A stretch of 37,507 bases of DNA, from NCBI GenBank assembly GCA_036374915.1, contig DASUSU010000156.1, positions 1-37,507 of the forward strand, in the 5' to 3' direction. The notes under the pieces were generated by a model, which made no database searches, was not told the DNA's origin, and saw nothing but the letters and a program-made list of their open reading frames with translations. Positions within the stretch are counted from its first letter, which is position 1, and the number at the start of each line of letters is the position of its first letter. The position numbers and the translations under genes were made by a program. Of the stretch, positions 1-37,507 are shown in pieces. This stretch comes from Acidimicrobiia bacterium (lineage in GTDB: Bacteria > Actinomycetota > Acidimicrobiia > Spongiisociales > ZC4RG35).

Positions 1-948
1 CTCGATCTGGCTCGCCGTATCGACGATATCCAGGTGTCCCTCGCCGGCAGGGAGGGCATCCTCGGCGCCCAGGTGGCCCAGCTCGACGACAAGCTGGCCC
101 GGCTCCAGGAGTCGGTCACTGGTCGGGAAGCCGCCCTCGACCAGCAAGTGAGAGGCATCGGCGCCCAGATGCTGGGGATCACCGCCCTGTTCACCAATGA
201 CCGGGCCCGGGGGAGCTGGGCCGAGATCGGCATGAAGCGGGTGTTCGAGCAGGGGGGCCTGGTCGAGGGTCGCGACTACACGTGTCAGGTCGGAACGGGC
301 GAGGTCAAACCCGATGCCGTGGTCCATCTTCCCGGGGGGAGGAACCTGGTGATCGACGCCAAGTTCCCCATCGCCCGCTTCGCCGAGGCTCTGCAGGAGG
401 AGAGCCCCGAGCGTCGTCAGGCGCTGTTGCTGGCTCAGGGCAAGGAGCTGGAGAGAGTCGGGAAGAGCCTGGCCGGGAAGGGATACGCCGCACTGGCCTC
501 GGGAGGTTATGTGGTGATGTACCTCCCCTCGCAGGCGGTCTACGAATCGGCCGCCGCCGCCCATCCCGAGCTCCTCGACCGGCTGATGTCGAGCCGGGTG
601 ATCGTGGCCGGTCCCACCGCCCTATATGCGCTTCTCCTCAATGTGGGGGCGTTGCTCACCGAGTTCAGGGCATTGGAGCAGGCCGACCAGATCCTCGACG
701 ACGCCCGTGAGCTGCATCGTCGACTGAACACGTTCACGAATCATCTCCAGGCGGTCGGATCAGGGCTGACCCACGCGGTCGAGGCCTTCAACCGCGCGGT
801 CGGTTCTTGGGGGAGCCGGGTCGCCCCGCAGTTGACCCGAATCGGCCAGCTGAGCGGAGACGCCCTGCTCGAGGACCTCGCCCCGATCGACGAAGCGGTT
901 CGCGAAGTGCCCGACGCCGGTCTCCAGGTGGTGGCGGGTTCCCGCTGA
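1..948 (+). CDS. rmuC: DNA recombination protein RmuC (5' end cut by window edge)
   Basis: Frame 1 is open from base 1 (LDLARRIDDIQ precedes the listed GTG at 34). Coiled-coil N-part followed by an RmuC-type core (GEVKPDAVVHLPGGRNLVIDAKFP, VVMYLPSQAVY). Stop at 946-948. Confidence 0.85.
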   Translation, partial: LDLARRIDDIQVSLAGREGILGAQVAQLDDKLARLQESVTGREAALDQQVRGIGAQMLGITALFTNDRARGSWAEIGMKRVFEQGGLVEGRDYTCQVGTGEVKPDAVVHLPGGRNLVIDAKFPIARFAEALQEESPERRQALLLAQGKELERVGKSLAGKGYAALASGGYVVMYLPSQAVYESAAAAHPELLDRLMSSRVIVAGPTALYALLLNVGALLTEFRALEQADQILDDARELHRRLNTFTNHLQAVGSGLTHAVEAFNRAVGSWGSRVAPQLTRIGQLSGDALLEDLAPIDEAVREVPDAGLQVVAGSR

Positions 949-1061
949 GCGAGGGTGCTTGGTTCTGGGTCGCGAATCGGGAAATATGTGGCCCGGCGGA
1001 GGGCTTCTCTGGGTTTGTCAGGTCCGGGCATGGGTAAGTGTGGGTTCATAGGAGGTATGAG

Positions 1062-1247
1062 ATGATCACCGAGATTCACAAGGTCTCTACCGACAGTCAA
1101 CGTCAATCCGACCTCGAGTTCGCCAGCCGGGCCGTGGTCTATCTGGAGAAGAAGGGCCTGGCTCACGACGAAGTGGTCGAGGCTCTCATGGACGAGTTCG
1201 AGCTGGATCGGGACACGGCGCGGGCGTTGGCCACCGTGGCCGCCTGA
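1062..1247 (+). CDS. hypothetical small protein (61 aa)
   Basis: ATG at 1062 lies 6 nt after AGGAGG (1050-1055). The listed GTG at 1038 has no RBS. No family recognised. Confidence 0.5.
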   Translation: MITEIHKVSTDSQRQSDLEFASRAVVYLEKKGLAHDEVVEALMDEFELDRDTARALATVAA

Positions 1248-1253
1248 CCGGGT

Positions 1254-1685
1254 TTGAGTCATTCGATCCAAGTCGTGATCGCCTGTGATGACCCGGCCGC
1301 GTTGGCCGAGTTCTGGGCCGAGGCGCTCGGCTACATCGTCCAGCCGCCGCCGGAGGGTTTCTCCACTTGGGACGAGTTCGCCGACTCGGTCGGGATACCT
1401 GAGGAGATGCGCAACGACATCTCCGCCGTCGTCGACCCCGAGGGGGCCGGGCCGAGGATTCTGTTGGAGCGGTACGACGGCGGAGCCCGTAGCCAACGGG
1501 TCCATTTCGACGTGAATGTGACCGAGGAGCAGACGGGTGACGAGGAGCGCAAGACGATCCTGGAGGAAGAGCGGGTGAGACTGGAAGCCCTCGGCGCCAG
1601 CTTCAATCGAGAGGCCACCGGCATGGCCGGTGAGTATTGGATTGAGATGTTCGATCCCGAGGGCAATTGGTTCTGCGTCCAGTGA
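1254..1685 (+). CDS. VOC / glyoxalase-like domain protein
   Basis: N-terminus IQVVIACDDPAALAEFWAEALGY and C-terminus YWIEMFDPEGNWFCV are typical of glyoxalase-like (VOC) fold proteins. TTG start at 1254; GTG at 1275 is an alternative. Confidence 0.7.
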   Translation: MSHSIQVVIACDDPAALAEFWAEALGYIVQPPPEGFSTWDEFADSVGIPEEMRNDISAVVDPEGAGPRILLERYDGGARSQRVHFDVNVTEEQTGDEERKTILEEERVRLEALGASFNREATGMAGEYWIEMFDPEGNWFCVQ

Positions 1686-1688
1686 GGT

Positions 1689-2051
1689 TCAGCCTCGGTC
1701 GACCAAGAGACGAAGTCGGGCCGGAGCCACCGAGACGTAGGCGTCGATGACGATCGCCTCGATTTCGTTCCAGTCGAGAGGGACGTCGAGATAGCACCCG
1801 ACCCAACCTCGCCCGCCCACATAGGGAGGCACGAAATAGCGAACCGGGTCGTTCTCGACCAGCATCCTCTGAGCCCCTTCGGGGGCGGCACACCAGCAGG
1901 CGAGACGATCGTCGTGATGGTTGTCGGCGTAGGTGACGAACTGTCGCTTCCCACGGACGAACCAGGCCGGCTCGCCATGGCTGATCCGCTCCTCGACTTC
2001 GGGCAGAGAGAGACAGATCCGGCGCAAGCGGACGAGGGGGTCTGCCGCCAT
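1689..2051 (-). CDS. MmcQ/YjbR family DNA-binding protein
   Basis: CLSLPEVEERISHGEPAWFVRGKRQFV...YFVPPYVGGRGWVG matches the YjbR/MmcQ pattern. Trimmed to ATG at 2051 (MAADPL). Confidence 0.8.
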   Translation of the reverse strand: MAADPLVRLRRICLSLPEVEERISHGEPAWFVRGKRQFVTYADNHHDDRLACWCAAPEGAQRMLVENDPVRYFVPPYVGGRGWVGCYLDVPLDWNEIEAIVIDAYVSVAPARLRLLVDRG

Positions 2052-2114
2052 GGCTCGATTGTGCCCCGGAGAGCGGAGTAACTTGGCCTCGTGCCGTCCC
2101 GGAGAGGTGGAGCG

Positions 2115-2762
2115 ATGAGTGAGCACCCGAGCGAGGCGCTGTACCGCGCAGCCCGGAGGCGGGTCACGACGGTGGTGCTGGCTGCTCTCCTGCTCGCCTC
2201 TTGCAACGGTGGCGCCGAGAGCCCCGATTCTTCCTCGACCACCATCACGACCCCGACGACCGAGAGCACTTCGACGACTGCCGGCGTCACGACGACCGCG
2301 TCCCCGGCCACCACCTCGTCTTCCCCTTCCACCACCTCACCGCCGACCACCGAACCGGACGGCCCCTCCGGCTCCGGATGCAGCCCGGGCGACGCCGCCA
2401 GCCTCCCCGAGGGGGAGTGGTTCGGATTCGTCGAGGCCACCTCGGCGACCGGCATCGAGTTCGATCTGGCCTGCTGGTTCACCGGACAGGCGGCGATCGA
2501 CGCGTCTGCAGAGGACGGTGAGGAGTCACCCCCACCCAACGACTACTACGTCAGGAACGAGAGCACGCTGACTCGATCGCTGCCGGTCTCACCCGAGGTG
2601 CCGGTCGTCTGGTACCCGGAGGGAGGGGATCCGACCACGGAGACCCTGGTCGATTTCGAGACGTGGGCCGAAGCAGTGGTCGAGCGCGGCTTCATGTTCG
2701 GCGTCTGGCTGGATGTCATCGACGGCGAGGTTCACGAGATCCGCGAGCAATGGGTGCCCTGA
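2115..2762 (+). CDS. putative secreted lipoprotein, function unknown
   Basis: ATG 2115 follows GGAGAGGTGGAG. Signal peptide with lipobox LLASC, then a Ser/Thr/Pro-rich linker and a globular C-domain. Confidence 0.65.
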   Translation: MSEHPSEALYRAARRRVTTVVLAALLLASCNGGAESPDSSSTTITTPTTESTSTTAGVTTTASPATTSSSPSTTSPPTTEPDGPSGSGCSPGDAASLPEGEWFGFVEATSATGIEFDLACWFTGQAAIDASAEDGEESPPPNDYYVRNESTLTRSLPVSPEVPVVWYPEGGDPTTETLVDFETWAEAVVERGFMFGVWLDVIDGEVHEIREQWVP

Positions 2763-2765
2763 GCG

Positions 2766-3008
2766 TCACTCGATCAGACGGATAGCGGTGAGCTCGCCCT
2801 GGCTGACCCAGTAGGGCCGGGGCCGCTTCTGGTCGGCGACCAGGTAGAGGGTTCCTGTCGGCTCATGTTCGCCGTCGTCGGGATCGACCCACCAGCCGAG
2901 GGCAAGCACCCGTCCCGCCAACGTCGGCCCGCCGTCTCCGGGGTCGGCGCTGGTCTCGACGTCCAGCTTCTGACTGAGGGGGATCGCAAAGTCGGCATGG
3001 TGTTCCAC
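2766..3008 (-). CDS. hypothetical protein (80 aa)
   Basis: ORF with GTG start that fills the gap between flanking genes. No motif recognised. Confidence 0.4.
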   Translation of the reverse strand: MEHHADFAIPLSQKLDVETSADPGDGGPTLAGRVLALGWWVDPDDGEHEPTGTLYLVADQKRPRPYWVSQGELTAIRLIE

Positions 3009-3060
3009 GCCGGGAGCCTATCGGTGCCGGCCGAGATCTCCCCAACCCGGAACCCGGGGT

Positions 3061-3080
3061 CGTGGGCATTGATGCCCACG
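3061..3080 (-). terminator. GC-rich palindrome CGTGGGCAT-TG-ATGCCCACG (possible terminator hairpin or operator)
   Basis: 9-bp perfect arms. It lies 31 nt downstream of the XRE-cupin gene stop (3111) and 53 nt upstream of the 80-aa ORF start. No U-tract. Confidence 0.3.
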
Positions 3081-3110
3081 CCGTTCGACTGCCAAAGGGG
3101 TGAGCCGGAT

Positions 3111-3737
3111 TCAGTCCCCGTGCGGGCGGTCGTCGGCGCCGCGGCCAACCACGAACCAGATGGCGTGCACCGGCTCGTCGCCGAGGTTGAACAGACGGTG
3201 CGGCTCGGTCGAGTCGAAGGCGATCGAGTCCCCCGGCTCCAACTCGTAGACCTCGAATCCCAGCTGGATCCCCATCCGCCCCTTCACCACGTACCCATAC
3301 TCTCGCCCGTGGTGGCGCATCAGGGACTCGTCCGGCGTCGATGCCCCTCCGACCTCGTAGATGGCATGGAGGAAGTCGACCCCCTCTTCGGTGTCGGCGG
3401 TGAGCTGCTCCCATTTCACACCGGAGGCGAGATCGATCGCCTTGCGGTCGGCCGGGTGGACCAGGGGGCGGCCACGGGCTCCGCCACCGTCGAGGCCGGG
3501 CCCCGGCTCGTCGCGCCCAGCGTGATCGTCGCCGCGCAGCAGCTTGTCGAGAGAGAGGTCGAGCTCGGTCACTATCGCGTAGAGAGTCCCGACCGAGGGC
3601 TTGGAGAGCCCGCTCTCCAACTGGGAGATGAGGCTTGCCGACAGACCGAGACGGCGCGCCAGCTCCCGCTGGCTGATGCCGGCCTTGGTTCGCTCGGTCC
3701 GAAGCCGCTCACCAATCCCGTCGAGTTGCTCAGTCAT
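3111..3737 (-). CDS. XRE-family HTH transcriptional regulator with C-terminal cupin domain (PuuR-like architecture)
   Basis: N-terminal HTH (ISQRELARRLGLSASLISQLESGLSKPSVGTLYAI) plus a cupin core (GREYGYVVKGRMGIQLG...YELEPGDSIAFDSTEPHRLFN). Confidence 0.85.
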   Translation of the reverse strand: MTEQLDGIGERLRTERTKAGISQRELARRLGLSASLISQLESGLSKPSVGTLYAIVTELDLSLDKLLRGDDHAGRDEPGPGLDGGGARGRPLVHPADRKAIDLASGVKWEQLTADTEEGVDFLHAIYEVGGASTPDESLMRHHGREYGYVVKGRMGIQLGFEVYELEPGDSIAFDSTEPHRLFNLGDEPVHAIWFVVGRGADDRPHGD

Positions 3738-3753
3738 ATCAACACCCCGTCAG
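3738..3753. promoter_or_regulatory. weak, degenerate copy of the island palindrome (ATCAA-N6-GTCAG) abutting the XRE-cupin start codon
   Basis: ATCAACACCCCGTCAG. The right arm matches GTCAG of sites 14451 and 29473; the left arm matches 3 of 5. Confidence 0.2.
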
Positions 3754-3778
3754 ACGACGATCGGGCGATGGTCAACCG

Positions 3779-4471
3779 CTACATGAGGAGCCAACCACTG
3801 TCCACGTAGAGGTTGATCCCGTTCACCGACCTGTTCTCGAGCAGGAACACCGTGGCGTCGACCACGTCTTCCATGGTGGCGAGACGCTTGGTGGGAGTGC
3901 GGGCCAATACTGCATCGAGTGGCTTGTCCTCCCAGTAGGGGCTGTCGCCGACGATCCCCGGGTGGATCGCGTTGAACCGGATCGGGGCCAATTCGACGGC
4001 GAAGGCGGTGATCATGGTGGAGATCGCCCCGTTGACCGCGGTGACCGTGGTCGAGCCGGGGTAGGGACGGTCCTTGGCTCGCCCACCGAAGAGCACCACC
4101 GCGCTCTGGTCGGAGAGTCGGGACAGGAGGGTGTGAATGGTCTCGGTGTAGCCCACCACCTTCATGGTGGCCAGGGTGACGGCACTGGCGATGTCGTACT
4201 CCCTCACCGGGTTGTTGTCGCGCGCGATCGCGCTCAGCACCAGCTTGTCGACCTGACCGACCCCCTGGAGGGCCGCGGCGATGGTCTCCGGCCGGCCCAG
4301 ATCGAATCCGATGCCCTTGGTGTCGCCGCCCAGCTCGGAGGCGATGGCCTCGGCGCGCCCCTGGTCGCTCCCCGTGATGATGACTTCCCGGCCCTTGCCC
4401 ACATAGTGGGCGGCAAGCTCGCGACCGAGGCCACCGGTGCCGCCAACTATCAGAACTGCTCCATCGGCCAT
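3779..4471 (-). CDS. SDR-fold NAD(P)-binding protein, atypical (canonical Ser-Tyr-Lys positions not conserved)
   Basis: VGGTGGLG Rossmann motif and an IRFNAIHPG segment are present. Positions aligned to S, Y and K read G, V and N (LFGGRAK...TTVTAVNGAI). Trimmed to ATG 4471 (MADGAV). Confidence 0.8.
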   Translation of the reverse strand: MADGAVLIVGGTGGLGRELAAHYVGKGREVIITGSDQGRAEAIASELGGDTKGIGFDLGRPETIAAALQGVGQVDKLVLSAIARDNNPVREYDIASAVTLATMKVVGYTETIHTLLSRLSDQSAVVLFGGRAKDRPYPGSTTVTAVNGAISTMITAFAVELAPIRFNAIHPGIVGDSPYWEDKPLDAVLARTPTKRLATMEDVVDATVFLLENRSVNGINLYVDSGWLLM

Positions 4472-4613
4472 CGAATCTGCTCCTCGCTCGTCTCGACCCA
4501 CGGTGATCCTAACTCCCATTCCCGAGCCACTGTGCAGTGAGACTGAGCACCGATGGGGCTCCGGTTAGTCTGCCGCCGACCGCGCCCAGCACCGGTATGG
4601 AGGAGTGCGCCGG

Positions 4614-5816
4614 ATGAAACACGACGTCTGCATCATCGGAGCCGGCCTGGTCGGCCTCGGCGTGGCCACGGCGCTGAGCGAGAGCCACGAAGGCGTCGGA
4701 CTCGTGATCCTGGACAAAGAGGAGACGGTGGCCGGTCATCAGAGCAGCCACAACAGCGGCGTGGCTCACTCCGGTCTCTACTACCGACCCGGCTCGCTCA
4801 AGGCGCGTCTCTGCGTCGAAGGGCGCCGCAAGCTGGAAGAGTTCTGCGACACCAGGGGAATCGCCTTCGACAGGTCGGGAAAGCTGGTGATCGCCACGAA
4901 ACCGTCCCAGCTCGAGCCCTTGGCCGAGCTGGAGAGGAGGGGGATTGCCAACGGGTTGTCGGGACTGAGGAGACTGGACGGCGACGGGTTGCGCGAGATC
5001 GAGCCTGCCGCGGTCGGTCTCGAGGCCCTTCATGTCCCCGAGGCCGGGGTGGTCGACTTTCCCGCCGTCGCCGCCCGGCTGGCAGCCGAGCTCGCCGAGA
5101 AAGGGGCGGAGGTTCGCACCGGCCACGCGGTGACCTCGATCGACCACGATGTGGATGGCGCCCGGATCGGGGTGGAGGGTCAAGAGATTCGGGCTCGCCT
5201 CGTCGTCAACTGCGCCGGTCTTCAGTCTGATCGGGTTGCGAGGATGGCCGGGGTGCGAAGCCAGATCCGGATAGTCCCGTTTCGAGGCGAGTACTACACC
5301 CTGGTCGCCGAGGCGGAGCACCTGGTGCGAACGTTGATCTACCCGGTTCCCGATCCACGTTTCCCCTTCCTCGGTGTCCACTTCACCCGGCGCATCGACG
5401 GGTCGGTGGAGGTCGGCCCCAATGCAGTTCTCGCCCTGGGTCGGGAGCACTACCGCGGCGCCGAGCCGGCTTGGGGCGAGTTGTGGGAGACCGTGTCCTT
5501 TCCCGGATTCCGCAAGCTGGCCCGTCGGCACTGGCGCACCGGGATAGCCGAGATGGTCGGGTCGAGGTCCAGGTCGATGTATGCCCGCTCGGCGCGGAGC
5601 CTGGTGCCCGCGATCCGTCCCGAGCACCTGGTCCCGGGCGGGGCCGGGGTCAGGGCCCAGGCCGTCGCTCCCGACGGGAGCCTCGTCGACGATTTCGTCA
5701 TCGAGGAGGCCGGCTCCACGGTGCATGTCCTCAATGCCCCGTCGCCAGGCGCGACGGCAAGCCTGGCCATCGGGGCGCACGTGGCCGGGATGATCGCCAC
5801 CCGTCTCGGCCGGTGA
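4614..5816 (+). CDS. lhgO: L-2-hydroxyglutarate oxidase (FAD-dependent)
   Basis: DVCIIGAGLVGLG dinucleotide fold, then HQSSHNSGVAHSGLYYRPGSLKARLC, characteristic of LhgO. ATG 4614 lies 8 nt after GGAGGAG. Confidence 0.8.
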   Translation: MKHDVCIIGAGLVGLGVATALSESHEGVGLVILDKEETVAGHQSSHNSGVAHSGLYYRPGSLKARLCVEGRRKLEEFCDTRGIAFDRSGKLVIATKPSQLEPLAELERRGIANGLSGLRRLDGDGLREIEPAAVGLEALHVPEAGVVDFPAVAARLAAELAEKGAEVRTGHAVTSIDHDVDGARIGVEGQEIRARLVVNCAGLQSDRVARMAGVRSQIRIVPFRGEYYTLVAEAEHLVRTLIYPVPDPRFPFLGVHFTRRIDGSVEVGPNAVLALGREHYRGAEPAWGELWETVSFPGFRKLARRHWRTGIAEMVGSRSRSMYARSARSLVPAIRPEHLVPGGAGVRAQAVAPDGSLVDDFVIEEAGSTVHVLNAPSPGATASLAIGAHVAGMIATRLGR

Positions 5817-5905
5817 CAGCGAGGCCAAAGTGTGTAGTGTCACTAAGCATCGTGCGGCGCACATCACCGGTCTGAGGACCAAGGAAGCAGGACAAGGAGA
5901 CATCG

Positions 5906-7162
5906 ATGACGGTTGAGTTCCCAGTAGCCACCAGCCCGGCGCCGGGCGTGATCGGAGTCGATTGGGAGAGCCGGGTCGACTTCGAGCGCCTCCGCCAGCA
6001 CCGGATCGCACGCACCAAGCAGCTGATGCAGGAGGAGGACCTGGGTGCCCTGCTCCTCTTCGAGACTTCGAACATCAGATACGCCACATCGACCCAGATC
6101 GGGTATTGGGCCTTCAACAAAGGCGAGCGATACGCCCTGATCACGCCGGAGGGCCGACCCAGGATCTGGGACTTCGGCTCGGCGGCGAAGGCTCACCGCC
6201 TCCAGTTGCCCCACATGTACGACACCGAGAACTCGGTTGGCGGGAATACGGGGCTTCAGGGCGCGATCGGGCCCGAGACCGGTCTCCACGCCCGGGCGGC
6301 CGCCGAGATTCGACAGGTGCTCGAGGCGGAAGGTCTGGCCGGGGAGCGTCTCGGCGTCGACATGGCCGAGACCGGTGTCCTGCTCGCACTACAGGCCGAA
6401 GGCCTCAATGTGGTGGACGGTCAGCAGGCGATGATGAAGGCCCGGGAGATCAAGAGCCCCGACGAGATCATCCTGCTCACCCAAGCCTGCGCCATGGTCG
6501 ACGGCGTCTATCAGGACATCTTCGAGGCGCTCAAGCCGGGGGTTCGGGAGTCGGACATTGTCGGGCTGGCCCACGCCCGGCTCTTCGAGATGGGCTCTGA
6601 ATTCGTCGAGGCGATCAACTCCATCGCCGGCGAGCGGTGCAGCCCTCACCCTCACGTGTTCTCCGACCGGCTGATCCGGCCCGGCGACCAGGCCTATTTC
6701 GACATCATCCACGTGTTCAACGGGTACCGCACCTGCTACTACCGCACCTTTGTGGTCGGCCGTGCCACCCAGGGCCAGCGCGACGCCTTCAAGCAGTCCC
6801 GAGAGTGGATGGATGCCGCCATCGAACTGGTCAAGCCGGGTGCGAGCACCGATCAGATCGCCAAGGTGTGGCCCCGGGCCGAGGAGTTCGGTTTCGAGGA
6901 CGAGATGGACGCGTTCGGGCTCCAGTTCGGCCACGGAGTGGGGGCGGGTCTCCATGAGCGGCCGATCATCAGCCGGCTCAACTCCCTCGACTCGCCGGTC
7001 GAGATCAAGGAGGGGATGGTTTTCGCGCTGGAGACCTACGCTCCGGCCGGCGACGGGCGCTCGGCGGCGCGCATCGAGGAGGAAGTCGTGGTGACCGCCG
7101 AGGGCTGCAAGGTGATAACGCTCTTCCCCTGCGAAGAGCTGATGGTGGCCAACGCCTACTGA
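5906..7162 (+). CDS. M24 family metallohydrolase (creatinase / Xaa-Pro dipeptidase-like)
   Basis: Creatinase-type N-domain plus a pita-bread C-domain (DIIHVFNGYRTCYYRTF, GHGVGAGLHERP, FALETY...IEEEV). AAGGAG RBS precedes the ATG. Confidence 0.8.
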   Translation: MTVEFPVATSPAPGVIGVDWESRVDFERLRQHRIARTKQLMQEEDLGALLLFETSNIRYATSTQIGYWAFNKGERYALITPEGRPRIWDFGSAAKAHRLQLPHMYDTENSVGGNTGLQGAIGPETGLHARAAAEIRQVLEAEGLAGERLGVDMAETGVLLALQAEGLNVVDGQQAMMKAREIKSPDEIILLTQACAMVDGVYQDIFEALKPGVRESDIVGLAHARLFEMGSEFVEAINSIAGERCSPHPHVFSDRLIRPGDQAYFDIIHVFNGYRTCYYRTFVVGRATQGQRDAFKQSREWMDAAIELVKPGASTDQIAKVWPRAEEFGFEDEMDAFGLQFGHGVGAGLHERPIISRLNSLDSPVEIKEGMVFALETYAPAGDGRSAARIEEEVVVTAEGCKVITLFPCEELMVANAY

Positions 7163-7186
7163 CGCGACCTCACCCGGCGTCCCGCC

Positions 7187-7942
7187 ATGAAGCTGGCTCC
7201 CTCGCTCCATCGCATCGGGTCGGACCTGGTCAACGTCTACCTGGTCGAGGACGACACCGGCGTCACCGTCGTCGATGCAGGCATGTCCGGTCATCGGGCT
7301 GAGTTGGTGTCGGAGCTGGCCCGGATCGGTCGGACGCTCGAGGACGTCCGAGGGCTGGTGCTCACCCACGGCGACCCTGACCACATCGGATTCGCCGAGC
7401 GGCTCAGGGTCGATCACGGCGTCAGGGTCTACGTCCACGAGCTCGATGCGGCCCGGGCCCGGGGCGAGGTGAAGAAGGACTTGAAGTGGGGCAAGGTCAG
7501 AGTGGGACCACTGCTTCGCTTCTTCTGGTACGGGGCACGGCGGGGAGGACTTCGCACCCGCCCGCTCACCGAGGTCGCCACCTTCAGCGACGGCGACACC
7601 CTCGACCTTCCCGGGCAACCGAGAATCGTCCACCTGCCCGGGCACACCCCGGGCAGTGTCGCCGTCCACGTTCCTGACCTCGACGCCGTGTTCGTCGGCG
7701 ACGCCTTGACCACAGGTCATGTCCTCACCGGGGCACTCGGCCCTGGCCCCGCTCCCTTCACCCTCGATCCGGGGCGAGCCCTCGACTCGTTGACGAGATT
7801 GGAACAGGTCCCCGCGACCTGGGTCCTTCCCGGACACGGTGCCCCTTGGGACCGAGGCGTGAGCGAGGCGGTGGCGCTGGTGCGAGAAGCTGCCTCCTCC
7901 CAGGTTGCCGGCTCGGTCACCGAAGACGACCAGACCGCATAG
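7187..7942 (+). CDS. MBL-fold metallo-hydrolase
   Basis: VNVYLVEDDTGVTVVDAG, LTHGDPDHIG and LPGHTPGS motifs. Confidence 0.85.
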   Translation: MKLAPSLHRIGSDLVNVYLVEDDTGVTVVDAGMSGHRAELVSELARIGRTLEDVRGLVLTHGDPDHIGFAERLRVDHGVRVYVHELDAARARGEVKKDLKWGKVRVGPLLRFFWYGARRGGLRTRPLTEVATFSDGDTLDLPGQPRIVHLPGHTPGSVAVHVPDLDAVFVGDALTTGHVLTGALGPGPAPFTLDPGRALDSLTRLEQVPATWVLPGHGAPWDRGVSEAVALVREAASSQVAGSVTEDDQTA

Positions 7943-7952
7943 GCTCGCCTCG

Positions 7953-9050
7953 ATGAGGCGTTGCGTGTTGACGCTCATGGTCGTCGCGGTGGCGGCATGC
8001 ACCGGGACGACCGGGGATGCTCCCTTGATCCCGACCACGACCAGCGCGGCGACCAGCAACCCGAGCACCATCCCGTCCGCGGACAGCACCTCCACCGTTC
8101 AGGTGCCGACCACCCTTTCCTCCGCGCCCACCACCGTGGCTCTCGCACCAGAGGACCTGGTCTTCGAATCGTTCCCGGTTCCCTCAGGATCCGGTCCCCA
8201 CGACGTCGCCCCCGCGGTCGACGGCGGGATCTGGTACACCGCGCAGAACACCGGTGAGCTCGGCTGGCTCGACCCCGCAACCGGGGAGACCAGGCACACC
8301 GACCTTGGAGCCGGCTCGAGCCCACACGGTGTGATCGTCGACACCGAGGGCACCGCCTGGGTGACCGACAGCGGTCTCAACGCCATGGTCGCCGTCGACC
8401 CGTCGGATCTCGAGGTCACGGTGTACCCGCTTCCGGAAAACCGACCCGGGTCCAACCTGAACACGGCCGCCATCGACGGGGAAGGGACGATCTGGTTCAC
8501 CGGCCAGAGCGGTGTCTACGGTCGTCTCCACCCGGACACGGGCGAAATAGCGGTGTTCGACGCACCCGAAGGCAGAGGGCCGTACGGCATCACCAGCACT
8601 CCGGCGGGAGAGGTCTATTACGCCTCGCTGGCCGGATCGTTCGTCGGGAGGATCGAGGACGACGACAGCTCGACCGTGGTCGAGCCGCCGACACCGGAGC
8701 AGGGGGCGCGTCGGCTTTGGTCCGACTCGCAGGGTCGGATCTGGGTGAGCGAGTGGAACTCGGGGAACCTGAGCCGCTACACGCCGGACACCGGGAGCTG
8801 GGACACCTGGCATCTTCCCGGAGACAGCCCCCAGACCTACGCGGTCTACGTCGACGACCTCGACATCGTCTGGGCCAGCGATTTCGGTTCCAACTCGATA
8901 GTCCGGTTCGATCCGGCAACCGAGGGGTTCACCGCCTACCCGCTCCCGCACAACCCGGGCAATGTGCGTCAGATCCTGGGGCGGGCCGGTGAGGTTTGGT
9001 TCCCCGAATCGGCGGCGGACAGCCTGGCCCTGATCAGGACCCGGGGCTGA
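7953..9050 (+). CDS. Vgb (virginiamycin B lyase)-like 7-bladed beta-propeller lipoprotein
   Basis: ATG 7953 gives MRRCVLTLMVVAVAAC (lipobox). Seven repeats of the GPxGv..d.dG.iWft type follow (GPHDVAPAVDGGIWYT, SPHGVIVDTEGTAWVT and others). Confidence 0.75.
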   Translation: MRRCVLTLMVVAVAACTGTTGDAPLIPTTTSAATSNPSTIPSADSTSTVQVPTTLSSAPTTVALAPEDLVFESFPVPSGSGPHDVAPAVDGGIWYTAQNTGELGWLDPATGETRHTDLGAGSSPHGVIVDTEGTAWVTDSGLNAMVAVDPSDLEVTVYPLPENRPGSNLNTAAIDGEGTIWFTGQSGVYGRLHPDTGEIAVFDAPEGRGPYGITSTPAGEVYYASLAGSFVGRIEDDDSSTVVEPPTPEQGARRLWSDSQGRIWVSEWNSGNLSRYTPDTGSWDTWHLPGDSPQTYAVYVDDLDIVWASDFGSNSIVRFDPATEGFTAYPLPHNPGNVRQILGRAGEVWFPESAADSLALIRTRG

Positions 9051-9086
9051 GCGGCGGGCCGGGGCGGGGCCGGATATCCTGAAGTC

Positions 9087-9452
9087 ATGAACTTCGTCAT
9101 CAAGCTGGCAGTCACTGCCTTGGCGGTGTGGATCGCCTTCTCGATCGTGCCCGGGCTCGATTGGACAGGCTCGTTCTGGAACCTGGTCGTCGTCGCTCTC
9201 CTGGTCGCCCTGGCCAATGCCATCGTCAAGCCGGTGTTGGTCCTGCTCAGCCTTCCCATCGTGATCCTGACCATGGGTCTGTTCCTGTTGATCACCAACG
9301 CCCTGGCCCTCCAGCTGGTGATCTGGCTCTCCGAGCCGGAGCGTCTCGACCTCGGCATCACCTCCACCGGGTTCTTCTGGGCCACCTTCCTCGGCGCCCT
9401 GGTCATCTCCCTGGTCCGGTTCGTGGTCGAGCGGCTGGTCAAGGTGGACTGA
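9087..9452 (+). CDS. phage-holin_4_2 (YvlD-like) family membrane protein
   Basis: Four hydrophobic helices with the family-typical LANAIVKPVLVLLSLPIVILTMGLFLLITNAL. Confidence 0.75.
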   Translation: MNFVIKLAVTALAVWIAFSIVPGLDWTGSFWNLVVVALLVALANAIVKPVLVLLSLPIVILTMGLFLLITNALALQLVIWLSEPERLDLGITSTGFFWATFLGALVISLVRFVVERLVKVD

Positions 9453-9503
9453 ACCCGCGTTCCTAATGCAGGGCGTCACGGATACGTGACGCGGTGCATA
9501 ACG
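9450..9503 (+). repeat. conserved post-stop-codon hairpin element, copy A
   Basis: Begins at the TGA of the holin-like gene. Core 9460-9503 is TTCCTAATGCAGGGCGTCACGGATACGTGACGCGGTGCATAACG. Fold: ATGCA/TGCAT outer stem, GG/GG internal loop, 8-bp GCGTCACG/CGTGACGC stem, GATA loop. Matches copy B (inverted) at 39 of 44 positions. Confidence 0.8.
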
Positions 9504-9510
9504 TTCGCCC

Positions 9511-9921
9511 TCAGTCCTCCCAGGACCGGATCCGGTCGATGTGGAAGCGGATCAGGACCGGGTACTCCGAGGCGAACTCCGGAGGCGTCCAACCGAGCCT
9601 GACGATCTCACCTTCGTACTTGGCCAGATAGGACGGGACCTCATGGGCCGGGGTGGGGGAACGGTCGATGGCGGCGGTGCCCTCCAAAGTGGCGATGCGG
9701 TCCCCCGTCTGATCGCCACGAAGGTTGAAGGCCACCTTCGGGTTGGCGTCGAGGTTGCGCAACTTGCGCGCTGCAGCCTGGCTATAGACGAGCAGGTCGT
9801 CGCTGTCTCGAAGGAACCAGACGACAGAGCTCTGCGGCTGACCGGTCGGCGAGACCGTGGTCAGCCAACCGACGAGCTCATGGTCCAGCTCGTCGGCGAG
9901 CTCCGGTCTCGTTGCGAACAT
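9511..9921 (-). CDS. PPOX-class (pyridoxamine 5'-phosphate oxidase family) probable F420-dependent oxidoreductase
   Basis: GWLTTVSPTGQPQSSVVWFL...LVYSQAAARKLRNLDANPKVAFNL is typical of the actinobacterial PPOX/F420 class. Confidence 0.8.
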   Translation of the reverse strand: MFATRPELADELDHELVGWLTTVSPTGQPQSSVVWFLRDSDDLLVYSQAAARKLRNLDANPKVAFNLRGDQTGDRIATLEGTAAIDRSPTPAHEVPSYLAKYEGEIVRLGWTPPEFASEYPVLIRFHIDRIRSWED

Positions 9922-9957
9922 GGCGAGACCATACCCGGGCCATCAGGGGCTCTCGCC

Positions 9958-11370
9958 TCAGGTGTCGACAACGACGGCCGCCTCCCCGTAGACCTGAATG
10001 CCGGTCCGGTTGGCCACGATCTCGCCGGAGTCGAGGTCGATCACATCGACCTGCTGAACGGTGGAGTAGGAGGTGACATAGGCGAAAGTGCCGTCCTGGC
10101 TGAACGAGATCTGTCCCAAGTACTCCTCGCCCTGCGCCGGCGGATGATGAGCGATCACGTCGAGATCGGCCGGATCGATCAGAAAGACGCCGGAGGGCTC
10201 CACCGAGTAGGTGGTGGGACCGCTCTCCTCGGTGTAACCGGTGGCCAGCAGATGCCGCCCGCCCGGCGACATGAACACGACCGAGATCGGGGCTTCGAGT
10301 CGATCGACGATCTGCCAGGAGCCGGTATCGACGGCCACTATGCCGGAAGGGGTCGTGAGCGAAGTCGGGGAGTCCACAGACTGGACGAATCCCCCGATCG
10401 AGCCGGCCACATACATCACCGTGCCGTCGTGGCCGAGCACTGCGGTCCGTCCTGTTGTGGCCCAGAGATCGGCATCGTTCGACTCGCTCTCTGTGACCTG
10501 GCCCCCATCGTCGGTCGCTGGTCCGAAACGATGTTGTGATATCTCCCCGGTGTCGAGGTCGAACTCGGTGACGAGGTCGTCGACGGCATGCACGACCAGG
10601 ATTCGCCCCTTGCTTTCGTCCCAGACGACGGCCGGATAGGAGTCGACCACGCCGGTCTGCCCATTGCCCAGGTCGACCAGCTCGGCGGCGCCGATCCCGG
10701 TCCCGGGCAGCTCCGTCTCGCTGATAGCTCCGGTCGACTGATCGACTGAGATCACGATCAATGTGCCCTGGCGTGATGAGGTGTCGTAGTTCTGGCCGGG
10801 GAGGACGATCCGATCCCCGTGCATGAGGGGGGCGTCCCAAGGCGAGAAATCAGACGGGAGTTCGGCCACGGTCTCCGGCTGATCGAACCCGACGCCGGTG
10901 CGCATCAGCCGGGGACTGGGGGCCTGGAAGAGGTAGGTGTGGATGACGCCATCGTCGGACACGCTCATTGGTGAGCCGCTGAGTTGCGTCCATTCTCCGA
11001 CCACCCTCCATTCGGGGAGATCGATGAGACGAACGCCTTCGTTCAATCCGGAGTCGTTGCCGAAGAGAAGTGCCAGCCATCTCGCGTTCGGCGAGCTGAC
11101 CCCCACGCTCCAGTCACTCATCGGGATCGGATCCAACTCAGGCTGCGGATCGAGTGTGCGCGGGTCGACCCGGTAGGCGGCGGAAGTCTCCACGTCGACC
11201 GTCGTGCTGGGGGCGGGGCGCGCTCTGGTCGTCGGAGTCAGATCGCCGATGCTCGGGGTCGGCGCGAACACGTCGGGTGCGACGGTGTCATCGGCGGCCG
11301 TGGTCCCGGTGCAGGCGACGAGGATCAGGGCACACGCGACAAGTGCGACCAGCGATTGGCTTGACGCCAT
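9958..11370 (-). CDS. secreted beta-propeller lipoprotein, function unknown
   Basis: Signal peptide with lipobox LVACTG. Repetitive beta-strand-rich sequence with D-x-x-G/S-G motifs (YVTN/lactonase-like propeller). Confidence 0.7.
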   Translation of the reverse strand: MASSQSLVALVACALILVACTGTTAADDTVAPDVFAPTPSIGDLTPTTRARPAPSTTVDVETSAAYRVDPRTLDPQPELDPIPMSDWSVGVSSPNARWLALLFGNDSGLNEGVRLIDLPEWRVVGEWTQLSGSPMSVSDDGVIHTYLFQAPSPRLMRTGVGFDQPETVAELPSDFSPWDAPLMHGDRIVLPGQNYDTSSRQGTLIVISVDQSTGAISETELPGTGIGAAELVDLGNGQTGVVDSYPAVVWDESKGRILVVHAVDDLVTEFDLDTGEISQHRFGPATDDGGQVTESESNDADLWATTGRTAVLGHDGTVMYVAGSIGGFVQSVDSPTSLTTPSGIVAVDTGSWQIVDRLEAPISVVFMSPGGRHLLATGYTEESGPTTYSVEPSGVFLIDPADLDVIAHHPPAQGEEYLGQISFSQDGTFAYVTSYSTVQQVDVIDLDSGEIVANRTGIQVYGEAAVVVDT

Positions 11371-11428
11371 GACTCGGCTCCAGGGTCAAGGCTATCAACG
11401 GCGCTGCTTGCATCCCGGTTCCGGTGTT

Positions 11429-11480
11429 TGTTATGCACTCCGTCACATATCCGTGACGTCCTGCATTAGGAAGGCGGTTA
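11429..11480 (-). repeat. conserved post-stop-codon hairpin element, copy B
   Basis: On the minus strand it starts at the TAA (11480-11478) of the CrtI-like gene and reads TTCCTAATGCAGGACGTCACGGATATGTGACGGAGTGCATAACA. Orientation relative to the upstream gene is the same as copy A. Confidence 0.8.
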
Positions 11481-13073
11481 CTTCTTCTTGGCCAGGTCCC
11501 CGAGGATCTGTTGGGAGGCGAAGCGGCCGGGGGCGCCCATGACGCAGCCGCCGGGGTGGGTGCCCGAGCCGCATTGGTAGTAGCCCTCGATCGGGGTTCG
11601 GTACTGGTTCCAGCCGGGGGCGGGACGGAAGAAGAACATCTGGGGGGCGAGGAACTCGCCGGCGAAGATGTTGCCCTCGCTCAGCCCGACCACCCGCTCG
11701 ATGTCGAGAGGGGTGACCACCTCCCGGTGGAGGACCAGGTCGCCGAAGCCGGGGAAGAACCCCTCCAGGGTCTTCTGCACCACGTCGCCGAACCTGTCCC
11801 GCTCGGCGTCCCAGTCGCTCTCCCTGAGGTGGTAGGGGGCGTACTGGATGAAGCAGGACATCACCGCCTTGCCCGGCGGGGCCATGTCAGGGTCGACGTT
11901 GGACTGGATGCAGCCGTCGATGTAAGGCTTCTGCGAGTACCACCCGTACTTGGCGTCGTCGAACGCCCGCTCCAGGTAGTCGAGGGAGGGGCCCATGTTG
12001 ATGAAGCCCCGGTAGTGATCGGAGCGCCCTTCCAGACCGGGATAGGTGGGGTTGGAGTCGAGGGCGAAGTTGACCTTGGCCGACGTGCCCTGGAATTTGA
12101 AGCGGCGGATGTTCTCGACCAGGTCGGTGGGCAGCTCCCTCGGGTCGACCAGGTCCATGAAGGTGCGGCGGGGGTCTACCGAAGAGACCACAGTCTTCGC
12201 CGCGAGCTCGGTGCCGTCCTCGAGGACCACCCCTGTGGCCTTCCCGTTCCTGGTGACGACGTGGTCCACCGGCGATTCGAGACGGATCTCGGCGCCGAAC
12301 GCCTGCGCGGCCCGGGCGAGCACCTGGGTGAAGCCGCCGTTGCCCCCCTTGTGGAACGCCCAGGCCCCATAGGCACCGTCGTGCTCGCCGAAGGAGTGGT
12401 AGAGCAGGACCAGCCCCGAGCCCTGCGACCTGGGGCCGACCTTGGTCCCGATGATGCCCGAGGAGGCGAGGAGCCCCTGCATGATGTCCGACTCGAAGTA
12501 GTCCTCGAGGATGTCGGCGGCGCTCCCGGTGGTCAGGCGAATCAGGTCGTGGAGCACGCCGGCGGGCAGGTCGGCCAGATATGCGCCGATGGCGGCCATC
12601 CGGGCCCGCTCCTCGGGGTCCTTGGAGGTGATGTCGGGCGGGATCGAATCCATCAGCGGCCGGATGGCATGGACCACCTGCTCCATCATGTGCCCATAGG
12701 CGTCGTAGGCGTCGGCGTCGTGCGGGGAGTGACGGGAGATCTCGTGGTGGTTCTCGTTCTTGTCCTGCCCGAGGAGGAGGTAGTCCCCGTCTTCGGTAGG
12801 AGCGAAGGTGGAGGGCATGAGCAAGGGCATGAACCCGTGCTTGGTCAGTTCGAGCTCGTGGATGATCTCGGGGCGAAGCAGGCTGAGGGCGTAGGAGAAG
12901 GTGGTGAAGCTGAACCCGGGGTGGAGCTCTTCGGTGATGGCCGCCCCGCCGACCAGGTGGCGTCGCTCCAGGATCAGGGTGTCGAGCCCTGCCCTGGCCA
13001 GATACGCCCCGTTGACCAGCCCGTTGTGCCCGCCGCCGATCACGATGGCGTCGTACTTTCTCTTCTCTGGCAT
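11478..13073 (-). CDS. phytoene desaturase (CrtI)-family NAD(P)/FAD-dependent oxidoreductase
   Basis: MPEKRKYDAIVIGGGHNGLVNGAYLARAG...LERRHLVGGAA, with C-terminal GSGTHPGGCVMGAPG. The 839-aa listed ORF is trimmed to ATG 13073, 8 nt after the upstream gene stop. Confidence 0.85.
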   Translation of the reverse strand: MPEKRKYDAIVIGGGHNGLVNGAYLARAGLDTLILERRHLVGGAAITEELHPGFSFTTFSYALSLLRPEIIHELELTKHGFMPLLMPSTFAPTEDGDYLLLGQDKNENHHEISRHSPHDADAYDAYGHMMEQVVHAIRPLMDSIPPDITSKDPEERARMAAIGAYLADLPAGVLHDLIRLTTGSAADILEDYFESDIMQGLLASSGIIGTKVGPRSQGSGLVLLYHSFGEHDGAYGAWAFHKGGNGGFTQVLARAAQAFGAEIRLESPVDHVVTRNGKATGVVLEDGTELAAKTVVSSVDPRRTFMDLVDPRELPTDLVENIRRFKFQGTSAKVNFALDSNPTYPGLEGRSDHYRGFINMGPSLDYLERAFDDAKYGWYSQKPYIDGCIQSNVDPDMAPPGKAVMSCFIQYAPYHLRESDWDAERDRFGDVVQKTLEGFFPGFGDLVLHREVVTPLDIERVVGLSEGNIFAGEFLAPQMFFFRPAPGWNQYRTPIEGYYQCGSGTHPGGCVMGAPGRFASQQILGDLAKKK

Positions 13074-13081
13074 CGGGTACC

Positions 13082-14281
13082 TCAGGCTGTCTTTCGTGGC
13101 GGGTTGAAGAAGGGAAGCCGGCTCACATTGGCCTTGACCACGTCGTAGCGGTGGTCGATGGTCACCTCGAGCCCCACCTCGGTGCCGACCGCGGCGTGCT
13201 CGGGACGGACCCGTGCGATCCCGACGTGACGCTGGGTCATCGGCGAGTAGACGAAGCTCGGGGTGTACCCGATCCGCTCCAGCTTCTCGTCGTAGATCAT
13301 CATCCCCCCGTGCTCGGGGGTGTGGTCCTTGGGCGGGACCAGGCTTCGCTCGTTGTAGACCCGGTTCCAGTCCTCCCAGTCGACGGTGATCCCCACCGTC
13401 TTCCATCGGGAGGTGCCTTCCTTCAGCTCGCGCTCGATGGCGCGGCGGCCGATGAAGTTGCGATCGTCGCTCTCCAGGTCGCGCAGCATCCAGCCCAGGC
13501 CGAGCTCGTGCGGAGTGGTGCGCTGGTCGTCGTTCCAGGCATACCGGGAGGAGTGGAAGTCGACATCGATCAGCACGAGCCCGGCCTCGATGCGGGCGAT
13601 GAGCAGGGCGGTCTGCCCGGCCGGGATCACCCCATAGGGTGCGGCAACCTCGAAGAGGGCGTCCCAGACGCCGACTGCGTCTCCACGCTCGACCCAGATC
13701 TCGTAGCCGAGGTCTCCGGTGTAGCCGGTCCGGGAGATGGTCACCGCGGCAGTGCCGATCTTTGCCGGGGTGAGATGGAAGTAGCCGATCTCCGTCATTT
13801 CCGGGGCGAGTTGCTGGAGGATCTGGCGGGCATAGGGGCCTTGCAGGGCGAGTGCCCCGTATTCGTCGGAGACATCTTCGATTGCGACCGCCATCGCACC
13901 GGCCAGGTCCTGGAGATAGGCCATGTTGGGCTCGGCCGCGGTGAGCAGGAACTCGTCTTCGGAGTGTCGCAGGATCACCCCGTCCTCGACCACCCATCCG
14001 GCGTCGTCACACCAGACCGTGTAATGCGCCTGCCCGGGCCGGCACTTCCGGATGTCCCGGGCCAGCACGCCGGCGAGGAAGGTCTCGGCGTCTTTCCCCG
14101 TGATCCAGTACTTGTAGAGGGGGGAGGTGTCGATGACGGCGGCCGAGTTCCTGATCGCGAAGTACTCGAACTTGTCCGACATCTGATATCGATCGGTGGC
14201 CAGATACCCGGACCAGTGGCTCCACAGACCGGTCTGGTTGGCCTGGCTGGTCCTGGGGTGGAACGGCGTCTCTCGGATCAT
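13082..14281 (-). CDS. aminomethyltransferase (GcvT/DmdA) family protein, folate-binding
   Basis: RNSAAVIDTSPLYKYWITGKDAETFL, LALQGP and ISRTGYTGDLGYEIW motifs. Trimmed to ATG 14281 (MIRETPF). Confidence 0.85.
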   Translation of the reverse strand: MIRETPFHPRTSQANQTGLWSHWSGYLATDRYQMSDKFEYFAIRNSAAVIDTSPLYKYWITGKDAETFLAGVLARDIRKCRPGQAHYTVWCDDAGWVVEDGVILRHSEDEFLLTAAEPNMAYLQDLAGAMAVAIEDVSDEYGALALQGPYARQILQQLAPEMTEIGYFHLTPAKIGTAAVTISRTGYTGDLGYEIWVERGDAVGVWDALFEVAAPYGVIPAGQTALLIARIEAGLVLIDVDFHSSRYAWNDDQRTTPHELGLGWMLRDLESDDRNFIGRRAIERELKEGTSRWKTVGITVDWEDWNRVYNERSLVPPKDHTPEHGGMMIYDEKLERIGYTPSFVYSPMTQRHVGIARVRPEHAAVGTEVGLEVTIDHRYDVVKANVSRLPFFNPPRKTA

Positions 14282-14325
14282 GTCGGCTGCCTCGATTCTG
14301 GTCCGGCCACTGTAATCCCGGTTGT

Positions 14326-14341
14326 CTGAATCGTCATTCAG
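14326..14341. promoter_or_regulatory. island palindrome site: CTGAATCGTCATTCAG (perfect 6-bp arms)
   Basis: Lies in the 189-bp divergent region, 45-60 nt upstream of the GcvT-like start. A minus-strand TACAGT -10-like hexamer sits 11 nt downstream of it. Confidence 0.6.
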
Positions 14342-14450
14342 GTTTGGCTCGCACCCGGTCCACAGCCCCGCTCCCAACGACCGTGGAGATGGCACGTGTC
14401 CCGATTCGACGCATCGGTCGGCTCGAGGGGATACATTCCCGAGGTCAAAC

Positions 14451-14466
14451 CTGAACGGAGAGTCAG
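14451..14466. promoter_or_regulatory. island palindrome site: CTGAACGGAGAGTCAG
   Basis: Ends 4 nt before the ATG (14471) of the ABC substrate-binding gene and overlaps its RBS. Identical to site 29473-29488 at 14 of 16 positions. Confidence 0.5.
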
Positions 14467-14470
14467 AGTC

Positions 14471-16231
14471 ATGAGACGGATAGTCGTGTTGCTGCTCGTT
14501 GCCCTGGTCGCAGTGTCACTTGCCCCAGTTGTCTCGGCCCAGGAGGATGACGACCAGGTCACCCTCCGCATCGGGCTGACCCAGGATTGGGAGACCTTGA
14601 ACCCGACGTCGGGTTTCGCGGTCAGTGAGTACGAGGTCTGGAACGTCCATTACGCCACCTTGACCGACAAGGCGGCCGACGACTTCGAGACCTCACCCGG
14701 CCTGGCCGAGTCGTGGGAGGAGGTGGAGCCGGGCATCACCTACACCTACACCCTGCGAGAAGGCCTGCTCTGGTCCGATGGTGAGCCCCTCACCGCCGAG
14801 GACGTGGCCTGGAACATCAACACCGCCCGGGATCAGGGCTGGGACAACATGATCTCCACCGTGGCCAACATCGAGGCCACCGTGGTCGACGAGCGCACCG
14901 TCCAGCTCACGTCTTCGGTGCCCGACCCCAAGCTTCCCACCATGGACGTCTACCTGGTGCCTCAGCACATCTGGGAACCGATCGCCACCGACTACGACGC
15001 CGCCACCCAGTATGCGGCCGAAGACGGTGTCGGGAGCGGGCCGTTCGTCGTCAGCGAGTTCACCAAGGGCCAATCGGTGGTCATGGACGCCAACCCCAAC
15101 TACTGGGGATGGGAGGGTGAGGAGCCCCCCTACGACCGGGTGATCTTCCAACTGTTCGAGAACCCCGACGCCATGGTGGCCGCTCTCCAGCAGGGCCAGC
15201 TCGACGCGGCGCATGGCTTCCCGGCCGGCTCCTGGGAGTCGCTCGAGGCCGACCCTGACATCGAGGTTGTCGCCGGCCAGCAGGGCGGGTTCGACGAGAT
15301 CGCCATCAACGGCGGGGCCGCCGAGGGCCAGCCCCATCCCGCCCTTCTCGACGTGAACGTGCGTCGGGCCATATCCCACGGCATCGATCGGGAAGCGGTG
15401 ATCGAGGACCTCTGGTTCGGGCTGGCCGACCCGCTGGAGACGATGAGCCCGTCGGCGGACCCCAAGTGGCTTCCCGAGATCCCCGAGGAGAACCGGCTGG
15501 GCTACGACCCGGACCGGGCCAACCAGATCCTCGACGAGGGGGGCTACCTCGACAGCGACGGGGACGGGGTGAGGGAGATGCCCGACGGGTCGAACCCGAT
15601 CGTCATCCGTCATGCGGTCAACACCGACGGTGACCTCGCCGGCCCGATCGGAGAGTTGATGGTGGGCTGGATGGAGGACATCGGGATCGGGGTCACCCTG
15701 GAGTCGTACGACCAGGACGCCCTGTTCTCGGTGATCGTCGAGGGCACCTACGACACCTTCTTCTGGGGCTGGGTGCCCTTCGTGGATCCCGACCCGATGC
15801 TCTCCTACTTCACCGAGGCCGAGTTGGGCAACTACAACGACGCCAACTGGTTCGACCCCGAGTTCGATGCCATGTATCTCGCCCAGAAGGAGGAGATCGA
15901 CGAGGAGGAGCGGATCGCAATCGTCCACGACATGCTCACCCTGTTCCACGACGCCGCCATCTACATCCCCATGTATCTCGGCCCTGACCTGCAGGCCTAT
16001 CGCACAGACACCTTCGAAGGCTGGGTGAAGCAGCCTGCCGAGATCGGCCCGGTCATTTTCACAAACTCCTCGCCCAGCTACGCCCGCCTCAGCCCGATCG
16101 GGGCCGAGGGCGGCGGGTCCGACGACGGGATCAACTGGCTCCTCTGGGGCGGGATCGCCGCCGGGATCGTGGTCCTGGCCGCGGTGTTCCTGATCACCCG
16201 ACGCACCGCCTCCAGGGACGAACGGGAGTGA
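14471..16231 (+). CDS. ABC transporter substrate-binding protein, family 5 (peptide/nickel, DppA/OppA-like), with predicted C-terminal membrane anchor
   Basis: Sec-type signal MRRIVVLLLVALVAVSLAPVVSAQ and an SBP_bac_5-like body (TYTLREGLLWSDGEPLTAEDV). C-terminus is INWLLWGGIAAGIVVLAAVFLITRRTASRDERE. Confidence 0.85.
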   Translation: MRRIVVLLLVALVAVSLAPVVSAQEDDDQVTLRIGLTQDWETLNPTSGFAVSEYEVWNVHYATLTDKAADDFETSPGLAESWEEVEPGITYTYTLREGLLWSDGEPLTAEDVAWNINTARDQGWDNMISTVANIEATVVDERTVQLTSSVPDPKLPTMDVYLVPQHIWEPIATDYDAATQYAAEDGVGSGPFVVSEFTKGQSVVMDANPNYWGWEGEEPPYDRVIFQLFENPDAMVAALQQGQLDAAHGFPAGSWESLEADPDIEVVAGQQGGFDEIAINGGAAEGQPHPALLDVNVRRAISHGIDREAVIEDLWFGLADPLETMSPSADPKWLPEIPEENRLGYDPDRANQILDEGGYLDSDGDGVREMPDGSNPIVIRHAVNTDGDLAGPIGELMVGWMEDIGIGVTLESYDQDALFSVIVEGTYDTFFWGWVPFVDPDPMLSYFTEAELGNYNDANWFDPEFDAMYLAQKEEIDEEERIAIVHDMLTLFHDAAIYIPMYLGPDLQAYRTDTFEGWVKQPAEIGPVIFTNSSPSYARLSPIGAEGGGSDDGINWLLWGGIAAGIVVLAAVFLITRRTASRDERE

Positions 16232-16289
16232 CCAGCTGACCGTCGGACAACAGAGAAGGCGGGGGCGAGGGCGACTCATCGCGCGGAAG

Positions 16290-17228
16290 GTGCTGGGGTC
16301 GTTGCTCACCCTCGTCTTCGTCCTGGTGTTCAACTTCCTGTTGTTCCGGGTGGTGCAGACCGATCCGATCGGCTCGTTGTTCCGGGGAAGGAACGTCCCG
16401 CAGGCCACTCTGGACAACCTGCGTGAATCGTTCGGTCTCGACCAGTCGCTGGGCACCCAGTTCGTCTTCTACCTGAGGGAGACGGCACAGCTCAACTTCG
16501 GTCTCTCCTATCAGAGCCGTCAGCCGGTGTGGGACGAGATCGTGTCCGCGGTGCCGGCGACGGTCGCCCTGGTCGGGGTCTCTTCCGTCCTCTCCGCCGT
16601 CATAGGCACCGCGGCCGGAGTCATCGCCGCCTGGCGCCGCAACACCTGGAAGGACCACACCATCACATCGGGGACGATGGTGTTCTACTCGATGCCCGAC
16701 TTCTGGCTGGGGATGATCCTCCTCGTCTTGTTCGCCGTGGTCCTGGGGTGGTTCCCGGTCGGGGGCGTGGCCACCGCCGGCTCCAATGCCACCGGCTTTG
16801 CCCTCCTCCTCGACCAGCTACGGCACATGTTCCTGCCCGCCCTCACCCTCACCCTCGCCTACCTCGGCGAGTACACCCTGGTGACCAGGAGCTCGTTGCT
16901 GGATGTGATGGGGGAGGACTACCTGACCGTGGCCCGGGCCAAAGGCCTCCGTGACGTGGTTGTCCGCAACCGTCATGCGGTGCCCAATGCGCTGCTCCCG
17001 GTGGTCACCCTCACCGCGATCAACTTCGGCTTCGTCCTGTCCGGCGCGATCGCAGTGGAGGCTGTCTTCTCCTGGCCCGGGCTGGGCAAGGCAACCGCAG
17101 ATGCGATCCGGGGGCCCGACCTCCCCATGCTCCAGGGTCTCTTCCTCCTGTTCAGCGCGGCCGTGATCGTGTTCAACCTGATCGCCGACCTCACCTACTC
17201 CTGGCTCGACCCCAGGGTGGAGACATGA
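16290..17228 (+). CDS. ABC transporter permease (DppB/OppB-like)
   Basis: BPD_transp_1 features (LVTRSSLLDVMGEDYLTVARAKGL). The first canonical start is GTG 16290, but the conserved basic N-segment (RLIARKVLG) is encoded upstream in frame, so the true start is uncertain. Confidence 0.8.
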   Translation: MLGSLLTLVFVLVFNFLLFRVVQTDPIGSLFRGRNVPQATLDNLRESFGLDQSLGTQFVFYLRETAQLNFGLSYQSRQPVWDEIVSAVPATVALVGVSSVLSAVIGTAAGVIAAWRRNTWKDHTITSGTMVFYSMPDFWLGMILLVLFAVVLGWFPVGGVATAGSNATGFALLLDQLRHMFLPALTLTLAYLGEYTLVTRSSLLDVMGEDYLTVARAKGLRDVVVRNRHAVPNALLPVVTLTAINFGFVLSGAIAVEAVFSWPGLGKATADAIRGPDLPMLQGLFLLFSAAVIVFNLIADLTYSWLDPRVET

Positions 17229-18118
17229 CCAGCATCGCCATGCAACGCCGACGGGCCACGGTGGGCCGGGTGTGGCGACAGTTCCGCGCCTCGCGGCAGG
17301 GGATGATCGGTCTCGCCGTACTCGCCGTGTTCGTCATCGTCGCCCTGGCCGCCCCTCTCCTCGCCGACGTCAGGGAGCTGAACCCGGTGTATGCCCGCGG
17401 AGCCGGCAACCCGCAATGGGGCACACCGGGCCAGTTTCCCCCGCTCGGCACCGACCACATCCGGCGCTCGGTGTGGGCCCAGTTCGTGTGGGGCTCCCGG
17501 GTCAGCCTCTTCGTCGGGCTCGCCGCCACGGTGCTCACCATCAGCATCGGGTCGGTGGTCGGCATCGTCTCCGGCTTCCTGGGCGGGAAGGTCGACGGTC
17601 TCCTGATGCGAATCACCGAGTGGTTCCTGGTCATCCCGTTCCTGCCGCTGGCCATCGTGCTCGCCTCGGTCCTGGGCCGGTCGGTGTGGAACATCATCTT
17701 CGTCATCGGTATCACCTCCTGGCCCTCGACGGCGAGGCTGGTCCGGGCCCAGGTGCTGACGGTGAAACAGCGGCTGTTCGTCGACCGGGCCCGCTCGCTC
17801 GGCGCCAGCGGAACCCACATCGTCGGCCATCACATCCTCCCCAACGTGAGCGGTCTGATCTTGGCCAACGCCACGCTCGCGGTCCCGATCTCCATCCTGA
17901 CCGAGACCACGCTCGCCTTCCTCGGGCTGGGCGACCCCTCTGCAGCTTCTTGGGGCAAGACCCTGGAAGAGGCCTTTGTCAACGGGGCCATGGTCCGCAA
18001 CGCCTGGTGGTACTTCCTCCCCGCCGGGCTCGGGATCCTCGCCGTGGTGCTCGCCTTCACTCTGATCGGGCGCACTCTCGAGGAGATCGCCAATCCCCGT
18101 CTGAGCAGGGGACGATGA
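17225..18118 (+). CDS. ABC transporter permease (DppC/OppC-like)
   Basis: ATGA overlap with the upstream permease. Typical GTDHIRRSVW and FVDRARSLGAS motifs. Confidence 0.85.
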   Translation: MTSIAMQRRRATVGRVWRQFRASRQGMIGLAVLAVFVIVALAAPLLADVRELNPVYARGAGNPQWGTPGQFPPLGTDHIRRSVWAQFVWGSRVSLFVGLAATVLTISIGSVVGIVSGFLGGKVDGLLMRITEWFLVIPFLPLAIVLASVLGRSVWNIIFVIGITSWPSTARLVRAQVLTVKQRLFVDRARSLGASGTHIVGHHILPNVSGLILANATLAVPISILTETTLAFLGLGDPSAASWGKTLEEAFVNGAMVRNAWWYFLPAGLGILAVVLAFTLIGRTLEEIANPRLSRGR

Positions 18119-19077
18119 GCGAGCCGCTCCTCTCGATCAGGGACCTCACCGTCACCTACCACGGTCATGGCGGAGCGGTGCCGGCGGTGCGCGGGGTCAG
18201 CTTCGACATCGAGAGAGGCGGGTCGATCGGGCTGGCCGGGGAGTCGGGGTGCGGCAAGTCCACCCTGGCCAACTCGTTGCTCCGGCTGCTCCCCCCCGAG
18301 ACCGAGGTGACCGGCACGATCATGCTCGACGGGAAGGACGTGCTCGGGCTCAGCCCGGGTGGGCTGAGGGCGGTGAGGTGGACCTCGGGGGCGATCATCT
18401 TCCAGGGCGCGCTGCATGCGCTCAACCCGGTGCAGACGGTGGGGGACCAGATCGCGGAGCCGATGCTGATCCACGAGACCGAGCCCGATGAGGGGGCGGC
18501 CCGGGTTCGGGTGGTCGAGCTGCTGCGAAGGGTCGGTCTCCCCGAGGCCCGGGCCGACTCCTACCCGCACCAACTCTCCGGGGGGCAACGGCAACGGGTT
18601 CTGATCGCGATGGCCCTGGCCTGTGACCCACATCTCCTCATCGCCGACGAGCCGACCACCGCCCTCGACCTCATGGTCCAGGCCCAGGTGCTCGACCTGC
18701 TCGACGACCTCAAGCGGGAGCGCGAGCTGACCCTGCTCTTCATCACCCACGACCTCTCGGTCCTCACCTATGCCTGTCAGCGCCTCGCCGTGATGTACGC
18801 CGGGCGCATCGTCGAGGAGGGCCCGGCATGGCAGGTGTTCGAGAACGCAGCCCATCCCTACACCCGGGCCCTGGCCGCCGCATTCCCCACGATCGGGGAC
18901 CTCTCGTCGCGGATGGCTCCCTCCGGGCTGGGCGGGGACCCACCCACGCCGGGCAACCTTCCCGTGGGGTGCCCGTTTCACCCCCGCTGCCCACTGGCCC
19001 GTGACGAGTGCCGTCTGGCCGAGCCCGCCCTCCGCGTCTCGGGACCGGGAAGGAGCGCCGCTTGCATCCTGGTATGA
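18115..19077 (+). CDS. ABC transporter ATP-binding protein (DppD/OppD-like)
   Basis: ATGA overlap. Walker A GESGCGKST, signature LSGGQRQRV, Walker B LIADEPTTALD, and a Cys-rich oligopeptide-type C-terminus. Confidence 0.9.
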   Translation: MSEPLLSIRDLTVTYHGHGGAVPAVRGVSFDIERGGSIGLAGESGCGKSTLANSLLRLLPPETEVTGTIMLDGKDVLGLSPGGLRAVRWTSGAIIFQGALHALNPVQTVGDQIAEPMLIHETEPDEGAARVRVVELLRRVGLPEARADSYPHQLSGGQRQRVLIAMALACDPHLLIADEPTTALDLMVQAQVLDLLDDLKRERELTLLFITHDLSVLTYACQRLAVMYAGRIVEEGPAWQVFENAAHPYTRALAAAFPTIGDLSSRMAPSGLGGDPPTPGNLPVGCPFHPRCPLARDECRLAEPALRVSGPGRSAACILV

Positions 19078-20054
19078 CCCCGCTGGTGGAAGTCGATGAC
19101 CTCCACGTCCACTTCGGGGAGGCTCGAGCCGTCGACGGCGCCTCGCTCCAGGTCATGCCGGGGGAGGTGCTCGCACTCGTCGGCGAGTCCGGCTCGGGCA
19201 AGACCACGCTGATCCGGGCCATCCAGGGCCTGCAGCCGCCCACGTCGGGGACGGTGACGGTGGAAGGGCAGCCTCTCGACGCCAAGAGGAAACGTGAGAT
19301 CCAGACCATCTTCCAGAACCCTGCGGTCCAGATGGTGTTCCAGGACCCGACCGGGGCGCTCAACCCGCGGCAGACCATCTACGAGATCGTGGCCGAAGGT
19401 CTCAGGATCCAGCACAGCAAGGGTGACGAGAAGGCGCTGGTGGCCGGAGCCCTCTCCCGGGCCGGCCTCCGGCCGCCGGAGCGCTTCTTCCAGTTCTATC
19501 CCCACGAGATATCGGGAGGACAGCGACAGCGTGTCGTCATCGCCGGAGCCATGGTGATGGAGCCCCGTCTCCTCCTCGCCGACGAGCCGGTGGCCAGTCT
19601 CGACGCTTCCATCCGTGGCGAGATCCTGGCTCTCATGCGACATCTGGTCGACGAGACCGGGCTCGCAATCCTGGTGGTCACCCATGACCTCGGTCTGGCA
19701 TGGAACATCGCCGATCGGGTGGCGGTGATGTACCTGGGCCGGATCGTCGAAACCGGGCCCACCGAGCAGATCCTGGAGGATCCCAAGCACCCCTACACCC
19801 GGGCGTTGCTCTCGGTGGTGCCCGAGACCAAGGAGATGGAGCAGCAGATCCTGGTCGGGGAGATCCCCGACCCGGCACGCATCCCGTCCGGCTGCCGATT
19901 CCACCCCCGTTGCCCGCTGCTCCAGTCGGGCACCCTCCCCGACTCGATCGCATCCCGATGCCCCGCCGACGATCCGGGACCGGTCCCGGGCGATGCCGTG
20001 TCAGCCGCGGCCTGTTGGGCGGTCCCGTCGGCTCAGCGGGCTCACACCATGTAG
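19074..20054 (+). CDS. ABC transporter ATP-binding protein (DppF/OppF-like)
   Basis: ATGA overlap. GESGSGKTT, ISGGQRQRV and LLADEPVASLD motifs. Confidence 0.9.
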   Translation: MTPLVEVDDLHVHFGEARAVDGASLQVMPGEVLALVGESGSGKTTLIRAIQGLQPPTSGTVTVEGQPLDAKRKREIQTIFQNPAVQMVFQDPTGALNPRQTIYEIVAEGLRIQHSKGDEKALVAGALSRAGLRPPERFFQFYPHEISGGQRQRVVIAGAMVMEPRLLLADEPVASLDASIRGEILALMRHLVDETGLAILVVTHDLGLAWNIADRVAVMYLGRIVETGPTEQILEDPKHPYTRALLSVVPETKEMEQQILVGEIPDPARIPSGCRFHPRCPLLQSGTLPDSIASRCPADDPGPVPGDAVSAAACWAVPSAQRAHTM

Positions 20055-21205
20055 GAGCGGACCGGGTCTTCCTCACCGAGGATGGGTCGGTCGGCCGCGA
20101 AGGGAGCGATGTCGTGGGGGGTCCCCCCGTCGAGGGCGAGGTCGGTGAGGATCCGGCCCAGCAGTGAGGCGAACTTGAAGGCGTGGCCCGCCCCGACCGC
20201 GGTGTAGACGTTCTCGGTCCCCGGCACCCGGTCCACGACGAAGTCGCGGTCCGGGGTCAGCGTGTAGAGACAGGTCTTGGCCAGATGGACCGCGCCGGAC
20301 GCCCCCGGGAGATGCCGCCCGACGAAACGTCGCACCCCGTCGGTCACGTCGGCCCTGGGCTCGAAGCTGCGAGTGTCGGGGTCGGTGACGATCTCGCATC
20401 GGTCCCAGGCGATCTTGACCGCGGGCTCGCCGAAGACCGGGAAGCCGTAGAAGGACGGCTCGTCCATCCAGATCCAGATCGGGAACCGGGACGGTGCGAA
20501 CAGATTCGGGTCGGCCGACTTCAGATAGACCACCTGCTCCAGAGTCACCTCGAGCGGGAACCGCACCCCGAGCATGCCCAGCACCTGGTTGGTCCATGCC
20601 CCGGCGGCCACGATCAGGGAACCGACCCGGTGCGCCCTCCCCTCGATGACGATCTCCACCTCGCCGTCGACCTCCCGGACTCCGCCGACCGTGGCATGGT
20701 CGAGCAGGGTCGCCCCGCGCTCGACGGCGAGCCGGCGATGGGCCGCATTGGCTCGTGACGCCATGGCAATCCCGGAGCTCTCCTGGAACAGGGCGGTGAC
20801 ATCGTCGTCGAGATGCCACTGGGGCCATCTTCTCATCACCTCGCCGGCATCGAGCTCCTCGAAGCGGACCCCGGCGGTGGTCATCGAGGAGCGGTAGTCG
20901 TCGAGGCCTATCGATGCCCCGGCCGGGGCGAGATCCAGTCCTCCTGTCTTCAGCACCAGCTGCTCGCCGGAGTCGGCCTCGACCTGTTCCCACGACCGGT
21001 ATGCGGCCCTGGCCAGCTCCACGTAGACGGGGGTGTGGTAGGAGAGCCGGATGATCCGGCTGTGGTCCTCCGAGCCGCCCCGGGCATGTCCCGGCTCGAA
21101 CTGCTCGACCCCGAGGATGTCTTTCCCCAGGCGCTGAGCCGCCCAGTAGGCGGCTGCGCTGCCTATTCCGCCGAGACCGAGCACAGCCACCCGGTAGTCG
21201 GTCAC
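20042..21205 (-). CDS. monomeric sarcosine oxidase / N-methyl-amino-acid oxidase family flavoprotein (MSOX/SolA-like)
   Basis: VAVLGLGGIGSAAAY FAD fold, GGSEDHSRIIR, a KTCLYTLTPDRDFVVD segment containing the Cys used for covalent FAD in this family, and GAGHAFKF. GTG start overlaps the upstream stop (GTGA). Confidence 0.8.
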   Translation of the reverse strand: MTDYRVAVLGLGGIGSAAAYWAAQRLGKDILGVEQFEPGHARGGSEDHSRIIRLSYHTPVYVELARAAYRSWEQVEADSGEQLVLKTGGLDLAPAGASIGLDDYRSSMTTAGVRFEELDAGEVMRRWPQWHLDDDVTALFQESSGIAMASRANAAHRRLAVERGATLLDHATVGGVREVDGEVEIVIEGRAHRVGSLIVAAGAWTNQVLGMLGVRFPLEVTLEQVVYLKSADPNLFAPSRFPIWIWMDEPSFYGFPVFGEPAVKIAWDRCEIVTDPDTRSFEPRADVTDGVRRFVGRHLPGASGAVHLAKTCLYTLTPDRDFVVDRVPGTENVYTAVGAGHAFKFASLLGRILTDLALDGGTPHDIAPFAADRPILGEEDPVRSYMV

Positions 21206-22302
21206 ATCAGCTCATCGAGATAGCGCCGGATGTCCTTCGAGTAGTCCTCCATCGGGGCGTAGAAGCCGGTGGTGAACCGACGCGAGCTCATCCCTCGCTG
21301 AACCGACTCGCACACCTTCCAGTCCTGCCGGTTGACCAAGTCCCAGAAGTCGACCGCGTCGGACGGGTCGAAGTCGGGGCGGCTCATCTCGTCACGATGG
21401 AACAGGAAGTCGCAGACCACGGTGGTCGACCCGGGGCCCCGGGGCCACAGGGTGAAGGCGGCGACGTGGTCGGCGGAGAGGCTGAGCATGAGATTGGGGT
21501 AGACCAGCTGGCCCTTGTGCCTCTCCTGCTCCTCGGGACTGAGCCCGGGGAAGGGCCGACGGTTGCTGGTTCCGCTGGCAGTGAAGGTCCAGGCGCCGTC
21601 CCGATGGGGTATCCCGCCTTCCCAGTCGAGATCCGAGCCCCCGCGGCGGCGAAATGCGGGTACCAGCTCGACCAGTTCCGGGTGAACCGGTCCGCAGTGA
21701 TAGCACTCGTTGTAGTTCTCCACGATGGCCTTCCAGTTCGACTGAACCGGGTAGACGATCCGGGCGGCCACCCTCAGGTCGGTGAGCGGGTAGTTGGCGA
21801 GGTAGGACTCCGTCTCCTGGAATTGGGTGGCCAAGGGAGGAGCCTGGTCGGGGGAGAGATTGACCCAGACGAAACCGCCCCAGGTCTCGATGCCGACGTG
21901 GTGGAGGGGGAGGTCCTCCTTGCGCAGGCCGTCGGATTCGTCGAGGAAGGGGGCGGCTCGAAGCCTCCCGTCGAAGGAGTAGGTCCAGGCGTGATAGGGG
22001 CATTGGATCGAGCCCTGGAACCGACCGGAGGCGCCGATCCGGGTTTGGGAAGGCTTGCCCACCGCGTCGGTGAGCTGCGAGCCGCGATGACGGCACAGGT
22101 TGATGTAGGAGACGAGCTCACCGCTGCGGTCCCGGGTGACCAGCACCGACTCCCCGGCCACTTCGCAGACCAGGTGATCACCCGGCTCGGGCACCTCCTC
22201 CACGCGCCCGACGCAGAACCACTGCGTCGAGAAGACACGGTCCACCTCCCGGGCGTACCAGTCCGCCTCCACGTAGCAGTCGCGATGAAGGGTCGGATCC
22301 AC
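21202..22302 (-). CDS. Rieske [2Fe-2S] non-heme-iron oxygenase, alpha subunit (GbcA/CntA/Stc2-like N-demethylase group), copy 1
   Basis: Rieske CRHRGSQL...CPYHAWTY and catalytic ENYNECYHCGPVHPEL. GTG start at 22302. Confidence 0.85.
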   Translation of the reverse strand: MDPTLHRDCYVEADWYAREVDRVFSTQWFCVGRVEEVPEPGDHLVCEVAGESVLVTRDRSGELVSYINLCRHRGSQLTDAVGKPSQTRIGASGRFQGSIQCPYHAWTYSFDGRLRAAPFLDESDGLRKEDLPLHHVGIETWGGFVWVNLSPDQAPPLATQFQETESYLANYPLTDLRVAARIVYPVQSNWKAIVENYNECYHCGPVHPELVELVPAFRRRGGSDLDWEGGIPHRDGAWTFTASGTSNRRPFPGLSPEEQERHKGQLVYPNLMLSLSADHVAAFTLWPRGPGSTTVVCDFLFHRDEMSRPDFDPSDAVDFWDLVNRQDWKVCESVQRGMSSRRFTTGFYAPMEDYSKDIRRYLDELM

Positions 22303-22315
22303 CGGCGGAGATTAC

Positions 22316-22331
22316 TTGAACGGTGGTTCAG
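22316..22331. promoter_or_regulatory. island palindrome site: TTGAACGGTGGTTCAG
   Basis: The 15-mer 22317-22331 is identical to 25578-25592. It lies 13 nt upstream of the Rieske-1 start and includes the stop codon of the CocE/NonD gene. Confidence 0.65.
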
Positions 22332-24319
22332 GCCCACTCTCTGGGGATCGTCTCCTCCCAGGTCCTGGAGAAGACTTCCCGTTCGTCGTGAGCAGCGTTG
22401 AGCACGATGACGAGACGGAAGTTGGCATCGTCACCGGTCAACTCGAGGCTGCCCTTGGTGCTCACCTTCCAGCCGGTCCGCTCCAGGGTCACCTCACCGT
22501 CGGATCGAGCCCGGGTCGAGGTCGGATCGTCCTCGGAGACGCTGATCGACCAGGTCTCGTCGGAGGTGTAGGTGAGCCCGGACCGCTCCGGCAGCTCTTG
22601 ACGCGAGTAGCGGTGGCGTTGGTAGGTGACGGTTTCTCCGTTGCGGAGCACCCGGGCGTGGCTCCGTTCCTCGTCGACCAGCCCGGGGGGAGACGGGGGA
22701 GGGGGCGCCGCGGGGATCGGGAGGGTCCCGGCATCGTCTCGCATCGGGACCGTGGGCAGGAGGAGCCGGGACCGGTCCGGGTCGACGTCGAGGGTGAAGC
22801 CGGCACCAGGTGGCCATACCACCGGGAAGTCGGCCCCGGCCAGGGCGAGTCTCAGCTTCCAACCCGGAGCCAGGACCGCCGAGGTCGCCATCAAGGGGAA
22901 GCGGACCGTCATCGGCCGGCCCGGGGACACCGGGACGGGATGGGACAGATCGTCGGGGAAGACGAGATTCCGGTTCCCCCGTGTGATCAGGTGCCCGACA
23001 CCATCGGGCGAGACCGCGGAGAGCCGCGCCGCGATCATGCCCACCGCAGCGCTGCTCGTGACCGTCACCTCCACCTCGGGCGTGCCCAGGATCTCCACCG
23101 GCTCCTCGAGCGGCGTCGTCTCGAAGCTGATCGACCGGGCGTCGTCCTCGCTGGAGTCGGTGCTCCCCGTCCCGGCCCGATCCCAGGCGGGGGCGTGGAG
23201 ACCGACCGTCTGCGGGCCCGACCAGGTTCGGTTGTGATGGCGGGTGGCGGCCAGCGGGATCTCGAGCAGGGTGCGGTCGGTCGGGGGCCAGGATGCCTCC
23301 GACCGCCAGTGCCCCGAAGTGGGCGGATGGTCGAATGGAGGTCGGGTCGGTCCGTCGAAGGGCGCCCCGGTCCGGATGAAGACGGTGAGGGCGGGCATGT
23401 CCATCACCCCGTTGTCGTCGCCGCGCAGATGGTGCCCGAACCATCGGGCGAGGAGGTCGAGATGATCGAGGGTGGGGCCGGGACATCCGGTGGCCGGCCG
23501 ATAGTGCCCCCAGGGGCCGATCACGGTGCGGGTGGGGCAGGTCAGGTGCTCGGCGAGGGCCAGCATCCCGTCCACGTAGCCGTCGACCCAGCCCCCGATC
23601 AGCAGCGTCGGGCACTGGATTGCGGAGTAGTCGGCGCAGGGCGAGCCGTGCAGCCAATATTGGTCGCGGAACTGGTGGCGGAGCCAGGTCCCCGGCCATT
23701 GCGGTGTCCTCTCCAGACGGTCGATCCATTCCTCGAACCATCCCTCGCCGACGATGTCGGGGTCGGGAGGGAGGGCATTGCACAGCACCATGGAGGGAGG
23801 CCAGTCCACCTGCTCCTGGGCGTGGAGCGATCCGCCGGTGTAGTGGACGTCGCAGGCGAAGCGATCGTGGGTGGCGTGGACCGGGGCGATCGCCTTGAGC
23901 CGGGCAGGTCGCAGCATCGCGGTCTGCAGTGAGCTGAATCCTCCCCACGACACCCCCCACATCCCCAGATTCCCGTTGCACCACTCCTGGCCGGCCAGCC
24001 AGTCGAGCACCGCCAGCGTGTCTTGTTGCTCCCGTGGCACGTACTCGTCGGCGATGATCCCGGTCGAAGCCCCGGTGCCCCTGATGTCGATGCGGACGCC
24101 GGCGAAACCCCGCTGGGCCAGATAGGCGTAGGTCGACCAGTCGGGGGAGTAGAAGGCGTCGTCCTTGCGGTAGGGGAGCGACTCGACCACGGTCGGATAG
24201 GGCCCGTCGTTGTCGGAGTCGGGCTGGTAGACGGTGAGGGCGATGCGGGTTCCGTCGTCCATGGGGACGAACACCCGGCGGTCGATGCGGACCGGGTACT
24301 CCGGTGTCTCCTCTGGCAC
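22328..24319 (-). CDS. CocE/NonD family (X-Pro dipeptidyl-peptidase S15-like) alpha/beta hydrolase
   Basis: VFVPMDDGTRIALTVYQP, IDIRGTGASTG, and nucleophile elbow GMWGVSWGG. The listed 828-aa ORF is trimmed to the in-frame GTG at 24319 (VPEETPEY). The start is less certain than the family. Confidence 0.8.
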   Translation of the reverse strand: MPEETPEYPVRIDRRVFVPMDDGTRIALTVYQPDSDNDGPYPTVVESLPYRKDDAFYSPDWSTYAYLAQRGFAGVRIDIRGTGASTGIIADEYVPREQQDTLAVLDWLAGQEWCNGNLGMWGVSWGGFSSLQTAMLRPARLKAIAPVHATHDRFACDVHYTGGSLHAQEQVDWPPSMVLCNALPPDPDIVGEGWFEEWIDRLERTPQWPGTWLRHQFRDQYWLHGSPCADYSAIQCPTLLIGGWVDGYVDGMLALAEHLTCPTRTVIGPWGHYRPATGCPGPTLDHLDLLARWFGHHLRGDDNGVMDMPALTVFIRTGAPFDGPTRPPFDHPPTSGHWRSEASWPPTDRTLLEIPLAATRHHNRTWSGPQTVGLHAPAWDRAGTGSTDSSEDDARSISFETTPLEEPVEILGTPEVEVTVTSSAAVGMIAARLSAVSPDGVGHLITRGNRNLVFPDDLSHPVPVSPGRPMTVRFPLMATSAVLAPGWKLRLALAGADFPVVWPPGAGFTLDVDPDRSRLLLPTVPMRDDAGTLPIPAAPPPPSPPGLVDEERSHARVLRNGETVTYQRHRYSRQELPERSGLTYTSDETWSISVSEDDPTSTRARSDGEVTLERTGWKVSTKGSLELTGDDANFRLVIVLNAAHDEREVFSRTWEETIPREWA

Positions 24320-24356
24320 GGCGGGACAATATCGAAGCTGGTTATCGTCGCCGCCG

Positions 24357-25565
24357 ATGCCCGCCGCCGCCTCACCCCGTCGAGTGATCGTGGTCGGGGC
24401 CGGGGTCGCCGGTCTCACCGCGGCGCGGCGGCTGACCGAACAGGGGGTCGAGGTGCTGGTGCTCGAGGCGAGGAGCCGGGTCGGGGGCCGGGTCTGGTCG
24501 CACCGGCTTCCCAACGACGAGATCGTCGAGTTGGGCGGGGAGTGGATCTCCACCTCCCAGACCCCGGTGATCGAGCTCGCCGCCGAGCTCGGGCTCGGTC
24601 TCGTCGACACCGGGATGGATTTCATCACACGCGATCCGGTGGGTGGCCCGGTCATCCCCGACGACGAGCACGAGCGTCTTGGACGAGCCCTGGCCGCGCG
24701 CATGGAGGAGCTCGGGCCCGAGCGGTTGGCGGAGATGACCGTGGCCGACCTGCTCGCCGGGGTCGAACAACCGGGGGCGGCCGGGGTGGTGCTGCGCTCC
24801 CGTCTCGCCGGCACCGCCGGGGCGCAGCTCGACCAGGTCTCGGCCGGGGAGATCGGCGAGGAGTTCGGGGTGGGAGACCAGGGTTCCTACGTCCGGATAG
24901 ACGGCGGCAACGACCGGCTGGCCAAAGCCCTCGCCGCAGGTCTCGAGCTTCGTCTCGACACCGAGGTCGTCTCGATTCAGCAGCGGGTCGCTGGAGTCGG
25001 CGTAGCCACGAGGAACGAGGAGCTCGGGGCGGAGGCCGTGGTCCTTGCCCTTCCGCTGCCCGTCTTGAGACGTCTGGTCTTCGAGCCGGCCCTCCCCGAC
25101 GACTTGGCCCTGGCCCTCGATCGCCTCCGCATGGGGAAAGGGGTCAAGGTGGCGGCGCCCACCGGCGAGGAGCCGCCGATGTTCCGGAGACAGGACACCG
25201 ACATTCCCGCCTGGTATTGGACCGGGCTCGAGCCGACCGGGTCGGTGCGGAGAGCGGTGACCGGGTTCGCCGGCACCGGGCCGGGGGTGACGTCCCTGCT
25301 GAGCGAGACGATGGCCAGGCTGGCCAGGGCGGCGCCGGAGGTCGGTCTGGGCGTCCCCGTCGTCGCCGACTGGGTCTCCGATCGGTTTGCCGGAGGGTCG
25401 TATTCGGTGATCGGGCCCGGTCAGCGTGGTCTGCTCGAGTCGCTTGCCCGACCCTGGGGGAGGGTGTTCTTCGCCGGCGAGCATGTCAACGGGTCGGGAA
25501 CCATCGTCGGAGCGATCGAGAGCGGCGAGGCTGCGGCGACCCGTCTCCTCGCCACAGTCCTCTGA
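24357..25565 (+). CDS. flavin-containing amine oxidase family protein
   Basis: RRVIVVGAGVAGLTAARRL...VLEARSRVGGRV and C-terminal FFAGEHVNGSGTIVGAIESG. Trimmed to ATG 24357. Confidence 0.85.
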   Translation: MPAAASPRRVIVVGAGVAGLTAARRLTEQGVEVLVLEARSRVGGRVWSHRLPNDEIVELGGEWISTSQTPVIELAAELGLGLVDTGMDFITRDPVGGPVIPDDEHERLGRALAARMEELGPERLAEMTVADLLAGVEQPGAAGVVLRSRLAGTAGAQLDQVSAGEIGEEFGVGDQGSYVRIDGGNDRLAKALAAGLELRLDTEVVSIQQRVAGVGVATRNEELGAEAVVLALPLPVLRRLVFEPALPDDLALALDRLRMGKGVKVAAPTGEEPPMFRRQDTDIPAWYWTGLEPTGSVRRAVTGFAGTGPGVTSLLSETMARLARAAPEVGLGVPVVADWVSDRFAGGSYSVIGPGQRGLLESLARPWGRVFFAGEHVNGSGTIVGAIESGEAAATRLLATVL

Positions 25566-25576
25566 GCGCAGGTTTT

Positions 25577-25592
25577 CTGAACGGTGGTTCAG
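25577..25592. promoter_or_regulatory. island palindrome site: CTGAACGGTGGTTCAG
   Basis: Perfect CTGAAC/GTTCAG arms. Lies 50 nt upstream of the ALDH GTG start and 10 nt upstream of a TAGCGT -10-like hexamer (25603-25608). Confidence 0.65.
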
Positions 25593-25642
25593 TCGCCGGT
25601 GCTAGCGTCCAATCACACCGATCCCATCACCTGGAGGCGGGT

Positions 25643-27082
25643 GTGAAACAGCTCTACATCGACGGCAAATGGGTCGACCCGCGCTCCGGGGAGAGCTTCG
25701 AGACGCTGAACCCGGCCACCGGCGAGGTCCTGGAAGTGGTCGCGTCGGCCGGTCCCGACGATGCCGCCGCCGCGGTAGCCGCGGCGCGGCGGGCGTTCGA
25801 CGACGGCACCTGGGGGGCGCAGTCGGCGCCGCGGGATCGCTCAACCCTGTTGTTCAGGGTGGCCGAGATCATCCGCCGCGACCGTGACCGGCTCGCCGAA
25901 CTGGAGACCCTGGACAACGGCAAGCCGCTCGGCGACTCGTATTGGGACGTGGACGAGGCGGCCTACATGTTCGAGTACTACGCCGGCTGGGCGACCAAGG
26001 TGATGGGCTCGATCCCGCCGGTGGGCCCGGAGGCGATGAGCCTGGTGATCAAGGAGCCGGTCGGTGTCGCCGCCCTGATCACGCCGTGGAACTACCCGAT
26101 CCTGATGGCGAGCCAGAAGGTCGCACCCGCCCTCGCCGCCGGCTGTACCGCCATCCTCAAGCCTGCCGAGCAAACCCCGCTCACCGCCCTCGAGCTGGCC
26201 CGCATCCTCGAAGAGGCCGGCGCGCCGCCCGGAGTGTTCAACCTCCTCACCGGTTTCGGCCCCGAGGCCGGGGCGCCCCTGGTCGCCCATCCCGGGGTGG
26301 ACAAGGTCTCGTTCACCGGCTCGGTGGAAGTGGGCAAGATCATCTCCCGCTCGGCATCGGACACTCTGAAGCGGGTGACCCTGGAGCTGGGCGGGAAGTC
26401 ACCGAATCTGATCTTCGCCGACGCCGACTTCGCCTCGGCGGTCGAGGGCACCTGCGCCGGGATCTTCGCCAACGCCGGTGAGATCTGCTCGGCGGGGAGC
26501 CGGGTGCTGGTGGACAAGGCGATCTACGACGACGCGGTGGCCGCGATGGTCGACAACGCGGCCCGGATCAAGGTAGGCAGCGGGCTCGACCCGGACACCA
26601 CGATGGGACCCCTGATCTCCTCCGAGCACAAGGAAACCGTGCTCTCCTATGTCGGGTCGGGCCGGGAGACTGCGGAGGTGGCCTATGAAGGCTCGCTTCC
26701 CACCGACCCAGGTCTATCCGGCGGCTATTTCATCCCGCCCACCATCTTCACCGAGGTGGCCAACGACGCCACGATCGCCCGCGAGGAGATCTTCGGGCCG
26801 GTGATGGCGGTGATCCCGTTCTCCGACGAGGACGAGGCGATCCGGATCGCCAACGACACCAGCTACGGGCTGGCCGCCGCGGTGTGGACCTCGGACGTGA
26901 AGCGGGCGATGAAGGTGGCCCGGGGGATCAGGGCCGGTGTGGTCTGGGTCAACGACAGCCAGCCGGCGCCGACCGAGTCGATCTGGGGCGGGTACAAGAC
27001 CTCGGGGGTGGGGCGCGAGCTGGGCCCCTGGGGCATCGAGTCGTATCTCGAAGAGAAGCAGATCTACCTCAACCTGGGATGA
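25643..27082 (+). CDS. NAD(P)-dependent aldehyde dehydrogenase (betaine-/aminobutyraldehyde-dehydrogenase-like)
   Basis: GTG 25643 lies 5 nt after GGAGG. Motifs ITPWNYP, FTGSVEVGK, LELGGKSP and catalytic GEICSAGSR. Confidence 0.9.
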   Translation: MKQLYIDGKWVDPRSGESFETLNPATGEVLEVVASAGPDDAAAAVAAARRAFDDGTWGAQSAPRDRSTLLFRVAEIIRRDRDRLAELETLDNGKPLGDSYWDVDEAAYMFEYYAGWATKVMGSIPPVGPEAMSLVIKEPVGVAALITPWNYPILMASQKVAPALAAGCTAILKPAEQTPLTALELARILEEAGAPPGVFNLLTGFGPEAGAPLVAHPGVDKVSFTGSVEVGKIISRSASDTLKRVTLELGGKSPNLIFADADFASAVEGTCAGIFANAGEICSAGSRVLVDKAIYDDAVAAMVDNAARIKVGSGLDPDTTMGPLISSEHKETVLSYVGSGRETAEVAYEGSLPTDPGLSGGYFIPPTIFTEVANDATIAREEIFGPVMAVIPFSDEDEAIRIANDTSYGLAAAVWTSDVKRAMKVARGIRAGVVWVNDSQPAPTESIWGGYKTSGVGRELGPWGIESYLEEKQIYLNLG

Positions 27083-28248
27083 GCAGCCTCCTCACCACCG
27101 CCGAGCTGGCACTGCAGGACCGGGCCCGTGCCTTCGTCGACGAGTTGATCCCCTGGGAGGTGGAGGCCGAGATGAACCGGGGAGAGATCCCCGAGGACGT
27201 GCTCACCGGGCACAAGGAGAAGGCCCGGGAGCTGGCGCTCACCTCGATCAACATGTCGGAGCGGCTCGGCGGCCCCGGGTACGGAATGCTGGCCCAGGTC
27301 CTGATCCAGGAGCAGACCGGTCGGGTCACCAATGCCCTGGGCTGGGTTGTGTCGACCGGGCCTTCCTGGATCGAGGAGGTGGCCACCGACTTCCAGATCG
27401 AGAGGTGGATCCGCCCCACCGTCTCCGGCGACATCCACGAGTGCTACGCCATCACCGAGGAGCGGGCCGGATCGGACGTGGACGGGATCGAGGCCACGGC
27501 GCGGCGTGACGGCGACGACTACGTCCTCAACGGGGTCAAGTGGCATGTCACCTCGGCCAATCTCGCCTCGTACGTGTTCTTCCAGGCCAAGTTGGCCGAT
27601 GGCCCCAATGCCGGGCGTCATGTCCTCTTCTTCGTCGACATGGACACGCCGGGCGTGGAGTGCGTCCGGGTCCCCGAGTACACCCATACCTACAGCCACC
27701 ATCACTGGGAGATGAGCTTCACCGACGTCCGGGTCCCGAGCGAGAACCTGGTGGGCAGCGAAGGCGACGGGATGAGCTTCTCCCATGCCTGGTTTCGCTA
27801 TGAGCGGCTGATGATCGCGGCCCGGTGTTGCGGGGCGGCGGAGCGTCTCATCACCGAGGCCACGAATTTCGCCGAGGAGCGCCAGGCGTACGGGTCGAGG
27901 ATCGCCGACTACCAGGCGATCCAGTTCATGCTCGCCGACTCCCTGACCGAGCTGTGGGCGGCACGGCTGATGACCTACGAGACGGCCCGGGCCATCGACG
28001 CCGGGGTCGACGTCAAGGTCCAGCACGCCCAGTGCTCCATGGCCAAGTTGTACGCCTCGGAGATGGCGAACCGGGTGGCCGACCGGGCGGTGCAGATCTT
28101 CGGCGGGCGTGGGTTCATGCGGGAGAACGTCGCCGAGCGCTTCTACCGCGAGCTCCGCGTCGATCGCATCTGGGAAGGCACCTCCGAGATCCAACGCCTC
28201 ATCATCGCCGACCAACTCCGCAAACGCGGGGTGGGGCCCCTCACCTGA
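27079..28248 (+). CDS. acyl-CoA dehydrogenase family flavoprotein
   Basis: ATGA overlap with the ALDH stop. Motifs YAITEERAGSD, FGGRGF and IWEGTSEIQ. Confidence 0.85.
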   Translation: MSSLLTTAELALQDRARAFVDELIPWEVEAEMNRGEIPEDVLTGHKEKARELALTSINMSERLGGPGYGMLAQVLIQEQTGRVTNALGWVVSTGPSWIEEVATDFQIERWIRPTVSGDIHECYAITEERAGSDVDGIEATARRDGDDYVLNGVKWHVTSANLASYVFFQAKLADGPNAGRHVLFFVDMDTPGVECVRVPEYTHTYSHHHWEMSFTDVRVPSENLVGSEGDGMSFSHAWFRYERLMIAARCCGAAERLITEATNFAEERQAYGSRIADYQAIQFMLADSLTELWAARLMTYETARAIDAGVDVKVQHAQCSMAKLYASEMANRVADRAVQIFGGRGFMRENVAERFYRELRVDRIWEGTSEIQRLIIADQLRKRGVGPLT

Positions 28249-28254
28249 ACGCGG

Positions 28255-29433
28255 TTACCTCAGCTCGCGGGTGGGGACTTCTGGCACCACGAGGCCCTTG
28301 CCCTGGTAGGCGTGGGCGATGATGTTGAGGAATTGGTAGACGGTTCCTTCCCAATTGCTCAGGGGACCGGGGCGGTAGCCACGATTCTTCACCCCGCGCA
28401 TCACCGACTCACAGGCCGCCCAATCCTCACGGTTGGTGATGTCCCAGAAGTCGACCGCATAGGCGGGGTCGAACCCGTCGCGCTCGAACGCCTCCGGGGG
28501 GAAGAGCCAGGAGCACTCGATCTGGGTCTGGTCGACCGAGATCGGGGTGAGTCGATGGGTCATGACGTAGTCGGGATGGAGCGAAAGGAGGAGGTTCGGC
28601 ATCACCGTCAGGTACCACACCTGGCGGGCCAGCTCGTCGTCCACGTTGCGGAACCTGACCCCGTTGGACGCTCCGTCGAGGGACATGGTGACTGCGTGAG
28701 GCTTCAGCTCCATGGTCCCGCCACACCACATCCCGGTCGGAACGTGGTCGTAGCCGCTGTCGGGAGGGGTCACCTCGCACAGCTCTGGGTGGATCGAGGA
28801 GCAGTGGTAACACTCGTTGTAGTTCTCGATGATGATCTTCCAATTGGCGTCGACCACGTACGAATGGGTGGCGGCGGTGACCAGTCGCTCGGTCTCATAG
28901 GGGGCGGCGATCTCGGCGAGATTGCCGAAATGGCCCTCGATCGGCTGTGCCTTCCCGGACAGGTCGATCCAGACCCATCCCCCGTACACCGCGACCCCGA
29001 GATCGATGAGCGGGTAGTCGGCCATGTCGAGGTTGTCGCTGCGGGTGAATTTGGGAGCGGTGCGCAGACTCCCGTCGAACCGGTAGGCCCAGCTGTGATA
29101 GGGGCAGCGGATCTGACGGGCATCGAAGGCGTCCCCGATCGGCGCCAGCTCGTGGCCGCGATGACGGCAGACATTGGAGAAGGCGCGCAGCTCCCCGCCG
29201 GGGTCCCTGCTCAACAGCACGCCCTCGCCGCCGACTTCGATCGCCCGCAGCTGTCCCGGGCCGACCAGCTCGTCGAGGCGCCCCACGCAGTTCCAGGTCT
29301 CCTGCCAGAGGTGCTCTCGCTCCCACGCCAGCACATCGGCGGAGAGGTAGGCGTCGGCGGGGAGGGTGAGGCTCGAGCCGAAGACGTCGAGCACCCTCGT
29401 GATCTGATCCTGATCGAGTGGTGCCGGTCTCAT
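28255..29433 (-). CDS. Rieske [2Fe-2S] non-heme-iron oxygenase, alpha subunit, copy 2 (paralog of 21202-22302)
   Basis: CRHRGHEL...CPYHSWAY and ENYNECYHCSSIHPEL. ATG 29433 is preceded by GGAGAG. Confidence 0.85.
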   Translation of the reverse strand: MRPAPLDQDQITRVLDVFGSSLTLPADAYLSADVLAWEREHLWQETWNCVGRLDELVGPGQLRAIEVGGEGVLLSRDPGGELRAFSNVCRHRGHELAPIGDAFDARQIRCPYHSWAYRFDGSLRTAPKFTRSDNLDMADYPLIDLGVAVYGGWVWIDLSGKAQPIEGHFGNLAEIAAPYETERLVTAATHSYVVDANWKIIIENYNECYHCSSIHPELCEVTPPDSGYDHVPTGMWCGGTMELKPHAVTMSLDGASNGVRFRNVDDELARQVWYLTVMPNLLLSLHPDYVMTHRLTPISVDQTQIECSWLFPPEAFERDGFDPAYAVDFWDITNREDWAACESVMRGVKNRGYRPGPLSNWEGTVYQFLNIIAHAYQGKGLVVPEVPTRELR

Positions 29434-29468
29434 TCCCGTTCTCTCCTGCCGCCGCCGTCCCCGCAGTG

Positions 29469-29492
29469 TATCCTGAACGACGAGTCAGGATA
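29469..29492. promoter_or_regulatory. island palindrome site, extended form: TATCCTGA-ACGACGAG-TCAGGATA
   Basis: Perfect 8-bp arms in the 77-bp divergent region. The core CTGAACGACGAGTCAG is 29473-29488. It abuts a minus-strand TACACT -10-like hexamer (29470-29465). Confidence 0.65.
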
Positions 29493-29510
29493 CCGAAAGG
29501 AAGGTGGCTC

Positions 29511-30875
29511 ATGTCCCCCGGGGACGGGCAAGTCTCGGCTCTCGACGACTTGATCGCAAGCGAAAGGCGCCATTTCCTGGAACGGGCGCCGAAGGCCACC
29601 GAGATGGGCGCTCGCGCCAGTCGGTCGCTGGCCGGAGGGGTCACCTCGAGCTGGCAGATCTCGGATCCTCAGCCGATCTGGATAGATCGGGGACTGGGAT
29701 CCCGGGTCTGGGACGTCGACGGCAACGAGTACGTCGATCTTCACGGGGGATACGGTGTGATGCTCGCCGGGCACGCCCACCCGGCGGTGGTTGCGGCGGT
29801 CTCGGATCGGGTCCGCAAGGGCACCCACTTCGCCCAGCCGACCGCCGACGCCATCGTCGTCGCCGAGGAGCTGTCGGCCCGATACGGTTTTCCCCTGTGG
29901 CGGTTCGGCAACTCGGGCACCGAGGCGACCATGGACGCCATCCACCTGATGCGTGCCATCACGGGCCGTGACCTGATCATCAAGTTCGAAGGCGCCTATC
30001 ACGGGCACCACGACACGGTGATGGTCTCGGTCTGGAACGAGGAGGGCCTGGGCTCGGTGCACCGCCCCAGGAGCCTGGCCTCGGGGAGCGGGATACCCCA
30101 GGCCATGGTCGATCTCACCCTGGTGGCGACCTTCAACGACCTCGAGGTCGCCCGCGCCCTGTTCGAGGAGAACGAGGGAAAGGTGGCCGGTGTCATCATC
30201 GAGCCGATTCTGCAGAACTGTGGCGTGCTCCTTCCCCAGCCGGGCTTTCTCGAGGGTCTGCGCGATCTGGCCCACCAACACGACGCCCTGCTCACCTTCG
30301 ACGAGGTCAAGACCGGGCTTACCGTCGGCAAGGGCGGCGCCACCAAGCACTACGGAGTCCAGCCCGACATCGTGTGCCTGGCCAAGGCGCTCGGCGGAGG
30401 TCTCCCCATCTCCGCCATAGGCGGGAGCGAAGAGGTGATGGGCAATATCGCCGACGGGACCTATGAGCAGGTGGGGACCTTCAACGGCAACCCGCTCTCG
30501 ATGGCCGCGGCCAGGGCGATGCTCACCGAGGTGATGGTTGACGAGGCCTACCAGCACCTCGCCCACATCCAGAGCCGGATGGAGAAGGGTGCCAACGAAG
30601 TGGTGGGGCGTCACAGGCTGACCGCCCACGTCGCGACCGCGGGCGCCAAGGGAAGTGTGATCTACTGCGCCGAGCCGATGCGGACCTATCGCGACTTCCT
30701 CGCCGTCGATGGCAGGTATGCCCAGGCCGCCTGGCTGTACCAGTTCAACCGGGGCGTGTTTCTCCCTCCGTGGGGCAAAGGCGAGCAATGGCTCCTCTCG
30801 GTGCAGCATTCCGACGAGGACGTGGACCGCTATCTCGAGACCCTCGACGGCTTCGCCTCGATCATCGCCCAATGA
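29511..30875 (+). CDS. class-III (GSA-aminomutase-like) PLP-dependent aminotransferase
   Basis: ATG 29511 follows AAGGAAGGTGG. Motifs DVDGNEYVDLHGGYG, FGNSGTEA, FEGAYHG and FDEVKTG (PLP lysine). Confidence 0.85.
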   Translation: MSPGDGQVSALDDLIASERRHFLERAPKATEMGARASRSLAGGVTSSWQISDPQPIWIDRGLGSRVWDVDGNEYVDLHGGYGVMLAGHAHPAVVAAVSDRVRKGTHFAQPTADAIVVAEELSARYGFPLWRFGNSGTEATMDAIHLMRAITGRDLIIKFEGAYHGHHDTVMVSVWNEEGLGSVHRPRSLASGSGIPQAMVDLTLVATFNDLEVARALFEENEGKVAGVIIEPILQNCGVLLPQPGFLEGLRDLAHQHDALLTFDEVKTGLTVGKGGATKHYGVQPDIVCLAKALGGGLPISAIGGSEEVMGNIADGTYEQVGTFNGNPLSMAAARAMLTEVMVDEAYQHLAHIQSRMEKGANEVVGRHRLTAHVATAGAKGSVIYCAEPMRTYRDFLAVDGRYAQAAWLYQFNRGVFLPPWGKGEQWLLSVQHSDEDVDRYLETLDGFASIIAQ

Positions 30876-30899
30876 GCCGGTCGTAGACTCGCCCGGCTC

Positions 30900-31961
30900 A
30901 TGAGCGGCGCCGTCGAACTGGTCGATTTGGAGAAGTGGTTCGGCGATGTCGCCGCAGTCGACCGAATCAGTCTTCGTATCGAGGATGGGGAGTTCTTCTC
31001 GCTGCTCGGACCGTCCGGGTGCGGCAAGACCACCACCCTCCGCCTGATCGCCGGGTTCGAGCGCCCCGATGCGGGGGCGATCATGATCGACGGGGCGGAC
31101 CAGGCGTCGATCCCGCCCCACAAACGCCCGGTCAACACCGTATTCCAGAGCTATGCGCTGTTCCCGCACATGGACGTGGCCGAGAACGTCGCCTTCGGGC
31201 TCCGCTACCAGGACGTCGGCAAGACCGAGGAGAGGGCGAAGGTGGGGGCGGCGTTGGAGCGGGTCCGGTTGACCGGGATGGAGAGTCGCAAGCCGACCCA
31301 GCTGTCAGGCGGGCAGCAGCAGCGGGTGGCCCTGGCCCGCTCTCTGGTGCTCAACCCTTCGGTTCTCCTCCTCGACGAGCCGCTCGGCGCCCTCGACGCC
31401 AAACTGCGCAAGGCCCTCCAGGTCGAGCTGAAGACACTGCAGGAGGACTTGGAGATCACCTTCATCTACGTGACCCACGATCAGGAGGAGGCCCTCACCA
31501 TGTCCGATCGGATCGCGGTCATGAGCGCAGGCCGGGTGGAACAACTGGGGACCCCTTCGGAGGTGTACGAGACGCCGACATCGAGTTACATCGCCGACTT
31601 CCTGGGGATCTCCAACCTGATGCCGGCGCTGTCCACCGGGCCGGGACGGATCGCCGTGGCGGGGCGGGAGATGACCTGTGTGCCCACCGGGGCAGTCAGC
31701 GGCGCGGTGACGGTCTGTATCCGGCCCGAGCGCGTCGAGCTGCACCCCCCGTCGTTCGTCGGGGACAACACCCTGTCCGGCGACATCGAGCGTGTGATCT
31801 ACGCCGGCGCCCTGCTCAACGTGCTGGTGAACATCGCCGACGTGGGCACGATCCAGGTCACCGTCCCGAATCAGGGCGCCGCCTTCGGCTTCGATTGGCC
31901 CGACCCTGTCGTCCTCCGCTTCCCCTCCGAGGCCCTGCGGATCGTTTCCACCGGCCCATAG
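30900..31961 (+). CDS. ABC transporter ATP-binding protein, PotA/CysA-like (no cognate permease or SBP adjacent)
   Basis: GPSGCGKTT, LSGGQQQRVALAR and LLLDEP motifs, plus a C-terminal TOBE-like regulatory domain. Confidence 0.85.
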   Translation: MSGAVELVDLEKWFGDVAAVDRISLRIEDGEFFSLLGPSGCGKTTTLRLIAGFERPDAGAIMIDGADQASIPPHKRPVNTVFQSYALFPHMDVAENVAFGLRYQDVGKTEERAKVGAALERVRLTGMESRKPTQLSGGQQQRVALARSLVLNPSVLLLDEPLGALDAKLRKALQVELKTLQEDLEITFIYVTHDQEEALTMSDRIAVMSAGRVEQLGTPSEVYETPTSSYIADFLGISNLMPALSTGPGRIAVAGREMTCVPTGAVSGAVTVCIRPERVELHPPSFVGDNTLSGDIERVIYAGALLNVLVNIADVGTIQVTVPNQGAAFGFDWPDPVVLRFPSEALRIVSTGP

Positions 31962-32899
31962 GCCGCGGTGAGATGCCGGCCGATCTCGGCCAGCATCGCG
32001 GCCAGTTCGGCAGGTTGGTCGACGGTGAACCGGAAGGGCAGCCCGAGCAGGTATCGGGCCAGCCAGCCGATGTCGTCGGCCCCGATCTCGAGTCGGCACT
32101 CCTCGGGCCCGAGATCCTCGAGGGCGCCCACCGTGGCGGGGATCATCCTGGTCGCCGACTCCAGCGGGGTGTGGAGACGCACGATCGCCCGGTGAGCCCA
32201 TGCCTCGATGGCGATACCGCGCTGCACCATCTCCACCGGGTCGGGCGCCTTGCGCTTGGCCGAGCGCATCCCGGTGGGCTTCGGGTCGTGCACCCGGTCG
32301 AGCCGGAAGGTGCGCCAATCGTCCCGGTCGAGGTCGAAGGCGACCAGGTACCAGCGCTGCCCGGTGTGGACCATCCGGTATGGCTCGGCATGTCGCTCGG
32401 TGCTGCGCATCTCGGCGTCGGTGTACCCGAATCGGATGCGGATGCCGCTTCGGATCGCCGAGGCGGCGATGGCGAGGGCGTTGTGGTCGACTCGGGCCGA
32501 CGGCTGTCTCGCTGTGCTGACGGTGGCCACCGACACGTCCTCGAGCCGGCTGCGGAGCCGGGGCGGGAGGACATGTTCCAGCTTGGCCAGGGCGGAGAGG
32601 GATGCATCCTCGAGCCCTCCCACCGCCGCGGTGGCGGCCACCCGGAGACCGACTGCCACGGCCAGGGCCTCCTCGTCGTCGAGCAGAAGCGGCGGGAGCT
32701 TTCCCCCGGCGCCGAGGCGATAACCACCGCCGGGCCCGGCCATCGCCTCCACGGGATAGCCGAGGGAGCGCAGTCTGGAGACGTCGCGACGGACGGTGCG
32801 CGGCGTCACTTCGAGACGCCGGGCCAACTCGTCGGCTGTCCAGTCGATCCTTCCCTCGAGCAACCCGAGCAGCTTCAGCAGTCGCTCCGCGCTGTCCAT
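31871..32899 (-). CDS. YafY-family transcriptional regulator (wHTH + WYL + C-terminal extension domain)
   Basis: ERLLKLLGLLEGRIDWTADELARRLEVTPRTVRRDVSRLRSLGYPV HTH, followed by a WYL-type core (RHAEPYRMVHTGQRWYLVAFD). The last ~30 codons overlap the antisense 3' end of the PotA-like gene. Confidence 0.85.
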   Translation of the reverse strand: MDSAERLLKLLGLLEGRIDWTADELARRLEVTPRTVRRDVSRLRSLGYPVEAMAGPGGGYRLGAGGKLPPLLLDDEEALAVAVGLRVAATAAVGGLEDASLSALAKLEHVLPPRLRSRLEDVSVATVSTARQPSARVDHNALAIAASAIRSGIRIRFGYTDAEMRSTERHAEPYRMVHTGQRWYLVAFDLDRDDWRTFRLDRVHDPKPTGMRSAKRKAPDPVEMVQRGIAIEAWAHRAIVRLHTPLESATRMIPATVGALEDLGPEECRLEIGADDIGWLARYLLGLPFRFTVDQPAELAAMLAEIGRHLTAAYGPVETIRRASEGKRRTTGSGQSKPKAAP

Positions 32900-32919
32900 C
32901 CGGTTGCATGCTCCTGGTT

Positions 32920-32944
32920 ATTGCGGACCAAAGCTGTCCGCAAT
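32920..32944. promoter_or_regulatory. putative operator ATTGCGGAC-N7-GTCCGCAAT
   Basis: Perfect 9-bp inverted repeat, 21 nt upstream of the WYL regulator start, in the 83-bp divergent region. A third half-site CTTGCGGAG is at 32954-32962. Confidence 0.55.
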
Positions 32945-32982
32945 GGATCGTAGCTTGCGGAGACGTAGAGGAAGGAAGAAGT

Positions 32983-33168
32983 GTGCTCCCCTTGGTCACG
33001 TACGAAATGATCCGGCAGATGGAAGAGGAGCGGCGTGACCGGTCGCTGCGACGGTTCAGATGGCGGTCGACCCGAACCCAGCCCGAGGTGGTGGCCGACG
33101 GCGTGGCCGACGTGATCGAGTTGGCCTTCGGAACCCGGTGTGAGATGGAGGAGCCGATTGGCGCCTGA
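32983..33168 (+). CDS. hypothetical small protein (61 aa)
   Basis: GTG 32983 follows GAGGAAGGAAG. Third codon positions are G/C-rich, as in neighbouring genes. No family recognised. Confidence 0.4.
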   Translation: MLPLVTYEMIRQMEEERRDRSLRRFRWRSTRTQPEVVADGVADVIELAFGTRCEMEEPIGA

Positions 33169-33202
33169 GTGGTCTCATCGTTCCGTCACCGATCTGGGGC
33201 CG

Positions 33203-33778
33203 ATGGTCAGCCGTCCTCTGACCAACGCCCGGCTCCCTGATCTGGAGCAGGTGTTCGGCGACCGGGGGGTTGCCCGCGCCTGCTTCTGCATGCACTGGCG
33301 GCGACCCGACGGGGGGTTCGGCGACGAGCGGGACAACCGCGACCGTTTCGCCGACAGGGCATCCCGGGGTCGCCCGCCAGGGCTGATCGGCTACGTGGAG
33401 GGCAAACCGGTGGGATGGGTTCAGGTCGGGCCCAATGAAGAGTTCCCTGCCCTGGAGAGGTCGCGTCTGCTTCGACCGGTCGACGACGTGGCGACCTGGG
33501 CGATCAACTGCTTCGTGGTCCGGGCCGGGCATCGCCGCCGGGGCATCGGCTCCGGCCTCCTCGCCGCCGCGGTCGGGTTCGCCGAGCACGAGGGCGCCAC
33601 CGTCATCGAGGCCTATCCGGTCGACGGGGAGCGGGTCTCGGTCGTCGACTACTTCACCGGCATACTCGGCATGTTCCAAGAGCACGGGTTCGTGGAGATC
33701 ATCCGGCGCAGCGACACCAGGCCCATCGTCAGGTTGTCCCTGCAGGGTCACCAAGCAGGCACCGGGCGATCGTCCTGA
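33203..33778 (+). CDS. GNAT family N-acetyltransferase
   Basis: Acetyl-CoA motif VVRAGHRRRGIGSGLLAAAV and an N-terminal ACFCMHWR segment. ATG 33203 is preferred over GTG 33140 because it does not overlap the small ORF. Confidence 0.75.
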   Translation: MVSRPLTNARLPDLEQVFGDRGVARACFCMHWRRPDGGFGDERDNRDRFADRASRGRPPGLIGYVEGKPVGWVQVGPNEEFPALERSRLLRPVDDVATWAINCFVVRAGHRRRGIGSGLLAAAVGFAEHEGATVIEAYPVDGERVSVVDYFTGILGMFQEHGFVEIIRRSDTRPIVRLSLQGHQAGTGRSS

Positions 33779-34554
33779 CCCACCACGAGAACGAGGGGAC
33801 AGTCCCGAAAAGGGTGGTCGACGACCTCCAGCTTCTGGCGGTAGACGTCGGAGAGGACATCCCCGCGCAGCACCTCGCGCACTGATCCGGTCACACGCAC
33901 CTTCCCCTCCGCAAGCAGGCAGATCCGATCGCAATAGGAGGCCGCTGCGTTGAGATCGTGGAACACCGAGACGACGGTGTGCGAAGCTCGGGACAGTGCT
34001 TTCGCCTCGGTCAGGATCGCCTCGCTGTGACCGATGTCGAGGTTGGCGGTTGGTTCGTCGAGGAGAACGATGGGAGCCTCTTGGGCCAGGACCCGAGCCA
34101 GGAAGACCCTCAGTCTCTCCCCGCTGGAGAGCGTTGCATAGACCCTCTCCGCCAGCTCGCCGACCCCGGTGCGGCGCATCGCTTCCTCGACCGCTCTCCG
34201 GTCATCCTCGCTGGTCAGAGCCGGATCATGCCGATGCGGGTGGCGGCCCATCTCGACGATCGATCGCACCGTGAAGGGCGTGTCGACCGGTACGTGCTGA
34301 CCCAACACCGATCGGGCGCGGGACAGGTCCTTCGGGGACGTGCTCGCCGTGCTCGCCCCGTTGAGGACGATCGATCCTTCACCGGGCAGCAGCTCGCCGG
34401 ACAGGAGACGGATCAGCGTGCTCTTACCTGCCCCATTGGGCCCGAGGAGACCCACCAGCTCACCGGGTGCGGCATGAAAGTCGACGGCGTCGATGAGGGT
34501 CGCCCCACCGACGCGGAAGGAGACACGAGAGGCGATCACCGACGGCTCAGCCAT
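33748..34554 (-). CDS. iron-chelate/heme-type ABC transporter ATP-binding protein (FecE/HmuV-like)
   Basis: GPNGAGKST, LSSGERLRV and VLLDEPTANLD motifs. Family-typical length and C-terminus. Confidence 0.85.
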   Translation of the reverse strand: MAEPSVIASRVSFRVGGATLIDAVDFHAAPGELVGLLGPNGAGKSTLIRLLSGELLPGEGSIVLNGASTASTSPKDLSRARSVLGQHVPVDTPFTVRSIVEMGRHPHRHDPALTSEDDRRAVEEAMRRTGVGELAERVYATLSSGERLRVFLARVLAQEAPIVLLDEPTANLDIGHSEAILTEAKALSRASHTVVSVFHDLNAAASYCDRICLLAEGKVRVTGSVREVLRGDVLSDVYRQKLEVVDHPFRDCPLVLVVGQDDRPVPAW

Positions 34555-35584
34555 CGCGCCCCTTCGAGATCAGCCACAAGAACAGCGGACCGCCGACTGC
34601 CGCGGTGATCAGTCCGACCGGAACCTCCACCGGCTCGATCAGCAGTCGTGACAAGAGATCTGCGGAGACGAGGAGCAGAGCACCTCCGACCATCGCCGCC
34701 GGGATCAAGTGGCGGTGAAGCGGTCCGGCGAGACGGCGCATGAGAAAGGGCACGAGCAGTCCGACGAAGGCCACCACTCCGACCGCGCCCACGGTGACGC
34801 CGACCGCAGCTCCGACGACGATGAAGATGATGGTCATGGTCAGGTCCACGTCGACTCCGAGTTGCCATGCCTCGCTCGGTCCCACCGCCAGGAGATCGAT
34901 GGTCCGGGTGACCGTGATCAGTCCCCCGACGGCGAGGACGAGGTAGACGGTGGCCGTTCCGACCGCCCTCCAGGTAGATCCGGCGAGCCCTCCGAGAAGC
35001 CAGAACTCGATCGGAGGGACCACGCTGCGATTCGAGGCGAACACCACGAAGCCGACCCAGGCGCCGAGGGTCGCTCCGAGGGCCACCCCGGACAGGATCA
35101 ACCGCGTCTGGTCGGCAGAGGCGCGGCGGTGCAATCTGCGAACGAAGAGTGAGGTCATGATGCCGGCGGCGACCCCACCGGCGATCGCGCCGGGGACACC
35201 TCCCGCCCCTGCTCCAATGGCTGCCCCGATTGCTGCGCCCGGCCCTATCCCGAGCAGGTGGGGGTCGGCCAGGTCGGTGCGCAACACGCCCTGGAGCACG
35301 GCCCCGGTGGCGGCGAGCGCGGCCCCGACGACCACACCCATGAGCAGCCGGGGAAGTCGGATTCCCCAGACCACAGCCTCCGCCTGGGAGCCCGCCTCGC
35401 CAAACCAGGAGAGCCCCAGCTTGCCCGAAAGCACCGCGGCCACCTCAACACCGGCGAGATCGACCGCTCCCAGGCTCAGAGACAGTCCGGAGGCCACCAA
35501 CAACGCCACAATCAGGATCGGGACGCCTCCCCGTCGTCGCCGTCGATACGGGTCGGCGCTGACCCCCCGCTCTTGACCCTTCAA
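34547..35584 (-). CDS. FecCD-family ABC transporter permease (HmuU-like)
   Basis: About 9-10 hydrophobic helices with GIRLPRLL and GPLFLWL family motifs. Overlaps both neighbouring genes. Confidence 0.85.
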   Translation of the reverse strand: MKGQERGVSADPYRRRRRGGVPILIVALLVASGLSLSLGAVDLAGVEVAAVLSGKLGLSWFGEAGSQAEAVVWGIRLPRLLMGVVVGAALAATGAVLQGVLRTDLADPHLLGIGPGAAIGAAIGAGAGGVPGAIAGGVAAGIMTSLFVRRLHRRASADQTRLILSGVALGATLGAWVGFVVFASNRSVVPPIEFWLLGGLAGSTWRAVGTATVYLVLAVGGLITVTRTIDLLAVGPSEAWQLGVDVDLTMTIIFIVVGAAVGVTVGAVGVVAFVGLLVPFLMRRLAGPLHRHLIPAAMVGGALLLVSADLLSRLLIEPVEVPVGLITAAVGGPLFLWLISKGRDG

Positions 35585-36597
35585 CCGGTCAGGTCTGGAT
35601 ACAGGTCTGATATGAAGCGGTCGAGGGCTTGCCCGACCCGGGGGCCGAGGTTGAAGAAGAAGGCTTCGTCGTAAGCGAGAAGACGCCCGTTCTCTGCGGC
35701 CGGAGTGTCCGCGACCCCGGGTAGCTGGGTGAAGGCCTCCACTCCACCGAGGGCGGCGAGCCCTGCCTCGGGAAGGACGATCACCTCCGGGGCCGATGCC
35801 ACCAGGGCTTCCGGCGTGAGCGGAGCCGGCCCTGCGATCCCGGCCGCTGCCCCGGCATCGACTGCACCGGCGCCCTCGATCATCGCCTGAGTCGGCATCC
35901 CCGCCCCGAAGAGGAAGACGACCTGCGGCCCTCTGGCGTAGACGAAGGCGACCAGCGGGTCGGAGGTCTCGTCTGCGACCCGCGCCCGGGCCGCCTCGAT
36001 CTCCCCGTTCACCCTTGCCGCCAACGCCTGCCCCTCGTCTTGGGCTCCGAGGATCTCGGCCACGTCGAGGATCTTCGCTTCCACGCCGTCGAGGGTCACC
36101 TGGGTCTCGATGACCACCACCGGCAGGCCCGAGGCTCTCAGCTGCTCGATTGCCTCGGGTGGCGCCACCTGCGTGTCGCCGATCACCAGGGTCGGTTCGA
36201 GGGCGAGCACAGCTTCGGGGGTGAGCTGTTGGGCGAAGCCAACCGTCCGACCAGAGTCGTTGAGAGCGGCCGCCTCGGGAGGGTAGGTCGTCGTCACGTC
36301 GACACCGACCACGCTGTCACCCAGCCCCAGCTCGAAGATGATCTCGGTGATGTCGCCGTTGAGCGACACGATCCGGGAGACATCCGTGATCGTGGTCTCG
36401 ACCCCATCGGCGCCGACGAAGCTGGTGCCTGCCGGCGAGGTGGTGGTCGTGGCCACGGTGGTGGTCGTCGTGGCTGCTGCGCGGCTTGTCGTGGTCAGCG
36501 GCTCGGCGACGGTGCTGTTGCCGGCATCTCCACCTCCGCAGGCTGCGGTCACCAATGCGAGGACCGCGGCTGCGGTCCGCGATGTGCTTCTGTTCAA
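35581..36597 (-). CDS. periplasmic-binding-protein (class 8, heme/siderophore/B12-type) lipoprotein
   Basis: TTG start gives MNRSTSRTAAAVLALVTAACGG (lipobox) and a Thr-rich linker. Motifs RIVSLNGDITEIIFELGLGDSVVGV and LEPTLVIG. Confidence 0.8.
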   Translation of the reverse strand: MNRSTSRTAAAVLALVTAACGGGDAGNSTVAEPLTTTSRAAATTTTTVATTTTSPAGTSFVGADGVETTITDVSRIVSLNGDITEIIFELGLGDSVVGVDVTTTYPPEAAALNDSGRTVGFAQQLTPEAVLALEPTLVIGDTQVAPPEAIEQLRASGLPVVVIETQVTLDGVEAKILDVAEILGAQDEGQALAARVNGEIEAARARVADETSDPLVAFVYARGPQVVFLFGAGMPTQAMIEGAGAVDAGAAAGIAGPAPLTPEALVASAPEVIVLPEAGLAALGGVEAFTQLPGVADTPAAENGRLLAYDEAFFFNLGPRVGQALDRFISDLYPDLTG

Positions 36598-37346
36598 TTG
36601 TCTGCCTCTCTGTTTGTCATTTCGACTCCTCGACTCGAACTCTCCAACTGGGACTCATGGACGGAGACGACCCGGTCGCCGACGATCTGCCGGTAGCCGG
36701 CCCAGATGAGGAGAAGACCGATCAGTTCGGTCACGTAGAGCACCTCGACCCGGCCCGCTCGGGCGAAGGAGCCGCCGACTCCGGGCAGGATCGCCCCCAC
36801 AGCGATCAGCACGTTCCCCGAGACACGTGACGACGCCCCACCCCGACGCCAATACCGCCACGCCGACCAGATCGCACCTCCGATGAGGAACACGACCGCA
36901 TAGAGGTTGACCAGAGGGGAGAACAATCGGACCCATTGCCACTCCATGACATAGCCGCTGAGCCGGTGCGTCTCGATTGCGCCGGTCTCGATCGGGGTGG
37001 AAAGCACGAACGCCGCGGCGATCGCGATATAGGTGACCAGAGCCACCGCAAGCCGGTCGGCGATTCGTCGGGGGAGGAGCAGGTAGACGGTGCCTTGGGC
37101 CAGAGGCGCCCCACCGAGCAGCGCGCCGGAGACGTACCAGGCGCGAAAGACCGGCTCGCTCCAACCGAAGACAGTGGTCAGAGCCTCGGTGAGTGTCCCA
37201 ACCCCGTACAGAGCGACCCCGATGGTCCACCACATGAGATACCTGGCGTCGCGCTTAGTGCCCCAGTGTCTCCAGAGAATCGACACGAAACCGATCGCGA
37301 CGACAGTCGTGATCAATGGGAGGTAGTGGACAAAGCCCAACGGCAT
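36594..37346 (-). CDS. uncharacterised integral membrane protein (about 7 TM helices)
   Basis: Seven hydrophobic segments read from the translation. TTGA overlap with the downstream binding-protein gene implies co-translation. No family recognised. Confidence 0.65.
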   Translation of the reverse strand: MPLGFVHYLPLITTVVAIGFVSILWRHWGTKRDARYLMWWTIGVALYGVGTLTEALTTVFGWSEPVFRAWYVSGALLGGAPLAQGTVYLLLPRRIADRLAVALVTYIAIAAAFVLSTPIETGAIETHRLSGYVMEWQWVRLFSPLVNLYAVVFLIGGAIWSAWRYWRRGGASSRVSGNVLIAVGAILPGVGGSFARAGRVEVLYVTELIGLLLIWAGYRQIVGDRVVSVHESQLESSSRGVEMTNREADN

Positions 37347-37507
37347 GAGGCGGCATCAAATCGGCCCTCGCCTCCGACAGCGAGTCGCCATGGATTCGAC
37401 ACCGGGTCGAGATCGTTCCGACGCGGCGTCGGGGCTACATCTCGAATGAAGCCAGCGACTCCAGGCTCGATTCGTCGCCGCCGCTTCTCCTCTTCCAGGC
37501 TCGGAAG

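Follow-up and report, generated by a model that had tools for sequence, protein, structure and literature searches.

A conserved palindrome joins the units of a putative methylated-amine island in an uncultured soil actinobacterium and points to a BetI-like TetR regulator

The DNA considered here (the window) is an entire contig, 37507 bp long, from the genome (MAG) of an uncultured soil actinobacterium. Its relevant genes, and the five palindromic sites found among them, are as follows:

11478-13079, minus: CrtI/CrtO-family FAD oxidoreductase (533 aa), second gene of the GcvT-like unit
13082-14281, minus: stand-alone GcvT-like folate-dependent aminomethyltransferase (399 aa; Pfam GCV_T and GCV_T_C)
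14326-14341: predicted operator 1, CTGAATCGTCATTCAG, 44 nt before the GcvT-like ATG (14281, minus strand)
14451-14466: predicted operator 2, CTGAACGGAGAGTCAG, 4 nt before the Dpp binding-protein ATG (14471)
14471-20054, plus: Dpp/Opp-type ABC importer, with SBP_bac_5 binding protein (14471-16231), permeases (16290-17228; 17225-18118) and ATPases (18115-19077; 19008-20054)
20042-21205, minus: MSOX/MTOX-family flavin oxidase (387 aa; Pfam DAO)
21202-22302, minus: Rieske-1 oxygenase alpha subunit (366 aa; NYNECYHC, group V/Va signature)
22316-22331: predicted operator 3, TTGAACGGTGGTTCAG, 13 nt before the Rieske-1 GTG (22302, minus strand)
22328-24262, minus: CocE/NonD (S15) hydrolase, upstream of operator 3; start at 24262 (ATG) or ~24316 (GTG)
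24357-25565, plus: flavin amine oxidase (402 aa; Pfam Amino_oxidase), upstream of operator 4
25577-25592: predicted operator 4, CTGAACGGTGGTTCAG, a perfect palindrome, 50 nt before the ALDH GTG (25643)
25643-27082, plus: aldehyde dehydrogenase (ALDH; 479 aa)
27082-28248, plus: acyl-CoA dehydrogenase (388 aa)
28255-29433, minus: Rieske-2 oxygenase alpha subunit (392 aa; same NYNECYHC signature)
29473-29488: predicted operator 5, CTGAACGACGAGTCAG, between the divergent Rieske-2 (ATG 29433) and aminotransferase (ATG 29511) genes
29511-30875, plus: class-III aminotransferase (454 aa), resembling glutamate-1-semialdehyde aminomutases and beta-transaminases
30900-31961, plus: PotA-like ABC ATPase (353 aa)
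31871-32899, minus: HTH-WYL-WCX regulator
37435-37507, minus: 3′ end of a permease (PotB/C-like; stop and 23 codons), cut by the contig end

Pfam and NCBIfam comparisons bear out all the enzyme assignments of a preliminary description of this DNA. The CrtI/CrtO-family protein matches Pfam Amino_oxidase over residues 20-516, CrtI in the PDB (76 bits) and NCBIfam CrtO (264 bits, cut-off 1000); it is proposed to be a tertiary-amine dehydrogenase. In NCBIfam, the GcvT-like protein scores highest against TMAO demethylase, matching the C-terminal half of that model (239 bits, under cut-off). The MSOX-like start and the Rieske-1 stop share 4 bp, and the MSOX-like product scores 295 bits against the NCBIfam N-methyl-L-tryptophan oxidase model (cut-off 257) and ~195 bits against sarcosine oxidases in the PDB. 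For the amine oxidase the only strong PDB match is 7RT0, a methylamine-forming 4-methylaminobutanoate oxidase (133 bits, full length); for the ALDH the top model is betaine-aldehyde dehydrogenase (566 bits, under its cut-off of 669). Within this gene set, NCBIfam cut-offs are passed only by the N-methyltryptophan-oxidase model and a generic CocE/NonD model. Literature searches for a matching gene cluster found none, nor does any curated equivalog model assign the gene set to a pathway already described, in line with the earlier suggestion.

The motif N-Y-x-E-C-x-H-C is present in both Rieske proteins and in 86 of 88 family members from the fetched loci (one more has Phe for Tyr), and aligns with CntA Y203, E205, C206, H208, and C209. 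The residues at these positions define the quaternary-ammonium Rieske group V/Va (PMC7948474, PMC10952381). The earlier placement in a “GbcA/CntA group” should be amended: the signature is that of CntA and choline monooxygenase (Va), while that of the GbcA/Stc2 demethylases (Vb) is absent. Group Va signatures (CntA, choline monooxygenase, OxyBAC) go with C-N cleavage or chain hydroxylation rather than N-demethylation, so the first step may instead release trimethylamine. Neither the window nor the regulons of its relatives revealed a Rieske reductase partner of the CntB/GbcB type.

The consensus of the palindrome is CTGAAC-N4-GTTCAG (16 bp), with five copies in the window, all intergenic and all at the positions and with the sequences first given for them. 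The pattern YTGAA-N6-TTCAG has five strand-matches, against 0.07 expected from dinucleotide shuffles; with one mismatch there are 10, against 2.5 expected, a number reached by no shuffle. About 8% of the window is non-coding, and this fraction holds every match to CTGAAC-N4-GTTCAG with two or fewer mismatches.

Related loci (given as L numbers) have sites at orthologous positions, 45 in all over 14 loci (the window and 13 from other Acidimicrobiia). Counts for the half-site positions, out of 90, are C 82, T 90, G 85, A 90, A 77, and C 54; the spacers are variable, with 18 distinct 4-mers among the 45 sites. Sites with at most one mismatch number 21 in 246 kb of the relatives' sequence, vs. none in 1.28 Mb of other Rieske-1 loci. 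Operator 1 is kept in L001-L003, L005, and L089. Operator 2, which overlaps a Shine-Dalgarno-like GGAG stretch, has an asymmetric ortholog (TGACTCTCC[A/G]TTCA) in L001-L003 and L067. Operator 3 sits in the 25 bp separating the S15 hydrolase stop from the Rieske-1 start, with the hydrolase TGA inside a half-site, and is conserved in L001-L003, L008, L009, L086, and L087. Operator 4, just past the amine-oxidase stop (25565) and thus between this gene and that for ALDH, is conserved in L001-L003, L086, and L087. Operator 5 is part of an extended palindrome (ATCCTGAAC..GTCAGGAT) common to the divergent Rieske-2 and aminotransferase units; orthologs are found in L001-L003, L086, L087, L089, L093, and L095, and its asymmetry is also conserved. 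The preliminary description, which had tied six transcription units together by this palindrome, named a lack of conservation upstream of orthologs as the finding that would speak against it; since the motif is kept there, the palindrome stands as a real, conserved cis-element shared by the six units. The S15 hydrolase and amine oxidase genes, however, are not directly preceded by a site: their divergent promoter region (~24263-24356) has neither a match to the consensus at up to three mismatches nor an inverted repeat. Operators 3 and 4 separate co-directional genes, implying internal promoters or roadblock repression, both hypothetical. A search for E. coli-type promoters detected none.

No plausible cognate regulator gene is encoded in the 37.5-kb window, and none was named originally; the relatives point to one beyond the contig end. 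In L086-L090, gene order is as in the window (PotA, WYL, a small ORF, GNAT, a FecCD block, and a 250-aa gene), continuing with two permeases, a PotF-like binding protein (SBP_bac_1/8), a TetR protein (TetR_N and TetR_C_6), and an ADP-forming acyl-CoA synthetase with enoyl-CoA hydratase (ECH). Alignment of the window with L087 and L088 matches its last 73 nt to the 3′ end of the permease gene in L087. The TetR gene of the relatives lies between the PotF-like binding-protein operon and the acyl-CoA-synthetase/enoyl-CoA-hydratase operon, and carries the same palindrome within its own promoter region; L086-L090 have the palindrome on both sides of this gene, in the divergent gap toward the synthetase and in the gap toward the SBP gene. 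TetR orthologs of just 63-70% identity retain the same sites, one of them in a compact locus without a WYL gene.

The best NCBIfam models for this TetR protein are both BetI, although it falls below their cut-offs (89 vs. 201 bits; 84 vs. 118 bits), and its full-length identity to E. coli BetI is 29% (E = 3e-17). The E. coli betI-betT spacer contains TTGATT-GGAC-GTTCAA, which we take to be the BetI operator, with the same 6-4-6 geometry and TGAAC half-site as the window consensus. BetI2 boxes in R. pomeroyi have the common sequence AAACTTGAAC (PMC12442346). The palindromes are thus probably operators of a homodimeric BetI-type TetR repressor, whose gene is predicted to lie just past the right end of the window; synteny and co-occurrence make this off-contig protein the most likely cognate regulator. 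The span first proposed (11478-31961, ~20 kb) is too small, as gene order and sites in the relatives carry the regulon past 31961: most likely it is a TetR/BetI-type repressor regulon of more than the 20 kb reported, to which the relatives would add the PotF-like binding protein and permeases, TetR, acyl-CoA synthetase, enoyl-CoA hydratase, and, in some, PurU (present in the regulon neighborhood of L089 and L090). The permease and binding-protein partners of the PotA-like ATPase are located past the inserted WYL/GNAT/FecCD block.

The only transcription factor gene adjoining the island is that for the HTH-WYL-WCX protein, which is conserved next to the PotA-like gene in relatives; WYL regulators form dimers and bind palindromes, so it could in principle bind these and control the island. 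This seems very unlikely: neither its upstream region nor the gap between it and the small ORF has a site at up to three mismatches, and it always occurs with a divergent 61-70-aa ORF and a GNAT gene, in what looks like a separate module. In addition, three sites lie around the TetR gene in the fetched stretch of L094 and two in that of L095, neither stretch shows a WYL gene, and L095, unlike the window, has no WYL/GNAT block between its permease and PotA-like genes. The palindromes might also act not as DNA operators but as RNA hairpins (attenuators, processing sites, or translational operators), or be a dispersed repeat. Perfect copies do fold as 6-bp hairpins (-6.5 kcal/mol), and both the GGAG overlap and the two sites between co-directional genes would suit such a role. 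However, stem positions 1-5 of 35 distinct sites have no compensatory changes at all, every departure being one-sided and pair-breaking. Folding of the asymmetric sites reaches only -1.6 kcal/mol, and still their asymmetry is conserved in orthologs. Sites also occur in both orientations relative to the flanking genes, in divergent promoter gaps, and in the promoter region of the TetR gene itself; an RNA role or a dispersed repeat is very improbable.

As to what the regulon does, import and breakdown of a methylated amine, by an uncharacterized pathway with a known regulatory logic, can be proposed with moderate confidence. PotF-like transport, aminotransferase, ALDH, and amine oxidase would fit polyamine catabolism equally well, and the regulon might serve use of polyamines or omega-amino acids (putrescine, spermidine, GABA, beta-alanine), with the Rieske and demethylation genes as side activities. 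The transporter parts are PotA-like and PotF/PotD-like, and the aminotransferase is of class III. The oxidase is a member of the flavin amine oxidase family, and its weaker matches in the PDB include putrescine oxidases; an aminobutyraldehyde dehydrogenase model gives the ALDH 462 bits. All of the Pot, amine oxidase, ALDH, and aminotransferase matches are under equivalog cut-offs, though, and known polyamine pathways have no place for two Tyr-bearing (trimethylammonium-binding) Rieske proteins, the MSOX-like and GcvT-like proteins, PurU, or a BetI-like regulator, so this reading is considered unlikely. Equally doubtful is a version, assembled out of non-orthologous components, of the established conversion of choline to glycine via glycine betaine, dimethylglycine, and sarcosine. 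Here a Rieske choline monooxygenase and BADH-like ALDH would stand in for BetA/BetB, and the second Rieske protein, the CrtO-like/GcvT-like pair, and the MSOX-like oxidase for GbcAB, DgcAB, and Sox. The BetI-like regulator, the top model of the ALDH, the presence of PurU, the resemblance of the MSOX-like protein to sarcosine oxidases, and the group Va Rieske signature shared by plant choline monooxygenases are consistent with it. It leaves unexplained, however, the acyl-CoA synthetase, acyl-CoA dehydrogenase, enoyl-CoA hydratase, aminotransferase, and amine oxidase, as well as the Pot-type and Dpp-type importers and the S15 hydrolase; the GbcA, BADH, and monomeric sarcosine oxidase models are all under cut-off, and the glycine betaine demethylases characterized to date belong to group Vb and have Asn in place of Tyr203.

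For a methylated-amine regulon, the following scheme may be suggested. Without inducer, the repressor would sit on sites that overlap or adjoin the promoters and ribosome-binding regions of six or more window units, and on those of at least three further units in relatives; a quaternary or N-methylated amine, or a pathway intermediate, would bind it and cause its release. The products would include the Dpp-type and Pot-type ABC importers, two group-Va-like Rieske oxygenases that could attack trimethylammonium compounds, the CrtO-like flavoprotein paired with the stand-alone GcvT-like folate enzyme, the MSOX-like oxidase, aminotransferase, aldehyde dehydrogenase, and acyl-CoA dehydrogenase and, from the part off the contig, acyl-CoA synthetase, enoyl-CoA hydratase, and PurU. 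The most economical chemistry would be stepwise demethylation, from quaternary to tertiary, secondary, and primary amine, by a Rieske oxygenase, then the CrtO-like/GcvT-like pair, then the MSOX-like oxidase, with the C1 units passing to tetrahydrofolate. The carbon skeleton might then be transaminated or oxidized to an aldehyde and on to an acid, to be finished by CoA-dependent steps. As the substrate, we would guess first at a betaine or N-methylated omega-amino acid, for example gamma-butyrobetaine, delta-valerobetaine, or another omega-trimethylammonio acid. A CrtO-like homolog adjoins Rieske-1 orthologs in 35 of 73 loci, and the trio of CrtO-like, Rieske-1, and MSOX/DAO genes recurs in at least six phyla.

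The gene map, built from GC3 frame analysis together with Pfam and NCBIfam searches, recovered every gene family named in the preliminary description.

Gene map of the catabolic island (coordinates, strand, assignment)
11478-13079, minus strand, CrtI/CrtO-like flavoprotein
13082-14281, minus strand, GcvT-like aminomethyltransferase
14471-20054, plus strand, Dpp-type importer
20042-21205, minus strand, MSOX-like oxidase
21202-22302, minus strand, Rieske-1
22328-24262, minus strand, S15 (CocE/NonD) hydrolase
24357-25565, plus strand, flavin amine oxidase
25643-27082, plus strand, aldehyde dehydrogenase (ALDH)
27082-28248, plus strand, acyl-CoA dehydrogenase
28255-29433, minus strand, Rieske-2
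29511-30875, plus strand, class-III aminotransferase
30900-31961, plus strand, PotA-like ATPase

The five palindromic 16-mers described previously are present as reported, at 14326, 14451, 22316, 25577, and 29473. They do lie at the starts of the units listed with them: 44 nt ahead of the GcvT-like gene, 4 nt ahead of the Dpp binding-protein gene, 13 nt ahead of Rieske-1, 50 nt ahead of the ALDH gene, and, in one case, between and common to the divergent Rieske-2 and aminotransferase genes. The S15 hydrolase and amine oxidase genes, however, have no site of their own: the divergent gap between them contains neither a match with up to 3 mismatches to the consensus (CTGAAC-N4-GTTCAG) nor an inverted repeat. 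Operators 3 and 4 (22316 and 25577) sit between co-directional genes, and operator 3 includes the TGA stop codon of the S15 hydrolase. The Rieske-1 stop and the MSOX-like start overlap by 4 bp, in the window as in its relatives.

Some neighbors of these genes vary. Directly downstream of the CrtO-like gene is a 470-aa predicted secreted protein (9958-11370, minus strand) with no Pfam or NCBIfam match, conserved at the same place in two of the fetched loci of relatives and homologs (designated by L-numbers), L089 (1381-2787) and L090; it may be a third gene of the CrtO-like operon or a mere neighbor, and is left out of the regulon model. The MSOX-like and Dpp ATPase genes abut in the window; in L001-L003 and L067 (at ~12.3-14.2 kb) a histidine-kinase fusion gene of ~615-695 aa lies between them, its fusion partner reading as a TPR-like domain. 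Another gene found in relatives, of 134-137 aa, separates Rieske-2 from the acyl-CoA dehydrogenase; in L089 and L090 Pfam assigns it to DUF1801.

The window is 67% G+C. The pattern YTGAA-N6-TTCAG has 5 strand-matches in it, vs. 0.07 expected from dinucleotide-preserving shuffles of the window; a looser pattern allowing one mismatch has 10, vs. 2.5 expected, and no shuffle reached 10. CTGAAC-N4-GTTCAG with up to 2 mismatches is matched six times, each time within the ~8% of the window that is non-coding, and five of these are the sites already described. The sixth, a weak match (9449-9464, CTGAACCCGCGTTCCT), overlaps the stop codon of a holin-like gene; because its two mismatches fall in the same half, and because it lies in a gap between convergent genes, it is probably due to chance.

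A scan for Rieske-1, limited to one genome per species, returned 80 loci. The closest (72-82% identity) are from soil Acidimicrobiia MAGs, some carrying other labels, and in these the gene set is mostly syntenic. The motif is kept upstream of orthologs as well, with the palindrome recurring at orthologous intergenic positions, and it is also carried by further relatives, gathered via homologs of two proteins, the PotA-like ATPase and the TetR protein discussed below. The collection comprises 45 sites, with 35 distinct 16-mers, from 14 loci. At one mismatch or fewer, there are 21 sites in 246 kb of relatives and none in 1.28 Mb of the remaining Rieske-1 loci.

Position by position, the 90 half-sites have C in 82, T in 90, G in 85, A in 90, A in 77 or C in 13, and C in 54 or T in 36, while 18 different sequences occur at the central four bases. 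Conserved arms around a free spacer are the pattern expected of a dimeric DNA-binding protein. The palindromes might instead be read as RNA hairpins, but the pair statistics disfavor this: two-sided changes were never seen at stem positions 1-5, where every departure breaks the pair, and asymmetric sites (CTGACT...GTTCAG) are kept asymmetric in orthologs despite a folding energy of only -1.6 kcal/mol. Neither promoters nor terminators of the E. coli type turned up when two regulatory gaps were scanned.

Two transcription factors are encoded in the window, an HTH_3-cupin (PuuR-like) protein (3111-3737) and an HTH-WYL-WCX protein (31871-32899), and a scan of the window found no palindrome near either gene. 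Neither was accepted as the regulator. The WYL gene lacks a site and is missing from L094 and L095 as far as these loci were fetched, both of which retain sites, and the HTH_3-cupin gene is not found beside the cluster in L089 and L090, relatives whose fetched flanks reach that side. Neither tblastn nor ORF inspection revealed a TetR gene in the window (weak TetR matches at 37371-37481 were dismissed as noise inside a membrane-protein frame). At 37,507 bp the window is an entire contig of an Acidimicrobiia MAG, and exact matches to its proteins were found only on contigs of 2.6 kb or less.

The relatives offer a candidate beyond the contig end. The window and L086-L090 have in common the order PotA, WYL, small ORF, GNAT, (FecCD block), and 250-aa membrane protein. 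In L086-L090 this is followed by two BPD_transp_1 permeases, a PotF/PotD-like binding protein, and a TetR regulator with a BetI-type TetR_C_6 domain; divergent from the last are an ADP-forming acyl-CoA synthetase and an enoyl-CoA hydratase, with PurU additionally in L089 and L090. Alignment places the final 73 nt of the window (37435-37507, minus strand) at the 3′ terminus of the gene for the first of these permeases in L087 and L088; the window thus ends inside that gene, and the synteny extends as far as the contig end. The TetR protein (TetR_N HTH plus TetR_C_6) is encoded in every syntenic relative reaching far enough (L086-L090 and L093-L095). The L095 locus is compact, with the synthetase, TetR, transporter, and aminotransferase genes and a partial ORF at the expected place of Rieske-2 all contiguous, and no WYL gene.

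In these relatives the palindrome is found in the gap between the TetR and synthetase genes (in perfect copies in L086 and L087) and in the short gap that separates the TetR stop from the binding-protein (SBP) start; sites with 0-2 mismatches occupy both of these gaps and the positions orthologous to the window's five. The palindrome thus stands at the regulator's own promoter region as well as at target promoters, as an operator should, and TetR orthologs at 63-70% identity retain both flanking sites. The best curated models for the TetR protein are two BetI models (NCBIfam TIGR03384 / PRK00767), at 89 bits vs. a cut-off of 201 and 84 vs. 118. Since it falls below both cut-offs, and is 29% identical over its full length to E. 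coli BetI, it is best classed as BetI-like and not as a BetI ortholog; a PDB search with it returned only uncharacterised structural-genomics entries. Given the synteny, the sites flanking the TetR gene, and the likeness to BetI, the palindrome is most likely the operator of this BetI-like protein, an assignment by genomic association.

A second TetR family (“TetR7”) was considered as part of the same system and rejected, its operator (TGACC-N3-GGTCA) being one base shorter and its proteins similar only in the HTH. TetR7 adjoins Rieske-1 clusters of other Actinomycetota, Chloroflexia, and Acidobacteria (L010, L018, L032, L048, L049, L061, L065, L074, L078, and L079), mostly with two copies of TGACC-N3-GGTCA per divergent TetR7-to-operon gap. 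L048 and L065 also carry TGACT-N4-GTTCA, the site type of the window, next to an acyl-CoA dehydrogenase 63-65% identical to that of the window and a third CrtO-like gene. A search for palindromes near the TetR22 clusters of sphingomonads yielded no comparable motif.

There is nothing unusual in the regulatory principle, in which a TetR-type repressor acts at a palindromic operator; it is the size and content of the regulon that differ. As in the BetI regulon (E. coli betIBA-betT; Ruegeria pomeroyi BetI1/BetI2), a TetR-family protein with a TetR_C_6 domain would control its own gene from a divergent promoter gap (predicted here from the sites), by way of a palindromic operator with a TGAAC-type half-site and 6-4-6 geometry, and its targets would include quaternary-amine uptake and oxidation (judging by gene families). 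The E. coli betI-betT spacer holds TTGATT-GGAC-GTTCAA, with the 6-4-6 layout and a TGAAC half-site, which we take to be the BetI operator. The BetI2 boxes of Ruegeria pomeroyi have the flank AAACTTGAAC in common (PMC12442346). Unlike BetI, the Acidimicrobiia TetR protein scores far under the BetI equivalog cut-offs; it is predicted to control at least nine units and ~25 genes, not a single divergon, and in place of BetA, BetB, and BetT its putative targets are Rieske oxygenases, flavoproteins, and CoA-dependent enzymes.

Rieske-1 and Rieske-2 both have Rieske and Ring_hydroxyl_A domains, with CRHRG...CPYH as the cluster motif (type CxH...CxxH) and ECYHCGPVH and ECYHCSSIH as the Fe-site motifs (His-His ligands in the ExxHxxxxH context), and the best solved relatives of both are CntA and Stc2. 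Group V oxygenases are defined by a bridging Glu (CntA E205) and an adjacent Cys-x-x-Cys pair peculiar to the group; at the position of CntA residue 203, clade Va (CntA, choline monooxygenases, and OxyBAC) is recognised by an aromatic residue, Tyr being the pi-cation residue for trimethylammonium, and clade Vb by Asn (PMC7948474; PMC10952381). Aligned over this stretch, both window proteins read N-Y-N-E-C-Y-H-C, vs. N-Y-M-E-C-Y-H-C in CntA and N-N-R-E-C-Y-H-C in Stc2, and in the fetched loci 86 of 88 family members have Tyr at the CntA-203 position (one has Phe). By alignment, then, both proteins have the cluster and His-His Fe-site motifs of group V and the residue of clade Va. They had been placed in a GbcA/CntA group, of which the CntA-type part (Va, Tyr) stands and the GbcA-type part (Vb, Asn) does not. 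This Tyr signature makes it very probable that a quaternary ammonium compound is the substrate or one of the early intermediates.

Among NCBIfam equivalog models, only N-methyl-L-tryptophan oxidase is passed by a regulon protein (the MSOX-like oxidase, 295 vs. 257 bits). The GbcA (189-190 vs. 670 bits), BADH (566 vs. 669), and soxA_mon (249 vs. 480) models fall below cut-off, as do GcvT, DMSP demethylase, putrescine aminotransferase, and the remaining models. The initial impression that the gene set corresponds to no described pathway is borne out, in that no defining equivalog was matched and literature searches turned up no description of the combination. The MSOX-like oxidase is nearest to sarcosine oxidases, and the GcvT-like protein to the folate domain of TMAO demethylase; the sole strong solved relative of the amine oxidase is the methylamine-forming 4-methylaminobutanoate oxidase, and the aminotransferase is similar to glutamate-semialdehyde aminomutases and beta-transaminases.

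Flanking genes were counted in 73 loci with Rieske-1 orthologs across phyla (52-63% identity). A CrtO-like flavoprotein was found in 35, an MSOX-like oxidase in 28, and other DAO oxidases in some; most have an APC, MFS, or Dpp transporter (APC in 17), 15 an S15 hydrolase, and some a TetR gene. The trio of Rieske, CrtO-like, and MSOX-like proteins occurs in at least six phyla, among soil Acidimicrobiia, Gemmatimonadota, Eremiobacterota, Chloroflexota, Acidobacteriota, and Proteobacteria.

On the simplest reading, this trio would remove three N-methyl groups one after another, taking a quaternary amine through the tertiary and secondary forms to the primary amine, much as GbcAB, DgcAB, and Sox do in their pathway. 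The C1 units would pass to tetrahydrofolate via the GcvT-like protein and PurU, and the omega-amino acid skeleton would then be removed by the aminotransferase or amine oxidase, ALDH, acyl-CoA synthetase, acyl-CoA dehydrogenase, and enoyl-CoA hydratase. As speculation, gamma-butyrobetaine or delta-valerobetaine would be compatible with all of these parts. The first step might alternatively be a CntA-type cleavage to trimethylamine and an aldehyde; the Va signature arguably favors this, and ALDH and the demethylating flavoenzymes would still find a use after it. Counted against the pathway reading is that no Rieske reductase gene was found in the regulon: neither the window nor the relatives' loci encode a Fer2, FAD_binding_6, or NAD_binding_1 protein that could be a partner of the CntB/GbcB/Stc4 type. 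With successive demethylation as the first steps, the joint reading would be that the trio of group-Va-type Rieske oxygenase, CrtI/CrtO-family flavoprotein (here with a stand-alone GcvT-like folate partner), and MSOX-like oxidase forms an undescribed but widespread module for the three-step N-demethylation of a non-glycine betaine (gamma-butyrobetaine, delta-valerobetaine, or a related trimethylammonio compound), which in Acidimicrobiia has been brought, along with two importers and CoA-dependent oxidation of the skeleton, into a single large BetI-like regulon. We offer this tentatively, and put its chances of being correct well short of even.

In L008 (7249-8301) and L009 (~3600-4608), the gene between the S15 hydrolase and the operator preceding Rieske-1 belongs, judged by sequence motifs alone, to the proline-racemase / 4-hydroxyproline-epimerase family, which hints that proline-type substrates (proline betaines, Xaa-Pro peptides) may feed this branch.

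Judging by gene families, the chemistry resembles that of glycine betaine catabolism, CntA-type carnitine cleavage, and the pAO1 lower nicotine pathway. With the first of these (GbcAB-DgcAB-SoxBDAG/MSOX plus PurU, in Pseudomonas and others) it would have the same logic, predicted here from the genes: a Rieske enzyme for the quaternary amine, a flavoenzyme for the tertiary, and an enzyme of the sarcosine-oxidase type for the secondary, with C1 units going to tetrahydrofolate, PurU included. Unlike in glycine betaine catabolism, the Rieske proteins are Va (Tyr) and not Vb (Asn), there is no GbcB-type reductase, and the place of DgcAB is taken by a CrtI/CrtO-family flavoprotein and a separate GcvT-like protein. 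The aminotransferase, ALDH, acyl-CoA dehydrogenase, synthetase, and hydratase genes go beyond that pathway and imply a longer carbon skeleton.

With CntAB and other Va oxygenases (choline monooxygenase, OxyBAC), the Rieske proteins have in common the active-site motif N-Y-x-E-C-x-H-C, which holds the pi-cation Tyr, the bridging Glu, and the Cys pair (PMC7948474; PMC10952381). Rieske-1 has CntA as its best full-length match in the PDB (139 bits), and an ALDH gene lies downstream, as CntA-type cleavage would require. The likeness to CntA is at family level only (139 and 132 bits; ~30-35% identity by estimate), and unlike in CntA systems there is no CntB reductase gene and Rieske-1 is translationally coupled to the MSOX-like oxidase.

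The lower nicotine pathway of Paenarthrobacter nicotinovorans pAO1 comprises mabO, mao, sad, purU, and folD, with the TetR-family regulator PmfR. Here too the amine oxidase matches 4-methylaminobutanoate oxidase (identity roughly one third, by eye) and is followed by an ALDH gene, and folate-dependent demethylation (predicted), PurU, and a TetR-family regulator complete the likeness. Unlike in pAO1, the demethylating oxidase is not a DAO-GcvT fusion, nicotine upper-pathway genes are missing, and there are Rieske and CoA-dependent enzymes in addition.

Methylated amines, betaines among them, serve as major currencies of nitrogen and carbon in soil and rhizosphere, and are precursors of trimethylamine; what is known of their catabolism comes, to our knowledge, almost entirely from Proteobacteria and a few Actinomycetes. 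The locus offers a testable regulon with a defined candidate operator in uncultured Acidimicrobiia, together with an uncharacterised enzyme trio conserved in at least six phyla. It is a well-supported and experimentally tractable lead to an uncharacterised, apparently widespread methylated-amine pathway, and not a new principle. Identification of the substrate would close a gap in soil C1 and nitrogen cycling and widen the range of reactions attributed to group V Rieske oxygenases and to flavoproteins of the CrtI family, and the TetR protein, a candidate sensor, might serve as a biosensor once its ligand is identified. If the three-step module reading is true, the CrtI-family protein would be the first amine demethylase of that family, and demethylase chemistry would be assigned to Tyr203-type Rieske enzymes.

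Other modules adjoin the putative regulon. At 31871-33778, and in L081-L090 and L093, the HTH-WYL-WCX gene is divergent from a 61-70-aa ORF and a GNAT acetyltransferase gene, the three occurring together; the small ORF is conserved but has no family match. The WYL and PotA-like genes of the window are convergent, their 3′ ends overlapping by 91 bp. Because this module is missing between the permease and PotA-like genes in L095, it resembles an insertion that has no connection with the regulon. A FecCD/Peripla_BP_2/ABC_tran importer of the iron-siderophore type, with the 250-aa membrane protein (33748-37346), separates the PotA-like ATPase from its presumed permeases; L087 and L088 have the FecCD block and L086 and L089 do not, which suggests a second insertion, splitting the Pot-type transporter genes.

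A separate upstream cluster (3111-9050), none of whose genes has the palindrome, encodes the HTH_3-cupin (PuuR-like) regulator, an SDR, a creatinase/M24-family hydrolase, an MBL-fold hydrolase, a Vgb-lyase-like beta-propeller protein, and an L-2-hydroxyglutarate oxidase. The last passes its NCBIfam cut-off (519 vs. 299 bits), and would be of relevance if the end product of the regulon were glutarate.

Follow-up and report, generated by a model that had tools for sequence, protein, structure and literature searches.

The closest described counterparts of the site analysed here are the operators of BetI-type repressors of the TetR family. In Ruegeria pomeroyi, palindromic boxes lying over the -35 and -10 elements of bet promoters are bound by TetR-type BetI proteins; the BetI1 box, ATTGACG*CGTCAAT, is 14 bp long with abutting halves, and the effectors are choline and choline-O-sulfate (PMC12442346). 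In Escherichia coli the corresponding operator is betO (ATTGATTGGACGTTCAATATAA), in the region between the divergent betI and betT genes, and two further reports (PMC5934670, PMC11007814) give no operator sequence. Here we examine a window of 37,507 nucleotides, the whole stretch of DNA that was analysed, from an uncultured soil Acidimicrobiia lineage, in which the same palindromic 15-mer precedes two catabolic operons. We propose, with a probability of roughly 0.8, that this 15-mer is the operator cTGAAC-N4-GTTCAg of a homodimeric BetI-like TetR repressor, which would govern a multi-operon regulon for methylated amines.

Two conserved palindromes in front of catabolic operons

The sequence TGAACGGTGGTTCAG occurs as an exact match, on the plus strand, at 22317-22331 and 25578-25592, as the first-pass annotation had reported, and a whole-genome search recovered these two as the sole copies at 0-1 mismatch in the 2.76-Mb genome (396 contigs). 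The flanks of the two copies bear no relation to each other, which agrees with the same annotation. Its additional argument, that a chance second copy would be negligible, was made post hoc and is weak: repeats of this length are frequent in the GC-rich window, in which 31 canonical 15-mers are present twice, compared with ~10 in Markov-1 random windows of the same composition. TGAACGGTGGTTCAG is set apart from the other repeated 15-mers in being palindromic, intergenic at both copies, and kept across species. It is this comparative evidence, the retention of position and arms in congeners, that allows the conclusion of a conserved, probably regulatory site to stand despite the weakness of the chance argument.

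Both sites, hereafter O1 and O2, have kept their positions in about 15-20 congeneric Acidimicrobiia, related genomes that represent non-independent samples. The arms TGAAC/GTTCA are retained across congeners and the 4-nt spacer is variable. Genus-wide, TGAAC-N4-GTTCA is present ~92 times versus ~19 for the reversed pattern. A symmetrised profile built from 130 distinct sites has near-invariant arms, C or T at position -1, and G or C in the inner spacer, and the resulting cTGAAC-N4-GTTCAg is an inverted repeat within the size expected of TetR operators (about 14-18 bp). Arm conservation is partly coding-driven, since the TGA of the left arm serves as a stop codon at O1 and, in relatives, at O2 as well.

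The putative operator O1 (tTGAAC-GGTG-GTTCAg, 22316..22331) occupies the 25-nt gap (22303-22327) between the stop codon of a CocE/NonD (S15) hydrolase gene (22328..24321, minus strand, GTG start at 24321) and the GTG of Rieske-1 at 22302. The hydrolase stop, tca at 22328-22330, is the TGA of the O1 arm, and the gene context is as first described. Rieske-1 (21202..22302, minus strand; Pfam and NCBIfam) encodes a GbcA-like Rieske oxygenase alpha subunit, with GbcA as its best NCBIfam match at 188.8 bits, under the cut-off of 670; it is the first gene under O1 and is followed directly by an MSOX/SolA-like oxidase gene at 20042-21205. At least 14 congeners retain O1 in this location, with spacers that vary. 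A predicted -10 hexamer, TAATCT (22309..22314, minus strand), sits 2 nt downstream of O1 and 6 nt before the Rieske-1 GTG, and a TAnnnT hexamer is located exactly 6 nt before the ATG or GTG in 19 of the 20 orthologous Rieske-1 loci compared. Most of the species without the palindrome or an upstream CocE gene (L013, L014, L020, L021) still have it at the same distance; the remaining locus, L023, has no clear hexamer before Rieske-1. Because the TAnnnT element abuts O1 and lies exactly 6 nt before the start codon, the arrangement points to a leaderless, internal Rieske-1 promoter. In actinobacteria TANNNT elements are located at -6 to -13, and leaderless mRNAs are frequent (PMC6448022). A mere 25 nt would in this way accommodate a stop codon, a putative operator and the predicted -10 element of a leaderless gene.

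The putative operator O2 (CTGAAC-GGTG-GTTCAG, 25577..25592) has perfect 6+6 arms and is kept in 15 species. It follows a flavin amine oxidase gene (24358..25565, plus strand; Pfam) whose stop codon, at 25565, is 12 nt before copy 2; in 14 relatives the TGA within the O2 arm is its stop codon. Downstream, the ALDH-ACAD operon (25643..28248, plus strand) comprises genes for a BADH-like aldehyde dehydrogenase (25643-27082; Pfam; 566 bits to NCBIfam BADH versus a cut-off of 668.6) and an acyl-CoA dehydrogenase (27079-28248; Pfam). The GTG of the ALDH gene, at 25643, is 50 nt after copy 2 and is preceded by a GGAGG ribosome-binding site at 25633-25637. Conservation suggests TAGCGT (25603..25608, plus strand), 10 nt after O2, as the -10 hexamer of the ALDH-ACAD promoter: TA(C/G)CGT is present in 14 of 15 aligned species, at a distance from O2 that is fixed at 9-10 nt. 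A sigma-70 consensus scan found no promoter, as expected for a 67% GC actinobacterium.

The data show the sites, their conservation and their co-localisation with the TetR gene described below, and we infer promoters, repression, a possible roadblock and an inducer. In the absence of inducer, the TetR repressor would occupy the core promoters and block RNA polymerase, with O1 covering about -28 to -15 of the leaderless Rieske-1/MSOX promoter and O2 about -36 to -23 of that in front of ALDH-ACAD. Since the stop codons of upstream co-directional genes coincide with or immediately precede O1 and O2, the bound dimer may in addition hold up read-through as a roadblock. The first-pass annotation had suggested an internal regulated promoter or a roadblock at copy 1 and a -35 position for copy 2 relative to TAGCGT. 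Comparative genomics lends support to the former, through the kept site and hexamer spacing, and the spacing to the hexamer across 15 species is consistent with the latter.

A BetI-like TetR gene flanked by the motif

In genome G023, the motif adjoins a gene for a TetR protein with TetR_N and BetI-type C-terminal domains. Its orthologue in the studied genome, 85% identical and 200 aa long, is encoded outside the window on contig C227 (3149-3748, minus strand), the TetR gene and the window being on separate contigs of a fragmented assembly. Two sites flank this gene: TGAATCGCCGTTCA, which lies 60 nt upstream of the start codon, and TAAACCGCCGTTCA, ~25 nt after the stop codon. Flanking sites, defined as having at most 1 mismatch and lying at most 150 nt upstream or 170 nt downstream, are present at 65 of 80 TetR-orthologue loci (93-43% identity), down to 43% protein identity, and several of the loci counted as site-less carry TGAAT..ATTCA variants. 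There are 101 motif matches in 24.7 kb near TetR versus 6 in 457 kb elsewhere, a ~300-fold enrichment, and a reversed-motif control gave 0 matches. The best NCBIfam match of the protein is BetI, over its full length (E 1e-23). We describe it as BetI-like and not as BetI because its 83.9 bits are far under the 201.3-bit cut-off of the TIGR03384 BetI equivalog, and because it shares 26% protein identity with E. coli BetI. The regulator named by the motif is likely to be this protein, which is not visible from the window alone.

A PWM trained solely on foreign TetR-flanking sites was used to scan the studied genome, with the reversed genome as control (maximum 13.7 bits). The top five matches comprise O1, ranked first at 25.0 bits, O2, ranked third at 24.5 bits, the two C227 sites and a site on contig C149; altogether, 14 matches in the whole genome exceed 12 bits. 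The sixth match is the putative operator O4 (TCTGAAT-CGTC-ATTCAGG, 14325..14342; 21.1 bits), which is kept in genomes G023 and G004 and is located in the divergent gap between a GcvT-like gene (start 14281, minus strand) and an Opp-type binding-protein gene (ATG 14472, plus strand). The putative operator O3 (CCTGAAC-GACG-AGTCAGG, 29472..29489) has an imperfect right arm and scores 16.1 bits, compared with the control maximum of 13.7; it lies in the 77 nt that separate the divergent genes for Rieske-2 (start 29433, minus strand) and a class III aminotransferase (ATG 29511, plus strand), and its imperfect form is retained in nearly all congeners. A weak site, CCTGAAC-GGAG-AGTCAGA (14450..14467), is doubtful: its 12.3 bits are at control level, it overlaps the ribosome-binding site of the binding-protein gene and includes the GGAG Shine-Dalgarno sequence, and a similar sequence is found in L136 and L142.

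A separate observation concerns contig C305, where TGAACCTCCGTTCA at position 7239 scores 16.5 bits and consists of a stop codon and a GGAGG ribosome-binding site between two genes; we regard this match as doubtful.

We suggest that the same repressor would also control Rieske-2 and the aminotransferase/ABC ATPase genes through O3 and, through O4, the GcvT-like gene with, perhaps, the Opp importer. Further targets would be a divergent pair of ALDH genes on C149, a PotD-like binding protein, and the repressor gene itself together with a divergent acyl-CoA synthetase gene. These operons together would make up a regulon that serves to break down a methylated or quaternary amine, with either this amine or an intermediate as the presumed inducer. 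Otherwise unconnected catabolic genes are thereby joined into one predicted regulon, including two GbcA-like Rieske oxygenases, MSOX-, GcvT- and BADH-like enzymes, an ACAD, an aminotransferase, importers, and an NDP-forming acyl-CoA synthetase. Predicted membership of the synthetase would provide a CoA-activating enzyme, which had seemed to be missing for the ACAD, and regulon membership helps define the pathway. A concrete pair of regulator and operator is also named, which is open to testing in vitro even though the organism is uncultured.

Competing readings of the palindrome

Although the motif adjoins the TetR gene, that gene could merely be one target of another factor, such as the WYL/HTH_11 regulator (31871-32899), the XRE-cupin regulator (3111-3737), or an unseen protein. 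Most congeners carry a WYL homologue (59-79% identity) in the orthologous 20-kb stretch, where it is syntenic with the cluster, and PuuR is an example of XRE-cupin regulators that control amine catabolism. We consider this alternative improbable. PWM scores reach at best -6.1 near the WYL gene and do not exceed -1.3 near the XRE-cupin gene; an inverted repeat distinct from the motif, ATTGCGGAC-N7-GTCCGCAAT, belongs to the WYL gene, and a WYL homologue is present in just 2/80 TetR loci carrying the motif. No XRE-cupin homologue was found in the cluster stretches of the congeners.

It has also to be asked whether the palindrome functions as RNA, in the form of a hairpin that stabilises 3′ ends, terminates transcription or directs processing after the CocE and amine oxidase stop codons. 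Both copies are at or just after stop codons, and hairpins of -5.0 and -7.2 kcal/mol are predicted for them. Symmetric arm variants (TGAAT..ATTCA) would keep RNA pairing too; compensatory arm changes look the same in a palindromic operator and in a hairpin, so they do not separate the DNA and RNA readings. What makes the RNA reading very unlikely in our view is a set of other features. The hairpin is without a U-tract, a terminator scan of 22000-26000 found nothing, and Rfam gave no match at the sites. The two copies are oppositely oriented relative to transcription, many members of the motif family are located in divergent promoter gaps or adjoin the TetR gene, single-arm mismatches are common, and O3 stays imperfect in nearly all species. 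The fixed distance from the site to the -10 hexamer likewise speaks against an RNA hairpin.

The actinobacterial LexA SOS (Cheo) box, TCGAAC-N4-GTTCGA, shares with the studied site the core GAAC-N4-GTTC and its 4-nt spacing. We find this reading scarcely credible and rejected it after listing all 49 GAAC-N4-GTTC sites of the genome, 19 of which have C/G flanks and form a separate LexA-type class, tCGAAC-AYRT-GTTCGa. This canonical class precedes genes for a DnaE2-like PHP polymerase, a DnaQ/GIY-YIG protein and HNH/13E12-like proteins, whereas the studied sites have T/A flanks and GC-rich spacers (GGTG at O1 and O2) in place of AYRT and are found before catabolic and TetR genes.

Rex operators have the form TTGTGAA-N4-TTCACAA. 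This candidate was rejected on spacing, TGAA and TTCA being 4 nt apart in Rex operators versus 6 in the studied site.

Finally, a chance repeat or a dispersed REP/MITE-like family, the latter named by the first-pass annotation as an outcome that would speak against its reading, is effectively refuted, notwithstanding the frequency of repeated 15-mers in the window, by the two-copy count, the small number of PWM matches, the unrelated flanks, and the positions kept in about 15-20 species.

Relation to BetI operators

As a probable BetI-like TetR operator, the site is of a well-supported but ordinary regulatory kind and does not reveal a new regulatory principle. As in the BetI/betO system of E. 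coli, the C227 protein combines a TetR_N HTH with a BetI-type C-terminal domain, a palindromic operator, here a putative one, lies within or beside the divergent promoter of the regulator itself, and the targets belong to betaine-type metabolism (here, by prediction, the BADH-like ALDH). The predicted targets encode GbcA-like, MSOX-like, GcvT-like and BADH-like proteins, ACAD, and aminotransferase, and the first four of these fit a BetI-type regulator. In contrast to the single divergon of E. coli, the predicted regulon would have at least 6-7 operators over several operons, and its targets differ from the betA/betB/betT set for conversion of choline to glycine betaine, with betA/choline dehydrogenase and betT/BCCT transporter genes absent among the annotated genes of the window. 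A regulon of at least 6-7 methylated-amine operons that responds to a non-choline inducer would be a novelty in its own right, independent of the operator layout considered below.

With respect to DNA sequence, the half-site GTTCA(A) of betO is common to the studied motif, and TGATTGGACGTTCA and TGAACGGCGGTTCA are identical at 10/14 positions in a TGA-N8-TCA alignment. In R. pomeroyi, both BetI2 boxes carry the flank AAACTTGAAC, which contains the TTGAAC half-site of the studied motif (PMC12442346). The layouts do not match: the arms of the studied operator are arranged 5-4-5, unlike betO, and its halves are 4 bp farther apart than those of the 14-bp betI box. R. pomeroyi also differs in belonging to the Proteobacteria.

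A link between the two layouts is suggested by ten more distant orthologue loci (45-47% identity, with the recognition helix unchanged), at which cTTGACTGAACGTTCAGTCTAA is found upstream of the TetR gene. cTTGACTGAACGTTCAGTCTAA is identical to E. coli betO at 14/17 positions, and its CTGAAC halves abut (N0) and are not 4 bp apart (N4). In a TetR tree rooted with E. coli BetI, the outgroup branch is too long to polarise N0 versus N4. It is conceivable, if rather doubtful, that the studied operator represents a re-spaced betI box. A single TetR subfamily may recognize one half-site in two discrete spacings, or else abutting boxes, classical betO included, may consist of two overlapping N4-type sites occupied by two dimers. 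Either possibility, if true, would change how BetI-type operators are read.

Setting of the repeated 15-mer

The 15-mer TGAACGGTGGTTCAG matches the plus strand exactly at 22317-22331 (copy 1, O1) and 25578-25592 (copy 2, O2). As the first-pass annotation had stated, the flanks of the two copies are unrelated, and the whole assembly (2.76 Mb, 396 contigs, 67% GC), in which the window is contig C156, has no other copies at 0 or 1 mismatch, which speaks against a dispersed repeat. Its argument from chance, in contrast, was post hoc: 31 canonical 15-mers are repeated in the window, against approximately 10 in random Markov-1 windows, so repetition by itself is weak proof. The case for a putative regulatory site is carried by palindromic form, intergenic position and, above all, conservation.

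The genes originally called in the window are correct on annotation. On the minus strand lie an MSOX/SolA-like oxidase (20042-21205), Rieske-1 (21202-22302), a CocE/NonD hydrolase (22328-24321, GTG start at 24321) and Rieske-2 (28255-29433); on the plus strand, a flavin amine oxidase (24358-25565, ATG start at 24358), a BADH-like ALDH (25643-27082), ACAD (27079-28248) and a class III aminotransferase (29511-30875). Copy 1 does occupy the 25-nt CocE/Rieske-1 gap, with the CocE stop codon within its arm.

Conservation and predicted promoters

Rieske-1 orthologues (79-92% identity) are found in synteny in about 20 congeneric species; conservation counts across congeners and TetR loci, here and below, come from related genomes and are not independent samples. 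In most species the upstream sequence, on the gene strand, conforms to ccTGAAC-N4-GTTCA-NN-TAnnnT-6 nt-ATG/GTG, where N4 is a 4-nt spacer between half-sites. The arms of O1 are constant among these loci and the spacer varies (CCAC, CCGC, GACT, GGCG, GGCC and others). The TAnnnT hexamer lies exactly 6 nt upstream of the start codon in 19 of 20 loci, L023 having no clear hexamer there, and is kept in most loci without the palindrome or without CocE (L013, L014, L020, L021). Actinobacteria often produce leaderless mRNAs, and their SigA -10 element is TANNNT, located at -6 to -13 (PMC6448022); we therefore infer that Rieske-1 has a leaderless promoter of its own, with O1 at about -28 to -15. At L020 and L021 (genomes G004 and G010) the CocE stop and leaderless signal are retained and the palindrome was lost or never present; the operator thus behaves like a module that can be separated from the rest, and in these genomes control by the TetR-family protein described below may not extend to Rieske-1.

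Fifteen species have copy 2 in the form ggttttcTGAAC-N4-GTTCAg-9/10 nt-TA(C/G)CGT, after which come a ~30-nt leader, GGAGG and GTG. The TGA of its arm is the stop codon of the upstream oxidase gene (...VF*) in 14 relatives. In the window (25563-25580) the amine oxidase has an in-frame stop 5 codons ahead of this ancestral one, and the frame beyond is still open as far as the arm TGA (AQVF*). Because the arm TGA doubles as a stop codon at both operators, the conserved left flank is explained, but the conserved right arm is not. The spacer is GGTG in both window copies (22322-22325, 25583-25586), GGCG at the two sites of most congeners, and GGCC in all four exact sites of G006; these parallel within-genome changes hint at co-evolution of spacer and regulator, or could be due to chance. 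We estimate the probability that the 15-mer is a conserved protein-binding operator at roughly 0.9.

A BetI-like TetR gene and the distribution of sites

A further site recurs in congeners ~12.5 kb beyond O2, where a TetR gene whose product has a BetI-type C-terminal domain (PF00440 + PF13977) diverges from an operon for an NDP-forming acyl-CoA synthetase and an enoyl-CoA hydratase; the site lies in the gap between them. The TetR of this genome (contig C227, 3149-3748, minus strand) is 85% identical and has two flanking sites: TGAATCGCCGTTCA, between the TetR and synthetase starts, and TAAACCGCCGTTCA, after the TetR stop and ahead of the gene for a PotD-like binding protein. The same pair flanks orthologues from two further genera in this family (63% and 47% identity). 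A public-genome scan with a TetR alignment yielded 80 loci (93-43% identity), all in MAGs of uncultured Acidimicrobiia or Actinomycetota, most of them soil-derived; in 65 of these loci a site with 0 or 1 mismatch lies inside the 150 nt before or the 170 nt after the gene. Across these 80 related loci the motif matched 101 times in the 24.7 kb near the TetR gene versus 6 times in the remaining 457 kb, and the reversed pattern gave 0 matches near the gene. Several seemingly site-less loci contain the symmetric variant TGAAT..ATTCA.

On C227 (1786-5885), TetR adjoins the PotD-like SBP_bac_8 gene and a 681-aa NDP-forming acyl-CoA synthetase (CoA_binding_2, Succ_CoA_lig, ATP-grasp_5), both with an operator; in G023 an enoyl-CoA hydratase comes next. 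This synthetase would provide the CoA-activating enzyme that the window's ACAD otherwise seemed to be without. Many cluster-bearing MAGs (L058-L066, L076-L083) are titled 'uncultured Acidobacteriota bacterium' and their close relatives Acidimicrobiia, probably a labelling error.

TGAAC-N4-GTTCA occurs 4 times in this genome, and ~92 times across 31 congeners versus ~19 for the reversed pattern. When an 18-nt matrix trained solely on foreign TetR-flanking sites was scanned over this genome, O1 ranked first (25.0 bits), followed by C227:3109 (24.5), O2 (24.5), C149:3929 between two divergent ALDH genes (24.5), C227:3806 (23.9), window position 14325 in the GcvT-like/Opp gap (O4, 21.1), C305:7237 (16.5) and window position 29472 in the Rieske-2/aminotransferase gap (O3, 16.1); the maximum on the reversed genome was 13.7 bits. 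The imperfect form of O3, CCTGAAC-N4-AGTCAGG, is kept in nearly all congeners and O4 in at least 2. The C305 match (7237-7254, minus strand), cTGAACGGAGGTTCAcatcATG, comprises a stop codon, a GGAGG ribosome-binding site and the palindrome between two genes, and it is doubtful as a site, as it may have matched by chance. CocE and the amine oxidase diverge from a 36-nt gap (24322-24357) with no TGAAC-type operator, so this central pair seems to lie outside the TetR regulon; TATTGT precedes the CocE GTG by 6 nt, and CocE looks leaderless.

It is likely, from this distribution, that the BetI-like TetR is the protein that binds the operator. A WYL regulator could bind instead, being syntenic with the cluster in congeners, but no copy of the motif lies near its gene, which has a different inverted repeat upstream and turns up in just 2 of the 80 TetR loci. 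That repeat, a perfect 9-nt ATTGCGGAC-N7-GTCCGCAAT (window 32920-32944) unrelated to the TGAAC motif, is probably the WYL/HTH_11 regulator's own operator. An XRE-cupin regulator has neither the motif near its gene nor a homologue in the congeners' cluster stretches. If the sites were LexA SOS boxes, they should resemble tCGAAC-AYRT-GTTCGa, but this exists as a separate genomic class from which they differ in flank, spacer and target genes. The ~16-19 canonical SOS boxes of this genome (including C26:5137, C68:16362, C79:5620, C166:365, C189:775 and C250:3781) precede a DnaE2-like polymerase, a DnaQ/GIY-YIG protein and several HNH/DUF222 (13E12-like) genes, and look like a recognisable LexA regulon. 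Function as an RNA hairpin, with predicted stabilities of -5.0 and -7.2 kcal/mol for the two copies, is opposed by their opposite orientations relative to transcription, by the lack of a U-tract or terminator at the sites and of any Rfam match, and by the many family members in divergent promoter gaps.

Proposed mechanism and comparison with BetI

With a TetR dimer on O1 or O2, the -35/spacer region would be occluded; since no terminator separates either site from the co-directional gene ahead of it, the dimer might also block read-through from upstream. An amine or pathway intermediate would then release TetR; by analogy with the family, repression relieved by ligand is plausible, though less secure than the identity of the binding protein. 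The predicted targets (GbcA-like, MSOX-like, GcvT-like, BADH-like, ACAD and aminotransferase genes, plus importers) point to the breakdown of some methylated or quaternary amine rather than choline-to-betaine synthesis.

The best NCBIfam match of TetR is BetI (TIGR03384), full length at E 1e-23, but its 83.9 bits are far under the cut-off of 201.3 and identity to E. coli BetI is 26%; we therefore classify it as BetI-like but not as an equivalog of BetI. Among solved structures, its nearest matches are unnamed structural-genomics TetR proteins. In ten distant loci (45-47% identity; L119, L120, L122, L124-L126, L129, L130, L132, L133), cTTGACTGAACGTTCAGTCTAAGAT, a 20-bp near-palindrome adjoining a TAAGAT -10, is conserved ~60-125 nt upstream of the TetR start. 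It may consist of the same CTGAAC half-sites with no spacer, or of two N4-type sites that overlap (TGACT-GAAC-GTTCA and TGAAC-GTTC-AGTCt), in each of which one arm is of the AGTCA type, as in O3. The ten proteins form one cluster in a protein tree of uncertain root and share the HTH helices of the N4 group; no intermediate spacings (N1-N3) were seen.

In R. pomeroyi, the flank AAACTTGAAC is common to the two BetI2 boxes and the BetI1 box is ATTGACG*CGTCAAT, covering the -35 (PMC12442346). The E. coli betO operator, ATTGATTGGACGTTCAATATAA, is confirmed in a synthetic-biology primer (PMC7058928), and we also found it in the native betI-betT gap. cTTGACTGAACGTTCAGTCTAAGAT is identical to betO at 14 of 17 positions, and the better half of betO, GTTCAA, is the half-site of the sites in this genome.
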